Assembly (NCBI GenBank): GCA_041660565.1
Contig: JBAZWC010000001.1
Location: 70,197 to 134,196, forward strand
DNA from: Patescibacteria group bacterium
GTDB lineage: Bacteria > Patescibacteriota > UBA1384 > CAJBMM01
Length of the DNA: 64,000 nucleotides
Direction of reading: 5' to 3'
The translations under genes and the position numbers were made by a program. Under the pieces are notes generated by a model. The model was not told the DNA's origin. It made no database searches and saw only the letters and a list, made by a program, of their open reading frames with translations. Shown one piece after another: positions 1-64,000 of this stretch; position 1 is the stretch's first letter, and every line of letters begins with the position of its first letter.

Positions 1-643
1 ATTACCCAAATTGACTCATGTTTCTTACGGATTTTTCCGCCTTAAAACCGGCAAAATGAGCACGCGTCAGGGCGATGTGATTCGGTTAGACGAGGTTATA
101 GACGCGGCGGTGCAGAAATGCGATGAATTATTGTTGGCAAAAAATGACAAATTAACAAAAAAAGATCGGGAAGAGCTGGCGCAGACATTAGGATTGGCGG
201 CGGTTAAATACACCGATCTGCAACACGATCGCCACACCGACGTAGTATTTGACTGGGACAAAATGTTCGCACTTGAGGGCAACTCGATTATCTATCTTAT
301 ATATGCTTATGCGCGGTGCAATTCACTATTAATAAAGTCTACTTCAACTAATGCCGGAGACGGCAATGAGGTCGGCTGGTCCGAAGATGATAAGCAGTTG
401 TTATTTACCTCACTAGAGTTAAACCATGCGGTGCGCCAGAGCATAGAAGAATACGACCCACATCATTTAATCAATCATGTTTATGAGGTGGCAAGCCAGT
501 TTAGTCGGCTATACAGCCACAATGCAATTCTAAACGCCTCGGCAGAAGATCGCGCTCGTCGATTAAAATTAGTAGCCATGGTTAAGGCTCAATTACAATT
601 ATTATTTGATCTATTAAATATCGACGCGCCAGAAAAACTTTAA
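1..643 (+). CDS. argS: Arginyl-tRNA synthetase, C-terminal part (5'-truncated by window edge; ORF continues upstream of the TTG at 11)
   Basis: Translation contains the ArgRS motif FRLKTGKMSTRQGDVIRL and a DALR anticodon-binding-like C-terminus; stop at 641-643. Confidence 0.75.
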   Translation, partial: LPKLTHVSYGFFRLKTGKMSTRQGDVIRLDEVIDAAVQKCDELLLAKNDKLTKKDREELAQTLGLAAVKYTDLQHDRHTDVVFDWDKMFALEGNSIIYLIYAYARCNSLLIKSTSTNAGDGNEVGWSEDDKQLLFTSLELNHAVRQSIEEYDPHHLINHVYEVASQFSRLYSHNAILNASAEDRARRLKLVAMVKAQLQLLFDLLNIDAPEKL

Positions 644-690
644 AAAAAATAAGCGGGTGGCCGCGTTTGCGGTCACCCTGGGCACGTCTG
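640..690 (-). terminator. Rho-independent terminator for the minus-strand gene 703..1479 (the hairpin may also serve argS)
   Basis: Inverted repeat GGGTGGCCGC-GTTT-GCGGTCACCC; on the minus strand it is followed by TTATTTTTTTT. Confidence 0.5.
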
Positions 691-702
691 ATGTTCTTTC
701 GC

Positions 703-1479
703 TCACTCGATTTGCAGGCTATCCGGCCTAATCCGGAGGCGACAGGTCGCCACACTGTGTGGCTTGACCTTGAGGATCTTGCCGACCTTCTTGCCGGCCC
801 TGACCGGATCATCGGCTTTGTTCGCGAAGTCGGCATCAACCCGAACAACGCTTAATGCACCCGTCTGGAAGGTTAGCGGAATGACGACCTCGCCGCCTCG
901 ATCCTCTTGAACGGCGAGAGTAGCTGATTTGCCGGAGTTGTCGACACTCGACCACAGCAATTCCGGCGTCACTTCGACGTCATTCAGTCTCCCTCGATCG
1001 AGGGTAACCTGCACTGATACGCCCGGGCCATCCTCGATGTCGAACTGAAAGCCGTTTACCTGTTTGACCAGTTGCTGCTCGCCCATCCTGATGTAGAACT
1101 TCCCGTTGGCGCCTGGCATCACGCGTCGTTCCACGGACCGTTCGATCACGATGTTCTTGACGCCGGTGTTCCAGACGGCGATGCACTCGACCTTGTCGGT
1201 CTGGCTGTCCGCCCGGAATTCGACCGGGATGACGCAGTCCTTGTTTGGGATGTAGCTGAGGACTGCCCCGTCTTCGGTCGTTTGGATCATCGCGTTGGTG
1301 GGCGCGCTGACAATCGTCGTCTTGGCGTAAAGCAGCCGTACTTGCACGGATCCTTCGTAGTAATTCGGCACTCGGGTAATCCAGGTGATTCGGCTCACCG
1401 TGCCTACTACGATAATAACGATCAAACATACCACCCACCACGGTATCTTGTCAGTGGGTCCCACGTTAGGGGGTCTCAC
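703..1479 (-). CDS. Hypothetical signal-anchored protein (N-terminal TM helix), high-GC gene
   Basis: 258-aa ORF with N-terminal hydrophobic helix WWVVCLIVIIVVGTV; about 58% GC versus about 40% in the flanks; shadow ORFs on both strands typical of high GC. Confidence 0.45.
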   Translation of the reverse strand: MRPPNVGPTDKIPWWVVCLIVIIVVGTVSRITWITRVPNYYEGSVQVRLLYAKTTIVSAPTNAMIQTTEDGAVLSYIPNKDCVIPVEFRADSQTDKVECIAVWNTGVKNIVIERSVERRVMPGANGKFYIRMGEQQLVKQVNGFQFDIEDGPGVSVQVTLDRGRLNDVEVTPELLWSSVDNSGKSATLAVQEDRGGEVVIPLTFQTGALSVVRVDADFANKADDPVRAGKKVGKILKVKPHSVATCRLRIRPDSLQIE

Positions 1480-1608
1480 AGCAGTCTCCTTTGTGTTGTC
1501 GATGGGGCGCTAGGAACTTGCCCCGAGTTGATGATTTATGTATATCACATTTTATAAAAATAGTCAATAAAAAAACGTGCAACAGTTCACAACTCTGAAA
1601 TAACTTTT

Positions 1609-1790
1609 CGCGTTCGAGTTTAGGACGTAAAACGTCCCGAAGCGAGAACGACATCGGTGAAAAGAATAGCTAGTTCTCGGTTTTACCTCGAACAAGAAAA
1701 ACGTAGACCAGACTTCTTGACCTTCCGAAGCTTTAGCGTATGAGGTTAGTCTGTTTTCTTAATAACACAATAAATCGTGGTCTACAAGAA
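1609..1790. repeat. Composite palindromic repeat (GGACGTAAAACGTCC / GAGAAC..GTTCTC module plus CGTAGACCA..TGGTCTACAAG module)
   Basis: Related copies at 9589-9682, 38454-38490 and 49290-49450. Confidence 0.6.
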
Positions 1791-1821
1791 CGAATTGACA
1801 TCCGGACTCGCTCAAGCAATT

Positions 1822-3987
1822 TTATAGATCAAATTGATACACGCTATCGCCAACTAGAATCCAGCCGCGTTTGGATTTGGTGGAAATATAACTTTGTTTA
1901 ATATCACCGAGTGTGGTTTGATACTGCCCGGAGTATTGGCCGTCTTTAGACGCCTCAATAATACGATTTTTGTCTTGAATAAATATTGAATTTCCCGAAC
2001 TATCAGCAAAAATCCGTGCTGGGGAGTCGAGTCCACTGCCGGGCTCAGGAATCTGAATCGGCCCGAACCCAATTGAATTGCCTTTAGTGAATTTGGATAC
2101 ATCGCCCGAATTAAATAGTAGATAAATGTTGCCGTCATTGGTAATGTCTATTGCGCTAGAGTTGGACAGCGTACTTTTAGCCAAGTATGCGGTAACCGCC
2201 GTGAATTTATAGTTGGCGGTGCCGGTAAATTTCCAAATTTGCCCCGAGTCTTTCTCTAGTACATATAGATTTTGCTGATACCACGTTGCCGCTTTAATAC
2301 CGGGCCACTTCTCGGTTGTGGGTAGCGACAACTGAATTAATTGATTATTATTGTCGGTTAAAATAAGCTGCACTTTATTATCACTGGTTGCAACTAAAAT
2401 TTGGCGAGTTAGCTCAAACATAGTGAAGTAGGTAATTTTTGCCCCGTTGCTGGCGGAAAAAATGATATCCGGCGAGGTATTTTTACCCAAAATTTGTCGG
2501 GTAATTTTGGTGCCGTTAGAGTTTGTGGCAAATAAGTATTGGCCAATTATACCAAACCACGTTGTGTCGCCACTAACTTTGGTTATTACGGTAGGGTTAA
2601 TAATGGCGGTGTGATTTATTTCCAATAATAACTGGTTATATTTTGTGGTTATCGTTATTACGTCGCTACTGTCTTTGGGCAAGGTGCTTAGAATGTCGTT
2701 GGCTTTAACCAAATTTGTCCGAGCTAAGTCTGGATTTGTCTTTTTATTCAGCGTGGCAACATCTAAAAATTTATTAGCATCGGAAATTTTTTGGGTAATG
2801 TTGGCGGTAGAAGTGGTGGTGGAGTTTTGATGTTGAGTTCGGTTATATATTGATATCCCCACAATCAGAACCAAAACTAAGGATGAGGCTAATATGGTAA
2901 TTGGTTTGACTTTATTGAATTTACGCGAGGTTTTAACTATCCAGCTTTGGGCATCAACAAAAATGTGAAACAGTGAATGGCTAATTTTTTGTCCTGATGA
3001 GCGTTGCAATTTGGGTGTACCGATCCGAATTTGCGGCTGTGAAGGCTCTTCCGCGTCGCCTGGTTTATATTTCACCGGAATGACTGCCGTGTCTTTATCT
3101 GAGCTGTTGGTGTATTGCAGCTCGGTTTTTGGCTCGGTGTAAAATCGCTTGGCTTTTTGATACCCGCTTTTAACACCGCTGAATATCAGTTTGCTTAGAT
3201 CGGAAGCCGCATCTAATATGCTGTGCCGGAAAGATTTTTCAAAGTTGCCGACACTAGGATTTCGAGATGCTTTGATCACCCCTCCGACAGATGGTTCTAG
3301 TACGATGGTGTATGGTTCGGTTTGGGTATCGAGATCATCATTCTCAATTTTGACCACTACTGCTGATAAGTGATTCAGGTGCAATCTTCTGCCGGCTTGG
3401 AACATAGCCTGTACGCCATTGGTGGGGTTTGACTCGATTGATTGACATAAAAATTGCGGAGAAAAGTGCCGTCCAACCTCGGTATTGCCTAAAATTACAC
3501 TATCGCCGACTGATAATTGCCCAGAGGTTAAATTGGCAAAGGTTTTGTGTACCAATACTCGTCCGGTAATGTTTGCGGTGTTGTCAAAAATGGGTGAGTA
3601 GGTTTGTCCTCTAATAACCGCACCGGTAACTTTGCCGGTGTGAGACAAATAGACTTCGTTATTAACAAAAAGGGCAATCACTGCGTGAATGTGCCCCACC
3701 CAATCATTATTTCCGTTCTCGGCCAATTCGGCCAGCGCCAGGTTTATCTGCTTAATACAATCTTCAAACTGATAGATAGGGGATTTTCGCTCCTCCGAAA
3801 AATATTCGTTTTTAAGACAATCAATGATGGTTTGTTCAACTATTTGACCGAAAGACCGGGGTAGGGGGATATCGATAATATAAACAATATCCCCAAAACT
3901 AAGATCGTTTGGATGATTCAACACGCCCGAGGCAAGGGTGCGCTCGTGTGTGCTTATTGTTGATATTCTGGCTATTGATAACGCCAA
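1822..3987 (-). CDS. Hypothetical membrane protein: about 330-aa cytoplasmic N-terminal domain (weak PP2C/SpoIIE-like GDS motif), one TM helix, large extracellular repeat (beta-propeller-like) domain
   Basis: 721-aa ORF; TM segment ITILASSLVLVLIVGISIY; Ser/Thr/Asn-rich repetitive C-terminal half. Confidence 0.5.
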   Translation of the reverse strand: MALSIARISTISTHERTLASGVLNHPNDLSFGDIVYIIDIPLPRSFGQIVEQTIIDCLKNEYFSEERKSPIYQFEDCIKQINLALAELAENGNNDWVGHIHAVIALFVNNEVYLSHTGKVTGAVIRGQTYSPIFDNTANITGRVLVHKTFANLTSGQLSVGDSVILGNTEVGRHFSPQFLCQSIESNPTNGVQAMFQAGRRLHLNHLSAVVVKIENDDLDTQTEPYTIVLEPSVGGVIKASRNPSVGNFEKSFRHSILDAASDLSKLIFSGVKSGYQKAKRFYTEPKTELQYTNSSDKDTAVIPVKYKPGDAEEPSQPQIRIGTPKLQRSSGQKISHSLFHIFVDAQSWIVKTSRKFNKVKPITILASSLVLVLIVGISIYNRTQHQNSTTTSTANITQKISDANKFLDVATLNKKTNPDLARTNLVKANDILSTLPKDSSDVITITTKYNQLLLEINHTAIINPTVITKVSGDTTWFGIIGQYLFATNSNGTKITRQILGKNTSPDIIFSASNGAKITYFTMFELTRQILVATSDNKVQLILTDNNNQLIQLSLPTTEKWPGIKAATWYQQNLYVLEKDSGQIWKFTGTANYKFTAVTAYLAKSTLSNSSAIDITNDGNIYLLFNSGDVSKFTKGNSIGFGPIQIPEPGSGLDSPARIFADSSGNSIFIQDKNRIIEASKDGQYSGQYQTTLGDIKQSYISTKSKRGWILVGDSVYQFDL

Positions 3988-4401
3988 ACTAAACCACCTT
4001 TAAGTTGCTTATTTCTATTGTATGCTTTGAGTGGCGTATGGCGCAAGGTGCAAAAAATTTTGCATTTATGTTACAATATATTTGCTTCCGGCTGTCCAAC
4101 ACATTGCTTCTTACTTTTTTTTAGGTGGTTCAACATTTATGTAAAGTATTATACCTTACATGTGCGAACTACCACTTGGGATTTTTGAAGCCCAATGTGC
4201 TGTGATGGCCGGAGCAGAATTTGAAAACAGAAAACGATCCCCAATTCTACGAGTCGAAGACTCGTAGAGATGACAGCGAGCAGAGAACAAGCGTTCTCTT
4301 TTTTGTTATTGAATTTGGCCGTTTTTGCCTAAGATAAAAAAAGTAGACCCGGCTGATATGGAGGTCAGCCGGGTCTTGGCTCGCAGGGTTTGGTGGTCGT
4401 G

Positions 4402-4671
4402 TCACTGTCGATCACGGGCTTCTTGGGCCAGTCTTGGGTTGAAGCCCAGCTCGGTGGTTCGCACCGGCCGTCCGACAAGTTCCTCGACACGCTTAAGGAC
4501 CATGTCCATGTAGACCTCCTTCGGCCCCGTTAGCAAATCCGTGACCTCCTTCTCACGCTCCTCGCCGGTCATCTCCTCTGCCTTCCTGCGTGTCTTGAAG
4601 TTCTCAACACACGTCGGGCAGGCCTCGGTACAGCTCGTGCCACAAACGTGGCATATTCGTTCCTCTGGCAC
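4402..4671 (-). CDS. Small Cys-rich (CxxC x2) hypothetical protein, high-GC
   Basis: 89-aa ORF with CHVCGTSCTEACPTC; lies in GC-rich patch 4330-4700; coding status uncertain. Confidence 0.3.
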   Translation of the reverse strand: MPEERICHVCGTSCTEACPTCVENFKTRRKAEEMTGEEREKEVTDLLTGPKEVYMDMVLKRVEELVGRPVRTTELGFNPRLAQEARDRQ

Positions 4672-4797
4672 AGGACCCCTCCCTCTTAGCCGTGATTCTC
4701 TAAGAACGATAATAACTATACCATATCGTTACGTTATGGTCAATATATTTTTGCTGTGAACCCAATAACTGATTCAAAAAAATCTCATTAGGTAGTT

Positions 4798-4845
4798 GTC
4801 ATTCCGGCTCGCCAGCTGGCGGGTGATCCGAAATCCAGTCTATGT
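4798..4845. repeat. GTCATTCCGG...CCGGAAT palindromic repeat unit
   Basis: Same family as copies at 7675, 12094, 13220, 13974, 15126, 38412 and 47199. Confidence 0.55.
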
Positions 4846-5014
4846 TTGTTATCATATAGATCATGAATCTTCCCTTTGACCTGCGGCCAGAGTTACTGGT
4901 TTCTGACAAAATCATTAAGTTTAGGATGACATGAACGGTAGTTTTTGGATTCACGATTATTGTTATTGAATTTGGATGATTTTCTGCTATCGTGTGGCGT
5001 GAGGGGGTGGTACC

Positions 5015-5761
5015 ATGAACATCGAGTTTTCAGGCTACGGGTTCACTGTCCTATGCACCTACTTACCCGTTGACATTTTCGAGCGGGCAATGAGCTGGCT
5101 AGCAAAAGGAGGACAAGGTCGGCTGACGTTTGAGCCGTGGGATGATGGGATTGTCGACAATCCCTGGGCATCAACCGGCATCGGTGGTAGGACGATTCGT
5201 CGACTTCGGGATCTCGAATCGAATGGCCTAGTTTGCCTTGGGTGGCGTCGTTACGAGCTGGTCAAGTGTGTCGATTCGATGGTGCTACTTAGTTACGCAC
5301 TGTGGCCAGTGCTGGTTGGACAGTACGAGATGGCTCGTCCAAACAACGCGGGTCTACAAGTGGATATCAACGAGATCACGCGGGGCTATCGGGTGGCAGC
5401 CAACTTTGACCCAGTGGTTTGGGACGTGATCGAACACGCTGGATTCAAGGGGCTACTGCCCGCCATCAACACGCACATTCGTCATTGGTTTGAGGAATTC
5501 GCGGATGGACGCGAAGATGGGCAGTACACCACCGTGTTCAATGGGAAGGATGGGCCTACGTTGATGTTCTATCCGCCGTCTACCAGCCGTGGTGTATGGA
5601 TTAGCGGGTCACGTGAACCCGGGATCGATGGGCACCAGCTGTATGACCACAACACCGATGGCGCTCTTGATGTGATGGGGCATTTGGTGGCACTCTGTAC
5701 CGTGCTAGATCACTGCCGAAAGGCAATCGACTCGGGAATTCTCAGCACTGACGGTGCGTAG
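5015..5761 (+). CDS. Hypothetical protein, high-GC
   Basis: 248-aa ORF, about 55-58% GC; no recognisable motif. Confidence 0.4.
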   Translation: MNIEFSGYGFTVLCTYLPVDIFERAMSWLAKGGQGRLTFEPWDDGIVDNPWASTGIGGRTIRRLRDLESNGLVCLGWRRYELVKCVDSMVLLSYALWPVLVGQYEMARPNNAGLQVDINEITRGYRVAANFDPVVWDVIEHAGFKGLLPAINTHIRHWFEEFADGREDGQYTTVFNGKDGPTLMFYPPSTSRGVWISGSREPGIDGHQLYDHNTDGALDVMGHLVALCTVLDHCRKAIDSGILSTDGA

Positions 5762-5844
5762 GCAATTGCCTACGCACCTCTTATTTATCTAGTCATATGA
5801 AACATGCTGTTTTTTTGATAATGTGTAAAGTACGAATCAAAATA

Positions 5845-5878
5845 CAGGGTATAGCTTAGTTGGTAAAGCGCTGGGGTT
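5845..5878 (+). other. Orphan tRNA 5' half (acceptor 5' strand CAGGGTA, complete D-arm GCTT/AAGC, anticodon-stem 5' strand CTGGG), then abruptly replaced by a GC-rich repeat
   Basis: CAGGGTA-TA-GCTT-AGTTGGTA-AAGC-G-CTGGG read directly. The 7-nt acceptor strand is exactly complementary to TACCCTG of the 3' half at 6455-6499. Confidence 0.4.
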
Positions 5879-5975
5879 GGCCTCCGCCCGTAGAGCTACG
5901 CCCGGAGGGCTCCGCCCGTAGGCTCCAGCCTGTAAGGCTTACGCCTGGAAGGGCTACGCCCGGAGGGGGTCAAAA
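5879..5975. repeat. GC-rich CTACGG/CCGTAGG/CTCCGCC module repeat
   Basis: ggcctccgcccgtagagctacgcccggaggg... ; the family recurs at 6330-6356, 6421-6460, 6499-6560, 19270-19400, 30960-31010, 35720-35800, 40790-40870, 49200-49240 and 60540-60640. Confidence 0.6.
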
Positions 5976-5977
5976 AA

Positions 5978-6238
5978 ATGTGCTATGTATATATATTGAT
6001 CAGCCAAGTTGATATGGAGCGGTATATTGGGTCAACTGTGAATCTTAGTGTTAGGCTGTCAGAGCATGATCTGGGGTTGGTAAATTCTACAAAAAATAGA
6101 CGCCCATTAAAGTTGTATGCTTATCAAATATGTGAGAATATCGGAGAAGCGAGAAAAATTGAGCATATGTACAAGGGTAGCCGGGGTGCTTATGACCGGG
6201 CGATTAAAAAAGGTCAATTGATTATCTTCGGGGAGTAG
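5978..6238 (+). CDS. Small stand-alone GIY-YIG nuclease domain protein
   Basis: YVYILISQ...RYIGSTVNLSVRLSEH matches the GIY-YIG core (GIY..YIG..R..H); the stop codon TAG (6236-6238) lies inside the 5' acceptor stem of tRNA-Pro. Confidence 0.7.
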   Translation: MCYVYILISQVDMERYIGSTVNLSVRLSEHDLGLVNSTKNRRPLKLYAYQICENIGEARKIEHMYKGSRGAYDRAIKKGQLIIFGE

Positions 6239-6305
6239 CATAGCGGCCTAATGCGCTGGGCTGGGGGTCCAGAGACCGGAGGTTCAAATCCTCTCTCCCC
6301 GACCA
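6229..6305 (+). tRNA. tRNA-Pro (anticodon GGG)
   Basis: Manual cloverleaf: acceptor CGGGGAG/CTCCCCG, D-stem GCAT/ATGC, anticodon stem CTGGG/TCCAG with loop CTGGGGG, T-arm GGAGG-TTCAAAT-CCTCT, discriminator A, encoded CCA. Confidence 0.8.
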
Positions 6306-6324
6306 ATTTGAAACTGGAATCGGG

Positions 6325-6397
6325 CTGGGCTCCGCCCGTAGGGCTACGCCCGGAGGGGGTCCAGAGATCGGCAGTTCGAGTCTGCCATCCCCGACCA
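6325..6397 (+). tRNA. tRNA-Pro-like 3' portion: anticodon stem with a 24-nt palindromic insert in the loop, variable loop, T-arm GGCAG/CTGCC, acceptor 3' strand ATCCCCG-A-CCA. No local 5' acceptor or D-arm
   Basis: GGGGTCCAGAGATC identical to tRNA-Pro 39-48; compensatory T-stem and acceptor changes relative to 6229-6305; the expected 5' partner CGGGGAT was not found nearby. Confidence 0.4.
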
Positions 6398-6454
6398 TGA
6401 TATAATGAAGTCTGCGACTAGGCTGGCCTCCGGCTCTACGAGCGGTAGGCTCGG

Positions 6455-6499
6455 AGAGGGGTCCAGAGACCGCCAGTTCAAGTCTGGCTACCCTGACCA
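6455..6499 (+). tRNA. tRNA-Pro-like 3' half (TCCAG, AGACC, T-arm GCCAG-TTCAAGT-CTGGC, acceptor TACCCTG-A-CCA)
   Basis: Compensatory T-stem. The acceptor 3' strand pairs perfectly with the orphan 5' half at 5845-5851; the upstream sequence is a repeat module, not a D-arm. Confidence 0.4.
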
Positions 6500-6588
6500 T
6501 CCCTCGCTCCCTCCTACGCTAAAGCTTCGGAAGGTCAAGAAAGCTACGGATGGCACGGCCAAAAATTAAAAAAATACAAAGGATATGA

Positions 6589-7116
6589 ATGAAAATCAAT
6601 AAACTTAAAAAAATTACCACCGGTGCAGCTCTGTTGACTGGACTTTTTGTGGCATCGGTTCAATCCACTTTTGCGATGTGCCCGGTGTGCACGGTAGCGG
6701 TGCTTGGTGGGGTTGAGTTGTCGCATTATCTCGGAATCGATGATGTGATAACCGGGCTATGGATTGGTGCATTAATGGTTTCGATTACAATGTGGACATC
6801 AAATTGGTTGCGCAACAAAAAATGGCGTTATATTCCCAAAGGCGCCGCATTCTGGTTTATTATTTGGGTTTTAATGACTTATGTCCCGCTCTATCAATAT
6901 CGATTTTTTGGGCATAACAACAGCCAACTCTGGGGGATTGATAAAATTATCATCGGATCGATGTTTGGGGTGGTGATTTTTGCACTGGCGGTGGTGGTTC
7001 ATAATTGGCTTAAAGCCAGAAACGGTGATAAAGTTTACGTGCAATTTCAACGTGTCATTATCCCGGTATCATTTTTGATAATCGGCAGCGTGGCGTTTTA
7101 TTTCATTACTAAATAA
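6589..7116 (+). CDS. Hypothetical integral membrane protein with signal peptide
   Basis: 175-aa ORF; N-terminal signal LLTGLFVASVQSTFA; at least 4 hydrophobic segments. Confidence 0.5.
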   Translation: MKINKLKKITTGAALLTGLFVASVQSTFAMCPVCTVAVLGGVELSHYLGIDDVITGLWIGALMVSITMWTSNWLRNKKWRYIPKGAAFWFIIWVLMTYVPLYQYRFFGHNNSQLWGIDKIIIGSMFGVVIFALAVVVHNWLKARNGDKVYVQFQRVIIPVSFLIIGSVAFYFITK

Positions 7117-7126
7117 AGGAGATATT

Positions 7127-7651
7127 GTGTCTGAAGATAAAGAACTCGACGGCTGGCTGGAAAAAGTATCTAAGAGTAAAAAAGGGGCACTAGATTTATC
7201 GTCTGATGAAGATCTATCAATTGCGATTATGAACTTAATCAGCATCGAAGAGCATTTTTTCTTTACTGCCGCCAAAACTGGCAAAGATCAATATTACGAT
7301 TTGTTGGGGCAAGTACGCGAAATGCGCAAAAGCTTGCTCAAAAAAATTGTCAAAGAGTACGAAGGTGAGGTGTGGTGCATTTCAAAACATTTGCTTTCGG
7401 CTAGTATGCGTTTGATTGAGGTTGGCACCAAGCAACAAGGATTGGGGCACGACAAAGACGCCAAAGAGATGTTTACTAAGGCGTACGAGTTGTACTCATT
7501 GTTCTGGGGGCTTAACTTGAACTTATTAAACGTCGGCGAGATTAAAAAGGTGGATGACGACCAAATGGATATTCACCCCGACAAAAAAACCTCACCGATG
7601 TCTAAGCTAGGCTTGTTAGTTAAAAAAGCGATTGATTGCTGTAGAGAGTAG
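7127..7651 (+). CDS. Hypothetical protein
   Basis: 174-aa ORF, 10 bp after the previous gene; no motif recognised. Confidence 0.45.
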   Translation: MSEDKELDGWLEKVSKSKKGALDLSSDEDLSIAIMNLISIEEHFFFTAAKTGKDQYYDLLGQVREMRKSLLKKIVKEYEGEVWCISKHLLSASMRLIEVGTKQQGLGHDKDAKEMFTKAYELYSLFWGLNLNLLNVGEIKKVDDDQMDIHPDKKTSPMSKLGLLVKKAIDCCRE

Positions 7652-7674
7652 GTTGAGATCGGACTTTATGAGCT

Positions 7675-7750
7675 GTCATTCCGGATTTAATCCGGAATCT
7701 ATATAATAAAGTCTTTTATAGTCTGGATTCCGGGTCGAGCCCGGAATGAC
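7675..7750. repeat. Double-hairpin palindromic repeat (GTCATTCCGG..CCGGAATCTATATAA // TTATAG..GGATTCCGG..CCGGAATGAC)
   Basis: Perfect terminal inverted repeats; family copies listed under 4798. Confidence 0.65.
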
Positions 7751-7756
7751 AAGGGA

Positions 7757-8443
7757 CTACAAGTTAATTTTAGTTAATTCAGCAGCTGGGAATTTTTCTA
7801 GCACCGGTTGCAATGTTTCTTCGTGTTTATCTAAATCAGCTCCGATTAAATAAACCGGCATAGGGTTTGCCGTAAAATGCTCTAGTCCCGGGCCGTGGTC
7901 TCCCATGGCAATACTAAGCGCAATTTCTAGCTCTTCTTTTTGCCATTCGGCGTCAGGTGCGTATGCGTGGCTGAGTAAAAATGAATCATCTACTGCGGCA
8001 GCTTTTGTATCTAGTTTTCCGGTGTAATCAATTACAATACATGGTTCGCTGTGTTTGTGTGGATCGCCATTAGCTTTGTAGTCGTAGTCTTCGGACCAGC
8101 CAATTGATTTAACGGGCATTGTACTACCAATTCCATCCGCCAATTTTTGAGCGGACCACTGCGCGATCTCGTCTTGGCTACGTTTATCGCCGGTACGCTC
8201 TTTATAAACCGCGCACGCACCGCAGTGTTCGTGCCAGGTGACGGTTAGGGTAGCGGGATTTACGCCGTGGTTTAGCAGATTTTGTTTGAATTTGGTAATT
8301 TGTGCATCGGAAAATAAAACGCCACTTCCGGCTAAGCCCAGAAAAGGTCGTTCAAGTCCGTTTGGCCGAATACGCCCGTCCATACAGACAATAGCTTGAG
8401 GATTTAGTTTTGTTGATTGGTGTAACTTTATGGCGTCTAGCAT
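7757..8443 (-). CDS. Hypothetical protein with beta-carbonic-anhydrase-like metal-binding motifs (CMDGR ... HEHCGAC)
   Basis: CxDxR and HxxCG spacing resembles the beta-CA zinc ligands; start placed at MLDAIKLH because the upstream ORF extension overlaps a microsatellite-like repeat. Confidence 0.4.
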   Translation of the reverse strand: MLDAIKLHQSTKLNPQAIVCMDGRIRPNGLERPFLGLAGSGVLFSDAQITKFKQNLLNHGVNPATLTVTWHEHCGACAVYKERTGDKRSQDEIAQWSAQKLADGIGSTMPVKSIGWSEDYDYKANGDPHKHSEPCIVIDYTGKLDTKAAAVDDSFLLSHAYAPDAEWQKEELEIALSIAMGDHGPGLEHFTANPMPVYLIGADLDKHEETLQPVLEKFPAAELTKINL

Positions 8444-8576
8444 GAAAATACTATAACGAAAAGTTGCCTTAACATCAAGCACTAAATCAGAAATTCGAAA
8501 TTCGAAACAAATCCAAAATTCCAAATTCAAAAAATTTTAAACTTGTTTCGTGCTTCGCATTTTCGTATTTCGAATT

Positions 8577-9263
8577 TTAGAAAATCTGTGGGGCGCCGCG
8601 AATTGCCAAATTAGCAATTCTGAGTAACGGATCCATAATCCGGCTAAGCAAGTTAAATCCGCCAGAAGAGCCAAAAATAATATTAGAAAATACAAGCGTC
8701 AGTAGAAGCGCCGGACCAATGCGTTCCCAAACTTCACGCGCTTCGTGGTCTAAAAAGTAATTTACAATTTTTGATCCGTCGAGCGGGGGAATTGGGATGA
8801 TGTTGAATACCGCCAAAATGATATTAAGCGACACTATGGCGTCTAAAAATAATAAAAATATCGATTGATCGGTTGGCAAGCCGGCAATGGTCATAATTCT
8901 GGCGGGTAGAGCAAAAATTAACGCCACCAGTAAGTTTGAAATTGGGCCGGCAATTGCAATTTTAATCTCATCTAAATCAGATTTTAACGCATTCGGATTG
9001 TATGGTACCGGTTTGCCAAATCCAAATCCGGCAAACACAAATAAAAATAATCCCATTGGATCAATATGTGCCAAAGGATTCAGAGTGAGTCTACCTTGAT
9101 ATTTTGCCGTATCATCACCCAAACGATTTGCCATCCATGCGTGAGCAAATTCGTGCACAGACAAAGCTAGCATTACCCCAAGCACAATACCACAAATTGA
9201 AACGATCGCCACAATCGGCTGGTGGGCGTTTTGTTGCCATAGTTGTAAAATTAACACTTGCAA
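8577..9263 (-). CDS. Site-2 protease family (peptidase M50) membrane metalloprotease
   Basis: HEFAHA zinc motif (HExxH) in a TM helix, second motif LDGS, multiple TM segments. Confidence 0.75.
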   Translation of the reverse strand: MQVLILQLWQQNAHQPIVAIVSICGIVLGVMLALSVHEFAHAWMANRLGDDTAKYQGRLTLNPLAHIDPMGLFLFVFAGFGFGKPVPYNPNALKSDLDEIKIAIAGPISNLLVALIFALPARIMTIAGLPTDQSIFLLFLDAIVSLNIILAVFNIIPIPPLDGSKIVNYFLDHEAREVWERIGPALLLTLVFSNIIFGSSGGFNLLSRIMDPLLRIANLAIRGAPQIF

Positions 9264-9367
9264 AACTCCGTAAATTAAGTTACAATAATTATTGTTGATC
9301 GATTTTTTTGAAACGCATTTTAAATATAAAGCAATTGTCCGGATAATGAAACACTATAGGAGATGCT

Positions 9368-9532
9368 ATGGCATTTTGTCCACTTTGTCAGCGAACTCAG
9401 ATGCACGGAAACAGTGTACCAAAATCGGTACACAAAACCGGTCGTGCCTTAAAACCGAACTTACAAAAAGTGAATGGATTATTAATCTGTACTCGTTGTG
9501 CCAGAACGATGAAAAAAGTATTGGCAAGCTAA
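9368..9532 (+). CDS. rpmB: 50S ribosomal protein L28
   Basis: 54-aa translation MAFCPLCQRTQMHGNSVPKSVHKTGRALKPNLQKVNGLLICTRCARTMKKVLAS (C4 zinc ribbon, PNLQ motif). It is below the ORF-track cutoff and in a different frame from listed ORF 9292..9561. Confidence 0.8.
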   Translation: MAFCPLCQRTQMHGNSVPKSVHKTGRALKPNLQKVNGLLICTRCARTMKKVLAS

Positions 9533-9588
9533 AATACTCATCAGTTTCTAAGTCTAATTGAGGTTACAGGGAATGCGGTGGCTTTCTT

Positions 9589-9682
9589 GTTCGAATTCAG
9601 GACGTAAAACGTCCCGGGGTGAGAACTATCAAGGTAGTTCTCGTTTTGGACGCATGACGTTCCAAACTCGAACGAGAAACCA
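9589..9682. repeat. Palindromic repeat (TTCGAATTC-AGGACGTAAAACGTCC-GAGAAC..GTTCTCG..CTCGAAC)
   Basis: Near-identical module at 1609-1696, 38454-38490 and 49290-49450. Confidence 0.6.
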
Positions 9683-9929
9683 AGGGATAGCTAGGGAGCA
9701 AAAGGGACGATAAAGGGAATGATAAAATACTCTGTCATCCGTACTCAGACCTCCGTTTTCTGCTACCCCTCTTGCATTTATTTCATATTCGGTTATACTT
9801 ATAGATAGGAACTGTTTCCTTAGGTCCTAACTGATTAGAAAAATGAAGTTTCCTTTATTTTTTCGCTAAGCCAAGGACAGAACCCTCAAGTATGGTCGAT
9901 CTTGGGTAGCCAAAAAACAAAGGAATAAT

Positions 9930-10292
9930 ATGTCATACGAAGACAAAACATTAGTTTGTAAAGAATGTGGTAAAGAATTTACATGGACCGCTGGTGAGCA
10001 AGAATTTTATGCTCAAAAAGGTTTTACTAACCAACCAAGCCGATGCAAAGACTGCCGCCAAGCAAACAAACAACACAAAGACGAACAACGCACAGAAATC
10101 ACCTGCAAACAATGTGGCAAAAAAGATACTGTTAACTTTAAGCCTCATAACCCAGACGATATCTTGTGCAACGAGTGTTTCACCAAGAACCGAGCACAGG
10201 TTCACTCTTTCGCCCCTGCCTCTGATAGCAAACCTGCTGAAGAGCCAGTTGCTGATGAAAAATCAGACGAAGAGACCCCAGCTGCTGAATAA
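9930..10292 (+). CDS. Zinc-ribbon protein (two CxxC...CxxC units) with acidic C-terminal tail
   Basis: CKECGKEF...EQEFYAQKGF..PSRCKDCR and CKQCGK...CNEC. Confidence 0.55.
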   Translation: MSYEDKTLVCKECGKEFTWTAGEQEFYAQKGFTNQPSRCKDCRQANKQHKDEQRTEITCKQCGKKDTVNFKPHNPDDILCNECFTKNRAQVHSFAPASDSKPAEEPVADEKSDEETPAAE

Positions 10293-10554
10293 TATTCTCA
10301 GTTGAAAACCAAAAACGCCCTGCTTTACGCGGGGCTTTTTGGTATTTATCCTGATGGGTCTCCTAATCAGCTAATAACCCTCCGGCCTCCAGCTCGTAGA
10401 GAGAAATCTACAAAAATATAAATTTTTAATTTTTAATTTCAAATGAATGGTTGCCAATTTTTAAATGACTAAATAAGGAACCATTTAAAATTTAATCATT
10501 TGGTTCTTATTCATTTAAAATTTAGCCTTTAAAATTTAAAATTATATACGGTAA

Positions 10555-11373
10555 TTACAGTTTATTAGTTCTTTGGCGGCGTTCGCGTTCTTTGGCATCA
10601 TCTAGTGCGTCTTTATAAAGTGATTTTCGGGGCTCCAAAGACCAAGCCCTAGATAAATATCGCACTGCTTTGCCGTACTGTCTAAGCGATAAATACGCTT
10701 GGCCTAAATCAAAGTGCCAGGCGGCATTTTTATCATCTTCCCCAACCGCTTTTTCAAAGTACTCTACTGCCTCATTATAGTTTTCGCCAATTTGAGCCAC
10801 TCGGCCTAAATAATGCAGAATATACCCATTGGCTGGATCATATTTATAAGCTTGCATAAAAGCTTCCTCTGCATCAACAAGCGCACTATTTACTCTTTTG
10901 GGCCCATCAACCGCTGCGGGCATAGCTGTGGCGATGCCTCGTTCTAAATAAATTTGTCCAAGCCGATAGTAAGCAAGAACGCACTTTGGATCAATTGCGG
11001 CCGCATTCAAAAACTGTTTTTCCGCCATATCTAGCTGGCGCAGGTCAAAATACTTCTGCCCGTCTGCCAGTAAATTTTTTAGCTGTGAATTTGTTGCCGT
11101 CTGATATTGATTAATATTTGGCTCAGCGGACTTGGTTACATCTGGCTGTGGCTCAGAAATTTGGTCGTTTTCACTCATCGAATCATTAAAAGGCACTCGC
11201 ATGGGGCCGAATTTCTTAAAATGCAATTGCGGCAGTTTAAACTTAAACTTAAACAACCGTCTATTTTGCGTTGCTTTTGGCGCCACCCCTTCTGCGGTTT
11301 CGGGAAAACGGCGCACTAATATGATAAAGATAATTGCCGCCGCCACAAAAATGATAATTTCAAATATTCCCAT
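10555..11373 (-). CDS. Membrane-anchored tetratricopeptide-repeat (TPR) protein
   Basis: N-terminal TM IIIFVAAAIIFIILV; repeated A..Y..LG / AL..DP TPR-like helices. Confidence 0.6.
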   Translation of the reverse strand: MGIFEIIIFVAAAIIFIILVRRFPETAEGVAPKATQNRRLFKFKFKLPQLHFKKFGPMRVPFNDSMSENDQISEPQPDVTKSAEPNINQYQTATNSQLKNLLADGQKYFDLRQLDMAEKQFLNAAAIDPKCVLAYYRLGQIYLERGIATAMPAAVDGPKRVNSALVDAEEAFMQAYKYDPANGYILHYLGRVAQIGENYNEAVEYFEKAVGEDDKNAAWHFDLGQAYLSLRQYGKAVRYLSRAWSLEPRKSLYKDALDDAKERERRQRTNKL

Positions 11374-12064
11374 TGCGTGTCCTAATTTTAAATTCTAATG
11401 ATTTTGGGAAGGGGATTTGATGCGTAATGTGCAAATAGGTGGTTTCGAGTAAAGCAGTGGCGTTAACCGACGTCTGACTAATTGCTGATCGTATTTCGAT
11501 TAACCATCGAAGTGTGTCTGCATTGGGGTTCATACTTTGTATGATTTCTTTGCTCCACGAATCAATCAAATTTGTGGCCAATCCATTTTTTACTGTCTCA
11601 CCTATTTTCAAGCTCACTGTAGCAAAATCTTGGGCGAAAGCAAGTGGAATAATTTGGCTATCAATCTGAGCCTGATTTTGGAGGTTAAAATAGGCACATC
11701 TAGACAGAATTGTCGGCAAAACGTTGTTAGTGTTCGACAGTAATAAAAAACGGGTTTTTTCGGGGGTATCTTCTAGCACTTTCAGCAAAGTATTGGCCGA
11801 CTCGTGGTTTAATTGGTCGGACTGATAAATGACGCACAAGCGCATTTTGCCTTGAGTTGGGGTGGTGTGAGCCAACCTACGCAACTCTCTGGTCTCGGCT
11901 ACGGTAACAGTTAAGTCTTTGCCAATTTCGGACAGATCGTAAGGCGAAACACTAAATTCAGTTAATGTTTCGGTTAAAATTTGTGGCCAAGAATTTGGTG
12001 TAGAGACAACCAAAAAGCACTGCCCGGTCTGCCAAAAAGTGGATGGGATAATATTATTCATCAC
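11360..12064 (-). CDS. holB: DNA polymerase III delta-prime subunit-like (clamp-loader AAA+ lid region)
   Basis: LLKVLEDTPEKTRFLLL...LPTILSRC matches the delta'/tau box VII-sensor 2 region; 14-nt overlap with the upstream gene. Confidence 0.65.
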   Translation of the reverse strand: MMNNIIPSTFWQTGQCFLVVSTPNSWPQILTETLTEFSVSPYDLSEIGKDLTVTVAETRELRRLAHTTPTQGKMRLCVIYQSDQLNHESANTLLKVLEDTPEKTRFLLLSNTNNVLPTILSRCAYFNLQNQAQIDSQIIPLAFAQDFATVSLKIGETVKNGLATNLIDSWSKEIIQSMNPNADTLRWLIEIRSAISQTSVNATALLETTYLHITHQIPFPKSLEFKIRTRNGNI

Positions 12065-12093
12065 GATCAGAATAGCACAAATCTCTTTTATAT

Positions 12094-12204
12094 GTCATTT
12101 CGACGTTGAAGAAAGCGTCAGGTACTGTCATTCCGGGCTTGACCCGGAATCTATATAAAAAAAGTCATTTATAGACTGGATTCCGGATCTAGTCCGGAAT
12201 GACA
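12094..12204. repeat. Composite palindromic repeat (TGTCATTTCGAC fragment plus GTCATTCCGG double-hairpin unit)
   Basis: gtcattccgggcttgacccggaatctatataaaaaaagtcatttatagactggattccggatctagtccggaatgaca. Confidence 0.65.
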
Positions 12205-12214
12205 CCAAGAAGGG

Positions 12215-13204
12215 TCAAAACTTATAATTTTTTAGTTCTTTTATACTCATCCGTTTTTCGGTCTGCAAACGGCGAATCTCTCTGGCTCTATCTACAGCCT
12301 TGGTTTGGTACAACTGATAACCCCCAACCGAGGTATTATAAATTGGAATCAACCCTTCTTCGGTCCAAAATCTAATTGTGGCAATGGTTTCATTAGCGGC
12401 GGCGGCAACCTGCCCGATTTTCAATAATTTATTGGAAATTTTGCGTGGGCGTGTTTTCTTTGCTGGCTCGGGCAACTCAGTTGATGCTGTTGATGCGATT
12501 GATGACAAAAACAGATTCAAAGAACGGTCAGTTGCCTCAAAAATCAACTGATAATAATCATCCAATTGGGCATCAGCCTGCGCCACCTCCAAATCGGTGA
12601 CATAGCGGCTTTGATCATCAACCCGAATTACGGCCGGTGGATAACCGTTCTGCAATAAAATTAAATTCATTAACAATCGTGCCGTGCGGCAGTTTGCCTC
12701 TACAAATGGGTGAATGGTAATTAACTTTAAATGTGCATCGGCTGCAATTTGAACCGGATGTTTGGTGTGATTGCCGTTTAGCCACTGCACCATTTCGGCC
12801 ATCGCCACGTTAACTTTTTCATTTGGTTCGTTGCGTACGGTGCCGGTACGATATTGTCCGGCGTGAACGCTATCTACTTTATTCATCAATATGCGATGGA
12901 TATGCAAAATTTCTGCTTGGCTAATGTCTTTAGTTTTAATAGTATTCGCCAAGTGACGTACGTATTCCCAAGCTAGCGCGTGATTGTGGGTTTCAATTAA
13001 ATCTCGAGCCTGTGAGTTTTGCCAGTTTTCCACAACTTCTTTTGCTGCGTCCACAGTGATGTTTTTGCCGGATAGGGCAGTGGAGTTGAATGCCAAATCT
13101 AGTTTATACTGATGATTAAGTTTAGCTAAAACATCAACCGAAATGGGCATCGCAGCCATCAGCTGGCGCTGTTTGGTTTCTAATTGTTCGAGAGTAATTG
13201 ACAT
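12215..13204 (-). CDS. Fic/Doc-family protein with degenerate active-site motif (HPFVEANCRTAR) fused to a C-terminal MerR-type HTH
   Basis: The motif aligns to HPFx(D/E)GN(G/K)RxxR with G->A and G/K->C; C-terminal IGQVAAAANETIATIRFWTEEGLI resembles the MerR HTH. Confidence 0.6.
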   Translation of the reverse strand: MSITLEQLETKQRQLMAAMPISVDVLAKLNHQYKLDLAFNSTALSGKNITVDAAKEVVENWQNSQARDLIETHNHALAWEYVRHLANTIKTKDISQAEILHIHRILMNKVDSVHAGQYRTGTVRNEPNEKVNVAMAEMVQWLNGNHTKHPVQIAADAHLKLITIHPFVEANCRTARLLMNLILLQNGYPPAVIRVDDQSRYVTDLEVAQADAQLDDYYQLIFEATDRSLNLFLSSIASTASTELPEPAKKTRPRKISNKLLKIGQVAAAANETIATIRFWTEEGLIPIYNTSVGGYQLYQTKAVDRAREIRRLQTEKRMSIKELKNYKF

Positions 13205-13219
13205 ACAAACCTCAGCATT

Positions 13220-13324
13220 GTCATTCCGGACTTGATCCGGAATCTATATAAAAGACTGGAAGGGATTTATTCTTAGATTTCTCCAACACAGTCGTGGTGA
13301 CCCACTCCTAGGGTCGAAATGACA
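13220..13324. repeat. Hybrid palindromic repeat (GTCATTCCGG hairpin unit plus AGATTTCTCC...GGGTCGAAATGACA module)
   Basis: Shares both module types. Confidence 0.6.
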
Positions 13325-13430
13325 TATAACAATATTTCGTCATCCATCATTTACCTACCTCTATTAAGCATAAACCATCACCTAATACATTACAATATCA
13401 TATAATATCACGCTTAGTACACCTAGGGTA

Positions 13431-13459
13431 TTGACAAATATAATCTAGTATGTTAATAT
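13431..13459 (+). promoter_or_regulatory. Near-consensus sigma70-type promoter (TTGACA-17 bp-TAATAT)
   Basis: Perfect -35 hexamer, 17-nt spacer, 5/6 match at -10; no ORF in the next ~700 nt, T-run at about 13612-13618. Confidence 0.35.
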
Positions 13460-13973
13460 GTAAGAGTTGCAATCAAGCAAGGCTAAAACCAAGCGCGATA
13501 AGCAGCAGAACCCAAAAACAAAAACGTAAAAATGGCTTGTCTAACATATGTCGGTAGCATATCAAGACGCCCCTTCCTCTATATAGGGATTGGACGTCGG
13601 ATGCGGACAGGTCTTTTTTAAAACAAAGCTTTGTTTTTCTGGCATATGGGATTTATCCCACGCGCTGGAGGGCAGATACCTTTTGAATAAGAGGTGACTG
13701 TTCCAAAGTTAGATCAACCAAGTCTTGGCAAAAATTGTCAAATTACTGGTTCACCTAATCCTTTGGAACAGAACTCTTCTTTCAGCAAAAGTAGGTTGAT
13801 GGCGAAGAGAGCCGTAAATATCAGATCTTGTAGAATTTTTCTTCAAGACGGCGCTCGCCAAAAACTGCTGACAAGTAGACACATGGAGCGGGGACAACAC
13901 CACCTAAAAGTAGATACCCCAGAACCGGCACCTTAACAAATTATCCTTTTCTCTGGTTGACATACATTTTATT

Positions 13974-14061
13974 GTCATTCCGGACTAGATCCGGAATCTA
14001 TGTATAAGAATCCTCGTCTTAGGCTAGGAAAGATTTATTCTTTACTAACCCAAGCCGATGG
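13974..14061. repeat. GTCATTCCGG hairpin unit plus the about 60-nt module GGCTAGGAAAGATTTATTCTTTACTAACCCAAGCCGAYGG
   Basis: The same 60-nt module recurs at 15170-15224. Confidence 0.6.
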
Positions 14062-14215
14062 AGTTTAACTTCGTCTGGCCTACCCCTCCCCGGGGTTAAT
14101 GCCGTCACGGCGTTGGGGAAACGGCATCTGGTGCGTATGGCGTAAGCCGCGCACCAAGTATTCGGTCAGCGTAACCGTAAGGCGAAGTTGACCAGATCCC
14201 TGGGAGGGGAAAAAG

Positions 14216-15037
14216 ATGGAATCCGCTAACGGGCAGATCGTCGACGCGTCTCATGTCGTCGACAATCCAGAGTCGGATCTCGTGACGATCTTGTCGCAGA
14301 ACGGTGGACGGACTATCGAAGTGATAGTGCCCGACGTCTGTGACCACGAGACGGTTTCTGAGCGCCTTTCGAGGCTGCTTGGAAAGCACGTTTCCGACTC
14401 CGACCTTTCCTCCGTTTGGGTTGGAGAGGAAGAGAAGCAATGCGCTTCTCTGATAGTCTCCTCCGACAAGGAGGGAGTACTGCAGGTCGCCCATAAGGAG
14501 GGCAACAAGATGAACCGCAAGCAAGCTTTGGCGCTGATTGGCGCCGCCGTGTCGTTCGGGTACACCGTGGTGGAAACGTTCGCGGACAACCGCGCGCTCC
14601 CCGCGTTCAGTCCTGCAGGCCGCCCGGGTTCCTGGTCGGATGTCGCGGAAGCGTATTACGACCGCTTCTTCGACCTTGATGACCTCTCCCAGTGGGAGTC
14701 GGTCGTCGGGCTGCTCCAGAAATGGTCCCACACGCGTGAGGCCTTCGGGATTCTGATCCCGACCCGGGACGATTTTGTCCTGGAGATCGAGCGCGCTGTT
14801 CGGCAGCGCCCGATCGACGGGGAGATGTACGTTCCCGAGGCTATGCCGCTTGCCGAGGCGGTCTGTAAGATGATCATGCTCGGCGCCACCACGGAGGAAA
14901 TCCTCGGCTGGGTCGAGGAGATCAACCTCCACACTGACGGCCAGGCACCGATCCTGTTCGACGCAATCGAGCAGGCGAACGAGCCTCGGTCGGAGCGGGG
15001 TGGCCGCGGCCGCGAGGCGGCCGAGGCCAGCAACTAG
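14216..15037 (+). CDS. Hypothetical protein, cassette 1 of high-GC island
   Basis: 273-aa ORF, about 60% GC, strong RBS GGGAGGGG 7 nt upstream; the opposite-strand ORF 14105..15130 is judged a GC shadow. Confidence 0.5.
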   Translation: MESANGQIVDASHVVDNPESDLVTILSQNGGRTIEVIVPDVCDHETVSERLSRLLGKHVSDSDLSSVWVGEEEKQCASLIVSSDKEGVLQVAHKEGNKMNRKQALALIGAAVSFGYTVVETFADNRALPAFSPAGRPGSWSDVAEAYYDRFFDLDDLSQWESVVGLLQKWSHTREAFGILIPTRDDFVLEIERAVRQRPIDGEMYVPEAMPLAEAVCKMIMLGATTEEILGWVEEINLHTDGQAPILFDAIEQANEPRSERGGRGREAAEASN

Positions 15038-15044
15038 TTCCACG

Positions 15045-15116
15045 GAGGGGTGGGTGCAACCGCACCCGCCTCTCCTCATTCCAAAGTTTCCAAAAGGTTG
15101 GGGACTTTGTAGATGA
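15045..15116 (+). promoter_or_regulatory. Conserved inter-cassette element, copy 1: GC hairpin (terminator-like) plus 45-nt box CTCCTCATTCCAAAGTTTCCAAAAGGTTGGGGACTTTGTAGATGA
   Basis: Hairpin GGGTGGGTGC-AAC-CGCACCCGCC; 28-nt palindrome CAAAGT..ACTTTG at 15082-15109; repeated 4 times in the island. Confidence 0.6.
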
Positions 15117-15125
15117 TTTCCTCTT

Positions 15126-15224
15126 GTCATTCCCGCGAAGGCGGGAATCCAGTCTATGAAAAACTTTCGATAATCCTTGGTTTAGGCTAGGAAAGATTTA
15201 TTCTTTACTAACCCAAGCCGACGG
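15126..15224. repeat. GTCATTCC(CG..CG)GGAATC hairpin plus 60-nt GGCTAGGAAAGATTTATTC module
   Basis: Low-GC host-type repeat inserted between cassettes 1 and 2. Confidence 0.6.
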
Positions 15225-15287
15225 ATGGCTTGATGTCCGAGTCTATAAGTCCTGACCCAAATGGGCAGGCAGGGCAAGGAGATTTCA

Positions 15288-15758
15288 ATGGAATTCGACG
15301 CTTCGTACAAACGGGCAAAGCGGCTGCTCGGTCAGAACTTCAGGGCGATGTGTCGTGAGGCTCACGCCCTGGCAGCGATGGGTTTGCCCATCGCGGTCTA
15401 CCAAGACCATGTCGTTCTGCTCCCAACGTATGGGACGACGAACGATTTCTTCTATCTCATGGCCGAGGGGATAGAGCATTGGTACGTCCGGTTCTGGTGC
15501 TGCAACGCCGAACCGGAGTTCGGCCAGACCGACTACCATGAGTCCCAGCAGATTGGCTCAGGCAGTCTGGAGTTGGTTGCCCGATGGTTCCGCGAGCAGT
15601 TAGAAGCTCGTGGCTGCCAGGCCGCCCAGCTGGAGAAGTTGGCCGCTGTTATGGCGGCTATCCTGCCGGAGGCGGCTTCCGTCGCGGCTCCGACAGACTT
15701 GGAGCCACCGAGGTTCACCCTCGGTGATCAGCTCCGAGAGATGGAGACCGGCAAGTAG
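15288..15758 (+). CDS. Hypothetical protein, cassette 2
   Basis: 156 aa from ATG at 15288 with RBS AAGGAG 7 nt upstream (the ORF track extends to 15261). Confidence 0.5.
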   Translation: MEFDASYKRAKRLLGQNFRAMCREAHALAAMGLPIAVYQDHVVLLPTYGTTNDFFYLMAEGIEHWYVRFWCCNAEPEFGQTDYHESQQIGSGSLELVARWFREQLEARGCQAAQLEKLAAVMAAILPEAASVAAPTDLEPPRFTLGDQLREMETGK

Positions 15759-15765
15759 CTCACAC

Positions 15766-15839
15766 GGAGGGGTGGGTGCGCAAGCGCCCACTCCTCTTCA
15801 TTCCAAAGTTTCCAATACGTTGGGGACTTTGTAGATGAA
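15766..15839 (+). promoter_or_regulatory. Conserved inter-cassette element, copy 2 (hairpin plus 45-nt box)
   Basis: ggaggggtgggtgcgcaagcgcccactcctc followed by ttcattccaaagtttccaatacgttggggactttgtagatga. Confidence 0.6.
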
Positions 15840-15843
15840 GAAA

Positions 15844-15955
15844 TGACTCCCCGTAGGGGATGGTATACACTTCGGGTGGGTCGCGACGACTCGCACCTAC
15901 CCACGACCCGCCTGACTAGGGGTGAAACTCTGGCAGGCAACAGGGGAGAACGGAA
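15844..15955 (+). ncRNA. Conserved about 110-nt leader type A, copy 1 (candidate cis-regulatory 5' UTR)
   Basis: More than 90% identical to 16791-16899 although the downstream ORFs are unrelated; contains CCCCGTAGGGG and GGGTGGGTCGCGACGACTCGCACCTACCCACGACCC stem potentials; ends in RBS GGGGAGA. Confidence 0.4.
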
Positions 15956-16618
15956 ATGGCTACAGGAAATATGTCATGGCTTGGCTTGGAAGTTGAGCCG
16001 ACCGTCGACGCAAAGTACCGCGTCGATTGGCAGCAATATGGTGGCCCGCGCGGCGGCCAGATGGTCGTCCGCTATGCCACTCGCGAGTGGCTGGAGATGG
16101 CGGTCAACTTCCGGGTTGCACCGTACACCGGAGAGCACTTCATCTCCGACTCCTGCTTCGAGAGCAGCCGGGAGGAGGAGTACATGGTGGCCGCCGCTCG
16201 CCGAACGGCAATGCGGCACGGCATGCTCCCTGACGTGCCAGGCCCGCAGGTCGGATATTGTGTCCGCCTGCAGCACTACCTGGGCCAGTGGTCGGCGGAG
16301 AACTTCCCGGCGACCACGAACGTGCCAGACGGGCATGTGGCGTCTCGGGGCACCGATCAGATGCCCATCTTCGGAATCGTCGATGGGTGGGCGGATGACA
16401 CAATATCCGGCCCTCCCACCCTTCGGGTGATCGTGAAGCGTGAAGCGCTCAGAATCATTGAGCGCGAGGTCAGGGCAGCCGCCAGTGCGGATGCCAGGGT
16501 TGCCCGTACCGGCTTCCTCACGGCGGAGGACGTGGACATGTCCACGGGCACGTATTCGCGTGTCTACGAGGCAATGATTCGGGTTTACCGTGGACATGTC
16601 GTAGCCTCAAACCAGTAG
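15956..16618 (+). CDS. Hypothetical protein, cassette 3
   Basis: 220 aa, about 62% GC; overlapping minus-strand ORFs judged GC shadows. Confidence 0.5.
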   Translation: MATGNMSWLGLEVEPTVDAKYRVDWQQYGGPRGGQMVVRYATREWLEMAVNFRVAPYTGEHFISDSCFESSREEEYMVAAARRTAMRHGMLPDVPGPQVGYCVRLQHYLGQWSAENFPATTNVPDGHVASRGTDQMPIFGIVDGWADDTISGPPTLRVIVKREALRIIEREVRAAASADARVARTGFLTAEDVDMSTGTYSRVYEAMIRVYRGHVVASNQ

Positions 16619-16716
16619 ACATACGCAATAGAAGTTTTTGGATCGTTCTTCGGCAAAAACGATCTGGCATCCCGATGCGCATAATCGGGAGGTTCGCGAT
16701 CCAAATCGCATTCGTT

Positions 16717-16788
16717 GAGAGGCGGGTGCAACCGCACCCGCCTCTCCTCATTCCAAAGTTTCCAAAAGGTTGGAGACTTTGTAGATGA
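16717..16788 (+). promoter_or_regulatory. Conserved inter-cassette element, copy 3 (perfect 13-bp hairpin GAGAGGCGGGTGC-AAC-GCACCCGCCTCTC plus 45-nt box)
   Basis: Read directly. Confidence 0.6.
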
Positions 16789-16790
16789 AT

Positions 16791-16899
16791 CGACTCCCCG
16801 TAGGGGATGGCAATACGCTTCGGGTGGGTCGCGACGACTCGCACCTACCCACGACCCGCCTGACTAGGGGTGAAACTCTGGCAGGCATAAGGGGAGACG
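16791..16899 (+). ncRNA. Conserved leader type A, copy 2
   Basis: See 15844-15955. Confidence 0.4.
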
Positions 16900-17475
16900 A
16901 TGAGTACGACAACAAGTGGAACCAGCCCTGGGCGACGCACCTTCTACTACGGGCGGTCTGGTGGCTTGCACGCCACCGGCGAGGCAGCAACGCGGCTGCT
17001 GGAGATCATCAGGCAGCCGCCGTACGATCTCCTCCCGTTCCTTGGAGGAGAGGATATTAGTCTTCCAGAAGGTACGGGTCTCGCAGATGTCGCGAAGTGC
17101 GAGGCGTTTTTCACGCCATGGGTCAAGGTCTGGGCGCCGCGTCGAATCGTTCGTTACCTGTTGTCGCTGGTGCCAGAGGCGACTTACCACTGGTGTCCGT
17201 GGGAGGGAAAGATTCCTGCGGGATGGCTGACCATCCCGAACTACGACAGCCAGGTTCCTCAGTCCTTCCTGGACTGGGTCGCGGAAACCGGAGGAGTTTT
17301 TGACGAGCCCTCCGGCGGAGCGGTCTGGCTCAAGTGGCCGAACATGCGGCAGGTACATGTCCAGTTCGAGAAGGGGGATTTCCCGGAGGATCTGATTATC
17401 TCCGGAAACGGCCGTAGGTGGTATCTGGAGCGGTATGCCAACGGCCTGGAGATCCTCAACATCCGCGAAGTCTAG
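16900..17475 (+). CDS. Hypothetical protein, cassette 4
   Basis: 191 aa; RBS AGGGGAGA. Confidence 0.5.
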   Translation: MSTTTSGTSPGRRTFYYGRSGGLHATGEAATRLLEIIRQPPYDLLPFLGGEDISLPEGTGLADVAKCEAFFTPWVKVWAPRRIVRYLLSLVPEATYHWCPWEGKIPAGWLTIPNYDSQVPQSFLDWVAETGGVFDEPSGGAVWLKWPNMRQVHVQFEKGDFPEDLIISGNGRRWYLERYANGLEILNIREV

Positions 17476-17481
17476 TCTACT

Positions 17482-17556
17482 GGAGGGTAGGGCGCTGTTC
17501 GCGCCCGCCCTCCTCATTCCAAAGTTTCCAAAAGGTTTGGGGACTTTGTAGATGAA
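17482..17556 (+). promoter_or_regulatory. Conserved inter-cassette element, copy 4
   Basis: GGAGGGTAGGGCGC-TGTTC-GCGCCCGCCCTCC hairpin plus 45-nt box. Confidence 0.6.
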
Positions 17557-17761
17557 TTTAGACAGGTTGGTCGGTTCGTATGTGCATCATATTTTATGAA
17601 TCATATACGAGCTGGTTACCCTGCCAACTTGGCCCTCCTCGGGCTTATGCCGTTCAGGCGTAAGGGAAAAAGATGCGTATGGCGCATAGCCGCGCATCTG
17701 CTTTGTAGGCCATCTAAGCCGTAAGGCAAAGTTGACCGAACCCCTGGGAGGGGGAATAGAA

Positions 17762-18892
17762 ATGGCAACAATCGCCTTTCGCAAGAAGGGTGAGACGGCT
17801 GAGCTGCCGCTCACGGGAATCGTGGATCCGTCCACGGTGACAGTATGTGACACCGCGCCGAGTGGTGCGCCTGTTGCAAAACGGGACCGACTTCAGTATA
17901 AGTTGGTTCCCGTGCCGGAGGGGACGTTGCGCCTTCGGATCCCAGTCGTACAGATCCGGTCGTCGCAGCTGTACGACGGCTGGATGACAGCCCGGGAATT
18001 TTGGGATAACCACCCAGACTTCCGGGGCGCTATCCTTAATGTGGATAGCGGGTTAAGGGCGTTCAGTGTGATCAACACGCTGTTTGCCCGGTTCGAAGAC
18101 GTTTGGCCCGGGCACCCCGTCCCGGCCGATATTCTTGCCGCGAGGCAGGAGATCGCCGAGGAAAAGCGGCTGGCGGCCGCTGAGGAAGTGGCCCGCCAGG
18201 AAAGTCAAAGGTCGTGGGACGCTATGTTGCAGAAAACCCACGACCTGATTGCCCTGGTGATGGGCGATATACCAGAAATCGTTCGTCATCAGAACGAATA
18301 CTGGAGTTTCTCGGTGAGTTCAATGGAGAGGTCGGTTTCTCTCCATACCCTTATACAGGGTGTGCGCTTCTACTTTGTCGCTAAGCATAATGACGTGCAG
18401 GTGGCGGCAAGGAGGGTGCTTGCCCTCCGCGATGAGTGGCGCACCAGTCCTCCCGGGGGCTTCGTCTTTTCTCCTGATACCCAGACGTACTGGGATTTGA
18501 AGGAGGAGAGCTGGAGTGGGGGGTGGCGGCTGGACGAGTGGTGCCGTGTGGCCAAGTGGCTGCGCGAGCAACACGAGGCCGCCGAGAAGGCGGCAACCGC
18601 GGAAGAAGCGGAGGAGCGCCAGTGGCTCTTCCAGTTACGCGGGATCATGATCCCTCCCCTGTACGGGGAGCAGCTGGTGGCTGTCCCAATGGTGGATAGC
18701 CGCGCTTGTTCGCCCAACGAGGCTAACTGGTGGGGGCTTTACACCCCCGACGGCAAGCCATACCTGATCCGTCGCGGGATCCACGTCCGGTACAGCTCTC
18801 TTGAGGGGCTGATCCGGAACCACTATCGGGACGAGCGGGGGATCATGGAGGAAGCGCTTTTATTGCTTTCTTCATTGATCCACTCGCTGTAG
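17762..18892 (+). CDS. Hypothetical protein, cassette 5
   Basis: 376 aa from ATG 17762 (RBS GGGAGGGGG). Its about 130-nt leader (type B) is about 80% similar to the leader of cassette 1 (14090-14215). Confidence 0.5.
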   Translation: MATIAFRKKGETAELPLTGIVDPSTVTVCDTAPSGAPVAKRDRLQYKLVPVPEGTLRLRIPVVQIRSSQLYDGWMTAREFWDNHPDFRGAILNVDSGLRAFSVINTLFARFEDVWPGHPVPADILAARQEIAEEKRLAAAEEVARQESQRSWDAMLQKTHDLIALVMGDIPEIVRHQNEYWSFSVSSMERSVSLHTLIQGVRFYFVAKHNDVQVAARRVLALRDEWRTSPPGGFVFSPDTQTYWDLKEESWSGGWRLDEWCRVAKWLREQHEAAEKAATAEEAEERQWLFQLRGIMIPPLYGEQLVAVPMVDSRACSPNEANWWGLYTPDGKPYLIRRGIHVRYSSLEGLIRNHYRDERGIMEEALLLLSSLIHSL

Positions 18893-19185
18893 CCCAAAGC
18901 GTTTTGGTAGTTTTTCGCATAATGAAACTAGCCACTGGGGTGGGGAAGAAAATAAATCTTCCTCACCCAACTGTCCCCCGCAAGAAACGGGGCTGATGAG
19001 TCGTTGAAAATTACGACGAAACAGATAAGGAAATTAAATCAGCTTGAGCGTAAAAAACCAAGCATGCTCACCGACGGATTATAGCCGTTTTGGCACCGCA
19101 AGATTATATAATCGTTTTAGCAATAAGACGGTTGTTACTACCGAATCTTGCGGGACCAAAGCGGCTTTTTGAGTACCAAAATTCT

Positions 19186-19400
19186 AAATCCGAAGCACTA
19201 AATCCGAAGCACTAAATTCGAAACAAATTCGAAATTGAAAATTCAAAATCGTAAAACGGGCGGACATCCCCCTTCGCCACCTCCTACGCTACCTCCTACG
19301 CTAAAGCTTCGGAAGGTCAAGAAAGCTACGGAAGGTCAAGAAGGCTACGGAGGACAAGTATGAGTCCGCCCCTACGGTGCTCGTCAGGCTGACCGTAAGG
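19186..19400. repeat. Microsatellite-like (AAATYCGAAGCACTAAAT) plus GGGCGGACATCCCCC..CCTACGCTAAAGCTTCGGAAGGTCAAGAA..GTCCGCCCC module repeat
   Basis: Module near-identical to 60530-60640 and partly to 6499-6560. Confidence 0.6.
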
Positions 19401-19467
19401 TCTGGTGTTGATCAAAATGAACATATCTGTTAAAATAAGTACATTGGTAGCCAGAATATTAATAATT

Positions 19468-19543
19468 GCCGACGTAGCTCAGTTGGTAGAGCAACTGTTT
19501 TGTAAACAGTCGGTCCGCAGTTCAAGTCTGCGCGTCGGCTCCA
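19468..19543 (+). tRNA. tRNA-Thr (anticodon TGT)
   Basis: Acceptor GCCGACG/CGTCGGC, D-arm GCTC-AGTTGGTA-GAGC, anticodon stem ACTGT/ACAGT with loop TTTGTAA, T-arm CGCAG-TTCAAGT-CTGCG, CCA encoded. Confidence 0.8.
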
Positions 19544-19553
19544 AATAATTTGT

Positions 19554-19639
19554 GCCGGGATGGTAGAGTGGTCAATTACATCAGACTGTAAATCTGACGC
19601 CTTACGGCTTCGGAGGTTCAAATCCTTCTCCCGGCACCA
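19554..19639 (+). tRNA. tRNA-Tyr (anticodon GTA), type II with long variable arm
   Basis: Acceptor GCCGGGA/TCCCGGC, anticodon stem-loop TCAGA-CTGTAAA-TCTGA, long variable arm, T-arm GGAGG-TTCAAAT-CCTTC, CCA encoded. Confidence 0.75.
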
Positions 19640-19655
19640 TTTTTTGTTCGCATCT

Positions 19656-19731
<76 letters not shown>

Positions 19732-19744
19732 TTAAAATAGGATT

Positions 19745-20311
19745 GTGATGATTATTGGCATTACCGGATATTTGAGTGCGGGGAAGGGCGAGTCGGCTGA
19801 TTATTTAGCGTCAAAACACGGTTTTTCTAAGCGAGGATACGGTGATACCATCCGCGCCGAGATGACCGAAAATGGCATCGAACTTGGTCGCGACAACGAA
19901 TACGCCTATGCCAATAAGCTGCGCAGCGAACACGGGTTTGGCTACTGGACCAAAAAAATCGCTCAGTCTATTAATCCACAAGACAAGGTTGTAATTGAGG
20001 GGATTCGCAATAAGCTCGAAATCGAGGAGCTTAGTAAGGTCGCAGCGTTCAAATTAATATTTGTGGATGCACCAGTTGAGATGCGATATGAAAGAATGTT
20101 GTCGCGTGTTGGCCGTACCAACGAACCTAAGACCCTGGCGCAGTTTGTTGAGCAAGAAAACCGCGAGCGTCACAATACTGATCCAGCCAAACAGTCGATA
20201 GACGATTGTGTGGCAAAGGCAGATTTCAAAGTGCGAAACAGTGGTGATATTAACCAACTTCATCAACAATTAGACAAAATTGTAGAGGAAATAACAAATG
20301 ACCAAAGATAA
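19745..20311 (+). CDS. P-loop nucleotide kinase, (d)NMP-kinase-like
   Basis: N-terminal GITGYLSAGKGESADYL P-loop resembling phage-type dNMP kinases; overlaps downstream dCMP deaminase by 14 nt. Confidence 0.5.
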   Translation: MMIIGITGYLSAGKGESADYLASKHGFSKRGYGDTIRAEMTENGIELGRDNEYAYANKLRSEHGFGYWTKKIAQSINPQDKVVIEGIRNKLEIEELSKVAAFKLIFVDAPVEMRYERMLSRVGRTNEPKTLAQFVEQENRERHNTDPAKQSIDDCVAKADFKVRNSGDINQLHQQLDKIVEEITNDQR

Positions 20312-20747
20312 TCGTCCAGATTGGGATCATTATTTTATGGAGATTGCCAAAATGGCGGCCACCCGTTCCACTTGTGACCGCAAACATATTGGCGCGGTGA
20401 TTGTTAAGGGCAAGAGCATCCTCTCTACCGGTTACAACGGCAGCGTGGCTGGAACAGATCACTGCGACGATGCAGGGCATTTGATGGAAGATGGTCATTG
20501 TGTGCGTACCATTCACGCCGAAGCTAACGCCATTGTTCAAGCGGCGCGTAACGGAGTAATGCTAGACGGGTCCACTTTGTACACATCTGCTAGCCCATGT
20601 TGGCCGTGTTTCAAACTGATTAGTAACAGTGGGATTAAAAAGGTGGTATTTGGTGAGTTTTATCGCGACGAACGCATTTTCGACGTCGCAAAAAAGATCA
20701 AAATTGAATTAGTAGATTTAAGTAATTCAGGGAAAGGAAAGAAGTAA
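20298..20747 (+). CDS. comEB: dCMP deaminase (cytidine/deoxycytidylate deaminase family)
   Basis: HAEANAI (HAE zinc motif) and SPCWPC (PCxxC) signatures. Confidence 0.8.
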   Translation: MTKDNRPDWDHYFMEIAKMAATRSTCDRKHIGAVIVKGKSILSTGYNGSVAGTDHCDDAGHLMEDGHCVRTIHAEANAIVQAARNGVMLDGSTLYTSASPCWPCFKLISNSGIKKVVFGEFYRDERIFDVAKKIKIELVDLSNSGKGKK

Positions 20748-20911
20748 TGGCCAAGAAAGAAGCAAGAAAAACAGCGGTAATGATTTGTTCAGTGTGTGGT
20801 TTAAGTAACGTTCATAGTGAGCGCAACAGTACCAACACGCCGGAAAAATTGCAGTTGCAAAAATATTGCAAAGTTTGCCGCAAACGCACCTTGCATAAAG
20901 AAAAGAAATAG
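20747..20911 (+). CDS. rpmG: 50S ribosomal protein L33
   Basis: 54-aa MAKKEARKTAVMICSVCGLSNVHSERNSTNTPEKLQLQKYCKVCRKRTLHKEKK; ATG overlaps the upstream stop (TAATG); below the ORF-track cutoff. Confidence 0.8.
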   Translation: MAKKEARKTAVMICSVCGLSNVHSERNSTNTPEKLQLQKYCKVCRKRTLHKEKK

Positions 20912-21118
20912 GTTGTATGATGGGAGGGGGAACATCACGATTTGTTATCGCAAAAGAATTGTAGATCACGCTTTAGCGTGTTAGAGAACCAATTTGAAAG
21001 CAAGCTAAAGCTTGGTCTACGGTCGTTCACGGAAAACAATAGGGGATGTGCTGGGCACGGGCGGGTCTCCAAAACCTGCCTCGAAGCGTCCGATTCGCTT
21101 ATCCCCTGCCAAATAAAT

Positions 21119-21415
21119 TTAGAGATCGAGGACGTTTTCTTGATGAAGAATGTTTTTGCTCCAGTCCCATGTAGAATGGTTATCCCATGAAATCGATACA
21201 CAAACTGACAAAAGAATTAGAATTGCAATAATTACGTTGGCTAGGCCAACTTTTTCTTTGCCCAACCAAGCTCTAAGACCAACAAAAACCAGCAAAAGTG
21301 GCCAAAAATTGTACAAAATTGAGGCATCAACCTTAACGTATCCCAAATTTGTTAATAGCATTAACACACCAATTAAGATTAAGACGAATCCAAATAACGA
21401 AAATTGTCTAGACAC
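21119..21415 (-). CDS. Small hypothetical membrane protein
   Basis: 98 aa, three hydrophobic segments; immediately downstream of the PspC-domain gene. Confidence 0.4.
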   Translation of the reverse strand: MSRQFSLFGFVLILIGVLMLLTNLGYVKVDASILYNFWPLLLVFVGLRAWLGKEKVGLANVIIAILILLSVCVSISWDNHSTWDWSKNILHQENVLDL

Positions 21416-21416
21416 G

Positions 21417-21827
21417 TTACTCCTTTATTTGTGGATTAAATAATATCATTAAACCAATTAGGATGAAGAAAATTGGCCAAAGCAGCCAAATTGCCAGGGC
21501 GAGAAAATTGGCGATTACTAACAGTATGCCAATAAATACCAGCGCCATGCCGATCATTTCGCTGTGTTTTCGCCAGTGAGACAAAGCAGACGAGTTAGAT
21601 GACTTTTGTGGTTGTTCCGGTTCTTTAGCTGCGCTGGCAGATTTTTCCGGTAGAATAACCAGTAAAATAATATATGCTATCACGCCTACGCCGTGTAGCA
21701 ATGCTAAAATAACAAATACTACGCGAATTATTGACACATCGATGTCAAAATAATCTGCCAATCCGGCACATACTCCACCAATCATTCCTTCAGCAGGGAT
21801 CTTGTACAATTGTTTGCTCATATTCAC
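21417..21827 (-). CDS. PspC-domain membrane protein
   Basis: GVCAGLADYFDIDVSIIRVVFVI matches the PspC N-terminal domain. Confidence 0.65.
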   Translation of the reverse strand: MNMSKQLYKIPAEGMIGGVCAGLADYFDIDVSIIRVVFVILALLHGVGVIAYIILLVILPEKSASAAKEPEQPQKSSNSSALSHWRKHSEMIGMALVFIGILLVIANFLALAIWLLWPIFFILIGLMILFNPQIKE

Positions 21828-21879
21828 CTCAAGTCCATGTTAGCATATCAAATTTCAGTTGTTAACCAACATAGCTAGC

Positions 21880-22012
21880 TGTCATTTCGACTCCTCGAGC
21901 ATTGTCTCGAGGGTGGAGAAATCTCAAAAAGAATTTGAAGGGACTTTTTCTTAGATTTCTCCAACGTGGTCGCTCGAGCCGGCTCCCCGGGTCGAAATGA
22001 CACTATGATGAC
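21880..22012. repeat. Complete about 130-bp palindromic element with 12-bp perfect TIRs TGTCATTTCGAC / GTCGAAATGACA and internal GGAGAAATCT..AGATTTCTCC repeat
   Basis: Read directly; near-identical element at 62354-62475; the right TIR abuts the transketolase start. Confidence 0.7.
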
Positions 22013-22014
22013 AT

Positions 22015-23894
22015 CGCACATAAAATCAAATACACTAAAACTAATGACTATTAATCAATACGAACAGCTAGCCAAAAGCTTGCGCTATTGGATTTTGCAG
22101 ATGACCTCTACTGCAGGCTCTGGTCATGTCACATCTTCGCTATCTGCGGTAGAGCTGATGGCCGTTTTGGCATCGCATTATCAATTTGACTTTGACCAGC
22201 CGCAAAATATGCACAATGACCGGTTGATTTTCTCTAAAGGTCACGCCAGTCCTTTATATTACGTGTTGTATGCGTGCATGGGGGCGATTGGCTTTGACGA
22301 GTTGTGGCGTTATCGTCAGCTTGATTCGACGTTGGAAGGGCACCCGACACCGCGATTTAAATACACTGATTTTGCTACCGGATCGTTGGGGATGGGGCTT
22401 GGGTTTGGATCTGGGTTAGCTTTAGGTTTAAGTCGACTTAACTCAACTGGGCGTGTTTTTGTTTTACTCGGCGATGGCGAACTGGCCGAAGGCTCGGTTT
22501 GGGAGAGCGCGGCATTTACCAGCCAGCATCATTTATCAAATCTCACAGCCATTGTGGATGTTAACCGTCTCGGGCAAAGTGCGGCCACGGCATATGGATG
22601 GGATATCAAAACTTATCAGCACAGATTCGAGGCGTTTGGCTGGCACGTAATAACGATCGACGGGCATAATATTAAAGAGATTGATGCTGCTTTCGGTCAG
22701 CTTGACTCACAAAAACCGACGGTTATTTTGGCTAAAACCGTTAAGGGTAAAGGCGTGTCCTACTTAGAAGATGAGCCAAATTGGCACGGCGTAGCATTAT
22801 CTGAGCCAGATCTTGATCAAGCCTTGTGTGAGCTGGGCGTGGTTCAGACTGATTTGACGGTAAAGGTCGCGGCTCCGAAAAAGACTATGTTGTTGCCAGA
22901 TACTACTGTTGCGATCAACGTGGTCGCTTCGGCAAACTCCCTGGGTCGAAATGACAAAGAAGGGGAGGTGCTCTCTCTGCGCCAAGTTTTTGGTCAAACT
23001 TTACAACAAATTTGCAAACAGAATGAAAAAATTATCGTTTTTGATGGCGATGTGGCTAACTCCACTTTCACCGCATTAGTCCGCGATAAACTGCCGGATC
23101 AATTTGTTGAAACTTACATCGCCGAGCAACAGATGATAGATGGCGCCGTCGGTATATCCAAAGCGGGGTTTTATCCGGTTGTCGCCACTTTTGCCGCATT
23201 TCTAACTCGCGCGTTTGATCAAATTCGCATGAGTGCCATATCAAATGCGAATTTACTGATTGTTGGTACTCATACCGGGGTATCGATCGGACAAGACGGA
23301 CCCAGTCAGATGGGGTTGGAAGATGTAGCGATGTTTTCGTCGATTCACCAGTCGACAATCATCTGCCCAGCCGACGCAATATCAACAGCAAAATTATTGC
23401 CAGAATTACTAAATCAAACCGGCATTAAATATTTGCGTCTGTTTCGGCCCGAAGTGCCAGCGCTTTACTCTATGGACGAGAAATTCGAGGTCGGTGGCAG
23501 CAAAATTTTACGAGAAAGCGCGGCCGATGTGGTGGCGATTATCGCCAGCGGGGTCACGGTTCATGAAGCGTTGAAAGCGTACGAAATGCTAAAAAATGAA
23601 AACATTGCGGTTAAAGTGGTAGATGCGTATTCCATTAAACCGATCGATACAGAAACGTTGCATCAAATATCGTCACAGGTAAAATATTTCGTTACGGTGG
23701 AAGACCATCGGTTGCAAGGCGGTTTAGGTGACGCGGTGTTAAACGCGTTTGTTGGCAGTAAATCAATTATCCCGCATATTACCAAATTGGGGATTGATGA
23801 GATTCCGCGTTCGGGCAAGCCTAATCAGCTAATGGACAAATATGGTATTTCCGCCAAAACAATCTATGATACAGTAAAGAAAATACGGAGTTAA
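22015..23894 (+). CDS. tkt: Transketolase (single fused polypeptide; N-terminal TPP domain and C-terminal domains joined by a linker containing a repeat-derived segment)
   Basis: SGHVTSSLS (SGH..S TPP-binding N-terminus), GDGEL motif and C-terminal transketolase-like region. Start placed at ATGATG 22015 because the ORF-track extension to 21966 is encoded by the repeat TIR. In-frame GGGTCGAAATGACA (22932-22945) encodes LGRND. Confidence 0.75.
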
Positions 23895-23896
23895 TA

Positions 23897-25276
23897 ATGG
23901 ATGAAAAACCCAAAGAACCGATGATAGAGCGAATCGCCGAAGCACCGGCAGAGGTTTTGGAAAAAACCGTCGAAATATCATCCAAAGTTGAGCACGCGGT
24001 AGTTGATCATGGCCCAATTAAAACCACGCGCGATTTTTGGCATAAATTAGGTCCGGGACTAACCACTGGTGCGGCCGATGACGATCCTTCCGGTATCACC
24101 ACCTATTCTCAGACCGGAGCTCAGTATGGCTTTGGGTTGCTTTGGTTGGCCGCCTTTACTTTTCCGTTAATGGCGATTGTGCAAGAAATGTGCGCACGTA
24201 TTGGCATGGTAACCGGGCAGGGCTTAGCGGCTAACATTCGGCATCACTTTCCCAAATCGATTATTTATATATGTGCGGTACTATTGTTTGCGGCCAACAC
24301 CTTTAACATCGGCGCAGACTTGGGGGCGATGGCGCAAGCAACTCAATTGTTAGCACCAAAGGCTAGTTTCGGATTATTAGTGGTTGGATTCACGGTTCTT
24401 TGCTTGTTGATGCAGGTATTTTTGAGCTACGCAACTTATGCCAAATATCTAAAATGGATGGCGTTGGTGTTGTTTGCCTATGTTTTCTCGGCGATTGCGG
24501 TGGGATTAAATTGGAACGATGTAATATTGCACACGGTTAAGCCCTCGCTTAATTTTTCTAAAGAGCAAATAATTTTGATTTGTGGTATTTTAGGTACCAC
24601 CATTTCTCCTTATCTATTTTTCTGGCAGACATCGCAAGAAGTGGAAGAGCAAATTTTGACTGGGCATACCTCAATCAAATCACGCCAATCAGAAGTTAAT
24701 GACGCGGAAATCAAAGATATGCGCATCGACATTTGGTCGGGGATGTTTTTGTCGAATATTGCGATGTTTTTCATTATTGCAGCCTGTGCAGCTACCTTAT
24801 TCCAGAACGGCATTAACAATATCGGTTCGGCGGCAGACGCGGCTGAGGCGCTTAGACCAATCGCCGGAAACGGCGCGTTTTGGCTGTTTGCTATCGGCAT
24901 TTTAGGTGTCGGTTTGCTTGGTATTCCGGTGCTGGCGGGTTCGGCATCATACGCGATTTCGGAGAGCATGGGTTGGCGTCAAGGACTGTATCGCAAACTC
25001 ACGTCTGCATATGCATTTTACGGCGTAATGATTATCGCCATGTTACTTGGGTTATCAATGAACTTTATTGGTCTTGATCCAATTAAAGTGCTAATTTATT
25101 CGGCGGTGGCCAACGGATTGGTGGCACCGGTAATTTTAGTGTTAATTGTGCTAATTGGGTCAAACAAAAAGATTATGGGCAGCAGAGTAAATCACCCCGT
25201 TACCACCTTTTTTGGCTGGTTAGTGACCGCGGTAATGGTGGTGGCCGGATTGGCGACCATATACTCATTTTTCTAG
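23897..25276 (+). CDS. mntH: NRAMP-family divalent metal (Mn2+/Fe2+) transporter
   Basis: GPGLTTGAADDDPSGITTYSQTGAQYGFGLLW (NRAMP DPGN-like motif region), about 11 TM helices. Confidence 0.8.
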   Translation: MDEKPKEPMIERIAEAPAEVLEKTVEISSKVEHAVVDHGPIKTTRDFWHKLGPGLTTGAADDDPSGITTYSQTGAQYGFGLLWLAAFTFPLMAIVQEMCARIGMVTGQGLAANIRHHFPKSIIYICAVLLFAANTFNIGADLGAMAQATQLLAPKASFGLLVVGFTVLCLLMQVFLSYATYAKYLKWMALVLFAYVFSAIAVGLNWNDVILHTVKPSLNFSKEQIILICGILGTTISPYLFFWQTSQEVEEQILTGHTSIKSRQSEVNDAEIKDMRIDIWSGMFLSNIAMFFIIAACAATLFQNGINNIGSAADAAEALRPIAGNGAFWLFAIGILGVGLLGIPVLAGSASYAISESMGWRQGLYRKLTSAYAFYGVMIIAMLLGLSMNFIGLDPIKVLIYSAVANGLVAPVILVLIVLIGSNKKIMGSRVNHPVTTFFGWLVTAVMVVAGLATIYSFF

Positions 25277-25379
25277 AAAGCAAATTAGGGGGTTAAGGGA
25301 GATTAGGGGGTAATTGGGTTTCCCCTTGTTATTTTACTCAGAGCACATATAATAGAATAGACAGAGGAGGAGCAACAAT

Positions 25380-28300
25380 ATGCATAAAAAATTGAATCAG
25401 TTAAAGGCTGATCTGAAGTTTTGGCTGTGGAAAACTAAGACACTCAACGCCAAAAGATATGTCTCAATTGTAGTATTGGTAGCAATGCTAGTTGGGGTGA
25501 GTATTTACTCACTAGGTGGTATCATCAAAAAAGTGGCGGCTGCTAACGCTGCCAGTGTTAACTTGCAAACCGGATCGATCACTGTTGACGGCGGTAATTT
25601 TTTGCTCGATAGTAACAAATGTCTTTGGACCACCGATTCCACCAGCACTATCTCTGTGGTTCAAAAAGACGGTTCGAATTTAAATTTACCGTATAATTTT
25701 AAGGGTAAGGTTTGTTTTGATGGTGTAATGAGTACCCCTACCACTCCTCAAGACGTAATTGTTCAAAACGGGGGAGTTCTATCTTTAATGGGGTCACACA
25801 CTTTTAAGACGCTTACAGTAAACTCGGGTGGCACAGTTACTCATCCACCAGCTGACGCGAATGGTAAAGCGGTACCGTACGGTTCGCGTTCGTTTATGTA
25901 CGCCATGCGTTTTACATTTTTTGTTAAAGTTGAGGCCCCAGCCGGTGATCCGACAAATATTAAACGGGTTTATCTAAAAGCACCAGACAGTAACGACTCG
26001 ATCGTTATTGAAGCTGGCGGGGGCGCGTTACCCGGAACATCTAGCGTAGATGATCCGGCCGCATTTAATCTTGGTTTAATCTCGTGGCACGCCAACAATG
26101 GCATAGGCTGTAACTTAATGGACGCATCGTTTAGAGCTAGTTCGTCTTGCGGCGGTACGTTACCTGCGGCAAACTTTAATACTGAAGCAGAGGTTGCGGT
26201 GTCGCGTGGTGGTGATTCGGTGCGCTACGTACCAATTAGAGTAACCACATGGCAATCAACATCAGATCAATTCTATAAGGTTGGATATCGAGAAACACTC
26301 CAAATTGGAGCGGGTGCGGAGACTCAGATTGCCAATAACCCACAATATTTACCGATCAGCTATATTTATGGACCATACGAAGGGCCAAGTAGCGAGTCGG
26401 GTACATTAACCGGTGCGGCGGATCCAGCGGCGCAATACAAATCTCGATTCGAATATGCTCAAGCACCAATCGATCAAGCCGATTATTCAAGCTTGGGATC
26501 GAATGGTTGGGGATTAATTAGTAAAGATCTCTCTACTTTTAGAATCTGGTCGTCGTCTCAAAACCGCTATGTCGATCAAGTTGCCAAACCAACCTATTCA
26601 TTCTTTTCTCGGGTTGATTTAACTAACAACGGTACATTTAAAGATTTTGGTAAATACGATTGTACCGGGCATTGCACTAATGTAAACGATGCGTTTTATT
26701 TTGATTATAACGATCCGAGTAGAACCAGTGCCGGTAATCCGTTTTCAAACTCACAGCGTAAAGATGGTTACGGCTATTTGATTGGGGCAAACCCGGGTGC
26801 TTCAACATATGATCCATTGGAGCCAAATGTAGCCTTATTACAAAACTATAAACTACAGACCCACAGTGATGCTGCGCCGGTTATAAAGCCCAGTGTTACG
26901 TTGCATGTTACCGGGGCCGTTACGTTAAACGGCGGCTTAATTGACACCACTAATAAGGGATTACCTGGTGGGTTTACTTACGGTGGTCCAAACAATAGCG
27001 ACAGCAAGTATGGTTTTGCCGGTGTTGGTGGTAAAGGTAATTCATCACCAGGCTGGTGGTACGCTTATGCAGACTGTGATAATAGTAATATTGGTATTCA
27101 GGGTAGTAACTGGTCGGATGGTAATGGTGGTGGTGGCGGCCCAGCCAATAAATCATGTACCGATGTTATTGGTTTAGCAGGCGGCGGTGGCGGTATGGGC
27201 TACGGTGGATCGGGGAAAACCTATGTTGACAGCAACTCTGACAGCGTCTACAACTTAAATAACACAAGAGGAAGTTATTACTCTCACGGTCAAGGTGGGG
27301 CTGGTTTATATGGTATCGGCGGCGGATTTGCTCAAAATTCAGGCACAGGACAATATCAAGCTGTTGCCAATTATGACTCGATGATTCACGGTTATTCATA
27401 TCGTGAAAGATACACCAGTTCAACTGCCGCACTATTAGGTGGCGGTGGTGGTGGAGGTACCGACGCAGGGGCTCCTACTGGAGTATCTCAGCGGTTTGAC
27501 GATGGATCGTTCCCGGCCGGCTCCGGTGGTGGCGCTATTTTGCTAACAGTTGACGGTGATATGACATTATCGGGTAACAGTACAGTCAGTGCTAGCGGTG
27601 GTAACGGATGGGATGTTTCAAATCCAGGAGGTGGCGCCAATCATTATGCAACTACGTCTGGTGGTGGTGGTGGATCAGTCATCCTAAGTGTGAGTGGTAC
27701 CATCAATCTAGCCAACACCTCTATTATTAAAGCAAACGGTGGTAACACTTCTGGCAGATGTTTTGCATCAAGCGGAAATGAATGTGGAGTCCCCGGAGAA
27801 GGTGGCGGCGGTTTGGTTCGAATTACCGCTTCGGTTTTCTCTGGTGATGGCTGGATTTTTGCCCCAAATAATTACTGTGATGTTAATGGCGCTTATGTCG
27901 GAATCTTAAGTAATTCGGTTCAGGCTGCGGCGGGTAGAGGTACGGCTAGCGGAGGCAGTTTGGTTATGGCAGACGGCAGCGATGCCTACGGCCAGGTCTC
28001 GGAACACGGAATCGTTGACCTAAAGTACGCCGGTAATATACCATTCTGTGGTTCGGGGCTTGGGGCTGGTACCGGCATTCAAATCTCAAAACAGATTGAG
28101 CAATTAAGCAGCGCACCAGCCGAAGGTTCAGCGGCCGTAGCAAGCGCGAATGGTAATAATGTGGTCACGGTTACCAACGGATCAATCCTGCGCGTTACTA
28201 TCACTGTTTCCAATCTATCTACAACCAACCAAACTGTTACAATTTCCGATGTTTTACCGAAATCAACTATGACTCTTGGTACTACATCGCCAGCAGTCAC

Positions 28301-29120
28301 CCTTACCTCCGGGCTGCAGTTTGACGGGAGTAACGACTACGTTGTAGTCCCGGGTAATGCTGGTTTACGCATGACCACACTAACCCTTGAAGGTTGGATA
28401 AATACTACATCCGGTGCATCCAGTTATCCGCTTAACTATGGTGCTTACGGTTTCCAAATTAATAAATGGAGCTCAGGCGGTGCACTTAGCCTATTATTTA
28501 CTAATCAGTATGGGGTAGGAGAGGAATGTATATCGAATCGTTCGGTAAATGATGGGAATTGGCATCATATTGCCGGTACTATTGATCAAGCTAATAAAAA
28601 ATATTCTATCTACATCGATGGCGCTCTGAGTAAAGCGTGTACCATGAATGCCAATATTAAATACTCCTCAACCGAATCGTTGTATTTTGGAACTGGTAGT
28701 CCTACTGTTGGAAGGTTTAACGGCAAGTTAAATGAAATTAGGGTTTCAAACAATTTGCGATATACCGGGAATTATACTCCGAGTAATCACTTTAACACCG
28801 ATGCAAACACTATTGGTCTTTGGCACCTAGATGGTGTTGCCGGTAGCACCACTGCTACTGACTCATCCAGCAATGGCAACAATGGAACCCTAATGAATGG
28901 CGCTACTAACTCTCCACCTGCGAATGGTTCAACCGATGGCCCGGTTTGGCTGTACGACCCCGATACTGTTATTCCGCCGGTGAATGGACTGGTTTATGTC
29001 TATAACTCTACCAGCTCCGATTTTACCCCAACAGTATCAAGCGGTAAGTTTTCCCAATCCGGGATTGCGGTTGCTGCCGGTTCGTACACCATTCTAAGAT
29101 ATGTCACAGTAATTAAATAA
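25380..29120 (+). CDS. Very large (1246 aa) secreted/anchored glycine-rich repeat protein (beta-helix-like GGxGG tracts) with C-terminal LamG/concanavalin-A-like lectin domain
   Basis: N-terminal hydrophobic anchor; tracts GGGGGPANK, GGGGGMGYGGSG, LLGGGGGGGTDAG, SGGGGGSVIL; C-terminal LQFDGSNDYVVVPGN...LTLEGWIN...GNWHHIAG typical of LamG_3. Confidence 0.55.
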   Translation: MHKKLNQLKADLKFWLWKTKTLNAKRYVSIVVLVAMLVGVSIYSLGGIIKKVAAANAASVNLQTGSITVDGGNFLLDSNKCLWTTDSTSTISVVQKDGSNLNLPYNFKGKVCFDGVMSTPTTPQDVIVQNGGVLSLMGSHTFKTLTVNSGGTVTHPPADANGKAVPYGSRSFMYAMRFTFFVKVEAPAGDPTNIKRVYLKAPDSNDSIVIEAGGGALPGTSSVDDPAAFNLGLISWHANNGIGCNLMDASFRASSSCGGTLPAANFNTEAEVAVSRGGDSVRYVPIRVTTWQSTSDQFYKVGYRETLQIGAGAETQIANNPQYLPISYIYGPYEGPSSESGTLTGAADPAAQYKSRFEYAQAPIDQADYSSLGSNGWGLISKDLSTFRIWSSSQNRYVDQVAKPTYSFFSRVDLTNNGTFKDFGKYDCTGHCTNVNDAFYFDYNDPSRTSAGNPFSNSQRKDGYGYLIGANPGASTYDPLEPNVALLQNYKLQTHSDAAPVIKPSVTLHVTGAVTLNGGLIDTTNKGLPGGFTYGGPNNSDSKYGFAGVGGKGNSSPGWWYAYADCDNSNIGIQGSNWSDGNGGGGGPANKSCTDVIGLAGGGGGMGYGGSGKTYVDSNSDSVYNLNNTRGSYYSHGQGGAGLYGIGGGFAQNSGTGQYQAVANYDSMIHGYSYRERYTSSTAALLGGGGGGGTDAGAPTGVSQRFDDGSFPAGSGGGAILLTVDGDMTLSGNSTVSASGGNGWDVSNPGGGANHYATTSGGGGGSVILSVSGTINLANTSIIKANGGNTSGRCFASSGNECGVPGEGGGGLVRITASVFSGDGWIFAPNNYCDVNGAYVGILSNSVQAAAGRGTASGGSLVMADGSDAYGQVSEHGIVDLKYAGNIPFCGSGLGAGTGIQISKQIEQLSSAPAEGSAAVASANGNNVVTVTNGSILRVTITVSNLSTTNQTVTISDVLPKSTMTLGTTSPAVTLTSGLQFDGSNDYVVVPGNAGLRMTTLTLEGWINTTSGASSYPLNYGAYGFQINKWSSGGALSLLFTNQYGVGEECISNRSVNDGNWHHIAGTIDQANKKYSIYIDGALSKACTMNANIKYSSTESLYFGTGSPTVGRFNGKLNEIRVSNNLRYTGNYTPSNHFNTDANTIGLWHLDGVAGSTTATDSSSNGNNGTLMNGATNSPPANGSTDGPVWLYDPDTVIPPVNGLVYVYNSTSSDFTPTVSSGKFSQSGIAVAAGSYTILRYVTVIK

Positions 29121-29122
29121 TT

Positions 29123-30898
29123 ATGATGAAAACTTTACAGCAAAAAATTTCATTCTGGCTAATAGTTCTGGCATGTATCAGTTTGTCTGGGGTGATAAGT
29201 GCTATACCAAAATCACGCGCAGGTAGCTTAATTGCCATTACCAAATCTATCATCAATACCGCCGCGGCGGTCAACACCGATGCTAGCTATAGTTCAGTAG
29301 TTTCGGCGGTTAGCTCAAGCGATGTGTTGTTAGTTACGGTTACCGTAACTAACTACGGGTCTTCGCCAACTGTCACTATTAACGATAGTTATGCCGGTTT
29401 TTCTACTCCGGTTACAAATGGGACCGTCAGTGATACCGCGTTAGGATGGAGCGGTGGTGGTGGCTCATTTAGCTCAGTTAACAGTGTTCTGACTGTCACA
29501 TCGCCAACAATGGTTAGTGGTACCACTAAAAGTTTCTCCTACACCATTACCCCAGCTAATATGCCAAATAACAAACCTAGAATGTTGGCTCTACCAATTT
29601 CTACCACCTCATCTAATTTTGGTATAAGCCAAATGATGGACACGGTATATGTAATGGAATTGCCGAATTCAAGTGCGGCTGGTAGTTCGTTTGTGGCAAA
29701 TACTTATAACAACGCCAGTGGTGGAATTGACCTAAGTTTTGTGGTTCCGGCGGTGAGTGTTCTAATTGGCAACACCACGCTTTACAGCTCAACTACTACT
29801 CTATCTACACCAAAACAAGATTCAACCGTTACCGGAAATAATTCAACTGATTGTAATAGCATTACCATTAGTTACTCCCGTGGAGGTAGCTGTATGTACA
29901 ATACAACGGCTACGGTATCCACTGTAATCAACGCTAAAACTGTCACGGTTGGTAGCGCTTCGGCACAGGTGATGACGGTTCCACCAAGTGCAATTGTTGG
30001 GAACATCAAGGTTGGGGGGTCAACAGCGGCTGTTGGTAACGTTTTATTACCTGGCCAACATCTTAGCAGTAATACCGATAGTTCGTCTGCATCACAAAGT
30101 ATTGCGTATAGTATCGACTCAAATTCTGTCAGTGGATTGAAGGGTTCCGGAGACTCCGATGTTTTTGGTAACGTGTATCTAGATGCAAATCTGGCATTAG
30201 CCAAACGAAACCCTGACTTTTTGTTAGATAACGCCAGCTATACCTCATATGGAGACTTAATTAATGTTGGGGAAAGTAACATAAGTTTATCGTGTGCGGC
30301 TGGTGCGGGTAACAACTGTGGTGCCGGTGGTACTCCGGCAACTGCCAAATATGTGTTATCTGCTAAAAACGGCCTAAATTTTGACCTAAGCTCCATAAAA
30401 ATGTCTAACATTACATCTACGCCAAAAAACCCAAAGAACAGCGGCTATCTCTGGTATGTTAAGGGTGATCTTACTATTACCGGATTAGTTGCAAGCACCA
30501 CCATTACGAATGTTGGAATTGGTACCATATTTGTAGAAGGCAAACTAATAATTTCCGATCTTTCCGTTTCTGCCACTGGTAAGCCACTTGGGTTTATTGC
30601 AACCAACGGGATTGAATGGAAAATTGATAGAGCCGATGTTACTTCATCCACTTTAAATTCCGTGGCTTTCTTTAGTAACCTAGACTTTACAGCTTCCACC
30701 ATCGCCGCAAGTCAATCGCTGAAACTGGTCGGTAGTGTCGTGGCTCGTCAAACTGTTAGTTTTGCAGATGTAAAATTACCCAATATTTCGGATAATTTAA
30801 ATTTGTTAATTCAGTATGACCAAGCCTTAACCACAAATCCTCCTCCACGTATGTCAAAATTGGCTACTCAGCCAAGTGCAAGTGGCGTATCACAATAA
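29123..30898 (+). CDS. Secreted Ser/Thr-rich hypothetical protein (591 aa)
   Basis: Signal peptide LIVLACISLSGVISA; extremely S/T/N/V-rich, low-complexity. Confidence 0.5.
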   Translation: MMKTLQQKISFWLIVLACISLSGVISAIPKSRAGSLIAITKSIINTAAAVNTDASYSSVVSAVSSSDVLLVTVTVTNYGSSPTVTINDSYAGFSTPVTNGTVSDTALGWSGGGGSFSSVNSVLTVTSPTMVSGTTKSFSYTITPANMPNNKPRMLALPISTTSSNFGISQMMDTVYVMELPNSSAAGSSFVANTYNNASGGIDLSFVVPAVSVLIGNTTLYSSTTTLSTPKQDSTVTGNNSTDCNSITISYSRGGSCMYNTTATVSTVINAKTVTVGSASAQVMTVPPSAIVGNIKVGGSTAAVGNVLLPGQHLSSNTDSSSASQSIAYSIDSNSVSGLKGSGDSDVFGNVYLDANLALAKRNPDFLLDNASYTSYGDLINVGESNISLSCAAGAGNNCGAGGTPATAKYVLSAKNGLNFDLSSIKMSNITSTPKNPKNSGYLWYVKGDLTITGLVASTTITNVGIGTIFVEGKLIISDLSVSATGKPLGFIATNGIEWKIDRADVTSSTLNSVAFFSNLDFTASTIAASQSLKLVGSVVARQTVSFADVKLPNISDNLNLLIQYDQALTTNPPPRMSKLATQPSASGVSQ

Positions 30899-31100
30899 CG
30901 CCAAATTATAAATTTTAATAAGTTCGAATAAACGTAGACCACGCTTTAGCGTGTTTGGAAAACAGACTGACCTCCTACGCCAAGGCTACGGATGGTCAAG
31001 AAGTCTGGACTACGATCTTTAGAATTTACTTTGTTGTTACTTGCGCAATCATTAAGTATTGTCATATAATTAATAGTAGGAAATAGAGGGGCCAAACAGT

Positions 31101-31841
31101 ATGATAGATGTCGATCTGGTAACAAAACCAGGGTCTAATCAGCCTTTTCAGGGTGAGTCTTATTGGGGGATCGCCACTATTGTGGTGATTGTCTGTACTG
31201 TCGCGTCACTTGGTTTGCTAGGCTGGTATGTAATGAAAAATTCTTCTACTAAACAAAAGATCGCAAACCAAACCACTGAATCTGCCCGACTAGATGGTGA
31301 AATTTTGGCTGCCAATAAATGGCCGGTTGATACGGTTGAATTGCGATCAAAAGATCTGTTAGGTAGTTTAACCGAATATAAAACTTTGTTAAACAGTCGA
31401 CAGGCGTGGAGCAGAATTTTGCCGGTGGTTTCAGCTTCTACCCTAAATGGAATTAATCTAACCGGAATGAGCATAGATGGAAAACTCGCTCTCAAAATTG
31501 ATGGTACCGCATCCCCTATAAGCGGTGTGGATAACATTACGGCGTATGGAATGGTAGCTAGGCAGGTTATCTCATATCAAAATGCCAAAATTACTATATC
31601 TGATACGTCTGGCGCAACATCCACCACAGAAGTAGCCCCGGTGCTGGTATTTAGCAATGTGGCGTTGACCGCAATTAGTAAAAATTCCAAAGCAGCCACG
31701 CAAGACGCAACTCCAATAGACTCGGCGTTGTTCTCAATTAGCTTAAGCTTGAATCCCGAGATTGTTAAAGAATCGCCGCTTGCACTTCCGTCTACCACCA
31801 CTACTGCTTCACCGTCACCTAGTGCATCAGCTACCCCATAA
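31101..31841 (+). CDS. PilN-like pilus assembly membrane protein (tentative)
   Basis: Short cytoplasmic N-terminus, single TM (IATIVVIVCTVASLGLLGWYV), periplasmic domain; position directly upstream of the PilO-like gene. Confidence 0.35.
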   Translation: MIDVDLVTKPGSNQPFQGESYWGIATIVVIVCTVASLGLLGWYVMKNSSTKQKIANQTTESARLDGEILAANKWPVDTVELRSKDLLGSLTEYKTLLNSRQAWSRILPVVSASTLNGINLTGMSIDGKLALKIDGTASPISGVDNITAYGMVARQVISYQNAKITISDTSGATSTTEVAPVLVFSNVALTAISKNSKAATQDATPIDSALFSISLSLNPEIVKESPLALPSTTTTASPSPSASATP

Positions 31842-31856
31842 AACGAAAGGGATATT

Positions 31857-32453
31857 GTGACCAAGCAACAAAAAAATATTATCATGATTGCAATTCTGGT
31901 AGTTTTGAGTGCTTTTGCGCTTATCCAACTTTGGATTGGCCCGCTACTGCAAACAAATTTGACCCAGCTAAATCAGCTTAACGCAGATGTTAACGCAAAA
32001 ACTGCTCGCTTAAACACTATTAACAAGATTAAAGCGCCGTTAGCCGACCTGGAATCTGCAATGAGTGATATCGATAAAGTTGGTTTGCCAAAAGGAAACT
32101 CGTTGCCAGACTTAATTGAGCAAGTGGAAAATATTGTCGCCGGTACAAAAGATGCCGCCAGCAACCAACCATATTTTTCTGTTACCTCGTTTGTTCCTAA
32201 CTTAACCAACGCAGTTAACTCGGCGGGGGCGTCGGCATCAGCTAACTCGCTAGATTTCACCTTGGCTGTTAGAGGAAACCCAGACAATCTTGCTATATTA
32301 CTAGACGCGTTTAACAAGAACGTCCGCCCAATGTCAGTAAAAAGTATGACGCTTGCCCCCGATTCTACTTCTAGTGATGTGTTAGTAACCCTAACTATGA
32401 CGGCGTATAATGGTGCCGCATCGTCAACAAAATCTTCCACCGCAAGTCAATAA
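31857..32453 (+). CDS. PilO-like pilus assembly protein (tentative)
   Basis: N-terminal TM plus coiled-coil (LTQLNQLNADVNAKTARLNTINK) architecture typical of PilO. Confidence 0.4.
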   Translation: MTKQQKNIIMIAILVVLSAFALIQLWIGPLLQTNLTQLNQLNADVNAKTARLNTINKIKAPLADLESAMSDIDKVGLPKGNSLPDLIEQVENIVAGTKDAASNQPYFSVTSFVPNLTNAVNSAGASASANSLDFTLAVRGNPDNLAILLDAFNKNVRPMSVKSMTLAPDSTSSDVLVTLTMTAYNGAASSTKSSTASQ

Positions 32454-32471
32454 TACTTTAAGGATGACGTA

Positions 32472-32744
32472 ATGAAAAAATATATTCCAATTATCGTTAG
32501 CGTACTAATGGTTTTGGTGGTGGTAGGCGCCTTTGTGTATCAAAGAGGACTCTTTTTAGCTAGTCCGAGTATGGAACCGGTAATTACCAGTTCAACAACC
32601 GCTGATTTGTCGGCTGAATCAATTACCAGCGCCAAAAAAATGGCTGACTTGTATAAATCAAGCCTAAATAAAGTATCGTCAGTTCCGATTTCAATTGATA
32701 CTTTAAGCACTAACCCGAAGCCGTTATTTAAAGTTTCAGAATAG
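32472..32744 (+). CDS. Small membrane-anchored hypothetical protein
   Basis: 90 aa, N-terminal TM helix. Confidence 0.35.
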   Translation: MKKYIPIIVSVLMVLVVVGAFVYQRGLFLASPSMEPVITSSTTADLSAESITSAKKMADLYKSSLNKVSSVPISIDTLSTNPKPLFKVSE

Positions 32745-32751
32745 GTCTTAG

Positions 32752-35670
32752 ATGAGTGCGTGGCCAATCAAAAATGAAACTCAAAGCCGGGTTTTAAAGT
32801 TATTATCAACCTTGGTTGATTTAGGTTTTGTTAAATCTGAAGTAATTGACAACTTAAGAGCTGAGCTAAAACCGCTTCCATCCGAGGTTGAGCTGGTTGA
32901 GTATTTAGTTAAGCATTTGATTGCCGATTACGACCAGATTAATCGCGCCTATGCCACCTTATTAAAATTACCGTATTTGCAACTACCACAAGAGGTAAAT
33001 AAAGCGTCGCTCATAAAATTACCAAAAGCTGTTTGTGAAGAAAAACAGATGGTGGTTTATGGGACAAATGACAAAGAATGGGATATTGCGGTGGCAAAGC
33101 CGGCTTTATTGCAGGAGAGCCAATCCGGTGTTCTGACTAAATTATCTAAAGCAGAAAAGATCAAATATAAAATCGTAATTACTTCGCCTGATTCAATAAA
33201 AAGATGGCTTAATCAGTATCCGGATCAGAGGACGGAGGACGGAGGACAGAAGACAGAATCATCTCTGTCATTTCGACCCGGGGAGCTGGTTCGAGCGACC
33301 ACGTTGGAGAAATCTCAAGAAAGAATCCCTTCCACTTTAGCCAATTCAGAAAAAGCGGCGTTGATTGGTCGAGCGATTGACCCGAAAGTACTACATAAGA
33401 TTCCGGTGGCCATCGCAAAAGACGTTGGCATTATTGCATATCAGTTTAGAGATAATGTTTTTGAAGTTGCAACAGTAGATCCAATGAGTCAAAAAGTACT
33501 AAACGCTGTTCATTACATTCAAGATCATAACAACGTTAAAATCAATTTACACCATACATCGCGTGACGATATTGATTACGCTATTTCGCAGTATGGGCTT
33601 CATGACCGCATCTTTAACCAAAAAAATCTGTCCGGGCAGAAAATTGATCACGAGCTTTTGTTAAAAATACCTTACAATGTGGCAAAAAAGTATCGTTTTG
33701 TGGTGTTTGGTAAGATCATTACAAGCCAAGGATTAACTGACAATTCAATTTATCAAGTTGCGTCAGACAATCTAAATAATGCCGAGGCAAATATTATTTG
33801 GGGTTATATTGAAAAGAATAACGGGGTTACCCTGTATTTGTACCCAACCGATATCGGTAGCATTGACTACGCGTTGTCTTTATATCCGGAAACAACCGAT
33901 CACAAAGAACAGCTCGCGTTACCGGGCGTTAAAAAAGCTGAGTGGTTATTGCCGCCACCCGTTCCTCATAATCCAGTCCCTGCAACAGCAGCGGTAGTTA
34001 AACCGCAAGCCAAGCCTAACCCTCAAAACGAACAACCTTTGCCGCCCACAGATATACCGGAAGAAAAGCCATCTTTCTGGCCCAAATGGTTAGTTTCATT
34101 GTTTGGTGGTAAAAAAGACAACGAGATTATAATTTCGGAAGATCTTATCTCGCCACCAGGTACTGTACCGAACGCGGCTACATCGGCAATGTTAGGAAAT
34201 CCAAATCCAACTCAACCGCCAATACCGGTGCCGACAAAACCGGCAGAGGTAAAACCACCCGAACAAAAACCACCGAGTCCTGCTCCTGTTCCTCCAAAAC
34301 CCCCTGAAGAGGTGGCAATAGAGCAAAAGACATTTATTCTTAAGACTAAAGAACCCTATGGCGCCAAAGAGAAAGAAGCTGCCCCAAAGCCGGTGGGGGA
34401 AGAAGACGAAGATAACTTAGGGAGCTTGCTTGACCACGATGTAACTACTCTGGAAGAACTGCAGAAGATAATTCAAGAAGGATTTGTACCACGAGTGGTG
34501 GCAGCGCTAGTCAGTTATGCCATCACTTTACACGCCTCAGACGTTCATATCGAAGCAGAAGAAAAAGATGTCCGCGTGCGTTATCGTGTGGATGGTATGT
34601 TGCAAGACGTAATGCGATTACCGGTAGAACAACACGCTGCCATTATTAGTCGTATTAAAATATTGTCCAAGCTGAAAATTGACGAAACTCGTATTCCTCA
34701 AGATGGGCGATTTGACGTAGCGTTTAAAGATCGTGCGGTCGATTTGCGTGTATCATCTATGCCAACGGTGCATGGTGAAAAGATAGTTATGCGTATTTTA
34801 GACAAGACGCATGGTATCATGTCACTGGAAGATTTGGGTGTACTGGGTAGAGCATTTGACATTGTTATCGAAGCCATTAAAAAACCATATGGCATTGTGC
34901 TTTCAACTGGTCCAACCGGATCTGGAAAATCCACCACTTTGTATGCCATTTTAAACCGAATCTCGGTGCCTACGGTCAACGTAATCACACTTGAAGATCC
35001 GGTTGAGTATGAAATAGCCGGGGTTAACCAAGCGCAGATCAAACCAAAAATTGGTTTCACTTTTGCAGAAGGGTTAAGATCGGTTTTGCGCCAAGACCCA
35101 AATATCGTGATGGTGGGAGAGATTCGAGACGCTGAAACCGCCAGCATGGCTACCCACGCAGCCTTAACCGGTCACTTAGTATTATCTACCCTACACACCA
35201 ATGATGCTCCTGGTGCCCTACCACGTCTAATAAATATGGGTATTGAGCCATTCCTAATTACCTCGTCAATTAACTGCGTTGAAGCTCAGCGCCTGGTTCG
35301 TCGAATCTGTCCGAACTGTAAAGAAGAAGTTGAGCTGCCGGAAACGGTTATTAAAGAGATCACCGATGAGCTCAATAAGATACCGGAAAATAATCCCAAA
35401 GATCGTGCCCGGGTGACAAATCCGATGAAGTTCTATCACGGTAAAGGATGCGACAAGTGTCAAAACGGATATCGTGGGCGAATTGGTATTTACGAAGTGA
35501 TGGCCATGAGCGAAAAGGTGGAGCAACTGGCAATCGAAAAAGCATCTGCCGCCTCTATTCAAGCTCAGGCAATTAAAGAAGGCATGATTACCATGAAGCA
35601 AGACGGATTGCTAAAAGCACTAATTGGTATGACCACGGTTGATGAAGTGTTACGCGAAACCTCGGAGTAG
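32752..35670 (+). CDS. pilB: Type IV pilus assembly ATPase PilB/GspE family with extended N-terminal region (about 600 aa: repeated T2SSE_N-like segments and a Pro-rich linker)
   Basis: Walker A GPTGSGKSTT, Walker B/Asp box, His box, tetracysteine CPNC...CDKC; contains an in-frame repeat insertion at 33229-33336. Confidence 0.85.
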   Translation: MSAWPIKNETQSRVLKLLSTLVDLGFVKSEVIDNLRAELKPLPSEVELVEYLVKHLIADYDQINRAYATLLKLPYLQLPQEVNKASLIKLPKAVCEEKQMVVYGTNDKEWDIAVAKPALLQESQSGVLTKLSKAEKIKYKIVITSPDSIKRWLNQYPDQRTEDGGQKTESSLSFRPGELVRATTLEKSQERIPSTLANSEKAALIGRAIDPKVLHKIPVAIAKDVGIIAYQFRDNVFEVATVDPMSQKVLNAVHYIQDHNNVKINLHHTSRDDIDYAISQYGLHDRIFNQKNLSGQKIDHELLLKIPYNVAKKYRFVVFGKIITSQGLTDNSIYQVASDNLNNAEANIIWGYIEKNNGVTLYLYPTDIGSIDYALSLYPETTDHKEQLALPGVKKAEWLLPPPVPHNPVPATAAVVKPQAKPNPQNEQPLPPTDIPEEKPSFWPKWLVSLFGGKKDNEIIISEDLISPPGTVPNAATSAMLGNPNPTQPPIPVPTKPAEVKPPEQKPPSPAPVPPKPPEEVAIEQKTFILKTKEPYGAKEKEAAPKPVGEEDEDNLGSLLDHDVTTLEELQKIIQEGFVPRVVAALVSYAITLHASDVHIEAEEKDVRVRYRVDGMLQDVMRLPVEQHAAIISRIKILSKLKIDETRIPQDGRFDVAFKDRAVDLRVSSMPTVHGEKIVMRILDKTHGIMSLEDLGVLGRAFDIVIEAIKKPYGIVLSTGPTGSGKSTTLYAILNRISVPTVNVITLEDPVEYEIAGVNQAQIKPKIGFTFAEGLRSVLRQDPNIVMVGEIRDAETASMATHAALTGHLVLSTLHTNDAPGALPRLINMGIEPFLITSSINCVEAQRLVRRICPNCKEEVELPETVIKEITDELNKIPENNPKDRARVTNPMKFYHGKGCDKCQNGYRGRIGIYEVMAMSEKVEQLAIEKASAASIQAQAIKEGMITMKQDGLLKALIGMTTVDEVLRETSE
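33229..33336. repeat. In-frame repeat insertion within pilB: (GGACGGAGGAC)x3 microsatellite plus TGTCATTTCGACCCGGGGAGCTGGTTCGAGCGACCACGTTGGAGAAATCTCAAGAAAGAATCCCTTCC
   Basis: About 95% identical to the intergenic copy at 37072-37141; translated as ...QRTEDGGQKTESSLSFRPGELVRATTLEKSQERIPS... without interrupting the reading frame. Confidence 0.7.
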
Positions 35671-35688
35671 GCGGAGAGCGCAATTATT

Positions 35689-35872
35689 TGTCATTTCGAC
35701 CCGAGGAGATCGTCAGATCGACTACGTTGGCCTCCGGCTCGTAGACCCTCCGGGCGTAAGTCCTACGGGCTGGAGCCTACGGCTCGGAGAGAGAAATCTA
35801 AGCAAGAATCCCTTCCAGTTTTTTTTAAGATTTCTCCAACCGTTCGTGGAAGCTCACGGGGTCGAAATGACA
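35689..35872. repeat. Large composite palindromic element (TGTCATTTCGAC TIRs enclosing a CTACGG module and AGAAATCT..AGATTTCTCC)
   Basis: Read directly, between pilB and pilT. Confidence 0.7.
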
Positions 35873-35946
35873 GGTATTGGCATTTGCACAACCATCATTC
35901 TTAGCGTTATACTTAAGATGAAGTATCTTTTGAGGAGGGATAATTT

Positions 35947-37014
35947 ATGTCAGTTAATATGATTCCAGAAATGGAGCGTTTGCTTGATCAAACGATCGCA
36001 GCTAAGGCTTCGGACTTGCATATTGTAGTGGGTATCAACCCGACAATTAGAATTGATGGCGAGCTAACCCCACTAATGGACGAACCGTTAGTTGATGCCA
36101 AAATGGCCCAAACGCTTGTAACTGGAATACTTGACGCGGAGATGAATGACTCGTTGAATCAGCGCAAAGAAATTGACTTTTCTTTCGGTTATAAAGAGTA
36201 TCGTTTTCGTGCCAATGCCTATTTTCAAAGTAGTACTTACGCGTTGTCTCTTCGATTAATTACGCTGGAAATTCGGAATTTTACTCAATTAGGTTTGCCA
36301 CCGGTATTGGAACGATTTGCAGCCAGTGGGCAAGGATTAGTCATTATCACCGGTCCAACCGGGCATGGCAAATCCACCACCTTGGCCGCTATGATCAATC
36401 AAATTAACGAAGATCGCCGCGACCGTATCATCACCATAGAAGATCCTATTGAATACGTGTTTAAGCATAAAAAATCAATTGTTACCCAACGAGAGCTGGG
36501 GCAAGATACAAATTCATTTTCGCGAGCACTGCGAGCGGCGCTACGTGAAGATCCTGATGTGGTGCTAGTGGGTGAAATGCGAGATCTAGAGACAGTTGAA
36601 GCAGCCTTAACCATCGCTGAAACCGGTCACTTGGTATTTACCACCCTACACACCAACTCGGCTGCTCAAACCGCCGATCGTATTATCGACATTTTCCCGC
36701 CACACCAACAAGCGCAGGTTCGAGCCCAGTTAGCCAGCGTGCTACTCGGCGTGGTATCGCAGCGTTTAATCGCTAAAATTGGTGGTGGGCGTACGGTGGC
36801 GGTTGAGTTAATGATCGCTAACTCGGCGGTGCGAAACACTATTCGTGAAGGTAAAACTCACCAATTGCCAAACATTATTCAAACCAGTGCTGCCGAGGGT
36901 ATGATAAGCTTAGACAAAGTCTTGGCCGAATTGGTCAGTAAGGGTGATATTACAATTGATAATGCCTTATTATGGTCCATGGATCCGAAAGCATTAAAAA
37001 TGATGGTTTATTGA
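35947..37014 (+). CDS. pilT: Twitching-motility (retraction) ATPase PilT
   Basis: 355 aa; Walker A GPTGHGKSTT, PilT-type motifs; lacks the zinc tetracysteine of PilB. Confidence 0.85.
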   Translation: MSVNMIPEMERLLDQTIAAKASDLHIVVGINPTIRIDGELTPLMDEPLVDAKMAQTLVTGILDAEMNDSLNQRKEIDFSFGYKEYRFRANAYFQSSTYALSLRLITLEIRNFTQLGLPPVLERFAASGQGLVIITGPTGHGKSTTLAAMINQINEDRRDRIITIEDPIEYVFKHKKSIVTQRELGQDTNSFSRALRAALREDPDVVLVGEMRDLETVEAALTIAETGHLVFTTLHTNSAAQTADRIIDIFPPHQQAQVRAQLASVLLGVVSQRLIAKIGGGRTVAVELMIANSAVRNTIREGKTHQLPNIIQTSAAEGMISLDKVLAELVSKGDITIDNALLWSMDPKALKMMVY

Positions 37015-37071
37015 TAATAATTTGAAATTTGAAATTTGAAATTTTTAAACCATAAGGAATTGTTTTTCAGT

Positions 37072-37141
37072 TGTCATTTCGACCCGGGGAGCTGGTTTGA
37101 GCGACCACGTTGGAGAAATCTAAGAATAAATCCCTTCCAAG
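37072..37141. repeat. Half-element repeat (same sequence as the pilB in-frame insert)
   Basis: ttgtcatttcgacccggggagctggtttgagcgaccacgttggagaaatctaagaataaatcccttcc. Confidence 0.65.
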
Positions 37142-37203
37142 ATTCTACCACGCCCCAACATCCCCAATTTCCCTAACCACCCTAACGTAATCTTGGAGTC
37201 ACA

Positions 37204-38403
37204 TTGGCAAAATTTGTCTACGAAGCAAAAAACGATCAAGGGCAGCTGGTACGCGGCATGGTTGTTGCGCCTAACGAATCTGCTGCCGAAAAATTATTGC
37301 AACGCAATCGTTTTGTTGTGACGTCATTAGAAGTTGGTAAATCGCCTTTTTCAGCCATAAACATTTTTAATAAAGTTGGAGTACGTGATCGTGCGCAGTT
37401 TGCGCGTCAGTTAGCCACCATGATCTCTGCTGGCTTGCCATTGGTACAAGCCCTAAACATTATCACCATGCAAACTCGTCAACCAAAAATGCATACTATT
37501 TTAGCGTCGGTGGTGCGAGACATTGAAAGCGGGTTCAGTTTTTCTACCGCGCTTGCAAAGCACACCGAGGCGTTTGATAGCGTTTTTATCGCCATCGTTA
37601 GATCTGGTGAGGCCACCGGTAAACTCGATCAGGTATTGCTCGAGTTAGCAGATCAATCTGAAAAAGACGCGTCGTTTTCCGGAAAAATTAAAGGCGCATT
37701 AGCTTATCCGGCATTTATCATCTGCGCTATGATTGGTGTTGCTATTTTAATGATGACTCAGGTTATCCCAACCATAAAAGCAGTTTTCGAAGAAGCAAAC
37801 GCTCAGTTGCCATTTGCCACCAGAATGTTGATTATCGCATCTGACTATATGGTTGAGTTTTGGTACATTGTGATTGTGGCTGTAATTGGGTTTGTGGTTG
37901 CGGCGCGATTGTTTTTAATGTCCAAGCCAGGCAAATTAATGTTAGATAAACTAGCGCTCCATGCTCCGATATTTTCACAAACCGCAACCAGCATCATTAT
38001 GGCCAGGCTAACCCGTACTCTAGGTCTGCTGGTTGGCTCTGGAATTCCAATTCTCGAATCAATTAGCATTGTCTCCGAGGTTATTAATAATAATATATAT
38101 AAAGAAGGCCTAAGAGAGGTGAGGGCGCAAGTTGAGCGTGGTATTCCAATGAGCGTGCCGTTGTTAAAAAACAAAGAATTTCCGGTATTATTTGGGCAAA
38201 TGGTCTCGGTAGGTGAGCAAACCGGACGAATTGATGCAATGCTTGCCAATCTGGCCAAGTTTTATTCCGAAGACTCTGATACAAAATTAAAAGGAATGAC
38301 TACGCTAATCGAGCCTGTCGTGATGGTTATCTTGGGTGTGGGCGTGGCGTTTCTAATATTTGCTATTCTAGTGCCAATTTACAACATCTCAAGCATAGGA
38401 TAG
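37204..38403 (+). CDS. pilC: Type IV pilus inner-membrane platform protein PilC (GspF family)
   Basis: 399 aa, two GspF-like repeats, 3 TM helices. Confidence 0.8.
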   Translation: MAKFVYEAKNDQGQLVRGMVVAPNESAAEKLLQRNRFVVTSLEVGKSPFSAINIFNKVGVRDRAQFARQLATMISAGLPLVQALNIITMQTRQPKMHTILASVVRDIESGFSFSTALAKHTEAFDSVFIAIVRSGEATGKLDQVLLELADQSEKDASFSGKIKGALAYPAFIICAMIGVAILMMTQVIPTIKAVFEEANAQLPFATRMLIIASDYMVEFWYIVIVAVIGFVVAARLFLMSKPGKLMLDKLALHAPIFSQTATSIIMARLTRTLGLLVGSGIPILESISIVSEVINNNIYKEGLREVRAQVERGIPMSVPLLKNKEFPVLFGQMVSVGEQTGRIDAMLANLAKFYSEDSDTKLKGMTTLIEPVVMVILGVGVAFLIFAILVPIYNISSIG

Positions 38404-38411
38404 TGATTTGG

Positions 38412-38490
38412 TGTCATTCCGGGCTTGACCCGGAATCTATATAAAAAAATTTTTGTTCGAGGTGCCCGTCCCGAGAACTGTGAGATGCAT
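38412..38490. repeat. GTCATTCCGGGCTTGACCCGGAATCTATATAAAAAAA unit plus GTTCGAGGTG..GAGAAC fragment
   Basis: Family copies elsewhere. Confidence 0.55.
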
Positions 38491-38654
38491 CATGTCAGTC
38501 AACAGCGAATATTTCATAATTATCGTCAGATAATTTCGAGACAAAGCGAGCCAAGCGAACTGTCTCAAAGCGAACAATCTTCATTAACATGGTATTGTGT
38601 GTTAGTTTAGTGGTAAAATATATATGGTATGTAAATTGAAAAAAGGAGGCTATC

Positions 38655-39170
38655 GTGCAAAATAAAAAGGCTTTTACTTTGATCGAACTATTGGTGGTTA
38701 TCGCCATTATTGGTATTTTGGCGGCTATTGCTCTTAACGCTACTACCAGTGCGAGGCGTCGTGCTGCAGACGCTCAGGTAAAATCGAACGCGCAGGCGTA
38801 TCTTAAAGCGTGGATTTCGTACTCGTCTGACAGCTCCATGTTTAACGTCGCTGCACAAGGAGTAGGAAACGTCACTCTAAGAGGGGTTCAGGGTTGGCAA
38901 AACACTACTTTTAGAACCAGTGGTGATTTAACTGCCGCTGCTGGGTTATACAGTGCATCAAACCCTGACGTTGCTTCGCCGTATGATATTACAAATCCAA
39001 AGTATGACGACCGAAATTTCACTGCTACTGCGATTGCGGTTGGAGGGGCGCTTACTGCTAACCCTGCTGCTACTGCTGCGGGTCCTATTGTTGCGGGTGG
39101 TCAGGCCAACATCGATAGCATTTTTACCGCGCCGGCCGGTGGAAAATGGTTTGTTGTGACTCAAAGATAG
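38655..39170 (+). CDS. pilA: Type IV major pilin (PilA-like), paralog 1
   Basis: Prepilin leader MQNKKA-G/FTLIELLVVIAIIGILAAIALN with Glu at position +5. Confidence 0.8.
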   Translation: MQNKKAFTLIELLVVIAIIGILAAIALNATTSARRRAADAQVKSNAQAYLKAWISYSSDSSMFNVAAQGVGNVTLRGVQGWQNTTFRTSGDLTAAAGLYSASNPDVASPYDITNPKYDDRNFTATAIAVGGALTANPAATAAGPIVAGGQANIDSIFTAPAGGKWFVVTQR

Positions 39171-39334
39171 TAGTTATCCACAGGCATTCGTTGGAATGAC
39201 GCTTGTTATCATATACAATTAAATAGGATTATTAAAATTGCTCCCGGTAGGGGTGGGTTTATTCCACTCGTGGAGGGACGGTCGATGCAGTTTTGTGATA
39301 TTTTAATCAAATTATTTTAAAGGAGTTTCTTATT

Positions 39335-39817
39335 ATGAAAAAAGCTTTTACCTTAATTGAGCTTTTAGTGGTCATCGCCATCATTGGTATTTTGGCCGCT
39401 ATTGCTCTTAACGCTACTACCAGTGCACGACGTCGAGCGTCAGATGCTCAAGTCAAATCAAACGCGCAATCAGCACTGAAGGCGTGGGTTTCATATTCGT
39501 CTGACAACTCGTTATTCTACACACCTGTTGCTGCTGCTGCCACAACAGTGGCGCGTGCCGACTTTACCACTGCTGCAACTGGCTTAGATGCGGTGTTAAC
39601 TGCAGACCTGCGCACCGGTATGACAGCAAGTTTGTATGGTGGCCATGATGGTACGGGTGCCGGAACATTTAGTTCAAACGTGATTGGCGTGGGTGGAGCG
39701 CTAACAGCTAATCCAGCTACGGGTGCAAACGGAATTGTCGCTGGAAACGGTGCCACAGACGGTATTACCGCTGGTGGTGCAGCTACCGACGAATGGTTCT
39801 TAGTTACACAAAGATAA
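39335..39817 (+). CDS. pilA: Type IV major pilin (PilA-like), paralog 2
   Basis: MKKA-FTLIELLVVIAIIGILAAIALNATTSARRRA; first about 55 residues near-identical to paralog 1, C-terminal halves divergent. Confidence 0.8.
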   Translation: MKKAFTLIELLVVIAIIGILAAIALNATTSARRRASDAQVKSNAQSALKAWVSYSSDNSLFYTPVAAAATTVARADFTTAATGLDAVLTADLRTGMTASLYGGHDGTGAGTFSSNVIGVGGALTANPATGANGIVAGNGATDGITAGGAATDEWFLVTQR

Positions 39818-39828
39818 TATTTATTATC

Positions 39829-39900
39829 TAACTGTCCATCTCTGCGTCATTGTTGTGTCGCGTAATGCGATGCTCTCTGACGCCGAGGGGACAGTTTTAT
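39829..39900 (+). terminator. Rho-independent terminator after the pilin genes
   Basis: CTGTCC..GCGTCA // TGACGC..GGACAG long inverted repeat followed by TTTTATT. Confidence 0.5.
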
Positions 39901-39912
39901 TGAGGAGGGGAT

Positions 39913-40662
39913 ATGTGGATTGTTGCGGCGTTATTCGGACTATTTATCGGGTCATTTTTGAACGTGGTCAACTTGCGCTTTGGTAAATGGAAGAGTATCG
40001 CCACCTCCAGATCTAATTGTGTACATTGCAAACACACCTTATCCTGGTTTGACCTAATCCCGGTGCTTAGCTTTGGGCTTTTAGGCGGAAAATGTCGCTA
40101 TTGCCACAAACCAATATCCATCCAATATCCGATTATCGAACTATTATCGGCAATTCTGGCGGGGCTAATTTGGTGGCATTATCAACCCGAATCAACATCA
40201 CAAATAATCCTTGCCATACTAACCATCATTTTTGGGTATATCTTTTTGCTTATGTCTATTGAAGACGTCAAACAAATGGAAGTGCACGACGAACTATTCT
40301 GGTCGGCAATTGTAATTGGGGTGATTATAGCCGTCTTTACACAACACAGCTTAGTCTCACTTTTGCTTGGTGTTGCCTCTGCCGCCGGATTGTTATTCTT
40401 GCTAACGACTGTTTCAAAAGAGCGCTGGATGGGGTGGGGTGATGTGTTGGTGGCGGTGCCGGTGGGAATAATTTTGGGATACCCGCTTGGGTTATTATGG
40501 ATATTAACCGGATTTTGGGTAGGAGCGATATATGGTGTTGGGTTAATGGCCCTCAAAATTAAAAAACGAACCGACCCCGTACCGTTTTTACCGATACTTT
40601 TGGCCAGTTTTGTGATTGTCTTACTATGGGGTGACCGAATCGTAAATTGGTATTTAAAGTAA
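39913..40662 (+). CDS. pilD: Prepilin peptidase (A24 family, PilD)
   Basis: N-terminal CxxC...CxxC (CVHCKH...CRYCHK), multiple TM helices, conserved Asp-containing C-terminal half. Confidence 0.8.
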   Translation: MWIVAALFGLFIGSFLNVVNLRFGKWKSIATSRSNCVHCKHTLSWFDLIPVLSFGLLGGKCRYCHKPISIQYPIIELLSAILAGLIWWHYQPESTSQIILAILTIIFGYIFLLMSIEDVKQMEVHDELFWSAIVIGVIIAVFTQHSLVSLLLGVASAAGLLFLLTTVSKERWMGWGDVLVAVPVGIILGYPLGLLWILTGFWVGAIYGVGLMALKIKKRTDPVPFLPILLASFVIVLLWGDRIVNWYLK

Positions 40663-40704
40663 ATACTTTAGGGGTGTTGGGGTGATTTGGGGAGTTGTGA
40701 AAAA

Positions 40705-40913
40705 ACCCTTCTCCTCTGGAGGAGAAGGTGGAACGCTAAGCGTCCCTTGACCCCGCTTAGCGGGGTGCCCGTAGGGCGGATGAGGAGCTCCTCACCTCTC
40801 CGAGCCGTAGGCTCCAGCCCGTAGGACTTACGCCCGGAGGGTCTACGAGCCGGAGGCCGGTCTTCGACCACCCTCTCCTCAAGGAGGAGAGGGAAACCGA
40901 GGAGTCGAAATGA
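40705..40913. repeat. About 210-bp mosaic palindromic element (CTTCTCCTCTGGAGGAGAAG; GGAACGCTAAGCGTCCC; CCCCGCTTAGCGGGG; GAGGAGCTCCTC; CTACGG module; CTCTCCTCAAGGAGGAGAG; ..GTCGAAATGACA)
   Basis: An inverted copy lies at 44826-44975 and a related copy at 60455-60650; overlapping ORF 40668..41153(-) judged spurious. Confidence 0.7.
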
Positions 40914-40965
40914 CATGTGAATCAAAATATATGTTACAATAAACGTAACACCGGAGGGGATTAAT

Positions 40966-41766
40966 TTGGGTAAACGTGCTTTTACGATAATTGAACTTTT
41001 GGTAACCATATCGATAATTGGTCTGTTATTGGTCACTATTTTGCCGTCGTTATCCAAATACGGCCGGTCAAATAACGTGAACATTGCGGCACAAACTGTT
41101 CGCCAAGCTCTAGCTGAAACCCAATCCTTTGCTACCGCACCAGACCCAAACACCTGTCCGTTTTTATCCGGAGTGTCATCTAACTGGTGGTCAATTAATG
41201 CCTATGGTTTTTATGCCAATCCGGGTGGAACTACCCCAACCAACATTAAACCGGCATACGCGGCAGATCCAGATGGCTCTTACCCGGCTGGATACACGTG
41301 TGGGCAGTACAGTGATGTTCAAAATTTAGCTCAAAATCAGTATGCTATTTTGGCACTGCACGTTTCCGCTGATCCCGATGATGCTACCAGCATCTGGATC
41401 TCGGTAATTGGGATAGTGAAAATTGAAACCATCGAAAGCCCGGCCCAGTTTATCCAAAATGGTACTACTAACGCCCCAACCCACCCGATATTCTTTGCCT
41501 TTAACTCACCAGATGGTGGCTTTCGTGCCCAAGCCACATACGCGGGTGGAACAGGTTTTGATATCCAGCTAAATCAAATTCTAGCCACCGGTAATTTAGT
41601 GAATATTGGGGCAACCACATACACCACGGCACTAGCTGCCAATAATAAGTTTGCGATAATTACTCTAGGCAATGCAGACAGCTACACTTCAACGCTGTTT
41701 ATTAATATTCTAACCGGGCAAGTTACTTCTACCAATAAAGCTCCGAATGGGTTTACGCCGCAATAA
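40966..41766 (+). CDS. Minor pilin / pseudopilin (prepilin-type N-terminus)
   Basis: MGKRA-FTIIELLVTISIIGLLL. Confidence 0.7.
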   Translation: MGKRAFTIIELLVTISIIGLLLVTILPSLSKYGRSNNVNIAAQTVRQALAETQSFATAPDPNTCPFLSGVSSNWWSINAYGFYANPGGTTPTNIKPAYAADPDGSYPAGYTCGQYSDVQNLAQNQYAILALHVSADPDDATSIWISVIGIVKIETIESPAQFIQNGTTNAPTHPIFFAFNSPDGGFRAQATYAGGTGFDIQLNQILATGNLVNIGATTYTTALAANNKFAIITLGNADSYTSTLFINILTGQVTSTNKAPNGFTPQ

Positions 41767-41779
41767 GATGATGAACAAG

Positions 41780-42766
41780 ATGAAAAAATCGTTTGGTTTA
41801 ATTGAAGTATTAGTCTCGGGATTAATTGTAATCTCGATAGTTTCGGCTGCCGCGGTTTTAAGGCAAAGATCATCTAGCCAAGCGTCATTAGTGCGCCATC
41901 AAGAAGTCGCCACGCTATTGGCACAAGAGGGGATAGAAGGCGTGCGTCAGATTCGCGATTCAAACTACCTGATCAAACAATCAGAAATTCACTTACAAAC
42001 GTTACGAACAAAAGTTCCTTGGGACTGTTTCCTAACATACGCCGGGTATATCGCTGCAAACGATTTAACCAGCCCCCCAACATTTTATTGCCAAGACGGC
42101 CGAAACAACTCCTCAAGCAGTAAAACCTCCACTAACACCGGCGATTTTTCGCTAACAAATTCACTTCCTACAGATCCATCAAAGCCAACATTAGAGCTAA
42201 GTGCTGGTGCGGTAATGGAGTATTTATTTTATAATGCTGCGGGTGGGCGTGTGTGGTTACCGGCATTCGGAGTTTCATCATACAATAAAGTTGATACCGG
42301 GGGGTTCGAATCTGATAGTCCGTCAACTAATACCTCTATAGGTACCATTTTTGCCGATAATTGCCCCGGAGCAGAACGAATTTTTGTTCCGGAAGGAGAT
42401 TCGAATAAAACAATTATGTTAGGGAATACCCGCCGAACATTGGGTGTGACAGCGGTAGGTGTGGCCGGGCAAACTATTCAAGGTAACAATGTGGCCGGGG
42501 CGTACGCTCAAGATTGTGCTTCAGCACCCCCTGCTGGCTACGCCGAATTTAAACGCCAAATTACTATCAGCCAAGTTCCCGCCATTCAGAACGCCGAAAC
42601 CGCCAATTATCCCGCTGACTGGGTTAGCGCAGGGGCAGTAAACTCACAAACTCACATGGTCAAGGTTTTAGTTAGAGTAAGCTGGGATGAAACAAACCGG
42701 TTTTCTACTAACCAAGACAATGCGGTATTGCTGGCAACATATCTAACCGACTGGAGACCAAATTAA
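41780..42766 (+). CDS. Minor pilin (PilV-like), atypical Ser at position -1
   Basis: MKKS-FGLIEVLVSGLIVISIV (Glu +5 present; start chosen among four in-frame ATGs from 41747). Confidence 0.6.
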   Translation: MKKSFGLIEVLVSGLIVISIVSAAAVLRQRSSSQASLVRHQEVATLLAQEGIEGVRQIRDSNYLIKQSEIHLQTLRTKVPWDCFLTYAGYIAANDLTSPPTFYCQDGRNNSSSSKTSTNTGDFSLTNSLPTDPSKPTLELSAGAVMEYLFYNAAGGRVWLPAFGVSSYNKVDTGGFESDSPSTNTSIGTIFADNCPGAERIFVPEGDSNKTIMLGNTRRTLGVTAVGVAGQTIQGNNVAGAYAQDCASAPPAGYAEFKRQITISQVPAIQNAETANYPADWVSAGAVNSQTHMVKVLVRVSWDETNRFSTNQDNAVLLATYLTDWRPN

Positions 42767-42796
42767 TAATTTTAAATTTTTAATTTTATAACGAAA

Positions 42797-43585
42797 ATGA
42801 ATATGAAAAAATCATACACCTTAATTGAAATATTAATTGCCTCGGCAATCTTTTCCGCTATCATAGTTATCACTATCGGTACATTTTCCGGGTCAATTTC
42901 ATTCAGTGGGGCAGCTACTGAAGACAGGGTAACTAGGGGAGCGGCTCAAACGTTTAATGATTGGCTAACCCGCCAAATTCGCGCCACCAACACCATGCCA
43001 ATCACGCTGTCCTCCTCTGGACCGGCGGCAGTTACCACTATGTGTTTAATTTCTTCCGATGGTGGTTCGAGGATATGTGGCGCATTGCCAGATTATAAAG
43101 CATCCGGTTTTTTGTTCATCGATGCGTACAATCTCCCTCTAAATTCTTATGACATTGCCGATGGCGGGACGATTAATGGGGTAGGTGGAATTATCATACC
43201 AAAACCAGACACCCCGCGATATTGGATGTATATTGGTACGCCATGCGCCGGCGAATCATTGCCAATGGTGCGTCAGACTGTCGCCGCGTTCGATACGGTG
43301 CCACCAAACCCGTGTGGGGCCAACTGGACATCTGCCGGGCAAATATTACCGGCCGAAGTTTCGGTCAAAAATCTAAAATTCTATGGCATCAATCCAAAAT
43401 TAGCCAAATTTGATACAAATGGTAATCTAACCGATTACGGCGCGCTGTCACAGCCATATATTTCCTGGAGTATGCAAATGTATCCCACCAATGCGCCAGA
43501 CCGAGTTACTACTTATCAAACCACCCTTACTTCACGTGATTATTCGTTTGCCTTCCCGGTTTGTACCACTGGAAACTGCCAATGA
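42797..43585 (+). CDS. Minor pilin (PilW-like)
   Basis: MNMKKS-YTLIEILIASAIFSAII. Confidence 0.65.
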   Translation: MNMKKSYTLIEILIASAIFSAIIVITIGTFSGSISFSGAATEDRVTRGAAQTFNDWLTRQIRATNTMPITLSSSGPAAVTTMCLISSDGGSRICGALPDYKASGFLFIDAYNLPLNSYDIADGGTINGVGGIIIPKPDTPRYWMYIGTPCAGESLPMVRQTVAAFDTVPPNPCGANWTSAGQILPAEVSVKNLKFYGINPKLAKFDTNGNLTDYGALSQPYISWSMQMYPTNAPDRVTTYQTTLTSRDYSFAFPVCTTGNCQ

Positions 43586-43658
43586 TAGGCCTCCTGGTCC
43601 GTAGGGGAGGACTCATACCTGTCCTCCCGAAATCTGACCTCAAAGAAAGAATAACAAG

Positions 43659-44741
43659 ATGAAACACAAATTATCACATTATCTACCAAAAGCTAAAAGT
43701 TCGGCGTTAATTTTAACGTTAGTAATAGTTACGTTAATTGCCAGTATGATCTTTTTTATCGGGCGCTCTGCTATCAAAGAGCAAAAGACCGCTGCTTCTT
43801 CTAACTCTTCATTAGGAGCGTACTACGCCGCAGAAGCGGGAATAGAAACGGGCTTAGCTATGTTAGCGTCAGACAAAAATCTAGAATCGCCAACCTGTCT
43901 CACCGGCGCCGTAGATTGCACCTTAAGCAACCTAAATTCCAACTTATCGGTAGATGACCTGGCAAAGGCCGTGCCAGAGTCATTCCCCGAGCGAGTGCGG
44001 CTAGCGCGATTCGGTGCAAATGGGGCATTGTCAAATAACGCCACCGATACAGATCTGGGAACGTCGGTTAGTCCGTTACTCAACGGAGTGCTCACAATGC
44101 CAGATCCAACCGAATACGTTTATGATCTAAAAATCACCAGCAAAATTGATACTATGGGAAAAGTGTCCGGTGCCAACCCTCCACAACCGATGTCGCCATG
44201 TTCTGCCAGCCCCTGCGCCACTACCGACCCGGGTTTTTTGGCAAACGGTAATGTTAAAGAGTTTACACTGGAAACCGGCGTTGGCGCAGACGTGCCGGGG
44301 AATATAAATATATTCTGGACTTGTACTGACAGGGATTGTGATGGACGTGACCAAATATTAATAGAATATATTCGCAACAACTGTGGTGGTAACACGGAGT
44401 GTACTGAAGATAGGGTTATGGGGTCAGAATACGCCAATCATTCAACGCCTCTAGTAGGTTTCGGCACCTCAAACGCCACGGGAAATATAACTAAAATACG
44501 TATCAAACCTGTTAGTTCAGATGTCGCCACCTTTTCTGGGATTAATTTTAGCCTGGTGGCATATAATAAAACTAACGATGGCACGGTGCCTATAAAATCC
44601 GATATCACTAAGGTACAGTCTATTGGTTACTATGGGGGAATAAAACGCCGCCTAGAGGCAAATGTAGATAGAAGCTCAGGAGCGTTGTTAGGTCTGTTTG
44701 ACTACGCCGTGTATGCCGGTGGTACTCTAACCCAACCATAA
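43659..44741 (+). CDS. PilX-like minor pilin / pilus assembly protein
   Basis: N-terminal TM followed by ..LGAYYAAEAGIETGLAML typical of the PilX N-terminal domain. Confidence 0.6.
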   Translation: MKHKLSHYLPKAKSSALILTLVIVTLIASMIFFIGRSAIKEQKTAASSNSSLGAYYAAEAGIETGLAMLASDKNLESPTCLTGAVDCTLSNLNSNLSVDDLAKAVPESFPERVRLARFGANGALSNNATDTDLGTSVSPLLNGVLTMPDPTEYVYDLKITSKIDTMGKVSGANPPQPMSPCSASPCATTDPGFLANGNVKEFTLETGVGADVPGNINIFWTCTDRDCDGRDQILIEYIRNNCGGNTECTEDRVMGSEYANHSTPLVGFGTSNATGNITKIRIKPVSSDVATFSGINFSLVAYNKTNDGTVPIKSDITKVQSIGYYGGIKRRLEANVDRSSGALLGLFDYAVYAGGTLTQP

Positions 44742-44794
44742 AAAATATCACCCCCGAGGTGGTATCCCTTCACACTCGGGGGAGATATTTCAAA

Positions 44795-44975
44795 TTCTAA
44801 GCACTAAGCACTAAATTCTAAAATGGATGTCACTTTTGTCCCCTCTCCTCGTGAGGAGAGGGTGGCTGTAAGCCGGGTGAGGAGCTCCTCATCCACCCTA
44901 CGGGCACCCCGCTAAGCGGGGTCAAGGGACGCTTAGCGTTCCACCTTCTCCCCGAGATGAGAAGGGTATTAGCAT
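44795..44975. repeat. Inverted copy of the 40705-40913 mosaic element (lacking the central CTACGG module) preceded by a TAAGCACTAAAT microsatellite
   Basis: The reverse complement of 44826-44975 aligns with 40705-40790 and 40866-40913. Confidence 0.7.
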
Positions 44976-45318
44976 AGCGTCTGTCACGCAAACTATTGAC
45001 AAAGTTTAAAAAATAGTATAGAGTGTTGGTGTATGAGTAACACATATTACCAATATGGTCTAAAAACGGCAGATGCTTTCTAGCGCATTCTCTTGATGAG
45101 TTTGCGATTTTTTGCATCGCCCTTTATTCTATATATAGATATGATGTTAGAACCTTAATAACATTTCAAGAACTCCTCTAGTTAGTGCCGCCAAACAAGC
45201 TGGCGCACCGTATCTGGCTAAACCCGGATGTGGTTCGACATACTTGGCACACTCGCCGGCTTAAAAGGCTGGCACTATCTATCGCCACACGTAGGTGCGG
45301 CGAGGAGGAGACAGTAAG

Positions 45319-47091
45319 ATGAAGCGAAATCTAATTCTGCTTCTCGCCGCTATGATCGTCATCGCGACGGTCGGATGTGGTGGAGGCGGTGGGGGTTCTA
45401 ACCCCCCGGCCAAAGAGACTCGGTCGGCCAACGTGGCCACCGCGACCTTTGGTTCGCAGTATCTCAAGACGCACAATCTGTTGGTGCAGTGGGTCGGCGA
45501 CAAAACCGGCACTAACTACGGCACCTGCAAGATCGAGAGCGTCAACAAGACATCGGGTACCGGCACGCTGTCGGTCAACCCCGATGGGAGCATCAGCTTG
45601 ATCAACGATCTTCCGGCTGATGTCTTCAACTTCACGTTCGTGACGCATCATCCCCCAATCGAATCCGGAGATCCGCAATACGACCAGCTACTGACGGGCA
45701 CGGCAACGATCACCATCGTCCCCGAGTCCACATCAACCAACCCCACCAACTTCAACATCCCACAAGGCGGGCAAATGACGCTGGTGGCGCGGGCGCAAAA
45801 CGCCCGAGCTACGGGAGCTGAAGTTGTCCGCGTTACTGCGGCTGACACGTCCCGCGTTCCGGTGAACGTTGAGGCCACATGGGTGATCAACCCGCCGAAT
45901 GCGGGTAACATCGTCAAGAACACCGGCGAGACAACGTACACCTTCACAGGCGCCGCGGCTTTCACTGGCACGTTCACGCTAACGGCACATATCGCTAACG
46001 CGATGGACCAGCCGGCAGCAGTCAACGGCAACGCCATTGCCCACCCGACCATTGGGGTTTCCAATCCTACGGAAGGGCAGACTGTCAGCGGCACGGTTAC
46101 CGTGCAGTTTGCCGCCCAGAACGCCACAAGCGTGTACTGGAAGGTAGACTCTGGTACCGAGATGTTGGCATCAAGCAATTCGTTCCCGCTTGACACGACT
46201 ACTCTATCCAACGCCAACCACACCCTGAATTTTAGGGCAGTGGGGCAGTTGGAGACCGTAACGCTGTCTCGCGCGTTTACGGTTAACAACCAAGTGCCGT
46301 ATGACCCGGGGAAGGCCGGCAAGCTGACCTTCACCGGTGGTACGTACAATACCAACTCGGATAACTCCGGCAAGATGGTTAGTACGTTCTACATGTTCAA
46401 GACTGGCGGGGCGGTGGCCGTTGATAAGGCGGATACCATCCGCTTCTTCAACGCCGCGGGCACGGTGGTGAACACCGTGCAGACCGCCGACTATGGCTAC
46501 CCGGTGGCCGTTACCTCTGGTGATGTTGTCTGGGCTGTGCGCCGGAACTTTGGGCAAGTTCGGCTACTCAACAAGACCGGAGCAGTTGTCAACACTCTGA
46601 CGGTTGCGGGGGCTAATGACGCTGCTTACGTGGCCCAAACCGGTAAGGTGCTGGTTAGCGGCAACAACGGTATTCGCGAGTACGACCCGAACACCCTGGC
46701 GTACACCCAGCTACGCACCGACCGTGCCACTGCCGTAACTGGCGACGATCGGTACGTATTCTATCAGGGTACAGGCGACGGATCCGATCCGACTATGCTG
46801 ACAATCTGGAAGTTGGATCGGACAACCGGGTCAATCGTTGCCATCGCCAAACCGGGCATCCTGTTCAGTCTGTATAGCCCGCCCGGATTCAACTGCGTCG
46901 TGGGCACCGACGGCACGTCCAAGACCGTGAAGGTCTGGGACAAGTCGGGAGGCCTGTTGTCCTCAACCCCGCTCCCGAACGGGGAGCAGGTTGTGGGCAT
47001 CGGCGTTGACATGAGCGGAGATGGTAGCGGGCTGTTCATTACGCCTGACATCTCGCTCTTCCAGTATCGGGCACAGATTGTGCCCAACTAG
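45319..47091 (+). CDS. High-GC surface lipoprotein with Ig-like/beta-propeller-like domains
   Basis: Lipobox IATVGC followed by GGGGGG linker; about 58% GC; RBS GAGGAGGAG; start at 45319 (the ORF track extends to 45295). Confidence 0.5.
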   Translation: MKRNLILLLAAMIVIATVGCGGGGGGSNPPAKETRSANVATATFGSQYLKTHNLLVQWVGDKTGTNYGTCKIESVNKTSGTGTLSVNPDGSISLINDLPADVFNFTFVTHHPPIESGDPQYDQLLTGTATITIVPESTSTNPTNFNIPQGGQMTLVARAQNARATGAEVVRVTAADTSRVPVNVEATWVINPPNAGNIVKNTGETTYTFTGAAAFTGTFTLTAHIANAMDQPAAVNGNAIAHPTIGVSNPTEGQTVSGTVTVQFAAQNATSVYWKVDSGTEMLASSNSFPLDTTTLSNANHTLNFRAVGQLETVTLSRAFTVNNQVPYDPGKAGKLTFTGGTYNTNSDNSGKMVSTFYMFKTGGAVAVDKADTIRFFNAAGTVVNTVQTADYGYPVAVTSGDVVWAVRRNFGQVRLLNKTGAVVNTLTVAGANDAAYVAQTGKVLVSGNNGIREYDPNTLAYTQLRTDRATAVTGDDRYVFYQGTGDGSDPTMLTIWKLDRTTGSIVAIAKPGILFSLYSPPGFNCVVGTDGTSKTVKVWDKSGGLLSSTPLPNGEQVVGIGVDMSGDGSGLFITPDISLFQYRAQIVPN

Positions 47092-47127
47092 TTCCGGTAG
47101 CACCTCCCTAGTGTGGTGAAATATCCG

Positions 47128-47178
47128 CACACCCCCGACTCAGGTCATTATGACTGGGCGGGGGCTTTTTTTTATACA
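47128..47178 (+). terminator. Rho-independent terminator
   Basis: CCCCCGACTCAGGTCAT-TATGACTGGGCGGGGG hairpin followed by CTTTTTTTTT. Confidence 0.6.
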
Positions 47179-47198
47179 AAAAATCCTAAATTCCTTAA

Positions 47199-47242
47199 TA
47201 TCGATTCCGGATCATCCGCCAGCTGGCGGACCGGAATGACAG
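47199..47242. repeat. GATTCCGG..GCCAGCTGGC..CCGGAATGACA palindromic unit
   Basis: Same as 4798-4845. Confidence 0.55.
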
Positions 47243-47244
47243 GG

Positions 47245-49050
47245 TTATTTTCTAGCGCGGGAGCGGTCTAGGGCGTGGAGTAGTTTTTTGCGTAGGCGCA
47301 AAGACTTCGGAGTTACCTCTAGCAACTCATCATCCTCTAGAAAGTCGATTGATTGCTCTAGCGACAAATTGGTTGGCGGAGTTAGCTGCACCGAAATATC
47401 CGAGTTAGACGATCTAATGTTAGTTAACTGTTTTTCTTTACACACGTTAATTTCAATATCTTGCTCGCGCGTGTGTAATCCCACAATCATTCCCTCATAA
47501 ACTTCGGTTTGTGGCGGAATAAAGGTGATGCCACGCTCTTGCGCGTTGGCCAAGCCGTACGCTACCGCTTTGCCGCTTTGCGAGGCCATCAACGCGCCCA
47601 AACGCATTTTCGGAATAGCGGCGCCCATTGGCTCAAAGTGCAAAAACAACGAACTTAACGCCGCGGTGCCGCGTGAAATAGTTAATAATTGATTTCTAAG
47701 TCCCAGCATTCCTCTGGTGGTAATGTGAAAACACAATCGGGTTGTGCCGTCTTGCTGAACTTCTTGATACTGCATGATGCCGCGTCTGCGGCTGACTTCG
47801 CTGGTAACGGCGCCGGCGTGTTCGCTTGCTACATCAATAGTCAACTCTTCAAGCGGCTCACATTCAACATCATCTACCATTTTAGTAATGATTTGCGGTT
47901 TGCCAACTTGTAGCTCAAAGCCTTCGCGGCGCAAAGTTTCAATAAATACGGATAAATGCAGCTCACCCCGCCCCGAGATGATAAATTCGCCGTTATTTTC
48001 CTCTAATCGCATTGAAACGTTGGTTTCCAGCTCTTTTTTGATGCGATCTAAAATTTGGCGGCTGGTGACAAATTTGCCTTCGCGCCCGGCAAACGGGGAA
48101 GTATTGGCGCCAAACGACATCTTTAAGGTTGGCTCTTCAATAGCGATGGTTGGTAATGCCTCTGGATTTGTAGAGTCTGCCACGGTTTCGCCAATGCGCA
48201 CCCCTTTTAAGCCGGTCATTGCCACAATTTCACCCGCTTCCGCCATATCAACTTCTACTCGTTTAAGCCCGCGATTAACGTAAACTTTTTCAATTCTGGC
48301 ATTGGTTAGATTGCCAGTAGGGGAGATCACAGTTACATTCAACCCGGGTTTGGCGGTGCCACGAACAATGCGGCCAATGGCGTAGGTGCCTTGATACGAG
48401 TCCGCGTCTAAAGCGGTTACCAGCATTTGAAAAGTACCGTCAGACACTTCTGGCTCCGGTACATAGTCTAATATTGCCTCAAAAATCGGGGTTAGATCGG
48501 CTGATTCATTTACATTTGCGGGTAATTCTTTCCACGATTTGCCCTCGCGGCTGATAGCGTAAAACACCGGAAAATCCAAATGAGCTTCGTCGGTGGCTAA
48601 ATCCAAAAATAAATCTTGAGTACGGCGAATAACGGTTTCGATTCTGGCGTTTGGTTTATCAATTTTGTTGATGACTACAATTACTTTCAAACCTAGATCT
48701 AGCGCTTTTTTAAGTACAAATTTGGTTTGCGCCATCGGGCCTTCTTGTGCATCGATGATGAGCAAAGCACCATCAGCCATATTTAGAGTACGTTCTACCT
48801 CACCGCCAAAATCGGCGTGTCCGGGAGTATCAATGATGTTAATTTTGGTGTCTTTGTAAAAAACGGCGGTGTTTTTGGCTAAAATGGTAATGCCACGCTC
48901 GCGTTCTTGATCAGACGAGTCCATGATTAAATCTTGGGTCATCCAGGCTTCGTTATCACGAAAAGTGTGAGATTGCTTTAACAAAAAATCAACCAAGGTA
49001 GTTTTACCGTGGTCAACGTGAGCAATAATGGCAACGTTGCGTATTTTCAT
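47245..49050 (-). CDS. typA: Translational GTPase TypA/BipA
   Basis: AHVDHGKTT G1, DTPGHADF G3, NKID G4, EF-G-like domains; 601 aa. Confidence 0.85.
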   Translation of the reverse strand: MKIRNVAIIAHVDHGKTTLVDFLLKQSHTFRDNEAWMTQDLIMDSSDQERERGITILAKNTAVFYKDTKINIIDTPGHADFGGEVERTLNMADGALLIIDAQEGPMAQTKFVLKKALDLGLKVIVVINKIDKPNARIETVIRRTQDLFLDLATDEAHLDFPVFYAISREGKSWKELPANVNESADLTPIFEAILDYVPEPEVSDGTFQMLVTALDADSYQGTYAIGRIVRGTAKPGLNVTVISPTGNLTNARIEKVYVNRGLKRVEVDMAEAGEIVAMTGLKGVRIGETVADSTNPEALPTIAIEEPTLKMSFGANTSPFAGREGKFVTSRQILDRIKKELETNVSMRLEENNGEFIISGRGELHLSVFIETLRREGFELQVGKPQIITKMVDDVECEPLEELTIDVASEHAGAVTSEVSRRRGIMQYQEVQQDGTTRLCFHITTRGMLGLRNQLLTISRGTAALSSLFLHFEPMGAAIPKMRLGALMASQSGKAVAYGLANAQERGITFIPPQTEVYEGMIVGLHTREQDIEINVCKEKQLTNIRSSNSDISVQLTPPTNLSLEQSIDFLEDDELLEVTPKSLRLRKKLLHALDRSRARK

Positions 49051-49158
49051 AAAAATTTTATCCCGAGTATACCTCGGGAATCCCTTATTCCGGATATTGT
49101 AATTCTACCATATTAGCCAAAATAAGTCAAACATGGGGACGCGTCCGGAAATTATTAT

Positions 49159-49450
49159 GTCATTTCGACCCGGGGAGCTGGCTCGAGCGACCACGTTGGC
49201 CTCCGCTCGTAAAGCTACGGCTTGGAGAGAGAAATCTGAGAAAGAATCCTTTCCACCATTAAATTAGATGCTTCGCATCGAAATCACTCGCAATTTGCTC
49301 GCGATTATCAAATTTCAAATTTCAAATTCTTGCTCGAGGTGTGCGCACCGAGAACTCTGTGATGCGATGTGAAATAAAGGTAGTTCTCGCTATGCTCGAA
49401 CAAGAAACACGAGGTGGTCCTCGCCTCGGTACGTTTTACGCCCTAAACTT
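49159..49450. repeat. Composite repeat: TGTCATTTCGACCCGGGGAGCTGG.. half-element plus CTACGG module plus AAATTTCAAATTT microsatellite plus GAGAAC/GTTCTCG palindromic module
   Basis: Read directly. Confidence 0.65.
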
Positions 49451-49472
49451 GAACAAAAAGGTTGCAGCGTAA

Positions 49473-51083
49473 TTATTCCGGCAAGGTGTTAAAGTAAAAA
49501 CCTTCGTACTGTTTAACGGCGGCGTTATATTTTTCTAACAACTTATTATAATCTGCAATGGCGCCGTTGTATGAGTCTATGGTGCTTTTGTATTGATTAT
49601 ATTTTTCCGAATACGCGTTATATTTTTGCTCTGTAGGGTCTGCCAGATAGTTTTTATAGAATTGATCTTGAGATTTCTCCAAAGACATAATATTATCATA
49701 CTTTTTCTGTAACAAAATTTTCTCATCCGCTAGTTGGTTATACATTTTTTCAATGTCTTGTTTAAGCGTTTTTATCTGCACAATGCGTTCATAAGATTTA
49801 CCGCTATTAATATCTACCACAAATCGCGGCGCTGTTAATGCTTTCTTACGTTCCACCGAAATGGTATCCGGATTTTCGCTAGCCGAAATTGGTTTTACCT
49901 CAGTAATGTCTAAAACCGGCACACCATTATTATCATTTATGCTTTCCGGAATATCGCCTGGAATAAAAGCCGGATTCGTCATCTCTGCATAAGTATACTT
50001 TGTGTTAAAATCGGTATATCCACTAGGAGCGCTAATTCCTAGCGCCATATGATTATCATCATTAAACGAGAAAATGCCGGTGCCGTAGCCCAATTTATTC
50101 AGTATTATGCTGCCCAAATACGTTTTATCGGTACAAATTCCCTTATTTTTAGATAAAGTTACGTAAGGATATTGCTCGGTGTCGGCGGTGTTGCCGGTTA
50201 CGTTCAAAACTATTTCTGCCTTTGCATCATCGTACGGGATATTCTGCACAAAACAGGTGGCAAGCTCTAGCGTCTGATCATCATTCAAATTGTTGGCTTT
50301 GCCCACGGCCACAATATCGCTAACCAGCTTATCAACGGTATTATCTTTGTCGTTTTGATAAATAAATTTGGCAAACTGGTTTTTGGCAAAATATGAGGTA
50401 TTAAGCAAATAATTGTGCTGAGTGTAGTAGTGATTCACGTTTTGGTGCGTTACTACATCTACCTTCAAATCTTTGCCCGAATATTTGCAATTCAAAGTGG
50501 TGGTTTTGGGGTGATTGGGAAATGGGGGATAAATTCCCAAATAACCTTCGTTTGCGCCATAACCCAGCCCGCATAGCAAAATGATGACGAATGTGGCCAG
50601 CTTTAGAATATGAAATACACGCTTGGAGCGGGTAGTAGGCGCAGGTGATGTTGCTTCGCGATATCTAAATGCCCAATGCTTATTAGTAAAAAATCCCCAC
50701 AACGTGGCCAAAGTAAATGCGGCCGAAAACCCGATGTAGCGGGGCAAATGTAAGTAAATTGCACTGGTAAGAATCAGAAAAGTTAGTCCGTATATTACTA
50801 AGCCAACAATATAAATTATAAAAAACTTTAATACCAAATGGCGTGGCGCAGACCCGGCGGTATTAAAAACACGTTTTCTGACAAATAAAAAACACACGTC
50901 AATGGCGGCAATTAAAGCAATAAATACCGCAATCAGCTCTCTTTCTTGACTAAACAGGCTGAAACTTTCTCTAAGCGTGGCAAAAAATATCAAAAAAAGC
51001 GCAATGAATATTATATTGGCAATGACATATTTAACAAACTGCCCCACAGCAGGATATAATTTGATGCTGAAAATCTTCCGCAT
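49473..51083 (-). CDS. Membrane protein: GtrA-like 4-TM N-terminus, extracytoplasmic transglutaminase-like Cys-His-Asp core, C-terminal coiled coil
   Basis: GICTD(C) ... NHMALGI(H) ... GYTDFN(D) with spacing compatible with the transglutaminase-like cysteine protease fold; Y/N/K-rich heptad C-terminus. Confidence 0.45.
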   Translation of the reverse strand: MRKIFSIKLYPAVGQFVKYVIANIIFIALFLIFFATLRESFSLFSQERELIAVFIALIAAIDVCFLFVRKRVFNTAGSAPRHLVLKFFIIYIVGLVIYGLTFLILTSAIYLHLPRYIGFSAAFTLATLWGFFTNKHWAFRYREATSPAPTTRSKRVFHILKLATFVIILLCGLGYGANEGYLGIYPPFPNHPKTTTLNCKYSGKDLKVDVVTHQNVNHYYTQHNYLLNTSYFAKNQFAKFIYQNDKDNTVDKLVSDIVAVGKANNLNDDQTLELATCFVQNIPYDDAKAEIVLNVTGNTADTEQYPYVTLSKNKGICTDKTYLGSIILNKLGYGTGIFSFNDDNHMALGISAPSGYTDFNTKYTYAEMTNPAFIPGDIPESINDNNGVPVLDITEVKPISASENPDTISVERKKALTAPRFVVDINSGKSYERIVQIKTLKQDIEKMYNQLADEKILLQKKYDNIMSLEKSQDQFYKNYLADPTEQKYNAYSEKYNQYKSTIDSYNGAIADYNKLLEKYNAAVKQYEGFYFNTLPE

Positions 51084-51164
51084 TTATTTCCTCAAATATC
51101 TACCATTATTATACTCTTATAATGCCCGGTGATTTATGTGATTTTTCCCATTTATCACCAGCAA

Positions 51165-51791
51165 TTATTTCTTAAATCTTAAATCGAATGCCTTTGGCAG
51201 CTCAGAAAATGGAATCAGTCCAAATTCCTTGTAATTTTCAGGAAGTTTGAGTAATTCCGGTAGAGATAGTTTTGTCATAACGTTGTATTCTCCCAATGCC
51301 ATATCCAATAATATGTAGGCTAGGGAGGTAAAAGCTTTGTTTGATGAGTCGTAGCCGTCAATGTATATTTTTAGTGCCATTCTCTCGCCGCCGCTATCAT
51401 TGTATGAAAAATACATATCTTTATTCGGATCGATATTTAATTTACCTATTGAGAACGCTGTTATAGAGCCAACCCTTGGCTTGAATGCAATAACTTTCCA
51501 AACATCCAAATCAGGTGCAACGTTAACAAGTTTTTGTACAGAATCGATTAGAGGGGGAATTCCATCGGGAGTAACAATGAACTCCCTTTTTCCGTTAACC
51601 GTTGGGCCAAATAAATAAACTATGCCTTTAGCAACCTTTTGCATTTCTGAAAAAAGTTGGTTGCAGATACGTTCTCGGCCTGTTCGAACGGCCATTAATT
51701 CGTCTGAATGATCAGAAAACCACCTCCAAAATCGTTCTTCCTTTGTTGCGGGCAATGTTCCATTATCTTTTAGTCTTCTGTTAAAAAACAT
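51165..51791 (-). CDS. Hypothetical protein; second candidate immunity protein downstream of the RHS toxin
   Basis: 208 aa, no signal peptide, same strand, 23 bp after the preceding gene. Confidence 0.4.
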   Translation of the reverse strand: MFFNRRLKDNGTLPATKEERFWRWFSDHSDELMAVRTGRERICNQLFSEMQKVAKGIVYLFGPTVNGKREFIVTPDGIPPLIDSVQKLVNVAPDLDVWKVIAFKPRVGSITAFSIGKLNIDPNKDMYFSYNDSGGERMALKIYIDGYDSSNKAFTSLAYILLDMALGEYNVMTKLSLPELLKLPENYKEFGLIPFSELPKAFDLRFKK

Positions 51792-51814
51792 ATAATTTCT
51801 TTCTTTACTAAACT

Positions 51815-52774
51815 TTAATCAACAAAATACGCTGGTTCTGCCTCGAAACCGCTTACTTTATTCTCTTTTAAAATTCGATAAAGCCTCTGAGAAATTATTA
51901 TGAATGGGTGTAAGTATTGCAATGATCTAAATTGAGACGTCTTAGCAAAATCTGTATTAGGCCAATTCTTGCGGTTAAAATAAAAACTCGTTCCTATACC
52001 TGGGCCAGCTGTTGTTCTAAATCCTTCAATAACCTTGTCGTACAACGGATTTGGTTCGAGCTGGTCTTCCAACTCTAGTTTGTGAAATTTTATGCCAAAT
52101 TTGGTCGGTGGCACACTGTAACCGCATGTTGGAACAACATTTAGCTGATAGAAATCTTTTGATAATTTTTTCTCGTCAGAATAATAATCAACGTCTTCTG
52201 CGCTTTCTTTTATTTTTACAGGTCTGTATACAGGATCAATTTTACACCCAGTAACCTTATTTTTCTCCAATATCTCTTTAAGTCGTTTTGAGATAATTGT
52301 TTCATCTGAAAATGTTTTTTGTATGTCTTTCTTGGATAATTTGCTCACATTAATTCTTAGGGGCGATATCTGTTTTTTTATTTCCCAACTATCCACCGTT
52401 ACAATCGGCTGGCCAACACCTTTAATGTTCATTGTATATTCTTTCCCCGTCCCGCCCTTGCCAAGTACTTCATATTTTGTACCGTACTCTTCCGCAAACA
52501 TTTCATTTGGAACGTCGGCGATTCGATTAAGATACAATATTTCAGCTGACCTCATCTCTGATTCAGAGAATTTATTTAACGCCAAAGGTGAATATGCATT
52601 TTCTGGGTTGTGCTCCCAATAGTCAAATATTGATTTAAAATCATGATTGTTCGTGCACACTCTCACCGCAAAAATAGATGTGTTGTTTGGTTCGTGTTCC
52701 AAGTGATGGAATTTATCAATAAATGATTGTGGAATTTTATCTCTATGGAATCTAAATGAATATTCTATTTGCAC
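51815..52774 (-). CDS. Hypothetical protein with two internally repeated modules; candidate immunity protein for the RHS C-terminal toxin
   Basis: Starts 10 bp after the RHS stop; KRLKEILEKNKVTGCKIDPVY and QRLYRILKENKVSGFEAEPAY indicate an internal duplication. Confidence 0.4.
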   Translation of the reverse strand: MQIEYSFRFHRDKIPQSFIDKFHHLEHEPNNTSIFAVRVCTNNHDFKSIFDYWEHNPENAYSPLALNKFSESEMRSAEILYLNRIADVPNEMFAEEYGTKYEVLGKGGTGKEYTMNIKGVGQPIVTVDSWEIKKQISPLRINVSKLSKKDIQKTFSDETIISKRLKEILEKNKVTGCKIDPVYRPVKIKESAEDVDYYSDEKKLSKDFYQLNVVPTCGYSVPPTKFGIKFHKLELEDQLEPNPLYDKVIEGFRTTAGPGIGTSFYFNRKNWPNTDFAKTSQFRSLQYLHPFIIISQRLYRILKENKVSGFEAEPAYFVD

Positions 52775-52783
52775 GAAATTTCC

Positions 52784-55700
52784 TTATTTAATTTCTTTTA
52801 GAAAATTGTCAATCGGTAATTTATCATAAACTTTCTTTATTACTTCTCCCACTTCCTTTTCCCACTGGGAGTAGTCATTCTGCTTTAGCAGCCGATAATA
52901 TTCCGCAGCTTTACCGTATGCCACCTCAGCTCTAAATGCATTGGTGATTTGTTGGTGATATTCTTTGGGAATTATTGCCCGCACTGCTTTGGCAGCACCA
53001 CCGAGATATTTTGGGATAATATGATGCGATTCAGTTTTAATAACATTTTTTGCGGTGTTGACTGCGGTGCTTGTTTTTGCAATGTTTGCTGCAGTTTTTG
53101 TAGTAGAGCCACCACCTACAGGTGTCAAATCCCCAACAAGTCCGACACCCGCAATTATTTTGTCCGTTTTAGTTGTATTTGGGTCGAATACTGTACTCAC
53201 GTCGTTTGCAATTAAACATTGCATCACTGGGCTATTGGCAATGTAAAATAGTGAAGCTAGAATCAAAGGCGAGTAGATTATTAAAGGAGCCAAGAAAATA
53301 ATTTTACCGCTGGGATCTGTGTGTGTTAATGGGCTATTATTACAATAGATATATGGATTTGATCCTAGTGCGGTATTATCTGCAACAACAGGGTCTTGGC
53401 TGGTGAAACGTCCTAAACTTGGATCGTACATCCTAGCTTTCATATAGTATAGCTTAATCGTGCTGTCATACCAATACCCGGCATATAGACGAGGGTTTAA
53501 TTTATCCAGATTATTTTGTGGAGCTGGTGGCTGAGGTACGGCTCGGGAATCTGGTGTCGGCCCACCCATAGTTGAAACTGTTACATTGCCCCATGCATCG
53601 TAAGAGTATGAAACTAAACGGTTGCCAGATGCATCTGTAAGCCCAGTAATGTCTGAATGGCCGTTTTTAAGGTAATAATAGGTCTGCGGATTGTTGTTTG
53701 TGTCTGGAATGGTTACGGACGATAAGTTTTCATCTTCGTCCCAAGTGTAAGTGCGCAGCATTTTTCCTGCCGCGTCTGTTTCAGAAACCAGCTTGTCTCC
53801 GTCATAGACAAACTTGGTAGTAGAAACAACGCCGGTGGGTGATGTTTCGGTGCGGGTGGCTCGCTGTTTGGTTAATTCGTTGTAGGTGTATTCTACCGTA
53901 GTGTTGTCTGGTGTTATTGCTTTAATAAAGTAGTCATCGGCATCATAGAAATACTGGGTAATGCCGTTTTTACTATCGGTTACTTTTGTAACATTGCCGT
54001 TTTTATCATATTCGTACGTTTTTGTTCCGTTAACGGTGCTGGTTTCTTTGATAAGGCGGTTTGCATCACCCAGTTCATCATAGGCGTAGGTAATGGTTTC
54101 GGCCGCCGTAGTTTTCTTGGTGCGGTTGCCCATTAAATCGTATGAATAAGTGGTACCGTTTTCACCGGTTAACTGGTCACGTGCATCGTATGCGTAGGTA
54201 CGTGTGCCGGTTAGCGAATCTATAGCGGTGGTAATATTTGAATTAGCATCGTACGTATATGAAATCTGTTGTTGTATGGCGCCGGCTTTATATTTGTTAA
54301 CTACCTGTTTAACTCTACCGGAGGTGTCGTAGGTGTAGGAAGTGGTATCACCATTTGGTTTTTTAACCGCTGTTAATTTGCCTTCGGCGTCTTTGGTCAA
54401 AATGTTGGTTAGCACTTGGCCGGTTTGAGCCAGGGTGGTTGAAACTTGGCTAACTTCTTGGTTGGCATCGTATACGGTGGCTACAGTGGCGGTAGAAACG
54501 GCGCTAGTAACCACGTTATCGTTTTTGTCGTAGGTTAGGGTATTGTTGCCGGTAATGTTAGATTGAACTGCGGTAACATTATCATTTTTATCATAGGTAA
54601 TGGTGTCGTTTTCAGATTTTACGGTAGATGTGGTCTGAACTACATTGTCGTTTTTATCGTACGATACGCTTGTGGTGCCATCTTTGTCGGTAATTTGGGT
54701 TGCATTACCATTTTTGTCAGTTGTGGCGGTGGTGGTGCTACCGGATTGATCTGTGGCAGACGTAATATTGCCATTTCTATCGTACACTGCTGTTTCGGGA
54801 ACGCCGGTGGCATCAGTTGTTTTGGTTAGCTGGTTTAGCTCGTCGTAGGTATTAATGGTCATTTTGCCTTTGGCATCCGTAGTTTTAACTACATTGCCAA
54901 CAGCATCAAAGGTGGTGGAAGTTATTGCTCCCACCGCATCGGTAAGTTTGATCTGCCGGTTTAATTTATCATAAGTGTAAGTAGTGACGTTTCCTTTGGG
55001 GTCAATATCTTTTAGTTTGTTGCTGTTTTTATCATATTCGTATCGGTTTGTAATGCCAGCCGGGTCTTTAATGCTGGTTAGGCGCCCCAAATTGTCATAA
55101 GCATAAGTAAGCGTGTTTCCCATGGCCGATTTCTCGGTTAGTTTGCGGCCAACGGTATCGTACGTAAAGGTAGATGTCTCTAACTTTGGCGACACGGTGG
55201 TTAACACATCGCCATCTGCGGTGTATGTAAATTTGGTTATGGCTCCTTTAGAATCGGTAACGGTAACTTTGTGCCCCTTGGCATCATAAGTAGCTGAATC
55301 TACATTTCCCTTGGCGTCTGTTGTAGATAACAACAACCGGCGGCCGTCGACCGAATAGGTGGCGGTGGTAACATTACCTTTTGGATCGGTAGTTTTAACT
55401 AAGTCGTAGCCCGCATAAACATTGGTGGTGGTGGCGTCCATTGGGTCTTTGGAAGTCAATAAGTTATCATTTGCGTCGTAGGTGTTGGTGTAATTAAAGT
55501 AGTAATATTCGTTTTCTGGGAGGTCTGGGGTAATAGTGGTAACGTTATAATTTCCATCATTACCGTAAATTTGGCGATAGCCTTTGGGGTTGGTAAAGTT
55601 AATTAACAAATTGTTCTGGTCAAAAGTGGCGTTAGATTTTCGCCCCAAAGCGTCTGTTATATCAACCGACCGATTATTGTATGACAGTTTGCTGCTGTTG

Positions 55701-58700
55701 CCCAGTGCGTCTTTAACCTCTGAAACGCGGTTTTGAATATCGTAATAAATGTAAGTAGAGCTGCCGTTTTTATCCACATACCTGGTCATTTTTCCTGCTG
55801 GTGTGTACTGATAGGCATATAATCCACCCAGCGGGTCTATAACACTTGTTAATTTAAACGGCGTTACGGTGGTGTTATAAGAATATGTAATTTTTTGACC
55901 AAGTTGGTTGGTAACAGTTTCTAGCCGTTTGCCGGTGTAGGTAAGTGTTATAAAGCGCCCGCCATCCACAATTTTGGTGACATTCCCATTTGTGTCTCTG
56001 TTATAGGATATGGTATTGCCGGAAAGATCAACTCGTTTTTGCAACAGCCCAGTGCTAGAAAAGTAGGTTTTTAACCCGGATTTAGAAATAATGGCGTAAG
56101 TGTTGTCTGCGTTTTTAACTAAGTCTATGGAAAGACCGGTTGGGCGTTTGTACGTTCCATTTGCGTTCCTAGAAAAAATATCTACCGCGCCGGTGCCGTC
56201 TTGGTACATTACATTATCCGGGTCAGCAAAGTTTAGATACTCATCAAAACTGGCACGCCATCCTTGTCCCATGGTAGCGGTGGTTGTAAGTGGAAGTTGA
56301 TTATCGGTATCTAGCAATAAGCCGGTAATTTGTGTGTTGTCGGTATTCAAAAATCTAGCCGAAAGCGCCCAAGCAGATGAAGCATGTGCTACTTTAAACA
56401 TTACTTTATTCCAACCAGCTAAAAGCGGCACATCAACCGAGTCGCTATCTAGGGTAATGCCGCGCAGAACATCTTTAAGCCAAACCATGTTGCCGTTAAC
56501 CCACACCTTTACGCCATCTGCCGAGCCAATTTTTAAGCGATACGTTTTGGCGTTAAGAACATAAACATTAGTATACGCGTAAACAGTGGCGTTACTGTTG
56601 TAACCGGATTCAACTGAGCCAGCGCTAGCTAACGCGGCGCTAATATCTAATGCCGGCGTTGCCGATGAGGTTTTGAACCACAAGTTGCTAGATGAAACCG
56701 AGCCAACCGTTGGTTGTGCTGTGGCTTCATTAGCAATAAATGCCTTTGATAGCCTGCCGGCCTGATTGCTTTCGCGGTATGGGCCGTTAACTAGCCAACT
56801 GCGAATATAACCATTTGCATCTGGAACAGTTGGGGTGTTGGCTAAGGTAGAGTTATATGACCGCCCAACTGCCAGCAAGCCGGTGTTAGATGGCACAGTC
56901 ATATCTGTACTGGAATAAGCTACGTTTCCTGTTGCCAAGTCTATTGGCCCGGCTTTGGTGTAATATTTTTCATCACCTAAATGAATAGAGCTAGAAAGCG
57001 CGGGGTTGGTAATAGCTATTGCAATGTTTTTAGTAGCCACGTTTTGAGTTGAAAACCAAGTTTTGTTGTTTACCTGATACATATCTAGCTGCAAAGTGTA
57101 GTTGCCGGCGTTTAGTGGAGCTGGAACATTTAATAATATGTTTCCAGTAGCACCGTATTTTGCCACATCAGACTGGAAATTTTGTGGGGTGCCATTGAAA
57201 ATATAAGTTTGCCCGGCAGAATCAACCCAGTGATATCCGAGTTGAAACTGTCCAATTGGCCAATTTTGGTTACTCATATTCGTAACTGACATTGGCAAAG
57301 AAATGGTACTATTCGCAGTGGCGCTAGTTGGCGGGTTATTTAGGTTGTATGTGGCACCGTACGCGGGGTAGTCAATGGCGGTTAAGCTAACGTCTTTGGT
57401 GGGTACACCCTGTTCGGAAAACCACGTTACACCTTCTTGTACCATGTCCCATTTAACTGTGTAATTTCCGGGTATACTTGGAATTTTTACAGTTGCATTA
57501 AGAACTACTCCATCACCATGAGGGGCAATATCTCTTGGCAACAGCGTCCGCACGCCATCCCATGTTACTAATTGCCCCGCAGAATTATAAATGTGATAAC
57601 TTAAATGTGTGTCAGATTTTAACCATGTATTTCGTCCGGTGTTTTGCGCGACCACGTCAATTGCACCACTTGTATCAATTAATTGAGACCCTAAATTATT
57701 TGTAGAATATTCAGCATAATAATCACGATAATCTATTGTTAGCCGTGGTTCATATTCTAGCGGAGTGGTGGGGTCGTTTTCAGCCACCCATATTCGGTAA
57801 CCACTAGGATTTTCCCAGTCAGATTTAAATGCCAGTGCTCCGATCCATGATCCATTTTGGTTATGCGATTCAAACCAATATTTTAAGGCGTTCGTCACAT
57901 TCATTGCATAATTTGGACCGCTATCGCCATATTGATACCCAACTTCTCCTATTCCTAGTGGCTGATTATTCCAGTTGACAGTCTTTGAATTAAACCAAGG
58001 CACGAGATTGGCTGTTACTCCAGAGACGGAGCATATCTGTACACAGGCTTTTTGGCGGACAGTAAAAGTGGCGTTGATAATATTTGCGTCGGTTAGATCT
58101 GGGATACTAAACGGAATTAGGGTGCGTGTTAGCCCTTTGCGGTATGTCCCTTCTTGGTGATTTCCCACATACAAATTGGCTTGATCCCAAGTGCTGGTAT
58201 TTGGATAATACTGTTCAACGTAGCTATCCTCACCGTAATGCAAATCTACCACCACGGTAGGGTCAATTACTACCGGATAAACTCGAGCGGTGTCTGAAAG
58301 CCACTGCGCATCTGGGGTCATGGTCAAAACATAACCACCAGTTTCCGGTTCCAGCGCCACACTTATGGCATCGCTATATTCATTTGCTTCGGAATCTTTG
58401 CCACCCCGCGCGTCCCACATTGTCATTTTGGGAATATAAAATGCTGTTTTTTGGTCTTTGTCCAAAAAGCTAATTGACCCGTCATCGCCTTTTTGGGCGG
58501 TAACACCGGTGGTTTGCAAGTGATAAACAAAGCTGGTTTGAGTGGGTTTTTGATTTAGGGTAATTTCTTCTTTAACGCCTTCCGGGATAGCGTAATAAGT
58601 TACATTTATACCCGGTGTAACATTGCCGTAGGTAATTTGGTTATTTTTAACTGCCGTGCTGGGGGTAAACAGGGTGGAAAGTTGAAGATTAGATAGATTC

Positions 58701-59161
58701 AAGGCATTTGGTGCCGGTGCTGTGGCTTCTAGCGCAAAGCTAACCTCGTTGCCGTTGCTAGAAATAGAGACCGGTTTGTCTGATAGTTGGTTAGGCAAAG
58801 ATAGGATGAATGAGTTGGCGCCGTTTTTATATCCGTTGTCGGTGGGTAATAAATTATTATCAATTTCTTTCCATACGGTTTTGCCATTTTCGGTTGCCGA
58901 GTAGTTTATTGGAGTGGAATAAACTACCGCTTGCATTGTGCCATCCGGTTGTTGGAAAGTCTTGGAATATTCGCCGCGTTTATCAGTAATTTCTTGCGGT
59001 ACGGTGATGGGCGGTTTGGGGGGTAAAGTAAATTGAGTGTCAGATACCGGCGCGGGGGTTGGTTGTGCGGCCGGAGTGGCGGCAAATGCAGACGCGGGCA
59101 GATTGGGGATGGTAAACATCACCATCAGTAGGTAGATAAAACCCTTTTTAATTGACGCCAT
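52784..59161 (-). CDS. RHS/YD-repeat polymorphic toxin (2125 aa) with signal peptide and C-terminal HNH-fold nuclease-like (SHH/AHH-type) toxin domain
   Basis: Many YD repeats (Y.YD..GN....TD..G..T.Y.YD); RHS core end ...PYIYCNNSPLTHTDPSGK (DPxG); about 170-aa C-terminal tail with ESHHIIPKYLGG. Confidence 0.8.
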   Translation of the reverse strand: MASIKKGFIYLLMVMFTIPNLPASAFAATPAAQPTPAPVSDTQFTLPPKPPITVPQEITDKRGEYSKTFQQPDGTMQAVVYSTPINYSATENGKTVWKEIDNNLLPTDNGYKNGANSFILSLPNQLSDKPVSISSNGNEVSFALEATAPAPNALNLSNLQLSTLFTPSTAVKNNQITYGNVTPGINVTYYAIPEGVKEEITLNQKPTQTSFVYHLQTTGVTAQKGDDGSISFLDKDQKTAFYIPKMTMWDARGGKDSEANEYSDAISVALEPETGGYVLTMTPDAQWLSDTARVYPVVIDPTVVVDLHYGEDSYVEQYYPNTSTWDQANLYVGNHQEGTYRKGLTRTLIPFSIPDLTDANIINATFTVRQKACVQICSVSGVTANLVPWFNSKTVNWNNQPLGIGEVGYQYGDSGPNYAMNVTNALKYWFESHNQNGSWIGALAFKSDWENPSGYRIWVAENDPTTPLEYEPRLTIDYRDYYAEYSTNNLGSQLIDTSGAIDVVAQNTGRNTWLKSDTHLSYHIYNSAGQLVTWDGVRTLLPRDIAPHGDGVVLNATVKIPSIPGNYTVKWDMVQEGVTWFSEQGVPTKDVSLTAIDYPAYGATYNLNNPPTSATANSTISLPMSVTNMSNQNWPIGQFQLGYHWVDSAGQTYIFNGTPQNFQSDVAKYGATGNILLNVPAPLNAGNYTLQLDMYQVNNKTWFSTQNVATKNIAIAITNPALSSSIHLGDEKYYTKAGPIDLATGNVAYSSTDMTVPSNTGLLAVGRSYNSTLANTPTVPDANGYIRSWLVNGPYRESNQAGRLSKAFIANEATAQPTVGSVSSSNLWFKTSSATPALDISAALASAGSVESGYNSNATVYAYTNVYVLNAKTYRLKIGSADGVKVWVNGNMVWLKDVLRGITLDSDSVDVPLLAGWNKVMFKVAHASSAWALSARFLNTDNTQITGLLLDTDNQLPLTTTATMGQGWRASFDEYLNFADPDNVMYQDGTGAVDIFSRNANGTYKRPTGLSIDLVKNADNTYAIISKSGLKTYFSSTGLLQKRVDLSGNTISYNRDTNGNVTKIVDGGRFITLTYTGKRLETVTNQLGQKITYSYNTTVTPFKLTSVIDPLGGLYAYQYTPAGKMTRYVDKNGSSTYIYYDIQNRVSEVKDALGNSSKLSYNNRSVDITDALGRKSNATFDQNNLLINFTNPKGYRQIYGNDGNYNVTTITPDLPENEYYYFNYTNTYDANDNLLTSKDPMDATTTNVYAGYDLVKTTDPKGNVTTATYSVDGRRLLLSTTDAKGNVDSATYDAKGHKVTVTDSKGAITKFTYTADGDVLTTVSPKLETSTFTYDTVGRKLTEKSAMGNTLTYAYDNLGRLTSIKDPAGITNRYEYDKNSNKLKDIDPKGNVTTYTYDKLNRQIKLTDAVGAITSTTFDAVGNVVKTTDAKGKMTINTYDELNQLTKTTDATGVPETAVYDRNGNITSATDQSGSTTTATTDKNGNATQITDKDGTTSVSYDKNDNVVQTTSTVKSENDTITYDKNDNVTAVQSNITGNNTLTYDKNDNVVTSAVSTATVATVYDANQEVSQVSTTLAQTGQVLTNILTKDAEGKLTAVKKPNGDTTSYTYDTSGRVKQVVNKYKAGAIQQQISYTYDANSNITTAIDSLTGTRTYAYDARDQLTGENGTTYSYDLMGNRTKKTTAAETITYAYDELGDANRLIKETSTVNGTKTYEYDKNGNVTKVTDSKNGITQYFYDADDYFIKAITPDNTTVEYTYNELTKQRATRTETSPTGVVSTTKFVYDGDKLVSETDAAGKMLRTYTWDEDENLSSVTIPDTNNNPQTYYYLKNGHSDITGLTDASGNRLVSYSYDAWGNVTVSTMGGPTPDSRAVPQPPAPQNNLDKLNPRLYAGYWYDSTIKLYYMKARMYDPSLGRFTSQDPVVADNTALGSNPYIYCNNSPLTHTDPSGKIIFLAPLIIYSPLILASLFYIANSPVMQCLIANDVSTVFDPNTTKTDKIIAGVGLVGDLTPVGGGSTTKTAANIAKTSTAVNTAKNVIKTESHHIIPKYLGGAAKAVRAIIPKEYHQQITNAFRAEVAYGKAAEYYRLLKQNDYSQWEKEVGEVIKKVYDKLPIDNFLKEIK

Positions 59162-59352
59162 TTTTACTCCTTTATCTTGTTACGTTAAAAAAAATCGCGA
59201 CAGTGCGCGATTCGATAATTTTAAATTGAAACCATGCTGCTCTCTGGCAATATACAGTAAACAAAGTTGTCTAAGTAATCTTTCAGGTTATTGTGGATAT
59301 TATTCATAACACCTTTGTTGTATTCTTATTGTTTACGCTTGTCAATACTCCT

Positions 59353-60354
59353 TTATAGTCCCATTGCGGATTTGACGTTGTCTAGAGTTTTGATGGCTTC
59401 TTTGCGGGCCGCAATAGTACCTTGTTCCAAAATATCATCCAATAAAGCGCGTTTGTTATGCAATTTAGCACGATCTCTAATTGGATCTAAATATTTATTT
59501 AATGCTACCGCTAGAGCTTTTTTGACTTCAACGTCTCCAACTTGGCCTTTGGCGTATCTGTCTTTGAAGTCGGCCACCTGATCTTTATTGGCATTGAATA
59601 AATCGTGATATATAAAGACAGGATTTCCTTCTACTTTACCCGGGTCGGTTTTGCGGATTCTATTTGGGTCGGTGTACATAGACATCACTTTTTTGGTGAC
59701 TACCTCGGGATCGTCAAGCAAACCAATGGCATTGCCCAGGCTTTTGCTCATTTTGGCATTGCCGTCTGTGCCAATTAGGGTGGCGGTGTTAGACAGTAGT
59801 GCTTTTGGTTCTGGTAAAGTATTACCGTACATTTGATTAAACCGAGCGGCAATTTCACGCGTCACTTCTAGGTGGCTAGACTGATCAACACCAACCGGCA
59901 CCGTGTCTGCACCAACCATTAATATATCGGATGCCATTAAAACCGGATATTCCAGCAAACCAAGCGAGGCGTTGGTGATATGTAAATTGTCCATTTGTTC
60001 TTTTAATGTGGGCACGCGCTCTAATCTCGCTACCGAAATTATCATACTAAGTATGACAAATAGCTCGCACACCTCTGGAATGGCGGATTGGCGATAGATG
60101 GTTACTTTGTGTGGATCTAGCCCAACTGCCAAATAGGTGAGTACTTGGTTGCGGATGCGATCTTGGATATCGGCAATTTCGGATTTTTGTGATTTAGTAG
60201 TGAGCGAATGCAGATCCGCTACGATGATAAATGTTTGATATTTGTCTTGTAGCTCAACTCGTTTTTGTAACGACCCGACTAAATGTCCCAGGTGCAGCGC
60301 GCCGGTGGGACGATCACCAGTTAGAATTCTGTTTGGTTTAAGATTATTTTCCAT
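59353..60354 (-). CDS. trpS: Tryptophanyl-tRNA synthetase
   Basis: PTGALHLGH (HIGH), YPVLMASDIL, VPVGVDQSSHLEVTREIAARFN, KMSKS; 333 aa. Confidence 0.8.
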   Translation of the reverse strand: MENNLKPNRILTGDRPTGALHLGHLVGSLQKRVELQDKYQTFIIVADLHSLTTKSQKSEIADIQDRIRNQVLTYLAVGLDPHKVTIYRQSAIPEVCELFVILSMIISVARLERVPTLKEQMDNLHITNASLGLLEYPVLMASDILMVGADTVPVGVDQSSHLEVTREIAARFNQMYGNTLPEPKALLSNTATLIGTDGNAKMSKSLGNAIGLLDDPEVVTKKVMSMYTDPNRIRKTDPGKVEGNPVFIYHDLFNANKDQVADFKDRYAKGQVGDVEVKKALAVALNKYLDPIRDRAKLHNKRALLDDILEQGTIAARKEAIKTLDNVKSAMGL

Positions 60355-60454
60355 ACCTTGATGGTATCAGAAAAATGATTTTTCGACAAAAATACTGAAA
60401 TTTTTGGGCAAGAATTTGAAATTTGAAATTTACAATTTGAAATGATGGAGGGAG

Positions 60455-60650
60455 CTCATTCTTTAATTTCTCCCTCCTTCGCTCATCCTAGATTCGGAAC
60501 GGCACAGCGGGCGGAACGCTGAGCGTCCCATTGCCCCGCTCAGCGGGGCGGACATCCCCCTTCGCCACCTCCTACGCTAAAGCTTCGGAAGGTCAAGAAG
60601 GCTACGGAGGACAAGCATGGGTCCGCCCCTACTTAGGTCGTGAAAGTTAT
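60455..60650. repeat. Mosaic repeat (GGAACGCTGAGCGTCCC; CCCCGCTCAGCGGGG; GGGCGGACATCCCCC..CTACGCTAAAGCTTCGGAAGGTCAAGAAGGCTACGG..GGTCCGCCCC)
   Basis: Related to 40705-40913 and 19260-19400. Confidence 0.65.
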
Positions 60651-60651
60651 C

Positions 60652-61419
60652 TTACTTCAATGTCTTTTTGAATGATCCTAGGGTAAGAAAGATCATAATC
60701 ACAAAGAATATTCCGGCTACGGCAAAACCTTGCCAGATAGACGGATCGCCCCAACCACGAATAAACAACCCTCGCACGCCTTCAATTACATAGGTAACCG
60801 GGTTCAGGGTAACCAATTTGGCATAAGAGGCGGGGAGTAAATCTTTGGGCATTTGCGAGGTGGTTAAATATAGAAACGGAAAAACCAGCACAAACATTGA
60901 TTGCACTAACCTTGGGTTACCGGTTCTAAGGGCAATTACCATACTAATACAAGACCAGCCCATGGCAAAGATAATCATCATGGCAAAAATGGCTAAAATA
61001 CCCAAGAATCCGGTGCTTGGCGTTACCCCAATCGCCAAAAGTAAGATTAAGACAATCAAGCCCTGAATAATCGCCTGTACTGCCACTTCTGTCAGCTTTG
61101 ATAGAATAATGGCAAGGTGATTGATGGGCATAATGGTCAATTTTTTGAAATATCCGGACGAAATATCCACTACCAATTCGATGCCGGCGTTTCCGGCGGA
61201 AAAGAAGATGGCGGTAAACAACGCTACCGGCGCAATGAATTTTAGATATGAATCAGACGGGAATCCGGGGATAAGCGATACCGATTTGAACGCAGCCGAG
61301 TTTACGGCAAAGAAAAATACCGGTATAAATAGCGACGGAATTAACGCCAGTAGGGGACGCCAGATTTGTTTGATGTTGCGGATTGATAAATAATACCAAT
61401 CGGATAGAAAATAATTCAT
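60652..61419 (-). CDS. ABC-2 type transporter permease
   Basis: 255 aa, 6 TM helices; 4-nt overlap with the upstream ATPase gene. Confidence 0.7.
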   Translation of the reverse strand: MNYFLSDWYYLSIRNIKQIWRPLLALIPSLFIPVFFFAVNSAAFKSVSLIPGFPSDSYLKFIAPVALFTAIFFSAGNAGIELVVDISSGYFKKLTIMPINHLAIILSKLTEVAVQAIIQGLIVLILLLAIGVTPSTGFLGILAIFAMMIIFAMGWSCISMVIALRTGNPRLVQSMFVLVFPFLYLTTSQMPKDLLPASYAKLVTLNPVTYVIEGVRGLFIRGWGDPSIWQGFAVAGIFFVIMIFLTLGSFKKTLK

Positions 61420-62207
61420 GATCTTGCCCTCGAATACGGATCAACCGCTTTTGTATTCACTTCTTCATCTAAAAATGTTTTGCCAGTGGTGGCTAGAAAT
61501 ACCTCTTCCAGAGATTTGGTTTTATGCTTGGATAATAATTCGGGGATAGTGCCCTCGGTTACGATGTGCCCGCTGTCCATAATGGCTACCCGTTCACACA
61601 ACTCCTCGGCTTCTTCCATAAAGTGAGTGGTTAAAAAGATGGTCATACCGGCTTTATTTAGATTGCGCAGGTGTTGCCAGATTAACTGCCGAGCGTGCGG
61701 GTCTAACCCAACTGTTGGTTCGTCAAGAAACAGCACTTTTGGCTTGTGTAGCAAAGCTAACGCTAAGTCAAATCTGCGGCGCATTCCGCCAGAGTAGGTG
61801 GCGGTGTATTTGTCAGCCACTTTTTCTAACTCAACCAGCTTTAGTAGCTCCTTAATCTGTTTATTTATCTCGGCAGGCGGGAGGTGATAAAGCCGTCCGT
61901 GTAGTTGCAGCATTTCCCGTGCAGTAGCGGTTTCATCTAACCCAACTTCTTGCATTGCAAAACCAACTAATTTATAAATCTCTTTTTCGTTTTCGGATAC
62001 TTCTAGATTATCTATTTTGACCGATCCGCTGGTTTTTTTAACCAGATTGACCAGCATATTGATGGTAGTGGTTTTCCCAGCCCCGTTTGGACCCAGAAAA
62101 CCAAAAAACTCTCCTTCTCTGACTTCAAACGAAATGTTGTCCACTGCGTTTTTGTCGGATTTGGGGTAGTGTTTGACCAGATTTTTAACTTCGATTATGT
62201 TTGCCAA
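61416..62207 (-). CDS. ABC transporter ATP-binding protein
   Basis: Walker A GPNGAGKTT, signature YSGGMRRR, Walker B LFLDEPT. Confidence 0.8.
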   Translation of the reverse strand: MANIIEVKNLVKHYPKSDKNAVDNISFEVREGEFFGFLGPNGAGKTTTINMLVNLVKKTSGSVKIDNLEVSENEKEIYKLVGFAMQEVGLDETATAREMLQLHGRLYHLPPAEINKQIKELLKLVELEKVADKYTATYSGGMRRRFDLALALLHKPKVLFLDEPTVGLDPHARQLIWQHLRNLNKAGMTIFLTTHFMEEAEELCERVAIMDSGHIVTEGTIPELLSKHKTKSLEEVFLATTGKTFLDEEVNTKAVDPYSRARS

Positions 62208-62353
62208 TTTAATCCCTTCTTTAATTTATTCTAAGCATAGATTAATGTGGGTTACAGTAGCGTTTGGCTATTGTACCAATCCCGGTCAAGATGGTCAAGT
62301 AGGTTTGACACGTGAATTAAGAAACCTATTAAGTGAGCTAATGTTTCACTCTT

Positions 62354-62475
62354 GTCATCTCGACTCCTCGAGCTTTGTCTCGAGGGTGGAGAGATCTCAA
62401 GAAAGACTGGAAAAGATTCTTTCTCAGATTTCTCCAACGCAGTCGATTTGACAATCTCCTCGGGTCGAAATGACA
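62354..62475. repeat. Complete about 120-bp palindromic element (TGTCATCTCGAC..GTCGAAATGACA)
   Basis: About 85% identical to 21880-22012. Confidence 0.7.
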
Positions 62476-62560
62476 ATAGAAGTCTTTGGACTCACGTGCG
62501 GTAACTGGTCATATTTGCTATAATCAATTTGAACAAGGAGCTAGTTTGATTAATTTGACG

Positions 62561-62956
62561 ATGTATTCCGATGGGGGATCGCGCGGTAACCCCGGGCCGG
62601 CGGCGTGTGGCGTGGTAATTTTTGGCCAAAATCAAGATGAATTGCATCGCATTGCAAAAACTATTGGCGTCACTACCAATAATCAGGCCGAATATCAGGC
62701 ATTGGTAATGGGCTTGGAATGGGCGCTGTCTGAGTATGGCCAGGCAGAGGTGTTATGTCGGCTTGATTCCGAATTGGTAGTTAAGCAGCTTAAAGGTGAA
62801 TATAAGATGAAAAATGCCGAGCTAAGGCCATGGTATGACAAAATCATACTATTACAAGCACAACTTGGCGGAAAAATTACATTTCAACATGTTCCGCGCG
62901 AGCAAAATAAAATTGCAGATAAATTAGTTAACCAAGCATTAGATGGACAAATCTAA
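62561..62956 (+). CDS. rnhA: Ribonuclease H (type 1, RnhA-like)
   Basis: MYSDGGSRGNPGPAACGVV...NNQAEYQALVMGLEWAL...D.ELVVKQL; start placed at Met-26 of the track ORF because the upstream extension overlaps the repeat. Confidence 0.6.
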   Translation: MYSDGGSRGNPGPAACGVVIFGQNQDELHRIAKTIGVTTNNQAEYQALVMGLEWALSEYGQAEVLCRLDSELVVKQLKGEYKMKNAELRPWYDKIILLQAQLGGKITFQHVPREQNKIADKLVNQALDGQI

Positions 62957-63176
62957 CCAAAAAATTTTAGTTAAAGTAATGCCGTTTGCAAAGTCTGTTC
63001 GAGTAGAGCCGATTTTGGGTGGGTTAAAAATATGGTTAACCGCCAAACCGGTAGATGGTGAAGCAAACAAGCAGCTAATCGAAGTTTTGGCGGATTATTT
63101 GCAGGTGCCAAAATCGGCCATTCAAATTAAATCCGGAGAAAATGGCCGAACAAAGTTGATCATCGTCACAAAATAA
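62943..63176 (+). CDS. DUF167/YggU-family small protein
   Basis: LVKVMPFAKSVRVEPI...LKIWLTAKPVDGEANKQLIEVLADYLQVPKSAIQIKSGENGRTKLI pattern; 14-nt overlap with rnhA. Confidence 0.55.
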   Translation: MDKSNQKILVKVMPFAKSVRVEPILGGLKIWLTAKPVDGEANKQLIEVLADYLQVPKSAIQIKSGENGRTKLIIVTK

Positions 63177-63235
63177 TACGCCTCTATCCTAATCGATCTG
63201 ATTTTGCTAGAATTAGACCAGATTAAGGAAATATT

Positions 63236-64000
63236 ATGTTTAAATCGGTTGATCCCAAAGTTAGTTTTCCGTCTCTTGAGGAAGAGATTCTAAAATATTG
63301 GGATACGGAAAAGATTTTTGAAAAGGTTCAGGCAAAAAACAAAGACGGTAAACCGTACGTCTTTTTTGAAGGTCCGCCAACTGCCAATGCCAAACCGGGT
63401 ATCCATCACGTTGAATCACGGGTGTTTAAGGATTTGTTCCCGCGTTATAAATCGATGCAGGGGAGATTTGTTGACAGGAAAGCCGGTTGGGATACTCAAG
63501 GGTTGCCGGTTGAGTTGCAGGTGGAAAAAAAGCTTGGGCTAAAAAATAAAAAAGAAATTGAAGCGTTTGGTATCGCCAAATTTAATGCCGAATGTCAAAA
63601 AGACGTTTGGACCTTTATGCAGGATTGGGAAAAACTAACCAAACGAATTGGCTTTTGGCTCGATCTTAATCACCCTTACATTACTTACACTAACGAGTAT
63701 ATTGAATCGGTTTGGGCGGTCATAAAAGCGGCGTCAGAGCAAACCGACGGGCTTGGCCAGCCGTTATTGTATCAAGGATACAAGGTGGTGCCGTATTGTA
63801 CTCGTTGTGGAACAGCGTTATCTAGTCACGAAGTGGCGCAGGGCTACAAACTGGTGAACGAAAACTCAGTATTTATTAAATTTAAGCTTACTGAAAAATT
63901 ACAAGGCAAAGCAGCCTTTGTGATAGGCTGGACCACCACTCCATGGACGTTGCCCGGGAACGTTGCCTTAGCGGTCGGTCAAGATATCGACTACGCAGTA
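63236..64000 (+). CDS. ileS: Isoleucyl-tRNA synthetase, N-terminal part (3'-truncated by window edge)
   Basis: Manual translation MFKSVDPKVSFPSLEEEILKYW...FFEGPPTANAKPGIHHVESRVFKDLFPRYKSMQGRFVDRKAGWDTQGLPVELQVEKKLG...VPYCTRCGTALSSHE (HIGH region and the GWDxxGLP-E motif typical of IleRS); continues beyond 64000. Confidence 0.7.
   Translation, partial: MFKSVDPKVSFPSLEEEILKYWDTEKIFEKVQAKNKDGKPYVFFEGPPTANAKPGIHHVESRVFKDLFPRYKSMQGRFVDRKAGWDTQGLPVELQVEKKLGLKNKKEIEAFGIAKFNAECQKDVWTFMQDWEKLTKRIGFWLDLNHPYITYTNEYIESVWAVIKAASEQTDGLGQPLLYQGYKVVPYCTRCGTALSSHEVAQGYKLVNENSVFIKFKLTEKLQGKAAFVIGWTTTPWTLPGNVALAVGQDIDYAV

Follow-up and report, generated by a model that had tools for sequence, protein, structure and literature searches.

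INTRODUCTION

Phage morons, as described by Hendrix and colleagues, are single genes that lie between backbone genes, carry their own transcription signals and a factor-independent terminator and deviate in composition. Arbiol et al. are said to have described, in 2010, promoter-stem-loop (PeSL) regulatory cassettes in the hyperplastic regions of T4-type phages. Bacterial hammerhead ribozymes are often found beside single genes in prophages, and for such blocks it has been proposed that a long transcript is cut into gene-length RNAs (Perreault et al. 2011, PMC3088659). In Patescibacteria genomic islands are common and their donors are mostly unrecovered or other Patescibacteria. Compositionally atypical segments make up as much as 13% of the genome length, competence pili have been proposed as the entry route, and 109 of 130 inferred donor events lie within Patescibacteria while one comes from Actinomycetota (mSystems 2025, PMC12455944). 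Lateral gene import is already a known phenomenon in this group.

Here we analysed a 64-kb stretch of a 516-kb contig (the window) in which five GC-rich patches stand out. Our reading, to which we give a probability of roughly 78%, is that the patches are recent foreign DNA acquired in at least five separate insertions from unsampled donors, and that the five-gene array among them is most likely of phage or mobile-element origin. Like the islands reported for other Patescibacteria, they are segments of atypical composition in a streamlined CPR genome. They differ from those islands in being very small (0.35-4.8 kb) and made up almost entirely of ORFans, in being strongly un-ameliorated (GC3 about +0.30) and in their arrangement, with five patches within 47 kb and none near a mobility gene (PMC12455944).

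RESULTS

Extent and composition of the patches

The earlier note had described several discrete high-GC islands in a low-GC genome, and both a 200-nt window scan and three-segment likelihood fits bear this out. The window has a GC content of 45.4%, or 43.4% outside the patches, and only five stretches of more than 400 nt exceed 53% GC (606-1535, 4271-4740, 4978-6589, 14005-18952 and 44743-47183). Patch boundaries and GC values were taken from the fits, with gains of 19 to 135 log-likelihood units: 651-1525 (I1) has 57.7% GC between flanks of 42% and 40%, 4346-4695 (I2a) has 60.0% between 42% and 37%, 4991-5755 (I2b) has 55.3% between 37% and 35%, the array at 14081-18840 has 59.2% and 45181-47160 (I4) has 58.2%. 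The region 4330-5760 had been taken for a single patch. High GC is found there, but in two patches with one ORF each: the region as a whole reaches only 52.1% GC, and ~295 nt of 37% GC divide its two parts. This gap between I2a and I2b holds promoter-like sites and a host repeat (4797-4835). Further host repeats were located at 1697-1758, 13973-14062, 44876-44970 and 47203-47241, in agreement with the remark that some islands are flanked by them. The last of these, an intergenic repeat of the form GATTCCGG...CCGGAATGACA listed without a strand, is 90% complementary to the copy at 4797-4835, with which it forms an inverted pair.

Profiling of tetranucleotides, GC and codon usage, a check that had been suggested earlier, marks the islands as foreign on every measure. 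GC3 ranges from 0.60 to 0.78 in the island genes (n=9) and from 0.33 to 0.50 in the host genes (n=36). The two ranges are disjoint, and no other ORF in the 64-kb window has an island-like or intermediate GC3. Lysine is encoded by AAA in 15% of cases in the islands compared to 81% in the host, and leucine by TTA in 3% compared to 31%. The GC shift is present at all three codon positions. The fraction of FYMINK residues is 0.20 in the islands and 0.28 in the host (p=1e-5), and thus the island proteins evolved in a GC-rich background. With GC-normalised tetranucleotides, none of the 200 equally long host chunks was as unlike the host as four of the five patches, and the signature of I2a lies ~3 sd below the host-chunk mean.

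Insertion sites and assembly

Berkelbacteria-like genomes are the nearest relatives. One of them, L002, retains the backbone ArgRS / h721 / tRNA-Pro(ggg) / h175 / h174 / h257 / h228. In L002 ArgRS directly adjoins h721, so the site of I1 is empty, and no gene lies between h721 and tRNA-Pro, so the sites of I2a and I2b are empty as well. These absences at the syntenic position come from one relative, which is distant (h721 is 39% identical), and beside the array its synteny is interrupted by an IS30-like transposase. Horizontal acquisition, for which the earlier note had named the islands as candidates, is well supported by their foreign GC3, codon use, amino acids and tetranucleotides and by the three empty sites. 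Our search found neither a donor nor a near-identical copy; which way the DNA moved, and from where, is therefore judged from composition and from this one distant relative.

The same pattern might arise if GC-rich reads of another organism had been joined into the CPR contig at repeats, and such a chimera was to be excluded according to the earlier note. Host repeats do adjoin most islands, and repeats are also where the short-read Logan contigs stop. However, for nine of the ten junctions, namely both sides of I1, I2a, I2b and I4 and the left side of the array, the window is matched at 100% identity by contigs that this second assembler built from run SRR18595301. The spanning contigs are L001, L017 and L018, and L017 covers both I4 junctions. 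Furthermore each block lies exactly within an intergenic gap, interrupts no host gene and is a complete leader-ORF-terminator unit. The I1 terminator borrows the A-run beside the ArgRS stop codon as its T-run, and the space between A1 and A2, inside the array, contains host-type repeats. An assembly chimera is unlikely, and we regard chimera or contamination as an explanation of the islands as extremely improbable.

A scan of 51 ORFs, among them every long non-overlapping ORF of the window, detected no integrase or transposase Pfam domain. At the island edges we found no significant terminal repeats or attachment-site duplications except for a 16-bp direct repeat, TTGTTATTGAATTTGG, around I2a, and tRNA genes are merely near the islands. 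Two exact copies of the repeat exist in the window, at 4303-4318 and 4960-4975 on the forward strand; they lie 657 bp from each other and bracket the I2a unit. Its right copy overlaps a promoter-like TTGAAT-N16-TATCGT before I2b.

Single-gene islands

Each of the four lone genes forms a self-contained expression unit: its leader is GC-rich and carries a strong Shine-Dalgarno sequence, a single ORF follows, and the unit ends in its own intrinsic terminator. Promoter-like sites lie in the adjoining AT-rich DNA. I1 (651-1525, minus strand, 57.7% GC by change-point fit) contains an ORF with a GC3 of 0.72 that encodes a membrane-anchored ORFan of 258 aa (703-1479). Both features previously ascribed to it were recovered, the N-terminal membrane anchor and an own-strand terminator hairpin (653-678) followed by a T-run from 642-651, read by eye. 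A promoter-like TTGACT-17-TATACA (1539-1567, minus strand) was also seen by eye in the AT-rich DNA directly upstream of the I1 leader; it escaped the scan, as its second hexamer does not end in T. I2a (4346-4695, minus strand, 60% GC) encodes a protein of 89 aa (4402-4671) with an N-terminal CxxC-rich, zinc-ribbon-like region; it is Cys-rich as described before, with six Cys among the first 20 residues. The scan called its terminator at 4345-4376 and a promoter-like TTGACC-17-TATAGT with TG extension at 4715-4743 on the minus strand (10/12 matches).

The remaining two units lie on the plus strand. I2b (4991-5778, 55% GC) encodes a protein of 248 aa from an unnamed family (5015-5761) with the motif Q..DHNTD...H..LC.VLKHCR; its terminator (5753-5778) was called by the scan and its promoter-like site was found only by eye. 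I4 (45181-47173, 58% GC) encodes an all-beta predicted lipoprotein with the lipobox ATVGC and a borderline match to Big_7. This protein had been given as 598 aa. The most likely start is the ATG at 45319, preceded by the ribosome-binding site GAGGAGGAG, and not the GTG at 45295; from this ATG the protein has 590 aa (45319-47091). That the gene has its own ribosome-binding site and terminator was correct: a bulged terminator was seen by eye at ~47132-47173. Upstream of I4 the scan found a promoter-like site with 10/12 matches.

The lone genes resemble morons in that they are single genes with their own promoter-like signals and a factor-independent terminator (by scan for I2a and I2b, by eye for I1 and I4) and a composition unlike that of their neighbours. 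Whereas morons occur in phage and prophage genomes, these units sit among ArgRS, h721, tRNA-Pro, the type IV pilus cluster and TypA/BipA, and no island protein matched PHROGs significantly.

Relatives and possible donors

The nine island proteins gave no significant match to PADLOC or NCBIfam either and none to Pfam, and a tblastn search of 50,697 phage records and 72,556 plasmids returned nothing. In the search for taxonomic affinity, 5.8 billion protein clusters yielded nothing but self-hits for three of the four island proteins searched in depth (I1, I4 and A5), and the I2a protein is a singleton at the 90% cluster level without a family match. The view of the island proteins as orphans fails for the 248-aa protein of I2b, which has 37 homologous clusters. 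Its family is scattered over CPR and other uncultured small bacterial genomes, where the relatives are lone genes in unrelated neighbourhoods, mostly at the local GC and above their flanks in L004, L015 and L019. The closest relative is 46% identical and is encoded on a contig of 44% GC. The AF2 model of I2b has a pLDDT of 90.8, and a fold search with it gave no convincing match.

The presence of the I2b family in other CPR genomes is what would be expected if the genes were native and their GC had been raised locally by GC-biased repair or conversion or by selection on expression, the outcome called merely GC-heterogeneous in the earlier note. The shift, however, extends beyond synonymous sites to all codon positions, to the amino acids and to the GC-normalised tetranucleotides, and no other gene of the window has intermediate values. 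L002 has none of I1, I2a and I2b at the syntenic sites, eight of the nine genes have no detectable family, and even the closest I2b relative is only 46% identical. We consider a native origin highly improbable.

The donor, on our reading of the patches as foreign DNA, would have had a GC content of ~58-62% and is absent from current databases. With a best I2b relative at 46% identity no donor lineage could be identified. The donors need not be one organism, because the patches are only weakly alike in their oligonucleotide signature. The earlier note had proposed transfer from a high-GC actinobacterial host that carries this CPR cell. The donor GC would suit many Actinobacteria and CPR cells have DNA-uptake pili, but we found no actinobacterial match for the island proteins and thus no closest homologues in the presumed host phylum. 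In a collection to which NCBI genomes belong, I1, I4 and A5 match nothing but themselves, and the I2b relatives lie in CPR-like and other uncultured small genomes. The organism itself groups with Berkelbacteria-like MAGs and not with those Saccharibacteria lineages that are known epibionts of Actinobacteria. Among the inferred donor events of Patescibacteria only one in 130 is from Actinomycetota (PMC12455944). Transfer from such a host is very unlikely.

The array and its RNA elements

The array (14081-18840, plus strand, 59% GC) has a Fic/MerR protein as its upstream neighbour and contains five unrelated ORFan genes, A1 (14216-15037), A2 (15288-15758), A3 (15956-16618), A4 (16900-17475) and A5 (17762-18892), all on the plus strand and none a paralogue of another. 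No sigma-70-type promoter was detected inside the array. Two types of leader are each common to different ORFs, and a 3' double-hairpin module occurs at 15044-15116 (after A1), 15766-15838, 16716-16788 and 17482-17555 on the plus strand. The module is 85-96% identical behind three ORFs, and the fourth copy has a 1-nt indel. Its first hairpin varies in sequence and keeps its pairing through compensatory changes, its second is conserved in sequence and contains G-U pairs, and the folding z-scores are between -6.5 and -9.4. As the second hairpin needs these G-U pairs, the module points to a role as RNA rather than DNA. We did not find it elsewhere in the 64-kb window, including the lone islands, or in viral and metagenome collections.

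A probable type III hammerhead ribozyme (18968-19027, plus strand) starts 76 nt past the A5 stop. Its core is intact (18973-19021): GUC is followed by the cleavage site, which lies after C18975, and CUGAUGA (18993-18999), stem II (19000-19017) and GAAA (19018-19021) come next. Stems I and II are each 5 bp long; stem III comprises 3 bp in addition to the A15.1-U16.1 pair. The Rfam model RF00008 scored 41.8 bits, which is under the gathering threshold of 48.5, with an E value of 1e-5 for the whole window. The pattern CUGAUGA-GUCGU...ACGAC-GAAAC is present in 38 IMG/VR contigs; in most of these the 30 nt agree exactly and stem II and loop II are the same as here, and stem I covaries with respect to the phage copies at four pairs. 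As in the hammerhead-flanked blocks of prophages (Perreault et al. 2011, PMC3088659), a canonical core lies beside genes of inconstant identity; here, however, there is only one hammerhead, the other gene boundaries carry the double-hairpin module, and neither an integrase nor a phage structural gene occurs in the window. The literature searched contained no mention of hammerhead ribozymes together with Patescibacteria. Judging from the hammerhead and the architecture, the array most likely derives from a phage or another mobile element, of which it would be a fragment; its proteins gave no match to phage proteins. The layout suggests that a single long transcript is made and then cut into, or stabilised as, pieces of gene length.

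In PeSL cassettes, too, ORFans are parted by a repeated stem-loop with a conserved flank, and unrelated ORFs have regulatory units in common. The flank in the array differs in that it has no detectable sigma-70-type promoter, and the array lies in a cellular chromosome and not in a phage genome. Integron arrays are alike in their tandem unrelated ORFs on the same strand without detectable promoters, each followed by a repeated imperfect palindrome. In contrast to integrons, we found no adjacent IntI or attI and no recombinase domain in the window. The module consists of two simple hairpins without the attC R''/L''-L'/R' boxes and without a GTTRRRY core at its ends, and the repeats resemble RNA elements. 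Cassettes of a site-specific capture system, integron-like or an as yet undescribed analogue, with the double-hairpin module as recombination site could nevertheless make up the array and perhaps include the lone genes. Five unrelated ORFs in the same orientation with no sigma-70-type promoter inside, an 85-96% identical module behind three of them with an indel in a fourth copy, and two kinds of leader common to different ORFs would fit such a system. The missing integron integrase or other recombinase, the lack of attC R/L boxes, the G-U pairs of hairpin 2, the lone islands without a module and the absence of the module from viral and metagenome collections speak against it, and we rate it as quite unlikely.

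DISCUSSION

On our preferred reading the foreign segments would have gone into intergenic gaps of a conserved backbone in a Berkelbacteria-like genome of ~43% GC, and the imported genes would not yet have drifted towards the host composition. A type IV pilus/competence cluster is encoded in the window, and the DNA probably entered by this uptake route or by phage. Illegitimate or microhomology recombination may then have integrated it into intergenic DNA rich in repeats; this is a guess, made because no integrase, transposase or terminal repeats are present.

A broader idea, which we consider unlikely, is that a single cassette system not yet described, in CPR bacteria or in their phages, produced both the array and the scattered single genes. 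If the cassette reading were true, ORFans would travel as small GC-rich units that recombine at the double hairpin and the two leader types, long transcripts would then be cut by ribozymes or RNases, and streamlined genomes would sample new surface and accessory proteins without classical integrases.

For the interpretation of CPR MAGs the islands indicate that GC-odd patches can be real sequence and are not to be trimmed away as contaminants. They also caution against taking the GC content of a donor as evidence for a particular host. The array with its hammerhead offers a compact case in which RNA-level processing could be tested for a CPR genome. About 14% of this 64-kb stretch of a tiny streamlined genome would be fresh foreign DNA, and for almost all of it even very large databases contain no relatives. 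Among the imported genes are two for envelope proteins, the membrane-anchored protein of 258 aa and the predicted lipoprotein of 590 aa. Both would alter the cell surface and could change the attachment of an obligately associated cell to its partners or its recognition by phages.

GC-rich patches and their composition

The overall GC content of the window is 45.4%, or 43.4% without the claimed patches. In 200-nt windows just five stretches longer than 400 nt exceeded 53% GC and every one matched a region named in the earlier note. We determined the patch boundaries by three-segment likelihood fits. Four patches are islands with a single gene each: I1 (651-1525; GC 57.7%, flanks 42% and 40%), I2a (4346-4695; 60.0%, flanks 42% and 37%), I2b (4991-5755; 55.3%, flanks 37% and 35%) and I4 (45181-47160; 58.2%, flanks 45% and 46%). 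The fifth is an array of five genes, A1 to A5 (14081-18840; 59.2%, flanks 42% and 44%). The scan and the fits thus show that the high-GC patches in this low-GC genome are real. The coordinates first proposed for them were accurate overall, except that 4330-5760 had been taken as a single patch; its overall GC content is 52.1% because it consists of two one-gene patches split by an AT-rich spacer.

The nine island ORFs are those of I1 (703-1479, - strand, 258 aa), I2a (4402-4671, - strand, 89 aa), I2b (5015-5761, + strand, 248 aa), A1-A5 (+ strand) and I4 (+ strand, 590 aa from the ATG at 45319). The coding pattern GC1 > GC2 < GC3 is common to all of them. GC3 ranged from 0.60 to 0.78 for the islands (n = 9) compared to 0.33-0.50 for the host ORFs (n = 36), with no overlap, and the codon preference was reversed: AAA was used for Lys in 15% of the cases in the islands and in 81% in the host, ATT for Ile in 23% and 59%, and TTA for Leu in 3% and 31%, respectively. 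Relative to host proteins the island proteins are enriched in Gly, Ala, Arg and Pro and depleted in Phe, Tyr, Met, Ile, Asn and Lys (p = 1e-5), and this shift therefore indicates a long evolution in a GC-rich background. After GC correction, four of the five patches had a tetranucleotide signature less similar to the host than any of 200 size-matched host chunks. The correlation with the host was r = 0.19 for the array (0.80 ± 0.05 for host chunks), 0.13 for I1 (0.54 ± 0.10) and -0.03 for I2a, which is ∼3 sd under the host mean. No other ORF of the window showed island-like values. The profiling proposed in the earlier note thus marks the islands as foreign within the window by GC content, tetranucleotides and codon usage alike.

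The region 49473-59161 (- strand), with a GC content of only 35-40%, is a low-GC compositional island in its own right. It encodes an RHS-repeat protein of 2125 aa (52784-59161, - strand) and, after it, two ORFs without a family (51815-52774 and 51165-51791); the arrangement resembles a polymorphic toxin accompanied by candidate immunity genes.

Integrity of the assembly

Patches of this kind could also be produced by a chimeric assembly or by contamination. We compared the window with Logan contigs generated from run SRR18595301 by a different assembler. The identity was 100% over 1-5874, which includes every junction of I1, I2a and I2b, over 44922-47241 (both I4 junctions) and over 14029-15081 (left edge of the array). 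Furthermore, no host gene is interrupted by an island block, the I1 terminator borrows its T-run from the A-run next to the stop codon of the neighbouring host gene ArgRS, and host-type repeats occur within the array, in the A1-A2 interval. As a second assembly gives the identical sequence at the tested junctions, a chimera or contamination is unlikely.

Insertion sites in related genomes

Using the adjoining 721-aa host protein (h721) we identified the nearest genomes, a Berkelbacteria MAG (L002, 39% identity) and a MAG labelled Saccharibacteria (L003). L002 has retained the host backbone ArgRS / h721 / tRNA-Pro(ggg) / h175 / h174 / h257 / h228. There h721 directly adjoins ArgRS and the gap between h721 and tRNA-Pro is just ∼400 nt, so that I1, I2a and I2b represent inserted DNA when compared with this backbone. 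At the position of I1, L003 carries a different membrane ORF (185 aa) with host-like GC, suggesting that the gene content of this gap varies. Beside the array the synteny with L002 is interrupted by an IS30-like transposase. The foreign composition, combined with the insertion of I1, I2a and I2b, bears out the horizontal acquisition put forward in the earlier note, and we regard it as the best explanation of the islands.

L002 itself contains a lone family-less ORF of 172 aa (18192-18710, - strand) with a GC content of 52% and a GC3 of 0.52, compared to a genome GC of 38.6% and a median GC3 of 0.32; GC-rich inserts of a single gene may thus have arisen repeatedly in this lineage.

The surroundings (5848-6500) of tRNA-Pro (6229-6305) hold a 5'-half-like piece (5848-5875) and two 3'-half-like copies (6347-6397 and 6449-6499), interspersed with GC-rich tandem repeats of 14-28 nt and a GIY-YIG endonuclease ORF (5978-6238). 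They may represent tRNA genes that are split or contain an intron, or else decayed copies. In L003 a GIY-YIG ORF likewise adjoins tRNA-Pro. Elsewhere ARAGORN called a tRNA-Trp(cca) of 71 nt (21041-21111), which the Rfam tRNA model did not report at E <= 0.1 over the whole window.

Homology and possible donors

In a deep search of 5.8 billion protein clusters the sole matches of I1, I4 and A5 were themselves. Eight island proteins were present in the collection and their 90% clusters held solely alternative start calls from the same contig. None of the nine matched PHROGs or PADLOC, or any Pfam or NCBIfam model over threshold; the borderline domain matches to Big_7 in I4 (23.9 bits, threshold 24.1), Head_binding and Fer4_10 were not relied on. 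A concatenated tblastn of all nine gave no match in 50,697 phage records or 72,556 plasmids. The proteins are mutually unrelated (paralogy was tested among all nine) and a single donor was not supported, the inter-island tetranucleotide correlation being weak (r = 0.26-0.37). A transfer from a high-GC actinobacterial host to its epibiont had been suggested as the source. This is unsupported, as nothing in the searches of the island proteins indicates Actinobacteria. Among 130 donor events to Patescibacteria, 109 came from other Patescibacteria and one from Actinomycetota (PMC12455944).

The orphan status initially assigned to the proteins of the lone islands holds for I1 and I4, but not for the 248-aa protein of I2b, which has 37 homologous clusters. 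An exhaustive HMMER search recovered these at ∼20-46% identity and equal length, along with one spurious animal match. The family shares the motif Q..DHNTD...H..LC.VLKHCR, and one member is annotated from a Pacebacteria MAG. Its genes stand alone between housekeeping genes in neighbourhoods unrelated to each other. One context contains SWIB and SET genes and another a neighbour with a PEP-CTERM-like tail, so the family is probably not restricted to CPR. In most genomes the GC content of the gene equals the local GC; it exceeds the flanks by 7-10 points in three relatives' contigs (L004, L015 and L019) and by 11.5 points in the window, and a further member lies on a 2.3-kb contig with 54% GC and a GC3 of 0.68. 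The pattern is that of a roaming accessory gene. The AF2 model of I2b is confident (pLDDT 90.8), with no convincing match among solved and viral structures.

Lone-gene units and possible route of entry

Each lone island forms a unit of leader, ORF and terminator. The terminators of I2a and I2b were called by a scan, those of I1 and I4 are visible in the sequence, and the promoter-like sites lie within the adjoining AT-rich DNA. Shine-Dalgarno sequences are strong in nine of nine island genes, but about half of the host genes share this trait, so their strength does not discriminate the two groups. In make-up the units resemble phage morons, whereas the flanks here are cellular genes. As read from the sequence, the I1 protein has an N-terminal membrane anchor and I2a a Cys-rich, zinc-ribbon-like N-terminus. 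In I4 a Gly-rich linker comes after the lipoprotein signal (ATVGC), and the protein is predicted to be all-beta; its single-sequence structure model was unusable (pLDDT 39).

We found no integrase, transposase or recombinase domain in 51 scanned ORFs, including every long non-overlapping ORF of the window, and no terminal repeats at the island edges exceeding shuffled controls. A 16-bp exact direct repeat lies on either side of the I2a unit (4303 and 4960). Host intergenic repeats, noted previously as flanking some of the islands, touch every one of them, and a complete set of type IV pilus genes is present in the window. Taken together, these observations suggest that the island DNA may have entered by uptake or by phage, and illegitimate recombination in the repeat-rich gaps would then have followed.

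The intergenic repeats belong to several families of 40-95 nt that occur in both orientations and occupy most intergenic gaps window-wide, with the ends TGTCATTCCGG...CCGGAATGACA or TGTCATTTCGACCC...GGGTCGAAATGACA. Examples are found at 7674-7711, 12126-12163, 13219-13324, 21929-22002, 33266-33315, 37072-37139, 40702-40858, 44876-44970 and 62402-62475. One copy is located inside a coding region, that of a transketolase-like gene (22916-22956).

The array and its structured RNAs

The array consists of five unrelated ORFans on a single strand, and two leader types are common to different ORFs. No sigma-70-type promoter was found inside it; a strong one lies at 13431-13459, ∼620 nt upstream. Downstream of this promoter, the best match of the region (TTGACA-17-TAATAT with TG), come ∼170 nt free of ORFs and then a T-run. 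The segment 13431-13640 (+ strand), which has no Rfam match, may encode a small RNA or mark the point where transcription of the array begins.

A double-hairpin module of ∼72 nt follows A1, A2, A3 and A4 on their 3' side (15044-15116, 15766-15838, 16716-16788 and 17482-17555, + strand), with folding z-scores of -6.5 to -9.4. Hairpin 1 varies in sequence and its stem is maintained through compensatory changes. Hairpin 2 is conserved in sequence and requires G-U pairs, indicating that it acts as RNA of the array strand. A classical terminator was ruled out since the T-run is absent. The module was not found in public viral and metagenome contig collections.

Past the stop codon of A5 by 76 nt, and ∼440 nt before a tRNA-Thr/Tyr/Thr cluster, we detected a probable type III hammerhead ribozyme (18968-19027, + strand) with an intact, canonical core. 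Its Rfam score of 41.8 bits is under the threshold of 48.5 bits (E = 1e-5 over the whole window). In IMG/VR, 38 viral contigs match the pattern CUGAUGA-GUCGU...ACGAC-GAAAC; most of them are identical over the 30 nt, stem II and loop II included, and stems I and III covary among these copies. A relaxed-threshold Rfam scan of the array leaders gave no riboswitch and no other ribozyme. Bacterial hammerheads commonly adjoin single genes in prophages (PMC3088659); our literature search found no paper pairing hammerheads with Patescibacteria. A near-perfect hairpin of 84 nt (19083-19166; 23-nt arms, 87% complementary) separates the hammerhead from the host repeats. The Rfam match to mir-228 at 19078-19174 is spurious and reflects merely a long hairpin.

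Judging by its architecture, the array is most likely a piece of a phage or of some other mobile element, and its long transcript would be processed at the modules and the hammerhead. The array proteins bear no resemblance to phage proteins in PHROGs, the phage-record tblastn or the hammerhead-bearing IMG/VR contigs. An integron was rejected because IntI and attC boxes are absent.

Lateral islands are already known for Patescibacteria, with hundreds reported in a survey of 125 genomes (PMC12455944), and the present case is an unusually clear new example and no new kind. What is novel is the density of un-ameliorated ORFan units, their occurrence without mobility machinery, and the structured-RNA architecture of the array.

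Follow-up and report, generated by a model that had tools for sequence, protein, structure and literature searches.

The window analysed here, a 64,000-nucleotide (64-kb) stretch of DNA from a Patescibacteria group bacterium, is rich in short palindromic repeats, which raises the question of whether they form one mobile system and which protein could have spread them. A sequence-only reading had described more than 25 copies of an active MITE/REP-like system filling most of the intergenic space. Self-BLAST of the window revealed 47 repeated intervals, 3.4 kb in total, and more than 40 modules could be counted when the C, D and C2 copies were included; the repeats are thus real and not low-copy coincidences, and the count given earlier was borne out. 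At least one repeat was present in 26 of the 39 intergenic gaps, but the claim on intergenic space was too strong, as repeats covered 24% of intergenic bases, a lower bound because similarity was taken from the window alone. The modules are real but do not form a single new system; the window is a mosaic of small hairpin repeats in an ultra-small Patescibacteria genome (Table 1).

Table 1. Positions of repeat units and associated genes in the window.
Feature	Position	Strand	Remarks
A unit, CGCCAGCTGGCG hairpin nested in loop	4797-4838	+	right arm degenerate
A/A inverted dimer, tags outward	7674-7751	.	78 bp; TGTCATTCCGG..CCGGAATCTATATAA...GGATTCCGG..CCGGAATGACA; ssDNA fold -19.2 kcal/mol, z -5.7
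B end fragment, then A/A dimer	12093-12204	.	B end 12093-12125; dimer 12126-12204 (79 bp)
A/B hybrid dimer	13219-13324	.	A unit left, B unit right
Solo A unit	13973-14001	+	followed by 54-nt sequence repeated at 15172 (family D20)
Solo unit almost identical to Neisseria NTS	15125-15152	+	TGTCATTCCCGCGAAGGCGGGAATCCAG; sole SRM-pattern match
Solo A unit	38412-38440	+	3' of pilC
A unit, CCGCCAGCTGGCGG hairpin nested in loop	47200-47241	-	begins 10 nt past typA stop codon
Complete B/B dimer	21880-22002	.	123 bp; ssDNA fold z -7.0
B half-unit in frame in transketolase	22916-22956	-	interdomain linker, residues about 301-315
B half-unit in frame in pilB	33266-33334	+	23 codons; SSLSFRPGELVRATTLEKSQERI
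B/B dimer with nested C composite	35689-35872	.	61-nt composite (35731-35791) after GTTGG of left unit
Solo B unit, empty C site	37072-37139	+	3' of pilT; GTTGGAGAAATCT
B unit, then C composite	40796-40915	-	composite 40796-40858
Solo B unit with C hairpin	49158-49255	+	30-nt hairpin (49200-49229) at GTTGG^AGAAATCT
Complete B/B dimer	62353-62475	.	123 bp; 80% identity to 21880 dimer; family D7
tRNA-Pro(UGG) 5' half	5845-5880	+	positions 1-36, ending ...GTTGG
Block interrupting tRNA-Pro(UGG) anticodon loop	5881-6459	+	579 bp; holds GIY-YIG gene, tRNA-Pro(GGG), tRNA fragment
Single-domain GIY-YIG nuclease gene	5978-6238	+	86 aa; 3' end overlaps tRNA-Pro(GGG)
tRNA-Pro(GGG), intact	6229-6305	+	
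tRNA-Pro(GGG)-like fragment	6322-6397	+	anticodon stem to 3' end; 26-nt C hairpin (6330-6355) in anticodon loop
tRNA-Pro(UGG) 3' half	6460-6499	+	acceptor strand TACCCTG pairs 7/7 with CAGGGTA at 5845
Module D multi-hairpin	1612-1693	+	GTTCGAG-[AGGACGTAAAACGTCC]-[GAGAAC..GTTCTC]-CTCGAAC
Further module D copies	9589-9673; 49332-49401; 49410-49454	+; +; -	partial copy at 38455
C2 family	19258-19384	+	GGGCGGAC...CCTACGCTAAAGCTTCGGAAGGTCAAG...GTCCGCCC
Further C2 copies	60546-60641; 6505-6550; 30958-31014; 1702-1758; 43599-43627	last two -	
92-nt block, four small hairpins	40705-40796	.	inverted copy 44876-44967, 95.7% identity
AT-rich heptamer microsatellite	37019-37044	.	(AATTTGA)n; adjoins B unit
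Similar heptamer arrays	49308-49328; 60413-60443; 10513-10543		
14-nt repeats	19184-19222		

Modules A and B comprised 23 units, all starting with TGTCAT and built on one plan: a TGTC tag, a hairpin beginning with AT and a C tail; most of them lie in inverted dimers, of which the window has six. The module A motif, GTCATTCCGG-N7-CCGGAAT, had seven exact matches compared to none in 100 shuffles, and 10 A units could be recognised including the degenerate or nested copies at 4797, 15125 and 47241. Their 8-9-bp stems start with AT and carry loops of 3-5 nt and CTA or CCA tails. The module B end TGTCATTTCGAC produced 13 matches (at most one mismatch) against 0.32 expected; in B units, the tag, the C tail and the ATTTC/GAAAT base of the stem are retained around a bulged interior of 25-30 nt, and these units lie outside the rule of an 8-9-bp stem with a 4-5-nt loop. 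The A units satisfy every defining feature given for the CGTC-tagged REP superfamily (PMC3733652) and are classified as its TGTC-tagged members (dRS3/NTS/SRM class); the B units are classified as its long, bulged variants. The published SRM search pattern matched one of the 23 units (15125). Some earlier assignments had to be revised: the supposed A unit at 12094 is a B end beside an A/A dimer, 44826 belongs to the inverted copy (of 40705-40796) of the 92-nt multi-hairpin block and not to module B, and 35689, rightly seen as a B unit with C, is not partial, since it begins a complete B/B dimer with a 61-nt C insert. The in-frame copies noted in coding genes were found in transketolase and pilB.

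More than 120 loci, spread over many phyla, contained the exact module-A hairpin. In 120 such A-seeded loci, 316 units were observed against 3 in shuffles, with an 8-bp stem in 271, a 5-nt loop in 213 and a C directly after the stem in 307; stem sequences varied, and tag and tail were constant. An inverted partner could be found in 90 of 165 cases (median outer length 70 bp). Some loci of other phyla contained 17-24 units within 8 kb; the density called striking in the window is therefore not unique.

In other Patescibacteria, such hairpins enclose nuclease genes. At locus L076, an Ssn-like gene of 95 aa lies between exact module-A hairpins, with a similar layout at two further loci (L043 and L028), while a relative with an 80% identical TypA (L161) carried a TGTCATTCCGG-hairpin, an Ssn-like gene and an NTS-type hairpin in this order, together with the exact 12-nt B end GTCGAAATGACA. 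The hairpin-gene-hairpin unit with the nuclease gene was about 370 bp long. An Ssn-like gene occurred within about 8 kb at 3 of the 120 A-seeded loci, and none was detected in the 64-kb window. Since an Ssn-like gene is enclosed by A- and B-type ends in other Patescibacteria, the 78-bp dimers of the window look like gene-less miniatures of Ssn-bearing units. The B end adjoining the A/A dimer at 12093 also recalls the unit of the relative, where a B end lies about 20 nt from the NTS-type hairpin.

The module C of the sequence-only reading merged two unrelated families, CCTCCG..CGTAG..CTACG..CGGAG hairpins and the CCTACGCTAAAGCTTCGGAAGGTCAAG family (C2). Module C proper is a GC-rich imperfect hairpin (CCTCCGSC-CGTAG..CTACG-GSCYGGAG), separate from A and B, with folding no stronger than that of shuffled sequence (z -0.5 and -1.1). 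Its copies follow YTGG within loops of other hairpins, both in B units and in tRNA-Pro (anticodon and D loops). Comparison with shuffled sequence revealed no fold signal in the C2 family, and module D folds gave z values of -3.3 and -4.1.

A 579-bp block with C ends and a GIY-YIG gene has split tRNA-Pro(UGG). Joining 5845-5880 to 6460-6499 restores a perfect 76-nt tRNA, and C hairpins bound the block at both ends (5881-5968 and 6427-6459). The position of a repeat in a tRNA anticodon loop (6330-6356) could be confirmed, but 6322-6397 is only a tRNA fragment in which the D arm and the 5' strand of the acceptor stem are missing; in a Berkelbacteria genome, the GIY-YIG gene is followed by a near-copy of this fragment. 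The protein encoded in the block, the sole GIY-YIG product of the window, retains Y5, Y16, R26, H30 and E62. It shares 44% identity over 52 residues with an Ssn-like protein and belongs to a subfamily other than Ssn, partnered with C and tRNA genes. All seven distinct loci examined for homologues of at least 47% identity had tRNA-Pro(GGG) genes or their fragments as neighbours, together with C-like hairpins; a stringent C sequence search recovered only three of the seven. Matches of the C search were confined to GIY-YIG homologue loci, with none among the 120 A-seeded loci (890 kb). At four homologue loci and in the window, the 5' tRNA fragment breaks off at or near GGGTC, a short distance 3' of the hairpin. 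The window yielded no match to group I or II introns. Module C is apparently an undescribed second hairpin family with its own GIY-YIG gene.

Comparison of the copies supports past copying of the repeats, because the C site is empty in some B units and filled in others otherwise alike, because the C composite at 40796-40858 is identical to 35729-35791 over 63 nt between unrelated flanks, and because units just 3' of typA differ in presence and type among relatives (the window has a solo unit, the 89% relative a dimer with another type of stem, and the 86% and 80% relatives no unit). The description as REP-like was right, while current activity is not supported. Nesting of modules inside one another, seen as hairpins in unit loops and C in B units, and the AT-rich heptamer microsatellites beside units agreed with the earlier description.

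The whole is best explained, with a probability of roughly 0.6, by at least two partnerships between hairpins and GIY-YIG nucleases, A/B with an Ssn-type enzyme and C with a second subfamily. In ssDNA, each A/B unit would fold and present an unpaired (T/C)GTC tag, an AT-initiated stem and a C tail, and an Ssn-type single-domain GIY-YIG endonuclease may bind the folded unit and nick nearby. The 78-184-bp dimers and solo units would be gene-less derivatives of hairpin-gene-hairpin units, spread either through nuclease cuts and copying or through recombination among the copies. The C-partnered GIY-YIG protein may cut close to the C hairpin, a few bases away, which would explain the common break point of tRNA fragments in several genomes. 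To our knowledge, transposition activity of such a GIY-YIG protein has never been demonstrated. For Ssn-type GIY-YIG proteins, transposition is proposed as a hypothesis only (Chenal et al. 2025, PMC11893778). A common preference for tRNA-Pro genes could also suffice to make neighbours of C and the GIY-YIG gene, and the block could have entered tRNA-Pro(UGG) via recombination between C copies and not by an element-encoded activity.

Movement of the modules as MITEs or REPs by an IS200/IS605 TnpA or RAYT encoded elsewhere in the genome would agree with the hairpin ends, the lack of target-site duplications at the units, the preferred short target YTGG of C and its central GTAG/CTAC motifs. This is very unlikely, however, as the unit tag is TGTC and not GTAG, the GTAG of C is at the hairpin centre and not at an unpaired 5' end, CGTC REPs were never found flanking RAYT or IS200 genes (PMC3733652), and the genes between such hairpins encode GIY-YIG nucleases. 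A Pfam scan of 57 window ORFs did not reveal the cognate transposase suggested earlier, nor any Y1 or other transposase domain. The hairpins may instead be mainly regulatory elements acting at the RNA level for host benefit (3'-end stabilisers, terminators or small RNAs) that spread incidentally. Their strong folds, the intergenic position of 20 of 23 units, many just 3' of pilus-operon genes, the reported location of CGTC REPs mostly downstream of genes, and a weak match of the A/A dimer at 12093-12204 to the Wolbachia small RNA family WsnRNA46 (26.7 bits, E 0.43) are in line with such a role. Nevertheless, it is improbable: the orientation of the units varies, they are present in four divergent (promoter) gaps and twice inside coding sequence, and unpaired tags and tails that never change, next to stems of variable sequence, are more in keeping with hairpin recognition by a protein than with a common RNA function. 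Transcription termination, also raised earlier, is not indicated, since terminator-like sites in 30-50 kb were at chance level (24 against 22.3) and no unit there scored as an intrinsic terminator.

A comparably small probability is given to the tRNA-Pro pieces and C being debris of a free-standing homing endonuclease or of a tRNA-targeting integrase-type element, with C an unrelated repeat accumulating there. A GIY-YIG gene within a tRNA cluster resembles phage T4 SegB (PMC2330249), partial tRNA duplications flank the homologous gene in many genomes, and more distant homologues are beside Val, Tyr, Arg, Ala and Gln tRNAs without the same C sequence. Against this, the tRNA fragment boundaries coincide exactly with C hairpins, C is also present with precise ends in B units remote from any tRNA, each of the seven closer homologue loci has C-like hairpins, and no integrase was found in the window. 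Chance similarity or assembly artefacts have practically no probability, with nothing in favour: motif counts far above shuffles and the same hairpin in over 120 independent assemblies from many studies refute them, and ORFs read through both intragenic copies.

A REPtron is a RAYT gene flanked by its own REPs. Like REPtrons, and IS200/IS605 elements with their miniatures, the partnerships described here combine a gene flanked by presumed target hairpins with numerous hairpins scattered elsewhere singly or in dimers, insertion without target-site duplication and a short preferred target beside the insertion (YTGG for C). Unlike in those systems, the gene between the hairpins codes for a GIY-YIG nuclease and not an HUH/Y1 transposase, and we know of no strand-transfer chemistry for such a nuclease. 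Neisseria intergenic mosaic elements are built of short alternating hairpin repeats bracketing variable segments in many combinations, a plan that the window shares. It is shared also with the BIMEs of E. coli, intergenic mosaics of short hairpin repeats in alternating orientation bracketing variable segments (PMC2817692), which differ in having GTAG-tagged REPs and RAYT; the window holds at least five unrelated hairpin families nested in one another's loops. The CGTC-tagged REP superfamily, with Neisseria dRS3 and Rickettsia RPE-4 and RPE-6 among its members (Di Nocera, De Gregorio and Rocco 2013, PMC3733652), has the same unpaired CGTC/TGTC tag, 8-9-bp AT-starting stem, 4-5-nt loop and 3-nt CCA-like tail, with head-to-head dimers, often of unlike partners, and occasional in-frame genic copies. 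Patescibacteria are absent from the five phyla listed in 2013, and the bulged 25-30-nt interior of module B and the hairpins nested in loops set the window apart from that superfamily.

The Ssn family of GIY-YIG ssDNA endonucleases is the partner of NTS/SRM repeats; NTS (CGTCATTCCCGCG..CGCGGGAATC) is cut by SsnA as ssDNA, and Ssn cleavage was shown to limit recombination of incoming ssDNA in Neisseria and three other species (Chenal et al. 2025, PMC11893778). The window frame GTCATTCC...GGAATC is identical to NTS, unit 15125 being nearly NTS itself; units likewise cluster around surface and pilus genes, and hairpin-gene-hairpin units surround genes for single-domain GIY-YIG proteins of about 95 aa in other Patescibacteria and the relative. 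In contrast to NTS/SRM, 22 of 23 window units lie outside the published SRM pattern, and the window has no Ssn-like gene, its own GIY-YIG gene being of another subfamily. GIY-YIG genes are also found in non-intron insertions of rRNA genes in candidate-phyla-radiation bacteria (Tsurumaki et al. 2024, PMC11270868). These insertions and SegB resemble the window in a GIY-YIG gene within or beside a structured-RNA gene, stem-loop tops as sites, many short ORF-less insertions and no group I or II intron. The window differs in its target, a tRNA-Pro left in two pieces 579 bp apart, and in an insert bounded by a specific hairpin repeat that is also found outside RNA genes.

Self-alignment of the window by BLAST, a check put forward with the sequence-only reading, revealed 47 repeated intervals amounting to 3.4 kb. 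The core of module A, a short-stem hairpin, was matched exactly seven times against none in shuffles, and the 12-nt end of module B, a long bulged hairpin, 13 times against about 0.3 expected. The dense modular repeat system described earlier is therefore real, and an artefact could be excluded. All 23 units, 10 of type A and 13 of type B, open with TGTCAT when read from the unpaired tag. The A stem is ATTCCGG, replaced by ATTCCCGC in one of the 10 A units, and eight simple A units have a stem of 8–9 bp and a loop of 3–5 nt. The B stem has a 5-bp base, ATTTC...GAAAT, which encloses a bulged and imperfect interior of 25–30 nt. A units end in a CTA or CCA tail, B units in CT. Six inverted dimers could be identified in the window (see table). 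As single-stranded DNA the units folded far better than shuffled sequence, with z values of −3.8 for an A unit, −5.7 for an A/A dimer and −7.0 for a B/B dimer.

The repeats cover 24% of the intergenic bases, and 26 of 39 gaps hold at least one, which is less than the claim that they occupy most of the intergenic space. Twenty of the 23 units are intergenic and three lie inside ORFs. Copies in frame in coding genes, as proposed from the sequence, were confirmed in two real genes, in the interdomain linker of transketolase and in the N-terminal part of pilB. The third ORF-located unit (15125) reaches only into the questionable start of a minus-strand ORF in a GC-rich island, where a plus-strand reading looks more likely. 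An RNase H/RVT_3-type gene starts 11 bp past the B/B dimer at 62353–62475. Weak similarity of the A/A dimers (12126–12208 and 7675–7752) was seen to WsnRNA46, a Wolbachia small RNA family (26.7 bits, E 0.43), and to the model of a plant microRNA precursor, which suggests that some published "small RNA" families were built on the same repeat class.

Coordinates of repeats, tRNA parts and neighbouring features (window positions unless a locus is named)
Feature	Position (strand)	Remark
A/A dimers	7674; 12126	tags outward
A/B dimer	13219	tags outward
B/B dimers	21880; 35689; 62353	tags outward
B units, C site empty	33266; 37072; 22002	
B unit, C site filled	49158	30-nt insert
B unit, C site filled	35689	61-nt insert
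Identical C composites	35729-35791; 40796-40858	
Four-hairpin block	40705; 44876	inverted-repeated
Module D copies	1612-1693; 9589-9673; 49332-49401; 49410-49454 (-); 38455	copy at 38455 partial
tRNA-Pro(UGG), 5' part	5845-5880	first 36 bases, ends in anticodon TGG
tRNA-Pro(UGG), 3' half	6460-6499	completes tRNA-Pro(UGG)
tRNA-Pro(GGG)-like fragment plus C	6322-6397	
B end near A-type hairpin	12093-12204	resembles L161
RNase H/RVT_3-type gene	62486-62956 (+)	
Type IV pilus cluster	32752-44741	
GC-rich island	14105-18892	
72-nt intergenic repeat	15045; 15767; 16717; 17483	within GC-rich island
A units at island's left end	13973; 15125	
Hammerhead ribozyme candidate	18968-19027 (+)	type III
tRNA-Trp(CCA) call	21041-21111	ARAGORN
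RHS-repeat protein gene	52784-59161 (-)	
Ssn-bearing unit, Patescibacteria MAG	L076 4940-5313	374 bp
Ssn-like gene call, 80% relative	L161 1485-1811	
B-like dimer, Berkelbacteria MEZY01000038	L121 1046-1177	

CGTC-tagged REPs are defined by a CGTC or TGTC tag, a stem of 8–9 bp starting with AT, a 4–5-nt loop, a CCA-like 3-nt tail, head-to-head dimers and occasional intragenic copies, and include dRS3, RPE-4 and RPE-6 (Di Nocera et al. 2013, PMC3733652). The window units carry the tag and the C tail and form the six head-to-head dimers; the stem and loop lengths agree in the A units and differ in the B units. By architecture, the A/B family belongs to the CGTC-tagged REPs. The proposed MITE/REP-like nature thus held for the REP architecture, but not for a classical MITE, since the inverted ends are present and none of the six window dimers is flanked by a target-site duplication. 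Comparison with the Neisseria hairpin repeat NTS revealed that unit 15125 is nearly NTS itself, and the other 22 units share its GTCAT...AT-C frame yet lie outside the published degenerate pattern of the NTS-related motifs (SRM). This pattern gave one match in the window, at 15125, against 0.19 expected, and 22 of the 23 units did not fit it; the units were thus classed by architecture instead.

The exact A hairpin was searched in one genome per species, which yielded at least 120 loci, together 890 kb. The listed loci came from Patescibacteria, Ignavibacteria, Elusimicrobia, Gammaproteobacteria, Rickettsiales, spirochaetes, Planctomycetes, Chloroflexi and others. They contained 316 GTCAT-hairpin units compared to three in shuffled sequence. 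Among these 316, the stem was 8 bp in 271, the loop 5 nt in 213, the base after the stem C in 307, and the base preceding GTCAT T in 281 and C in 26. The tag and tail were constant across the listed loci, with widely varying stems (ATTCCGG, ATCCTGA, ATTCCCG, ATGCTGA and others). At 5–60 bp past the A hairpin there was usually a hairpin in inverted orientation, with a different stem type and ATGACA at its end; an inverted partner was present for 90 of 165 units, and hairpins nested in loops were common in the listed loci.

SsnA, a small single-domain GIY-YIG protein, binds and cuts NTS (CGTCATTCCCGCGMAVGCGGGAATCYRG) only as single-stranded DNA; SRM flank ssnA homologues in many phyla, and a role of Ssn proteins in spreading the repeats was only guessed at (Chenal et al. 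2025, PMC11893778). No Ssn-like gene was found within the 64-kb window. In a Patescibacteria MAG (L076), a 95-aa Ssn-like gene lies between inverted exact module-A hairpins, and similar units were present at two further loci (L043 and L028). The L076 gene has an in-frame TGA at the invariant glycine of the family (LYTGVTN), which indicates that this genome reads TGA as glycine (code 25). In a relative whose TypA is 80% identical to that of the window (L161, a 396-kb contig), a TGTCATTCCGG hairpin is followed after 12 nt by a 96-aa Ssn-like gene, whose stop codon is overlapped by an NTS-type hairpin; 8 nt further on lies the B end GTCGAAATGACA in its exact form. The encoded protein matched that of L076 with an E value of 9e-26. 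Both A- and B-type ends are thus physically paired with Ssn-like genes in relatives. One window stretch resembles L161 in that about 20 nt separate a B end from a CGTC-type hairpin, which is NTS-type in L161 and A-type in the window. From these gene-bearing units and the like arrangement in the window, the 78–123-bp window dimers look like gene-less versions of Ssn-bearing units. The related full-length unit carries a nuclease and no known transposase, which speaks against a MITE derived from a transposase-bearing element. Both the Ssn-like proteins and the window's own GIY-YIG protein retain the catalytic residues Y, Y, R, H and E; a search of solved structures returned no named Ssn structure among the matches for either type. 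The public call of the L161 gene begins within the upstream hairpin, and its product opens with translated repeat (MSFRLVRNLS). The true start is likely 12 codons further on, and such repeat-derived peptides probably contaminate protein databases.

Turnover is visible at the shared site 3' of typA, where the proposed comparison for presence or absence revealed differences among the window and the relatives with 89%, 86% and 80% TypA identity. In the window, a solo A unit with another hairpin nested in it lies 10 bases past the typA stop; its place is taken in the 89% relative by a 67-bp dimer whose stem differs (ATCCCTGC). The 86% and 80% relatives have an empty site, the former lacking units altogether over 22 kb.

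Module C is a GC-rich imperfect palindrome (CCTCCGSC-CGTAG-xx-CTACG-GSCYGGAG) which folded no better than shuffled sequence, so that its symmetry is clearer than its stability. Filled and empty sites could be compared in the B units, where the site considered for C is GTTGGAGAAATCT. Three B units have an empty site in which CACGTTGG runs directly into AGAAATCT; one filled unit has 30 nt between CACGTTGG and AGAAATCT, and another has 61 nt between TACGTTGG and AGAAATCT. The B units were otherwise alike and differed by the presence or absence of C. The 61-nt insert is C with another hairpin nested in its loop, which bears out the earlier observation that modules nest inside one another. This composite was identical over 63 nt in two places with unrelated flanks, which shows that it had been copied as one block with exact boundaries. 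The left flank of C was YTGG in most cases, in the window and in other genomes, and the YTGG-flanked sites include D loops (AGTTGG directly before C) and anticodon loops of tRNAs. Matches to C by blastn-short were confined to GIY-YIG/tRNA-Pro homologue loci, with none in the 120 listed A-seeded loci.

The gene for tRNA-Pro(UGG) is split in two by 579 bp. Its 5' part and 3' half, when joined, form a perfect 76-nt tRNA with all seven acceptor-stem pairs Watson–Crick, and the other two 3' halves do not fit the 5' part. The ARAGORN intron mode and a brute-force join scan were permissive and uninformative; the specific joined construct decided the assignment. The 579-bp insert opens and closes with C hairpins. 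It carries the only GIY-YIG gene of the window (86 aa; PF01541, E 3.6e-13), which retains the catalytic residues, an intact tRNA-Pro(GGG) that overlaps the stop codon of this gene, and a tRNA-Pro(GGG)-like fragment whose anticodon loop contains a 26-nt C; the repeat in an anticodon loop had been noticed already from the sequence. Group I introns are frequent in tRNA genes of Patescibacteria. Such an intron between the tRNA halves was rejected, because no Rfam intron family model matched anywhere in the window at E up to 1 and the insert also holds a whole tRNA gene.

The window's GIY-YIG protein is only distantly like an Ssn-like protein (44% identity over 52 residues), and tblastn and phmmer searches of the 120 listed A-seeded loci gave essentially no match, which showed that it is not the partner of module A. 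Its homologues occur in Berkelbacteria and other Patescibacteria, and a four-sequence alignment served as the query for metagenome homologues. All seven distinct loci with a 47–62% identical protein adjoin tRNA-Pro(GGG) genes or fragments bearing C-like hairpins. At four of these seven, and in the window, the 5' tRNA fragment ends shortly past the hairpin, at GGGTC or nearby, and the Berkelbacteria copy carries nearly the same fragment-plus-C as the window. More distant homologues adjoin other tRNAs, and a tRNA lies within about 400 bp of the GIY-YIG gene at 17 of the 21 distinct homologue loci examined. Module C thus goes together with a second GIY-YIG subfamily and with tRNA-Pro. About 230 bp upstream of one such locus, in Berkelbacteria, a B-like dimer (GGTCATCTCGAC ... 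GGTTCGAAATGACA) was present, which indicates that B-type ends occur outside the window's own genome.

An Ssn-type enzyme is inferred to act on the window's A and B units and the window's GIY-YIG protein on C, and such cuts, rather than recombination between copies, would spread the units. A joint reading of both pairs, to which we give a probability of about 0.3, is that the long-missing enzymes which mobilise CGTC-type and related hairpin repeats are the single-domain GIY-YIG nucleases. The hairpin–GIY-YIG–hairpin unit would be the autonomous element and the solo or dimer hairpins its miniatures, inserting into single-stranded hairpin loops beside a short motif (YTGG for C). The C-type element would target tRNA-Pro anticodon loops and so split tRNA-Pro(UGG), a split that may be tolerated by the host or rescued at the RNA level.

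The modules had been read as one active system with an IS200/IS605 TnpA or a RAYT as the candidate enzyme, and mobilisation by such an enzyme found no support. The A and B units have no GTAG tag, the GTAG of C lies at the hairpin centre and not at the 5' end, and a Pfam scan of 57 window ORFs gave no Y1 transposase domain, nor any transposase or integrase domain. [quoted passage not shown] A purely RNA-level role of the hairpins may exist as a side function, and it fits poorly with their mixed orientations, promoter-side positions and copies in coding sequence. The suggested check for termination was likewise negative, no unit being flagged as an intrinsic terminator in 30–50 kb of the window. 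For the tRNA locus, the adjoining tRNA genes would also suit a SegB-like homing endonuclease surrounded by unrelated debris, which is a possible explanation.

The window is bacterial, with about 44% G+C apart from the one GC-rich island. It carries a type IV pilus cluster (pilB, pilT, pilC, pilins and prepilin peptidase), transketolase, Nramp, a Fic protein, an RHS-repeat protein and two tRNA synthetases, and many ORFs have no Pfam match. Within the pilus cluster a GTCAT-hairpin unit lies in four intergenic gaps (after pilB, pilT, pilC and pilD) and another inside pilB. The RHS-repeat protein (2125 aa) is large for a reduced genome and is likely a polymorphic toxin or surface protein. The GC-rich island (58–59% G+C compared to about 43%) has five plus-strand ORFs with no Pfam match and high third-position G+C, and four copies of a 72-nt intergenic repeat; it is probably acquired DNA. 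Each of the two A units at its left end is followed by the same 54-nt sequence. The hammerhead candidate just 3' of the island has an intact CUGAUGA and GAAAC core and GUC cleavage site, and scored 41.8 bits, below the gathering score of 48.5 (E 1e-5 for the whole window). The tRNA-Trp(CCA) call is 71 nt long with the anticodon at position 29, and no Rfam tRNA match at E up to 1 was obtained, so that either the call is doubtful or the tRNA is unusual.

Module D is a multi-hairpin element of about 85 nt (GTTCGAG...CTCGAAC) in four to five copies, with an outer stem GTTCGAG/CTCGAAC round two or three hairpins (z −3.3 and −4.1). No Rfam family matched it, and it may be either a structured RNA or a further small mobile element. 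A six-copy family, C2, gave no fold signal, a 92-nt block of four hairpins occurs twice, and several units are bordered by AT-rich heptamer arrays. Modules B, D and C2 had no significant match in about 50 kb from four relatives and the Berkelbacteria locus, which indicates lineage-specific sequences; the 92-nt block and the AT-rich arrays had no match in about 50 kb from relatives.

The core of the finding is a known class, described in 2013 as abundant and without a dedicated enzyme until a GIY-YIG cutter was found in 2025. The host group, the long B variant and the systematic loop-in-loop nesting are new; the foremost novelty is a second hairpin/GIY-YIG pair, which is associated with tRNA-Pro genes and has split a tRNA-Pro(UGG). 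Within a single lineage, the same ends are found on versions with and without the gene. Since a second, sequence-unrelated hairpin family goes with a second GIY-YIG subfamily, the partnership may be general, and the clean filled and empty sites with a defined target motif make the insertion reaction testable with oligonucleotides. That a reduced genome should have a tRNA-Pro(UGG) gene interrupted by 579 bp is puzzling by itself; if it is the sole copy, an unknown rescue route is implied.

The host group is thought to depend on DNA uptake by type IV pili. The crowding of units in the pilus operon may be tied to this uptake, which would suggest a link to transformation control as in Neisseria, where the NTS/SsnA pair lowers transformation by NTS-bearing DNA (PMC11893778). 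The pilus-cluster units recall both this effect and the clustering of NTS round surface genes. The tRNA-Pro locus follows a pattern related to that in rRNA genes of the same bacterial group, in which GIY-YIG genes occur in non-intron insertions at the tops of stem-loops, beside many short insertions with no ORF (Tsurumaki et al. 2024, PMC11270868).

Follow-up and report, generated by a model that had tools for sequence, protein, structure and literature searches.

SegB of phage T4/T6 is a free-standing, phage-borne homing endonuclease of about 220 aa that carries DNA-binding modules. It is a GIY-YIG enzyme encoded within a phage tRNA cluster, it cuts tRNA-containing DNA and is reported to drive useful amplification of tRNA genes (PMC13096335). 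A 2006 survey of GIY-YIG proteins found motif E to be absent in the Slx-1 cluster and, on the strength of a fusion with a TrmH-like domain, guessed at a role connected with the metabolism of RNA or tRNA; its passages on tRNA or Slx-1 do not bring up tRNA gene linkage, orphan tRNA fragments or palindromes (PMC1564403). Interruptions and fragments of tRNA genes have been described in other settings: tRNA introns at position 35/36 occur in Patescibacteria (bioRxiv 10.1101/2025.07.03.662931), and partial tRNA genes of prokaryotes commonly stem from integration and excision (bioRxiv 10.1101/2022.07.05.498093). Nanoarchaeum equitans has split tRNAs, whose 5' and 3' parts are encoded apart and have acceptor strands that match. 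Free-standing endonuclease ORFs of organelles, such as the atp6-linked one of Allomyces mitochondria, bring in a copy of part of their target gene, and the displaced original piece persists as a pseudogene. We know of no established function for the small Slx1/UPF0213-like GIY-YIG family, whose E. coli member yhbQ is, to our knowledge, not located beside a tRNA gene. Our literature search, which covered part of the journals, returned no account of a linkage between GIY-YIG genes and tRNA genes on bacterial chromosomes.

Here we describe such a linkage in a 64,000-nucleotide stretch of a Patescibacteria genome (contig JBAZWC010000001.1; the whole stretch is referred to as the window), where a GIY-YIG gene, one intact tRNA-Pro gene and three tRNA-Pro fragments (A, B and C) lie close together on the + strand. 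The features are as follows.

5753-5778: terminator-like hairpin that ends the upstream gene
5815-5843, + strand: promoter-like TTGATA-17-CAAAAT, directly 5' of fragment A
5845-5875, + strand: A, orphan 5' half of a former tRNA-Pro, with acceptor strand CAGGGTA, D-arm GCTT/AAGC and anticodon-stem 5' strand CTGGG
5877-5964, + strand: two palindromic units in the anticodon loop of A (short form 5877-5908, long form 5909-5964)
5965-5971, + strand: GGGGGTC, remainder of the anticodon loop of A and first 2 nt of the 3' strand of its stem
5978-6238, + strand: 86-aa stand-alone GIY-YIG nuclease gene (Pfam PF01541; Slx1/UPF0213-like)
6229-6305, + strand: intact tRNA-Pro(GGG), called by ARAGORN (Rfam 60.1 bits against a gathering score of 29)
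6316-6397, + strand: B, 5'-truncated tRNA-Pro copy, probably from the 3' strand of the D-stem to ACCA, with acceptor strand ATCCCCG
6421-6499, + strand: C, comprising GGCTGG, a 32-nt palindromic element (6427-6458), GGG-TCCAG, a full T-arm and TACCCTG-ACCA
35727-35794, + strand: dispersed long-form repeat copy, intergenic, without a tRNA or nuclease gene nearby
40793-40860, - strand: second dispersed repeat copy, inverted relative to the first and far from any tRNA

The initial annotation of this DNA had recorded the intact tRNA, an orphan 5' half running into a GC-rich repeat, a distal 3' half whose acceptor strand is the exact complement of that of the 5' half, a second 3' portion with a palindrome in its anticodon loop and no local 5' half, and an 86-aa GIY-YIG ORF between the halves that ends inside the tRNA. 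Each of these elements was found again in our analysis. The tRNA-Pro(GGG) at 6229-6305, on which ARAGORN and Rfam agree, is the sole intact tRNA gene and the predicted sole functional tRNA at the locus, and it appears to travel with the nuclease gene. The two genes overlap by 10 nt, and the stop codon TAG of the ORF coincides with U8-A9-G10 of the tRNA. In an Rfam scan of 5000-7500 at E ≤ 10, the intact tRNA was accompanied by chance-level matches only; none of the halves was recognised as a tRNA. The promoter-like site is the single sigma-70-like match in 5650-6700; shuffled sequences also yield one, so that it is its position alone that makes it suggestive. It is probably the old promoter of the resident tRNA gene, now placed where it could drive the whole array.

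Fragment A consists of CAGGGTA, TA, a perfect D-arm (GCTT-AGTTGGTA-AAGC), G and CTGGG, and continues straight into the GC-rich repeats. Its tRNA similarity resumes after the repeats and ends at 5971, followed by AAAAAA and the ATG of the nuclease gene. The 3' part of C (6462-6499) reads TCCAG, AGACC, GCCAG-TTCAAGT-CTGGC, TACCCTG and ACCA, and the acceptor strands of A and C are complementary at 7/7 positions (CAGGGTA and TACCCTG). We take A and C to be the two ends of one former tRNA-Pro, which is most similar to the GGG type. When intact metagenomic genes were matched on the acceptor stem and the first D-arm bases of A, 104 were found, and all 99 of these that ARAGORN called as tRNAs were tRNA-Pro. 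The gene rebuilt from A and C is identical at 68/76 positions to the tRNA-Pro(GGG) of a locus without a GIY-YIG gene (L152), and it shares G38 with the GGG types. A UGG anticodon for A is less likely: the TTGG that follows A recurs at the end of a repeat at 35726 and is probably a repeat terminus, and the rebuilt gene fits the GGG types best.

In B, the segment 6325-6397 reads CTGGG-CT, then an imperfect hairpin of 23 nt (6332-6354) positioned between T33 and G34, then GGGGG-TCCAG-AGATC, GGCAG-TTCGAGT-CTGCC and ATCCCCG-ACCA; the tRNA similarity probably reaches back to about 6316, into the 3' strand of the D-stem. B can be folded into a D-armless tRNA-like shape. No CGGGGAT-type 5' half that could serve as its partner is present in the window. 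The same acceptor type occurs intact beside a GIY-YIG gene in locus L101 and in degenerate form 3' of one in L001. B and C share 69-71% identity with the 3' half of the intact tRNA. The compensatory T-arm changes noted initially are real; the selection for present folding that had been read from them is not upheld, as the fragments descend from different tRNA-Pro genes that were once functional. The folding energies of A, B and C were indistinguishable from those of shuffled sequences (z = +0.6, -1.8 and -0.5), a comparison that GC-rich DNA makes uninformative.

In A, B and C alike, the anticodon loop contains members of a single family of GC-rich palindromic repeats. The short form in A matches the insert of B, and the long form aligns lengthwise with the copies at 35.7 and 40.8 kb, which differ from each other at 4 positions only, close to the ends of their alignment. 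Eight matches to the repeat units were found against 0.94 expected, and no shuffle reached 8. The repeats beside the two halves had been described as mutually complementary, and 5884-5896 does pair with 6433-6445 at 12/13 positions. The specificity implied by that description was lost, since the family is self-complementary and also dispersed at 35.7 and 40.8 kb, so that the pairing between the repeats of A and C is generic rather than that of a specific leader and trailer.

The 86-aa protein is predicted to be a minimal Slx1/UPF0213-like GIY-YIG nuclease. It matched Pfam PF01541 over residues 1-71 (E = 3.6e-13; 50 bits against a cut-off of 22.6), and residues Y5, Y16, I17, G18, R26, H30 and E62 were invariant in 11 homologs, among which no invariant Asn followed E62 (motif E). 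The AlphaFold2 model (pLDDT 91.6) shows the GIY-YIG fold, with strands at 2-9, 15-20 and 44-52 and helices at 23-31, 55-67 and 71-78. With its Pfam match, invariant catalytic-motif residues and confidently modelled fold, the protein looks like an active nuclease. The best Foldseek matches were all GIY-YIG domains, the nearest being UPF0213 protein BH0048 and Slx1; 1ZG2 (E = 4.6e-3), Slx1 4XLG (1.1e-2) and 1YWL ranked above I-TevI (0.6) and UvrC (2.5), and none reached E ≤ 1e-3. A sequence search of the PDB gave no match. The match to the group I intron endonuclease model TIGR01453 was confined to residues 3-30 and reached 23.3 bits, below the cut-off of 56.05, and with the catalytic domain taking up residues 1-71 of 86, the C-terminal DNA-binding modules of classical homing endonucleases are absent. 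The family is large, with at least 4458 clusters at 50% identity (E ≤ 1e-10), and nearly all of the best 150 of these clusters are 80-130 aa long. There is no second copy of the nuclease gene within the window. No relatives were found in IMG/VR (pattern scan) or INPHARED (tblastn), which led us to reject phage carriage.

To place the locus in context, homologous loci were collected from GTDB genomes scanned with a 5-sequence alignment query (n = 80). An intact tRNA lay within 400 nt of the GIY-YIG match in 47/80 loci, spanning many isoacceptors and phyla, and in 47/47 it was on the same strand; about 40% of the loci had no tRNA within 400 nt. The closest homologs all adjoin tRNA-Pro(GGG), and more distant ones adjoin tRNA-Tyr, Ala, Arg or Ser. 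An overlap of exactly 10 nt between ORF and tRNA was found in three tRNA-Pro loci (the window, L007, L101) and three tRNA-Trp loci (L068, L069, L088), and in the four loci whose sequence was read at this point (the window, L101, L069 and L088) the stop codon was tRNA U8-A9-G10 in 4/4. Orphan duplicates of the linked tRNA, defined as stretches of at least 15 nt that are at least 95% identical to it and lie outside any called tRNA, were present in 30/52 nuclease-linked loci compared with 1/270 control tRNAs; called tRNAs were left out of this count because neighbouring tRNA genes share T-arm and D-arm sequence. The orphans were frequently 100% duplicates of the neighbouring intact tRNA. In the cleanest case, L101, the ORF is preceded by tRNA positions 1-18 and 19-31 with a hairpin between them, and followed by the full tRNA. 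The arrangement seen in A, in which 4-13 nt of tRNA sequence after the hairpin give way to an A/T-rich stretch and the ATG, was also found in L007, L101, L016, L088 and L092. Judged from the collected loci, the pattern of a predicted nuclease gene with tRNA debris recurs across many bacteria and phyla.

The orphan pieces differ between lineages. L007, L101, L088 and L092 have 5' orphans only, and L001 has only a degenerate 3' piece that lacks the 3' strand of the anticodon stem. Orphan 3' pieces with a complete T-arm were found in 5/87 loci, so that B and C are of an exceptional type. Break points lie at about tRNA position 31, 40 or 66 depending on the lineage, which does not indicate one fixed insertion site. 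Between the window and L007, the linked tRNAs agree at 70/78 positions but the upstream orphan 5' halves at only 17/31, each half with a perfect D-stem, indicating that the orphans come from different functional resident genes.

GC-rich palindromes lay inside every orphan tRNA copy that was read, and their sequence is kept across lineages with differing tRNA targets. Within 200 nt of nuclease ORFs, the density of perfect GC-rich hairpins was 1.89 per kb, compared with 0.19 per kb in the remaining DNA of the loci, a ratio inflated by the comparison of intergenic with mostly coding DNA. The core motif CCGCCCnnAGGnCTnnGCCCGG was found solely beside GIY-YIG genes (the window, L001, L011 and L040) and was absent from 531 kb of control DNA. 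The repeat family accompanies the nuclease gene in some of the related CPR lineages; elsewhere, different GC-rich palindromes take up that position.

We consider it likely that the locus is a tRNA-Pro(GGG) site that a selfish cassette of nuclease and tRNA has invaded, probably on more than one occasion. The cassette would consist of the minimal GIY-YIG gene placed head to tail with its own tRNA-Pro(GGG), with the stop codon of the ORF inside the tRNA. In the order of events that we infer, the nuclease would break DNA in or near tRNA genes, and repair of the break templated by a cassette-bearing copy would install ORF and tRNA, leaving the old pieces as flanking partial duplicates. The resident gene would have been displaced in this way, A (5845-5875) remaining upstream of the nuclease gene and C (6462-6499) downstream, and B would be what remains of another tRNA-Pro copy that has lost its 5' end and likely stems from an earlier cassette. 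The cassette tRNA at 6229-6305 would be the only one functional today, and the array would probably be transcribed from the old tRNA promoter at 5815-5843. The nearest structural relatives of the protein cut branched or hairpin DNA, suggesting that the nuclease may recognise structure instead of sequence. Several observations count against such an invasion: the intact tRNA still holds whatever the nuclease recognises, and self-immunity is not accounted for; the protein has no DNA-binding domains; about 40% of the loci have no tRNA within 400 nt; break points vary; and pieces of the B/C type are rare.

The locus has in common with SegB a GIY-YIG gene among or beside tRNA genes, an ORF whose 3' end overlaps the 5' end of a tRNA, and partial tRNA repeats flanking the ORF; in the passages of the SegB report considered here, GC-rich palindromes inside orphan tRNA copies go unmentioned (PMC13096335). 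Unlike SegB, the protein has 86 aa and the catalytic domain only, its fold appears nearer to Slx1/UPF0213 than to I-TevI, it falls under the TIGR01453 cut-off, and it is encoded chromosomally, both in CPR and in many further phyla, while the two phage collections contain no homolog. UPF0213/YhbQ-type Slx1-like proteins (1ZG2, 1YWL), its best structural matches, have the same size and fold, and the Asn of motif E, which is not invariant in its family, is a further likeness to the Slx-1 cluster. The Allomyces-type ORFs follow the same logic, in that the element supplies a working copy, the insertion is harmless and the old fragment stays alongside; their targets are mitochondrial protein genes, whereas the cassette would target bacterial chromosomal tRNA genes and carry a whole tRNA. 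The GIY-YIG homing arrangement suggested in the initial annotation came near to this comparative picture, which is of a free-standing cassette fused to a tRNA gene and not of an intron. Its view of the fragments as pseudogenes made by repeat insertion into anticodon loops was essentially right for all three, and missed the nuclease-linked cause and the fact that the repeats are not specific to tRNAs.

In a bolder form of the cassette reading, which we regard as doubtful, the small Slx1/UPF0213-like GIY-YIG proteins of bacteria would drive a class of chromosomal mobile elements that has so far gone unrecognised. A structure-specific nuclease would attack tRNA genes where they encode loops (the anticodon loop at about 35-38 and the T-loop at about 55-57), perhaps via cloverleaf or cruciform DNA, install itself fused to a replacement tRNA and spread GC-rich palindromes. 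The palindrome-bearing pieces would then be working parts, serving as homology arms, in immunity to re-cutting or in control of ORF expression, and not debris.

The fragments could also belong to a decaying tandem array of tRNA-Pro paralogues hit independently by a genome-wide, MITE-like palindrome, with the GIY-YIG gene an unrelated neighbour. The four units do diverge in sequence in a paralogue-like manner, the repeat family also occurs away from tRNAs in the window, and palindrome insertions would be tolerable in dead copies only. Such an array nevertheless seems improbable, because it leaves unexplained the cross-phylum, co-oriented linkage of nuclease and tRNA genes (47/80), the fusion of ORF and tRNA at U8-A9-G10, the excess of orphan duplicates over controls (30/52 against 1/270) and the tRNA similarity that stops 4-13 nt past the hairpin, before the ORF, in every locus read.

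The nuclease, the hairpin-bearing tRNA-like pieces and the tRNA might form a module that benefits the host, acting in copy-number or dosage control or as decoys. The size and conservation of the family (at least 4458 clusters, the best 150 of which are nearly all 80-130 aa) would suit a useful function, as would the D-armless tRNA-like fold of B, the conservation of palindromes across lineages with different tRNA targets and the useful amplification of tRNA genes reported for phage SegB (PMC13096335). The free variation of orphan structure and break points between lineages, folding energies of the pieces like those of shuffles and the plain degeneration of some orphans, such as the L001 fragment, leave this module a poor prospect.

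A functional split or intron-containing tRNA, in which A and C are joined as RNA to give a tRNA-Pro, either by removal of about 580 nt or in trans via the repeats, was among the initial proposals and now appears very improbable. The halves do resemble the separate pieces and matching acceptor strands of Nanoarchaeum equitans, with acceptors pairing 7/7, intact D- and T-arms, flanking repeats that pair at 12/13 positions and a promoter-like site ahead of A; joining 5880|6460 in silico gives a canonical cloverleaf that ARAGORN calls as tRNA-Pro(UGG). In ten long ORFs, 69% of the Pro codons are CCA or CCG, so that a UGG-type tRNA is required somewhere, and ARAGORN found none within the window. 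Interruption of the anticodon loop in the same phylum is also a likeness to the group I introns of Patescibacteria tRNA-Asn/Asp at position 35/36 (bioRxiv 10.1101/2025.07.03.662931); those known introns carry HNH endonucleases, whereas the nuclease of the window is GIY-YIG. However, no group I ribozyme was matched at E ≤ 10 in 5000-7500 (Rfam), where the ORF, tRNA and fragments leave no room for one, and ARAGORN in intron mode, run as had been proposed and with introns of up to 700 nt allowed, called no additional tRNA. Predicted folds gave plain hairpins and no bulge-helix-bulge (3-nt bulge, 4-bp helix, 3-nt bulge), and the host is bacterial, as indicated by its class II tRNA-Tyr and CPR homologs, so that an archaeal splicing endonuclease is not expected. 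The repeat pairing is generic to a dispersed palindromic family, one member of which also ends in TTGG, and the rebuilt gene is GGG-like, including G38, with an intact GGG copy 250 nt away. The proposed comparison with relatives revealed orphans that are single, degenerate or 100% copies of the adjacent tRNA, and no conserved half-pairs. With no ribozyme, no intron call, no specific leader/trailer pairing and no conserved half-pairs, a functional split or intron-bearing tRNA is not supported.

Integrase scars, that is attL/attR remnants of genomic islands or prophages at a tRNA gene, are extremely unlikely: partial tRNA genes are commonly so formed (bioRxiv 10.1101/2022.07.05.498093), and B and C begin near the anticodon arm, a classical crossover region. 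But no integrase or island is present (the neighbouring ORFs scanned lack an integrase domain in Pfam), and att repeats are near-identical, whereas B and C match the intact 3' half at 69-71% of positions. The locus also has an orphan 5' half, and the nuclease has no relatives in IMG/VR or INPHARED phages.

The loci described here share a stereotyped architecture, with a stop codon inside the tRNA, partial tRNA duplicates flanking the ORF and GC-rich palindromes in the dead copies, and they link GIY-YIG proteins of roughly 90 aa, which form a very large family, with tRNA genes in different phyla. If tRNA-invading cassettes are indeed responsible, they would represent a chromosomal equivalent of SegB in phages, they would offer a route of horizontal tRNA gene replacement in reduced genomes, and they would give bacterial Slx1-like proteins a testable function. 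The orphan tRNA halves at such loci can also be misread as split or intron-containing tRNA genes, and tRNA annotation in CPR should allow for nuclease-linked orphan halves. The nearest homologs of the flanking downstream gene are at most 51% identical, non-syntenic and not beside tRNAs. Loci of this type break assemblies, as happened at the window site: a second assembly stops 62 nt short of the downstream gene; the only exact-sequence match of the downstream protein is on a 1.2-kb contig that is broken at the repeats.

The tRNA halves, intact tRNA-Pro, nuclease ORF and repeats described in the initial annotation were all found at 5845–6499 on the + strand, in the order listed below. A is a 5' half and C a distal 3' piece of tRNA-Pro, and B is a 5'-truncated tRNA-Pro copy; a partial copy lying outside the called tRNA genes is referred to as an orphan.

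5815–5843, + strand: promoter-like site at the start of the array
5845–5875, + strand: A, tRNA 5' half (CAGGGTA, TA, GCTT-AGTTGGTA-AAGC, G, CTGGG)
5877–5964, + strand: GC-rich repeats (88 nt) following A
5965–5971, + strand: GGGGGTC, the last bases of an anticodon loop and two bases of its stem
5978–6238, + strand: 86-codon ORF, preceded by AAAAAA
6229–6305, + strand: intact tRNA-Pro(GGG) (ARAGORN; Rfam, 60.1 bits)
about 6316–6397, + strand: B, with a 19-nt spacer between the intact tRNA and B
6421–6499, + strand: C, with a 23-nt spacer between B and C

Apart from a 23-nt hairpin placed between T33 and G34, B has the same anticodon arm as the intact tRNA; next come a variable loop, the perfectly paired T-arm GGCAG/CTGCC and ATCCCCG-ACCA. 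C consists of GGCTGG, a 32-nt palindromic element, GGG-TCCAG, a perfect T-arm (GCCAG/CTGGC) and TACCCTG-ACCA, and its acceptor strand is perfectly complementary to that of A. An independent assembly with an identical downstream gene (Logan SRR18595301 contig, 1177 nt) stops 62 nt upstream of that gene, at the edge of the array, which probably breaks short-read assemblies.

The 86-aa ORF product matched Pfam GIY-YIG with 50 bits, and its motif residues Y5, Y16, G18, R26, H30 and E62 were invariant in 11 homologs. The AlphaFold2 model was confident (pLDDT 91.6), and structure searches with it ranked the UPF0213 protein BH0048 (1ZG2), yeast Slx1 and EF2693 (1YWL) at the top, above the I-TevI catalytic domain and UvrC. 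The protein has no DNA-binding extension and scored under the TIGR01453 cut-off, so that it was not assigned as a classical homing endonuclease; together with the Pfam match, the motifs and the structural ranking, these features point to a minimal Slx1/UPF0213-like GIY-YIG domain. The family is very large (4458 clusters at E≤1e-10), and almost all of its 150 top-scoring members have 80–130 aa; no member was found in two phage collections.

All close homologs of the ORF have a co-oriented tRNA gene beside them. For the closest this is tRNA-Pro(GGG), fused or adjacent (L007/8, L100, L101 and L001–6, loci from other genomes and metagenomes), and more distant ones adjoin tRNA-Tyr, Ala(GGC), Arg(TCG) or Ser(CGA). 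A wider survey covered 80 loci of species-representative genomes (CPR, Ignavibacteria, Bacteroidota, Bdellovibrionales, gammaproteobacterial MAGs and others). An intact tRNA lay within 400 nt of the nuclease gene in 47 of them, and all 47 pairs were co-oriented. The ORF ended between −15 and +30 nt of the first tRNA base in about 25 loci, and started 15–27 nt past the last tRNA base in about ten. The overlap was exactly 10 nt in six loci, three with tRNA-Pro (the window, L007 and L101) and three with tRNA-Trp (L068, L069 and L088); in the four overlaps read (window 6236–6238, L101, L069 and L088), the near-universal U8-A9-G10 of the tRNA supplies the TAG stop codon. Since the ORF ends inside the tRNA, cleavage by RNase P at the 5' end of the tRNA would deprive the mRNA of its last codons and stop, and a single transcript could yield a mature tRNA or the complete nuclease, but not both. 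Separately, the order tRNA-Gly(GCC), tRNA-Cys(GCA), GIY-YIG ORF is conserved in Ignavibacteria/Melioribacteraceae (L021, L027, L029, L031, L032, L041, L062, L084, L089, L090 and L097), with the ORF starting about 19–170 nt past tRNA-Cys (19–22 nt in five loci); several of these loci carry extra tRNA-Cys copies with positions 39–56 replaced by a short GC hairpin.

Orphan duplicates, scored as stretches of at least 15 nt and at least 95% identity to the linked tRNA (the intact tRNA beside the ORF) outside any called tRNA, were present beside the ORF in 30 of 52 loci, compared with 1 of 270 control tRNAs. L101 reads tRNA-Pro positions 1–18, a 55-nt GC-rich hairpin, positions 19–31, AATAT, the ORF from its ATG, and the complete tRNA. 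In L088, tRNA-Trp positions 1–36, the perfect palindrome CCCCGCCATTCGCGAATGGCGGGG and positions 57–66 precede the ORF and complete tRNA. L021 has tRNA-Cys positions 1–38, CCCGCCTTTGGCGGG and positions 57–75 ahead of the intact tRNA and ORF, followed after the ORF by positions 20–38, the same hairpin and positions 57–75. The theme recurs with Ser, Pro(UGG), Trp and Cys in L016, L046, L040, L069 and L078, and tandem 5'-truncated, hairpin-bearing units like B–C are found in L092 and L096; 3' relics with a complete T-arm are uncommon (5 of 87 loci). The nearest relative, L007 (62% identity), exactly reproduces the left side of the window locus: a foreign tRNA 5' half, a repeat of the same family in the anticodon loop, GGGGGC, TATAAT, and an ORF from its ATG overlapping tRNA-Pro(GGG). 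The Berkelbacteria locus L001 is its mirror arrangement, with intact tRNA-Pro(GGG), 19 nt, the ORF and a B-like 3' fragment (ATCCCCG-ACCA) that has repeats in the loop and has lost its anticodon-stem 3' strand. In every locus read, a palindrome lies within the orphan, a few nt before its end, and orphan break points recur in many loci at loop-coding positions (about 36–38 and 55–57). GC-rich perfect hairpins were ten times denser within 200 nt of the ORFs than in the rest of the loci, a ratio that sets intergenic against mostly coding DNA; the core CCGCCCnnAGGnCTnnGCCCGG occurred only beside GIY-YIG genes and was absent from 531 kb of control loci. Between L013 and L014/L015, which have an identical nuclease, short GC-rich indels (e.g. 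cgcgctccccgcctcc and cctgccc) lie in orphan tRNA-like pieces upstream (by about 100–230 nt) of the tRNA-Arg(TCG) preceding the ORF. Gain or loss of palindromic pieces seems to be rapid.

Within the window, the repeat units gave 8 mutual matches (0.94 expected). Of the two units in A, the second (5909–5964) aligned as a long form and the first as a 28-nt short form, to which the insert in B also belongs; the element in C is a third, related variant. Two nearly identical copies of ~63 nt, in opposite orientation (35727–35794 and 40793–40860), are intergenic within a pilus gene cluster, with no tRNA nearby. The TTGG that follows A also ends the 35.7-kb copy (TTGGCCTCCGG), and because of this recurrence it is more likely a repeat terminus than a UGG anticodon. 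Both dispersed copies sit within larger intergenic palindromes (35688–35875 and 40668–40915; outer arms TGTCATTTCGAC ... GTCGAAATGACA), inverted relative to each other at a distance of about 5 kb; the left one is flanked by the end of a large ORF (35670) and the start of a T2SSE/PilT-like ATPase gene (35947). The motif TTCGAAATGACA is also found upstream of tRNA-Pro in L001 (about 2666–2677), and the larger structure could represent a further MITE-like element of CPR genomes, of greater size.

The origin of A and C was examined by scanning metagenomes for intact tRNAs with the acceptor stem and first D-arm bases of A (CAGGGTATAGC ... CTACCCTGACCA). The scan returned 104 genes, 99 of which were called by ARAGORN, all as tRNA-Pro (anticodon UGG in 55, CGG in 39 and GGG in 5). 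The closest match to A plus C was the tRNA-Pro(GGG) of L152, a locus without a nuclease gene (31/36 and 36/41 positions). Joining A and C through the loop CTGGGGG rebuilds a canonical tRNA-Pro gene, identical to that of L152 at 68/76 positions and to the intact tRNA 250 nt away at only 60/77, and the G-run after the inserts in A and C is consistent with a GGG-type CTGGGGG loop. On these sequence comparisons, A and C are taken to be the two ends of one former tRNA-Pro.

We read A and C as two displaced parts of a resident tRNA-Pro(GGG), 5978–6305 as a cassette of the nuclease ORF fused to its own tRNA-Pro(GGG), and B as a putative relic of a further tRNA-Pro copy, whose acceptor type (CGGGGAT/ATCCCCG) belongs to the intact nuclease-linked tRNA in L101 and to a degenerate fragment in L001. 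The fragments are probably non-functional relics created in connection with the cassette. The pseudogene reading of the initial annotation was right as far as it went, and was incomplete in that the locus exemplifies a tRNA-gene-linked GIY-YIG cassette that is widespread and apparently undescribed, which we class with the free-standing homing endonucleases; this general cross-locus pattern matters more than the window locus alone. The nuclease-linked tRNAs of the window and L007 are identical at 70/78 positions, but their upstream orphan halves at only 17/31, with a perfect D-stem in each, as expected if the nuclease gene and its tRNA were inherited or moved together and landed in different resident tRNA-Pro genes, and contrary to neutral decay of one ancestral orphan. 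Integrase-derived tRNA fragments are known (bioRxiv 10.1101/2022.07.05.498093); no integrase was seen among the neighboring ORFs compared with Pfam, the fragments differ from the intact tRNA in sequence, and an orphan 5' half lies beside them, all of which argues against this origin. That A and C make up a functional split or intron-containing tRNA, as alternatively proposed, is very improbable. In its favor, joining at exactly 5880|6460 gives a formally valid tRNA-Pro(UGG), and with CCA and CCG accounting for 69% of the Pro codons across ten long ORFs, a UGG-type tRNA is needed somewhere in the genome. The complementarity noted between the repeats beside A and C does hold at 12/13 positions, but it is not specific, since the whole family is self-complementary and any two members are able to pair, and is thus not evidence for a Nanoarchaeum-type guide duplex. 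The window itself is bacterial, as indicated by a class II tRNA-Tyr of 86 nt and protein homologs from Patescibacteria/CPR genomes. The known group I introns of Patescibacteria tRNA-Asn/Asp, inserted at position 35/36, carry HNH enzymes (bioRxiv 10.1101/2025.07.03.662931). An Rfam scan of 5000–7500 gave no group I ribozyme at E≤10.

For the cassette reading, we propose that the nuclease would cut in or near tRNA genes, and that repair off a cassette-bearing template would install the ORF together with its tRNA. The 5' part of the old tRNA would serve as the upstream homology arm and persist there, the cassette tRNA would maintain host viability, and the overlap of stop codon and tRNA would make ORF and tRNA hard to part; the resident tRNA promoter (5815–5843) may drive the array. 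It is a plausible conjecture that the nuclease is structure-directed, given its structural kinship with Slx1 and the break points that recur at loop-coding positions. The events that led to the array may have included serial invasion, the loss of an older ORF or palindrome-to-palindrome recombination.

Among known systems, phage SegB comes closest. This GIY-YIG enzyme is encoded inside the T-even tRNA cluster and cuts tRNA-containing DNA, and tandem tRNA-segB repeats arise there through microhomology of a tRNA 5' end with the segB 3' end (PMC13096335). The cassette differs in protein branch and size, in being chromosomal and cross-phylum, and in its tRNA fusion and palindromes. A 2006 superfamily survey placed 1YWL-type proteins in an Slx-1 cluster and speculated on RNA metabolism, and its passages on tRNA or Slx-1 do not mention linkage to tRNA genes (PMC1564403). 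No description of a tRNA-linked GIY-YIG cassette with such debris was found in the literature searched, the coverage of which was incomplete.

Other features of the window were also noted. A Peptidase_M50 gene lies within about 1–2 kb of the tRNA-Pro/GIY-YIG locus both here (8577–9263, − strand) and in L001 (1353–2000), a faint hint of a conserved neighborhood despite otherwise different flanks. A 5-kb block at 14000–19000 has 57–61% G+C (genome about 42–45%) and long overlapping ORFs on both strands, three of which had no match when tested against Pfam; foreign DNA and an unusual repetitive gene are both possible explanations. At 45–47 kb, another, smaller GC-rich block codes for a 598-aa protein that matches Big_7 weakly. 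The tRNA-Trp(CCA) at 21041–21111 (71 nt, anticodon at position 29) was called by ARAGORN only and missed by Rfam at the gathering threshold, and its D-arm seems reduced or atypical.
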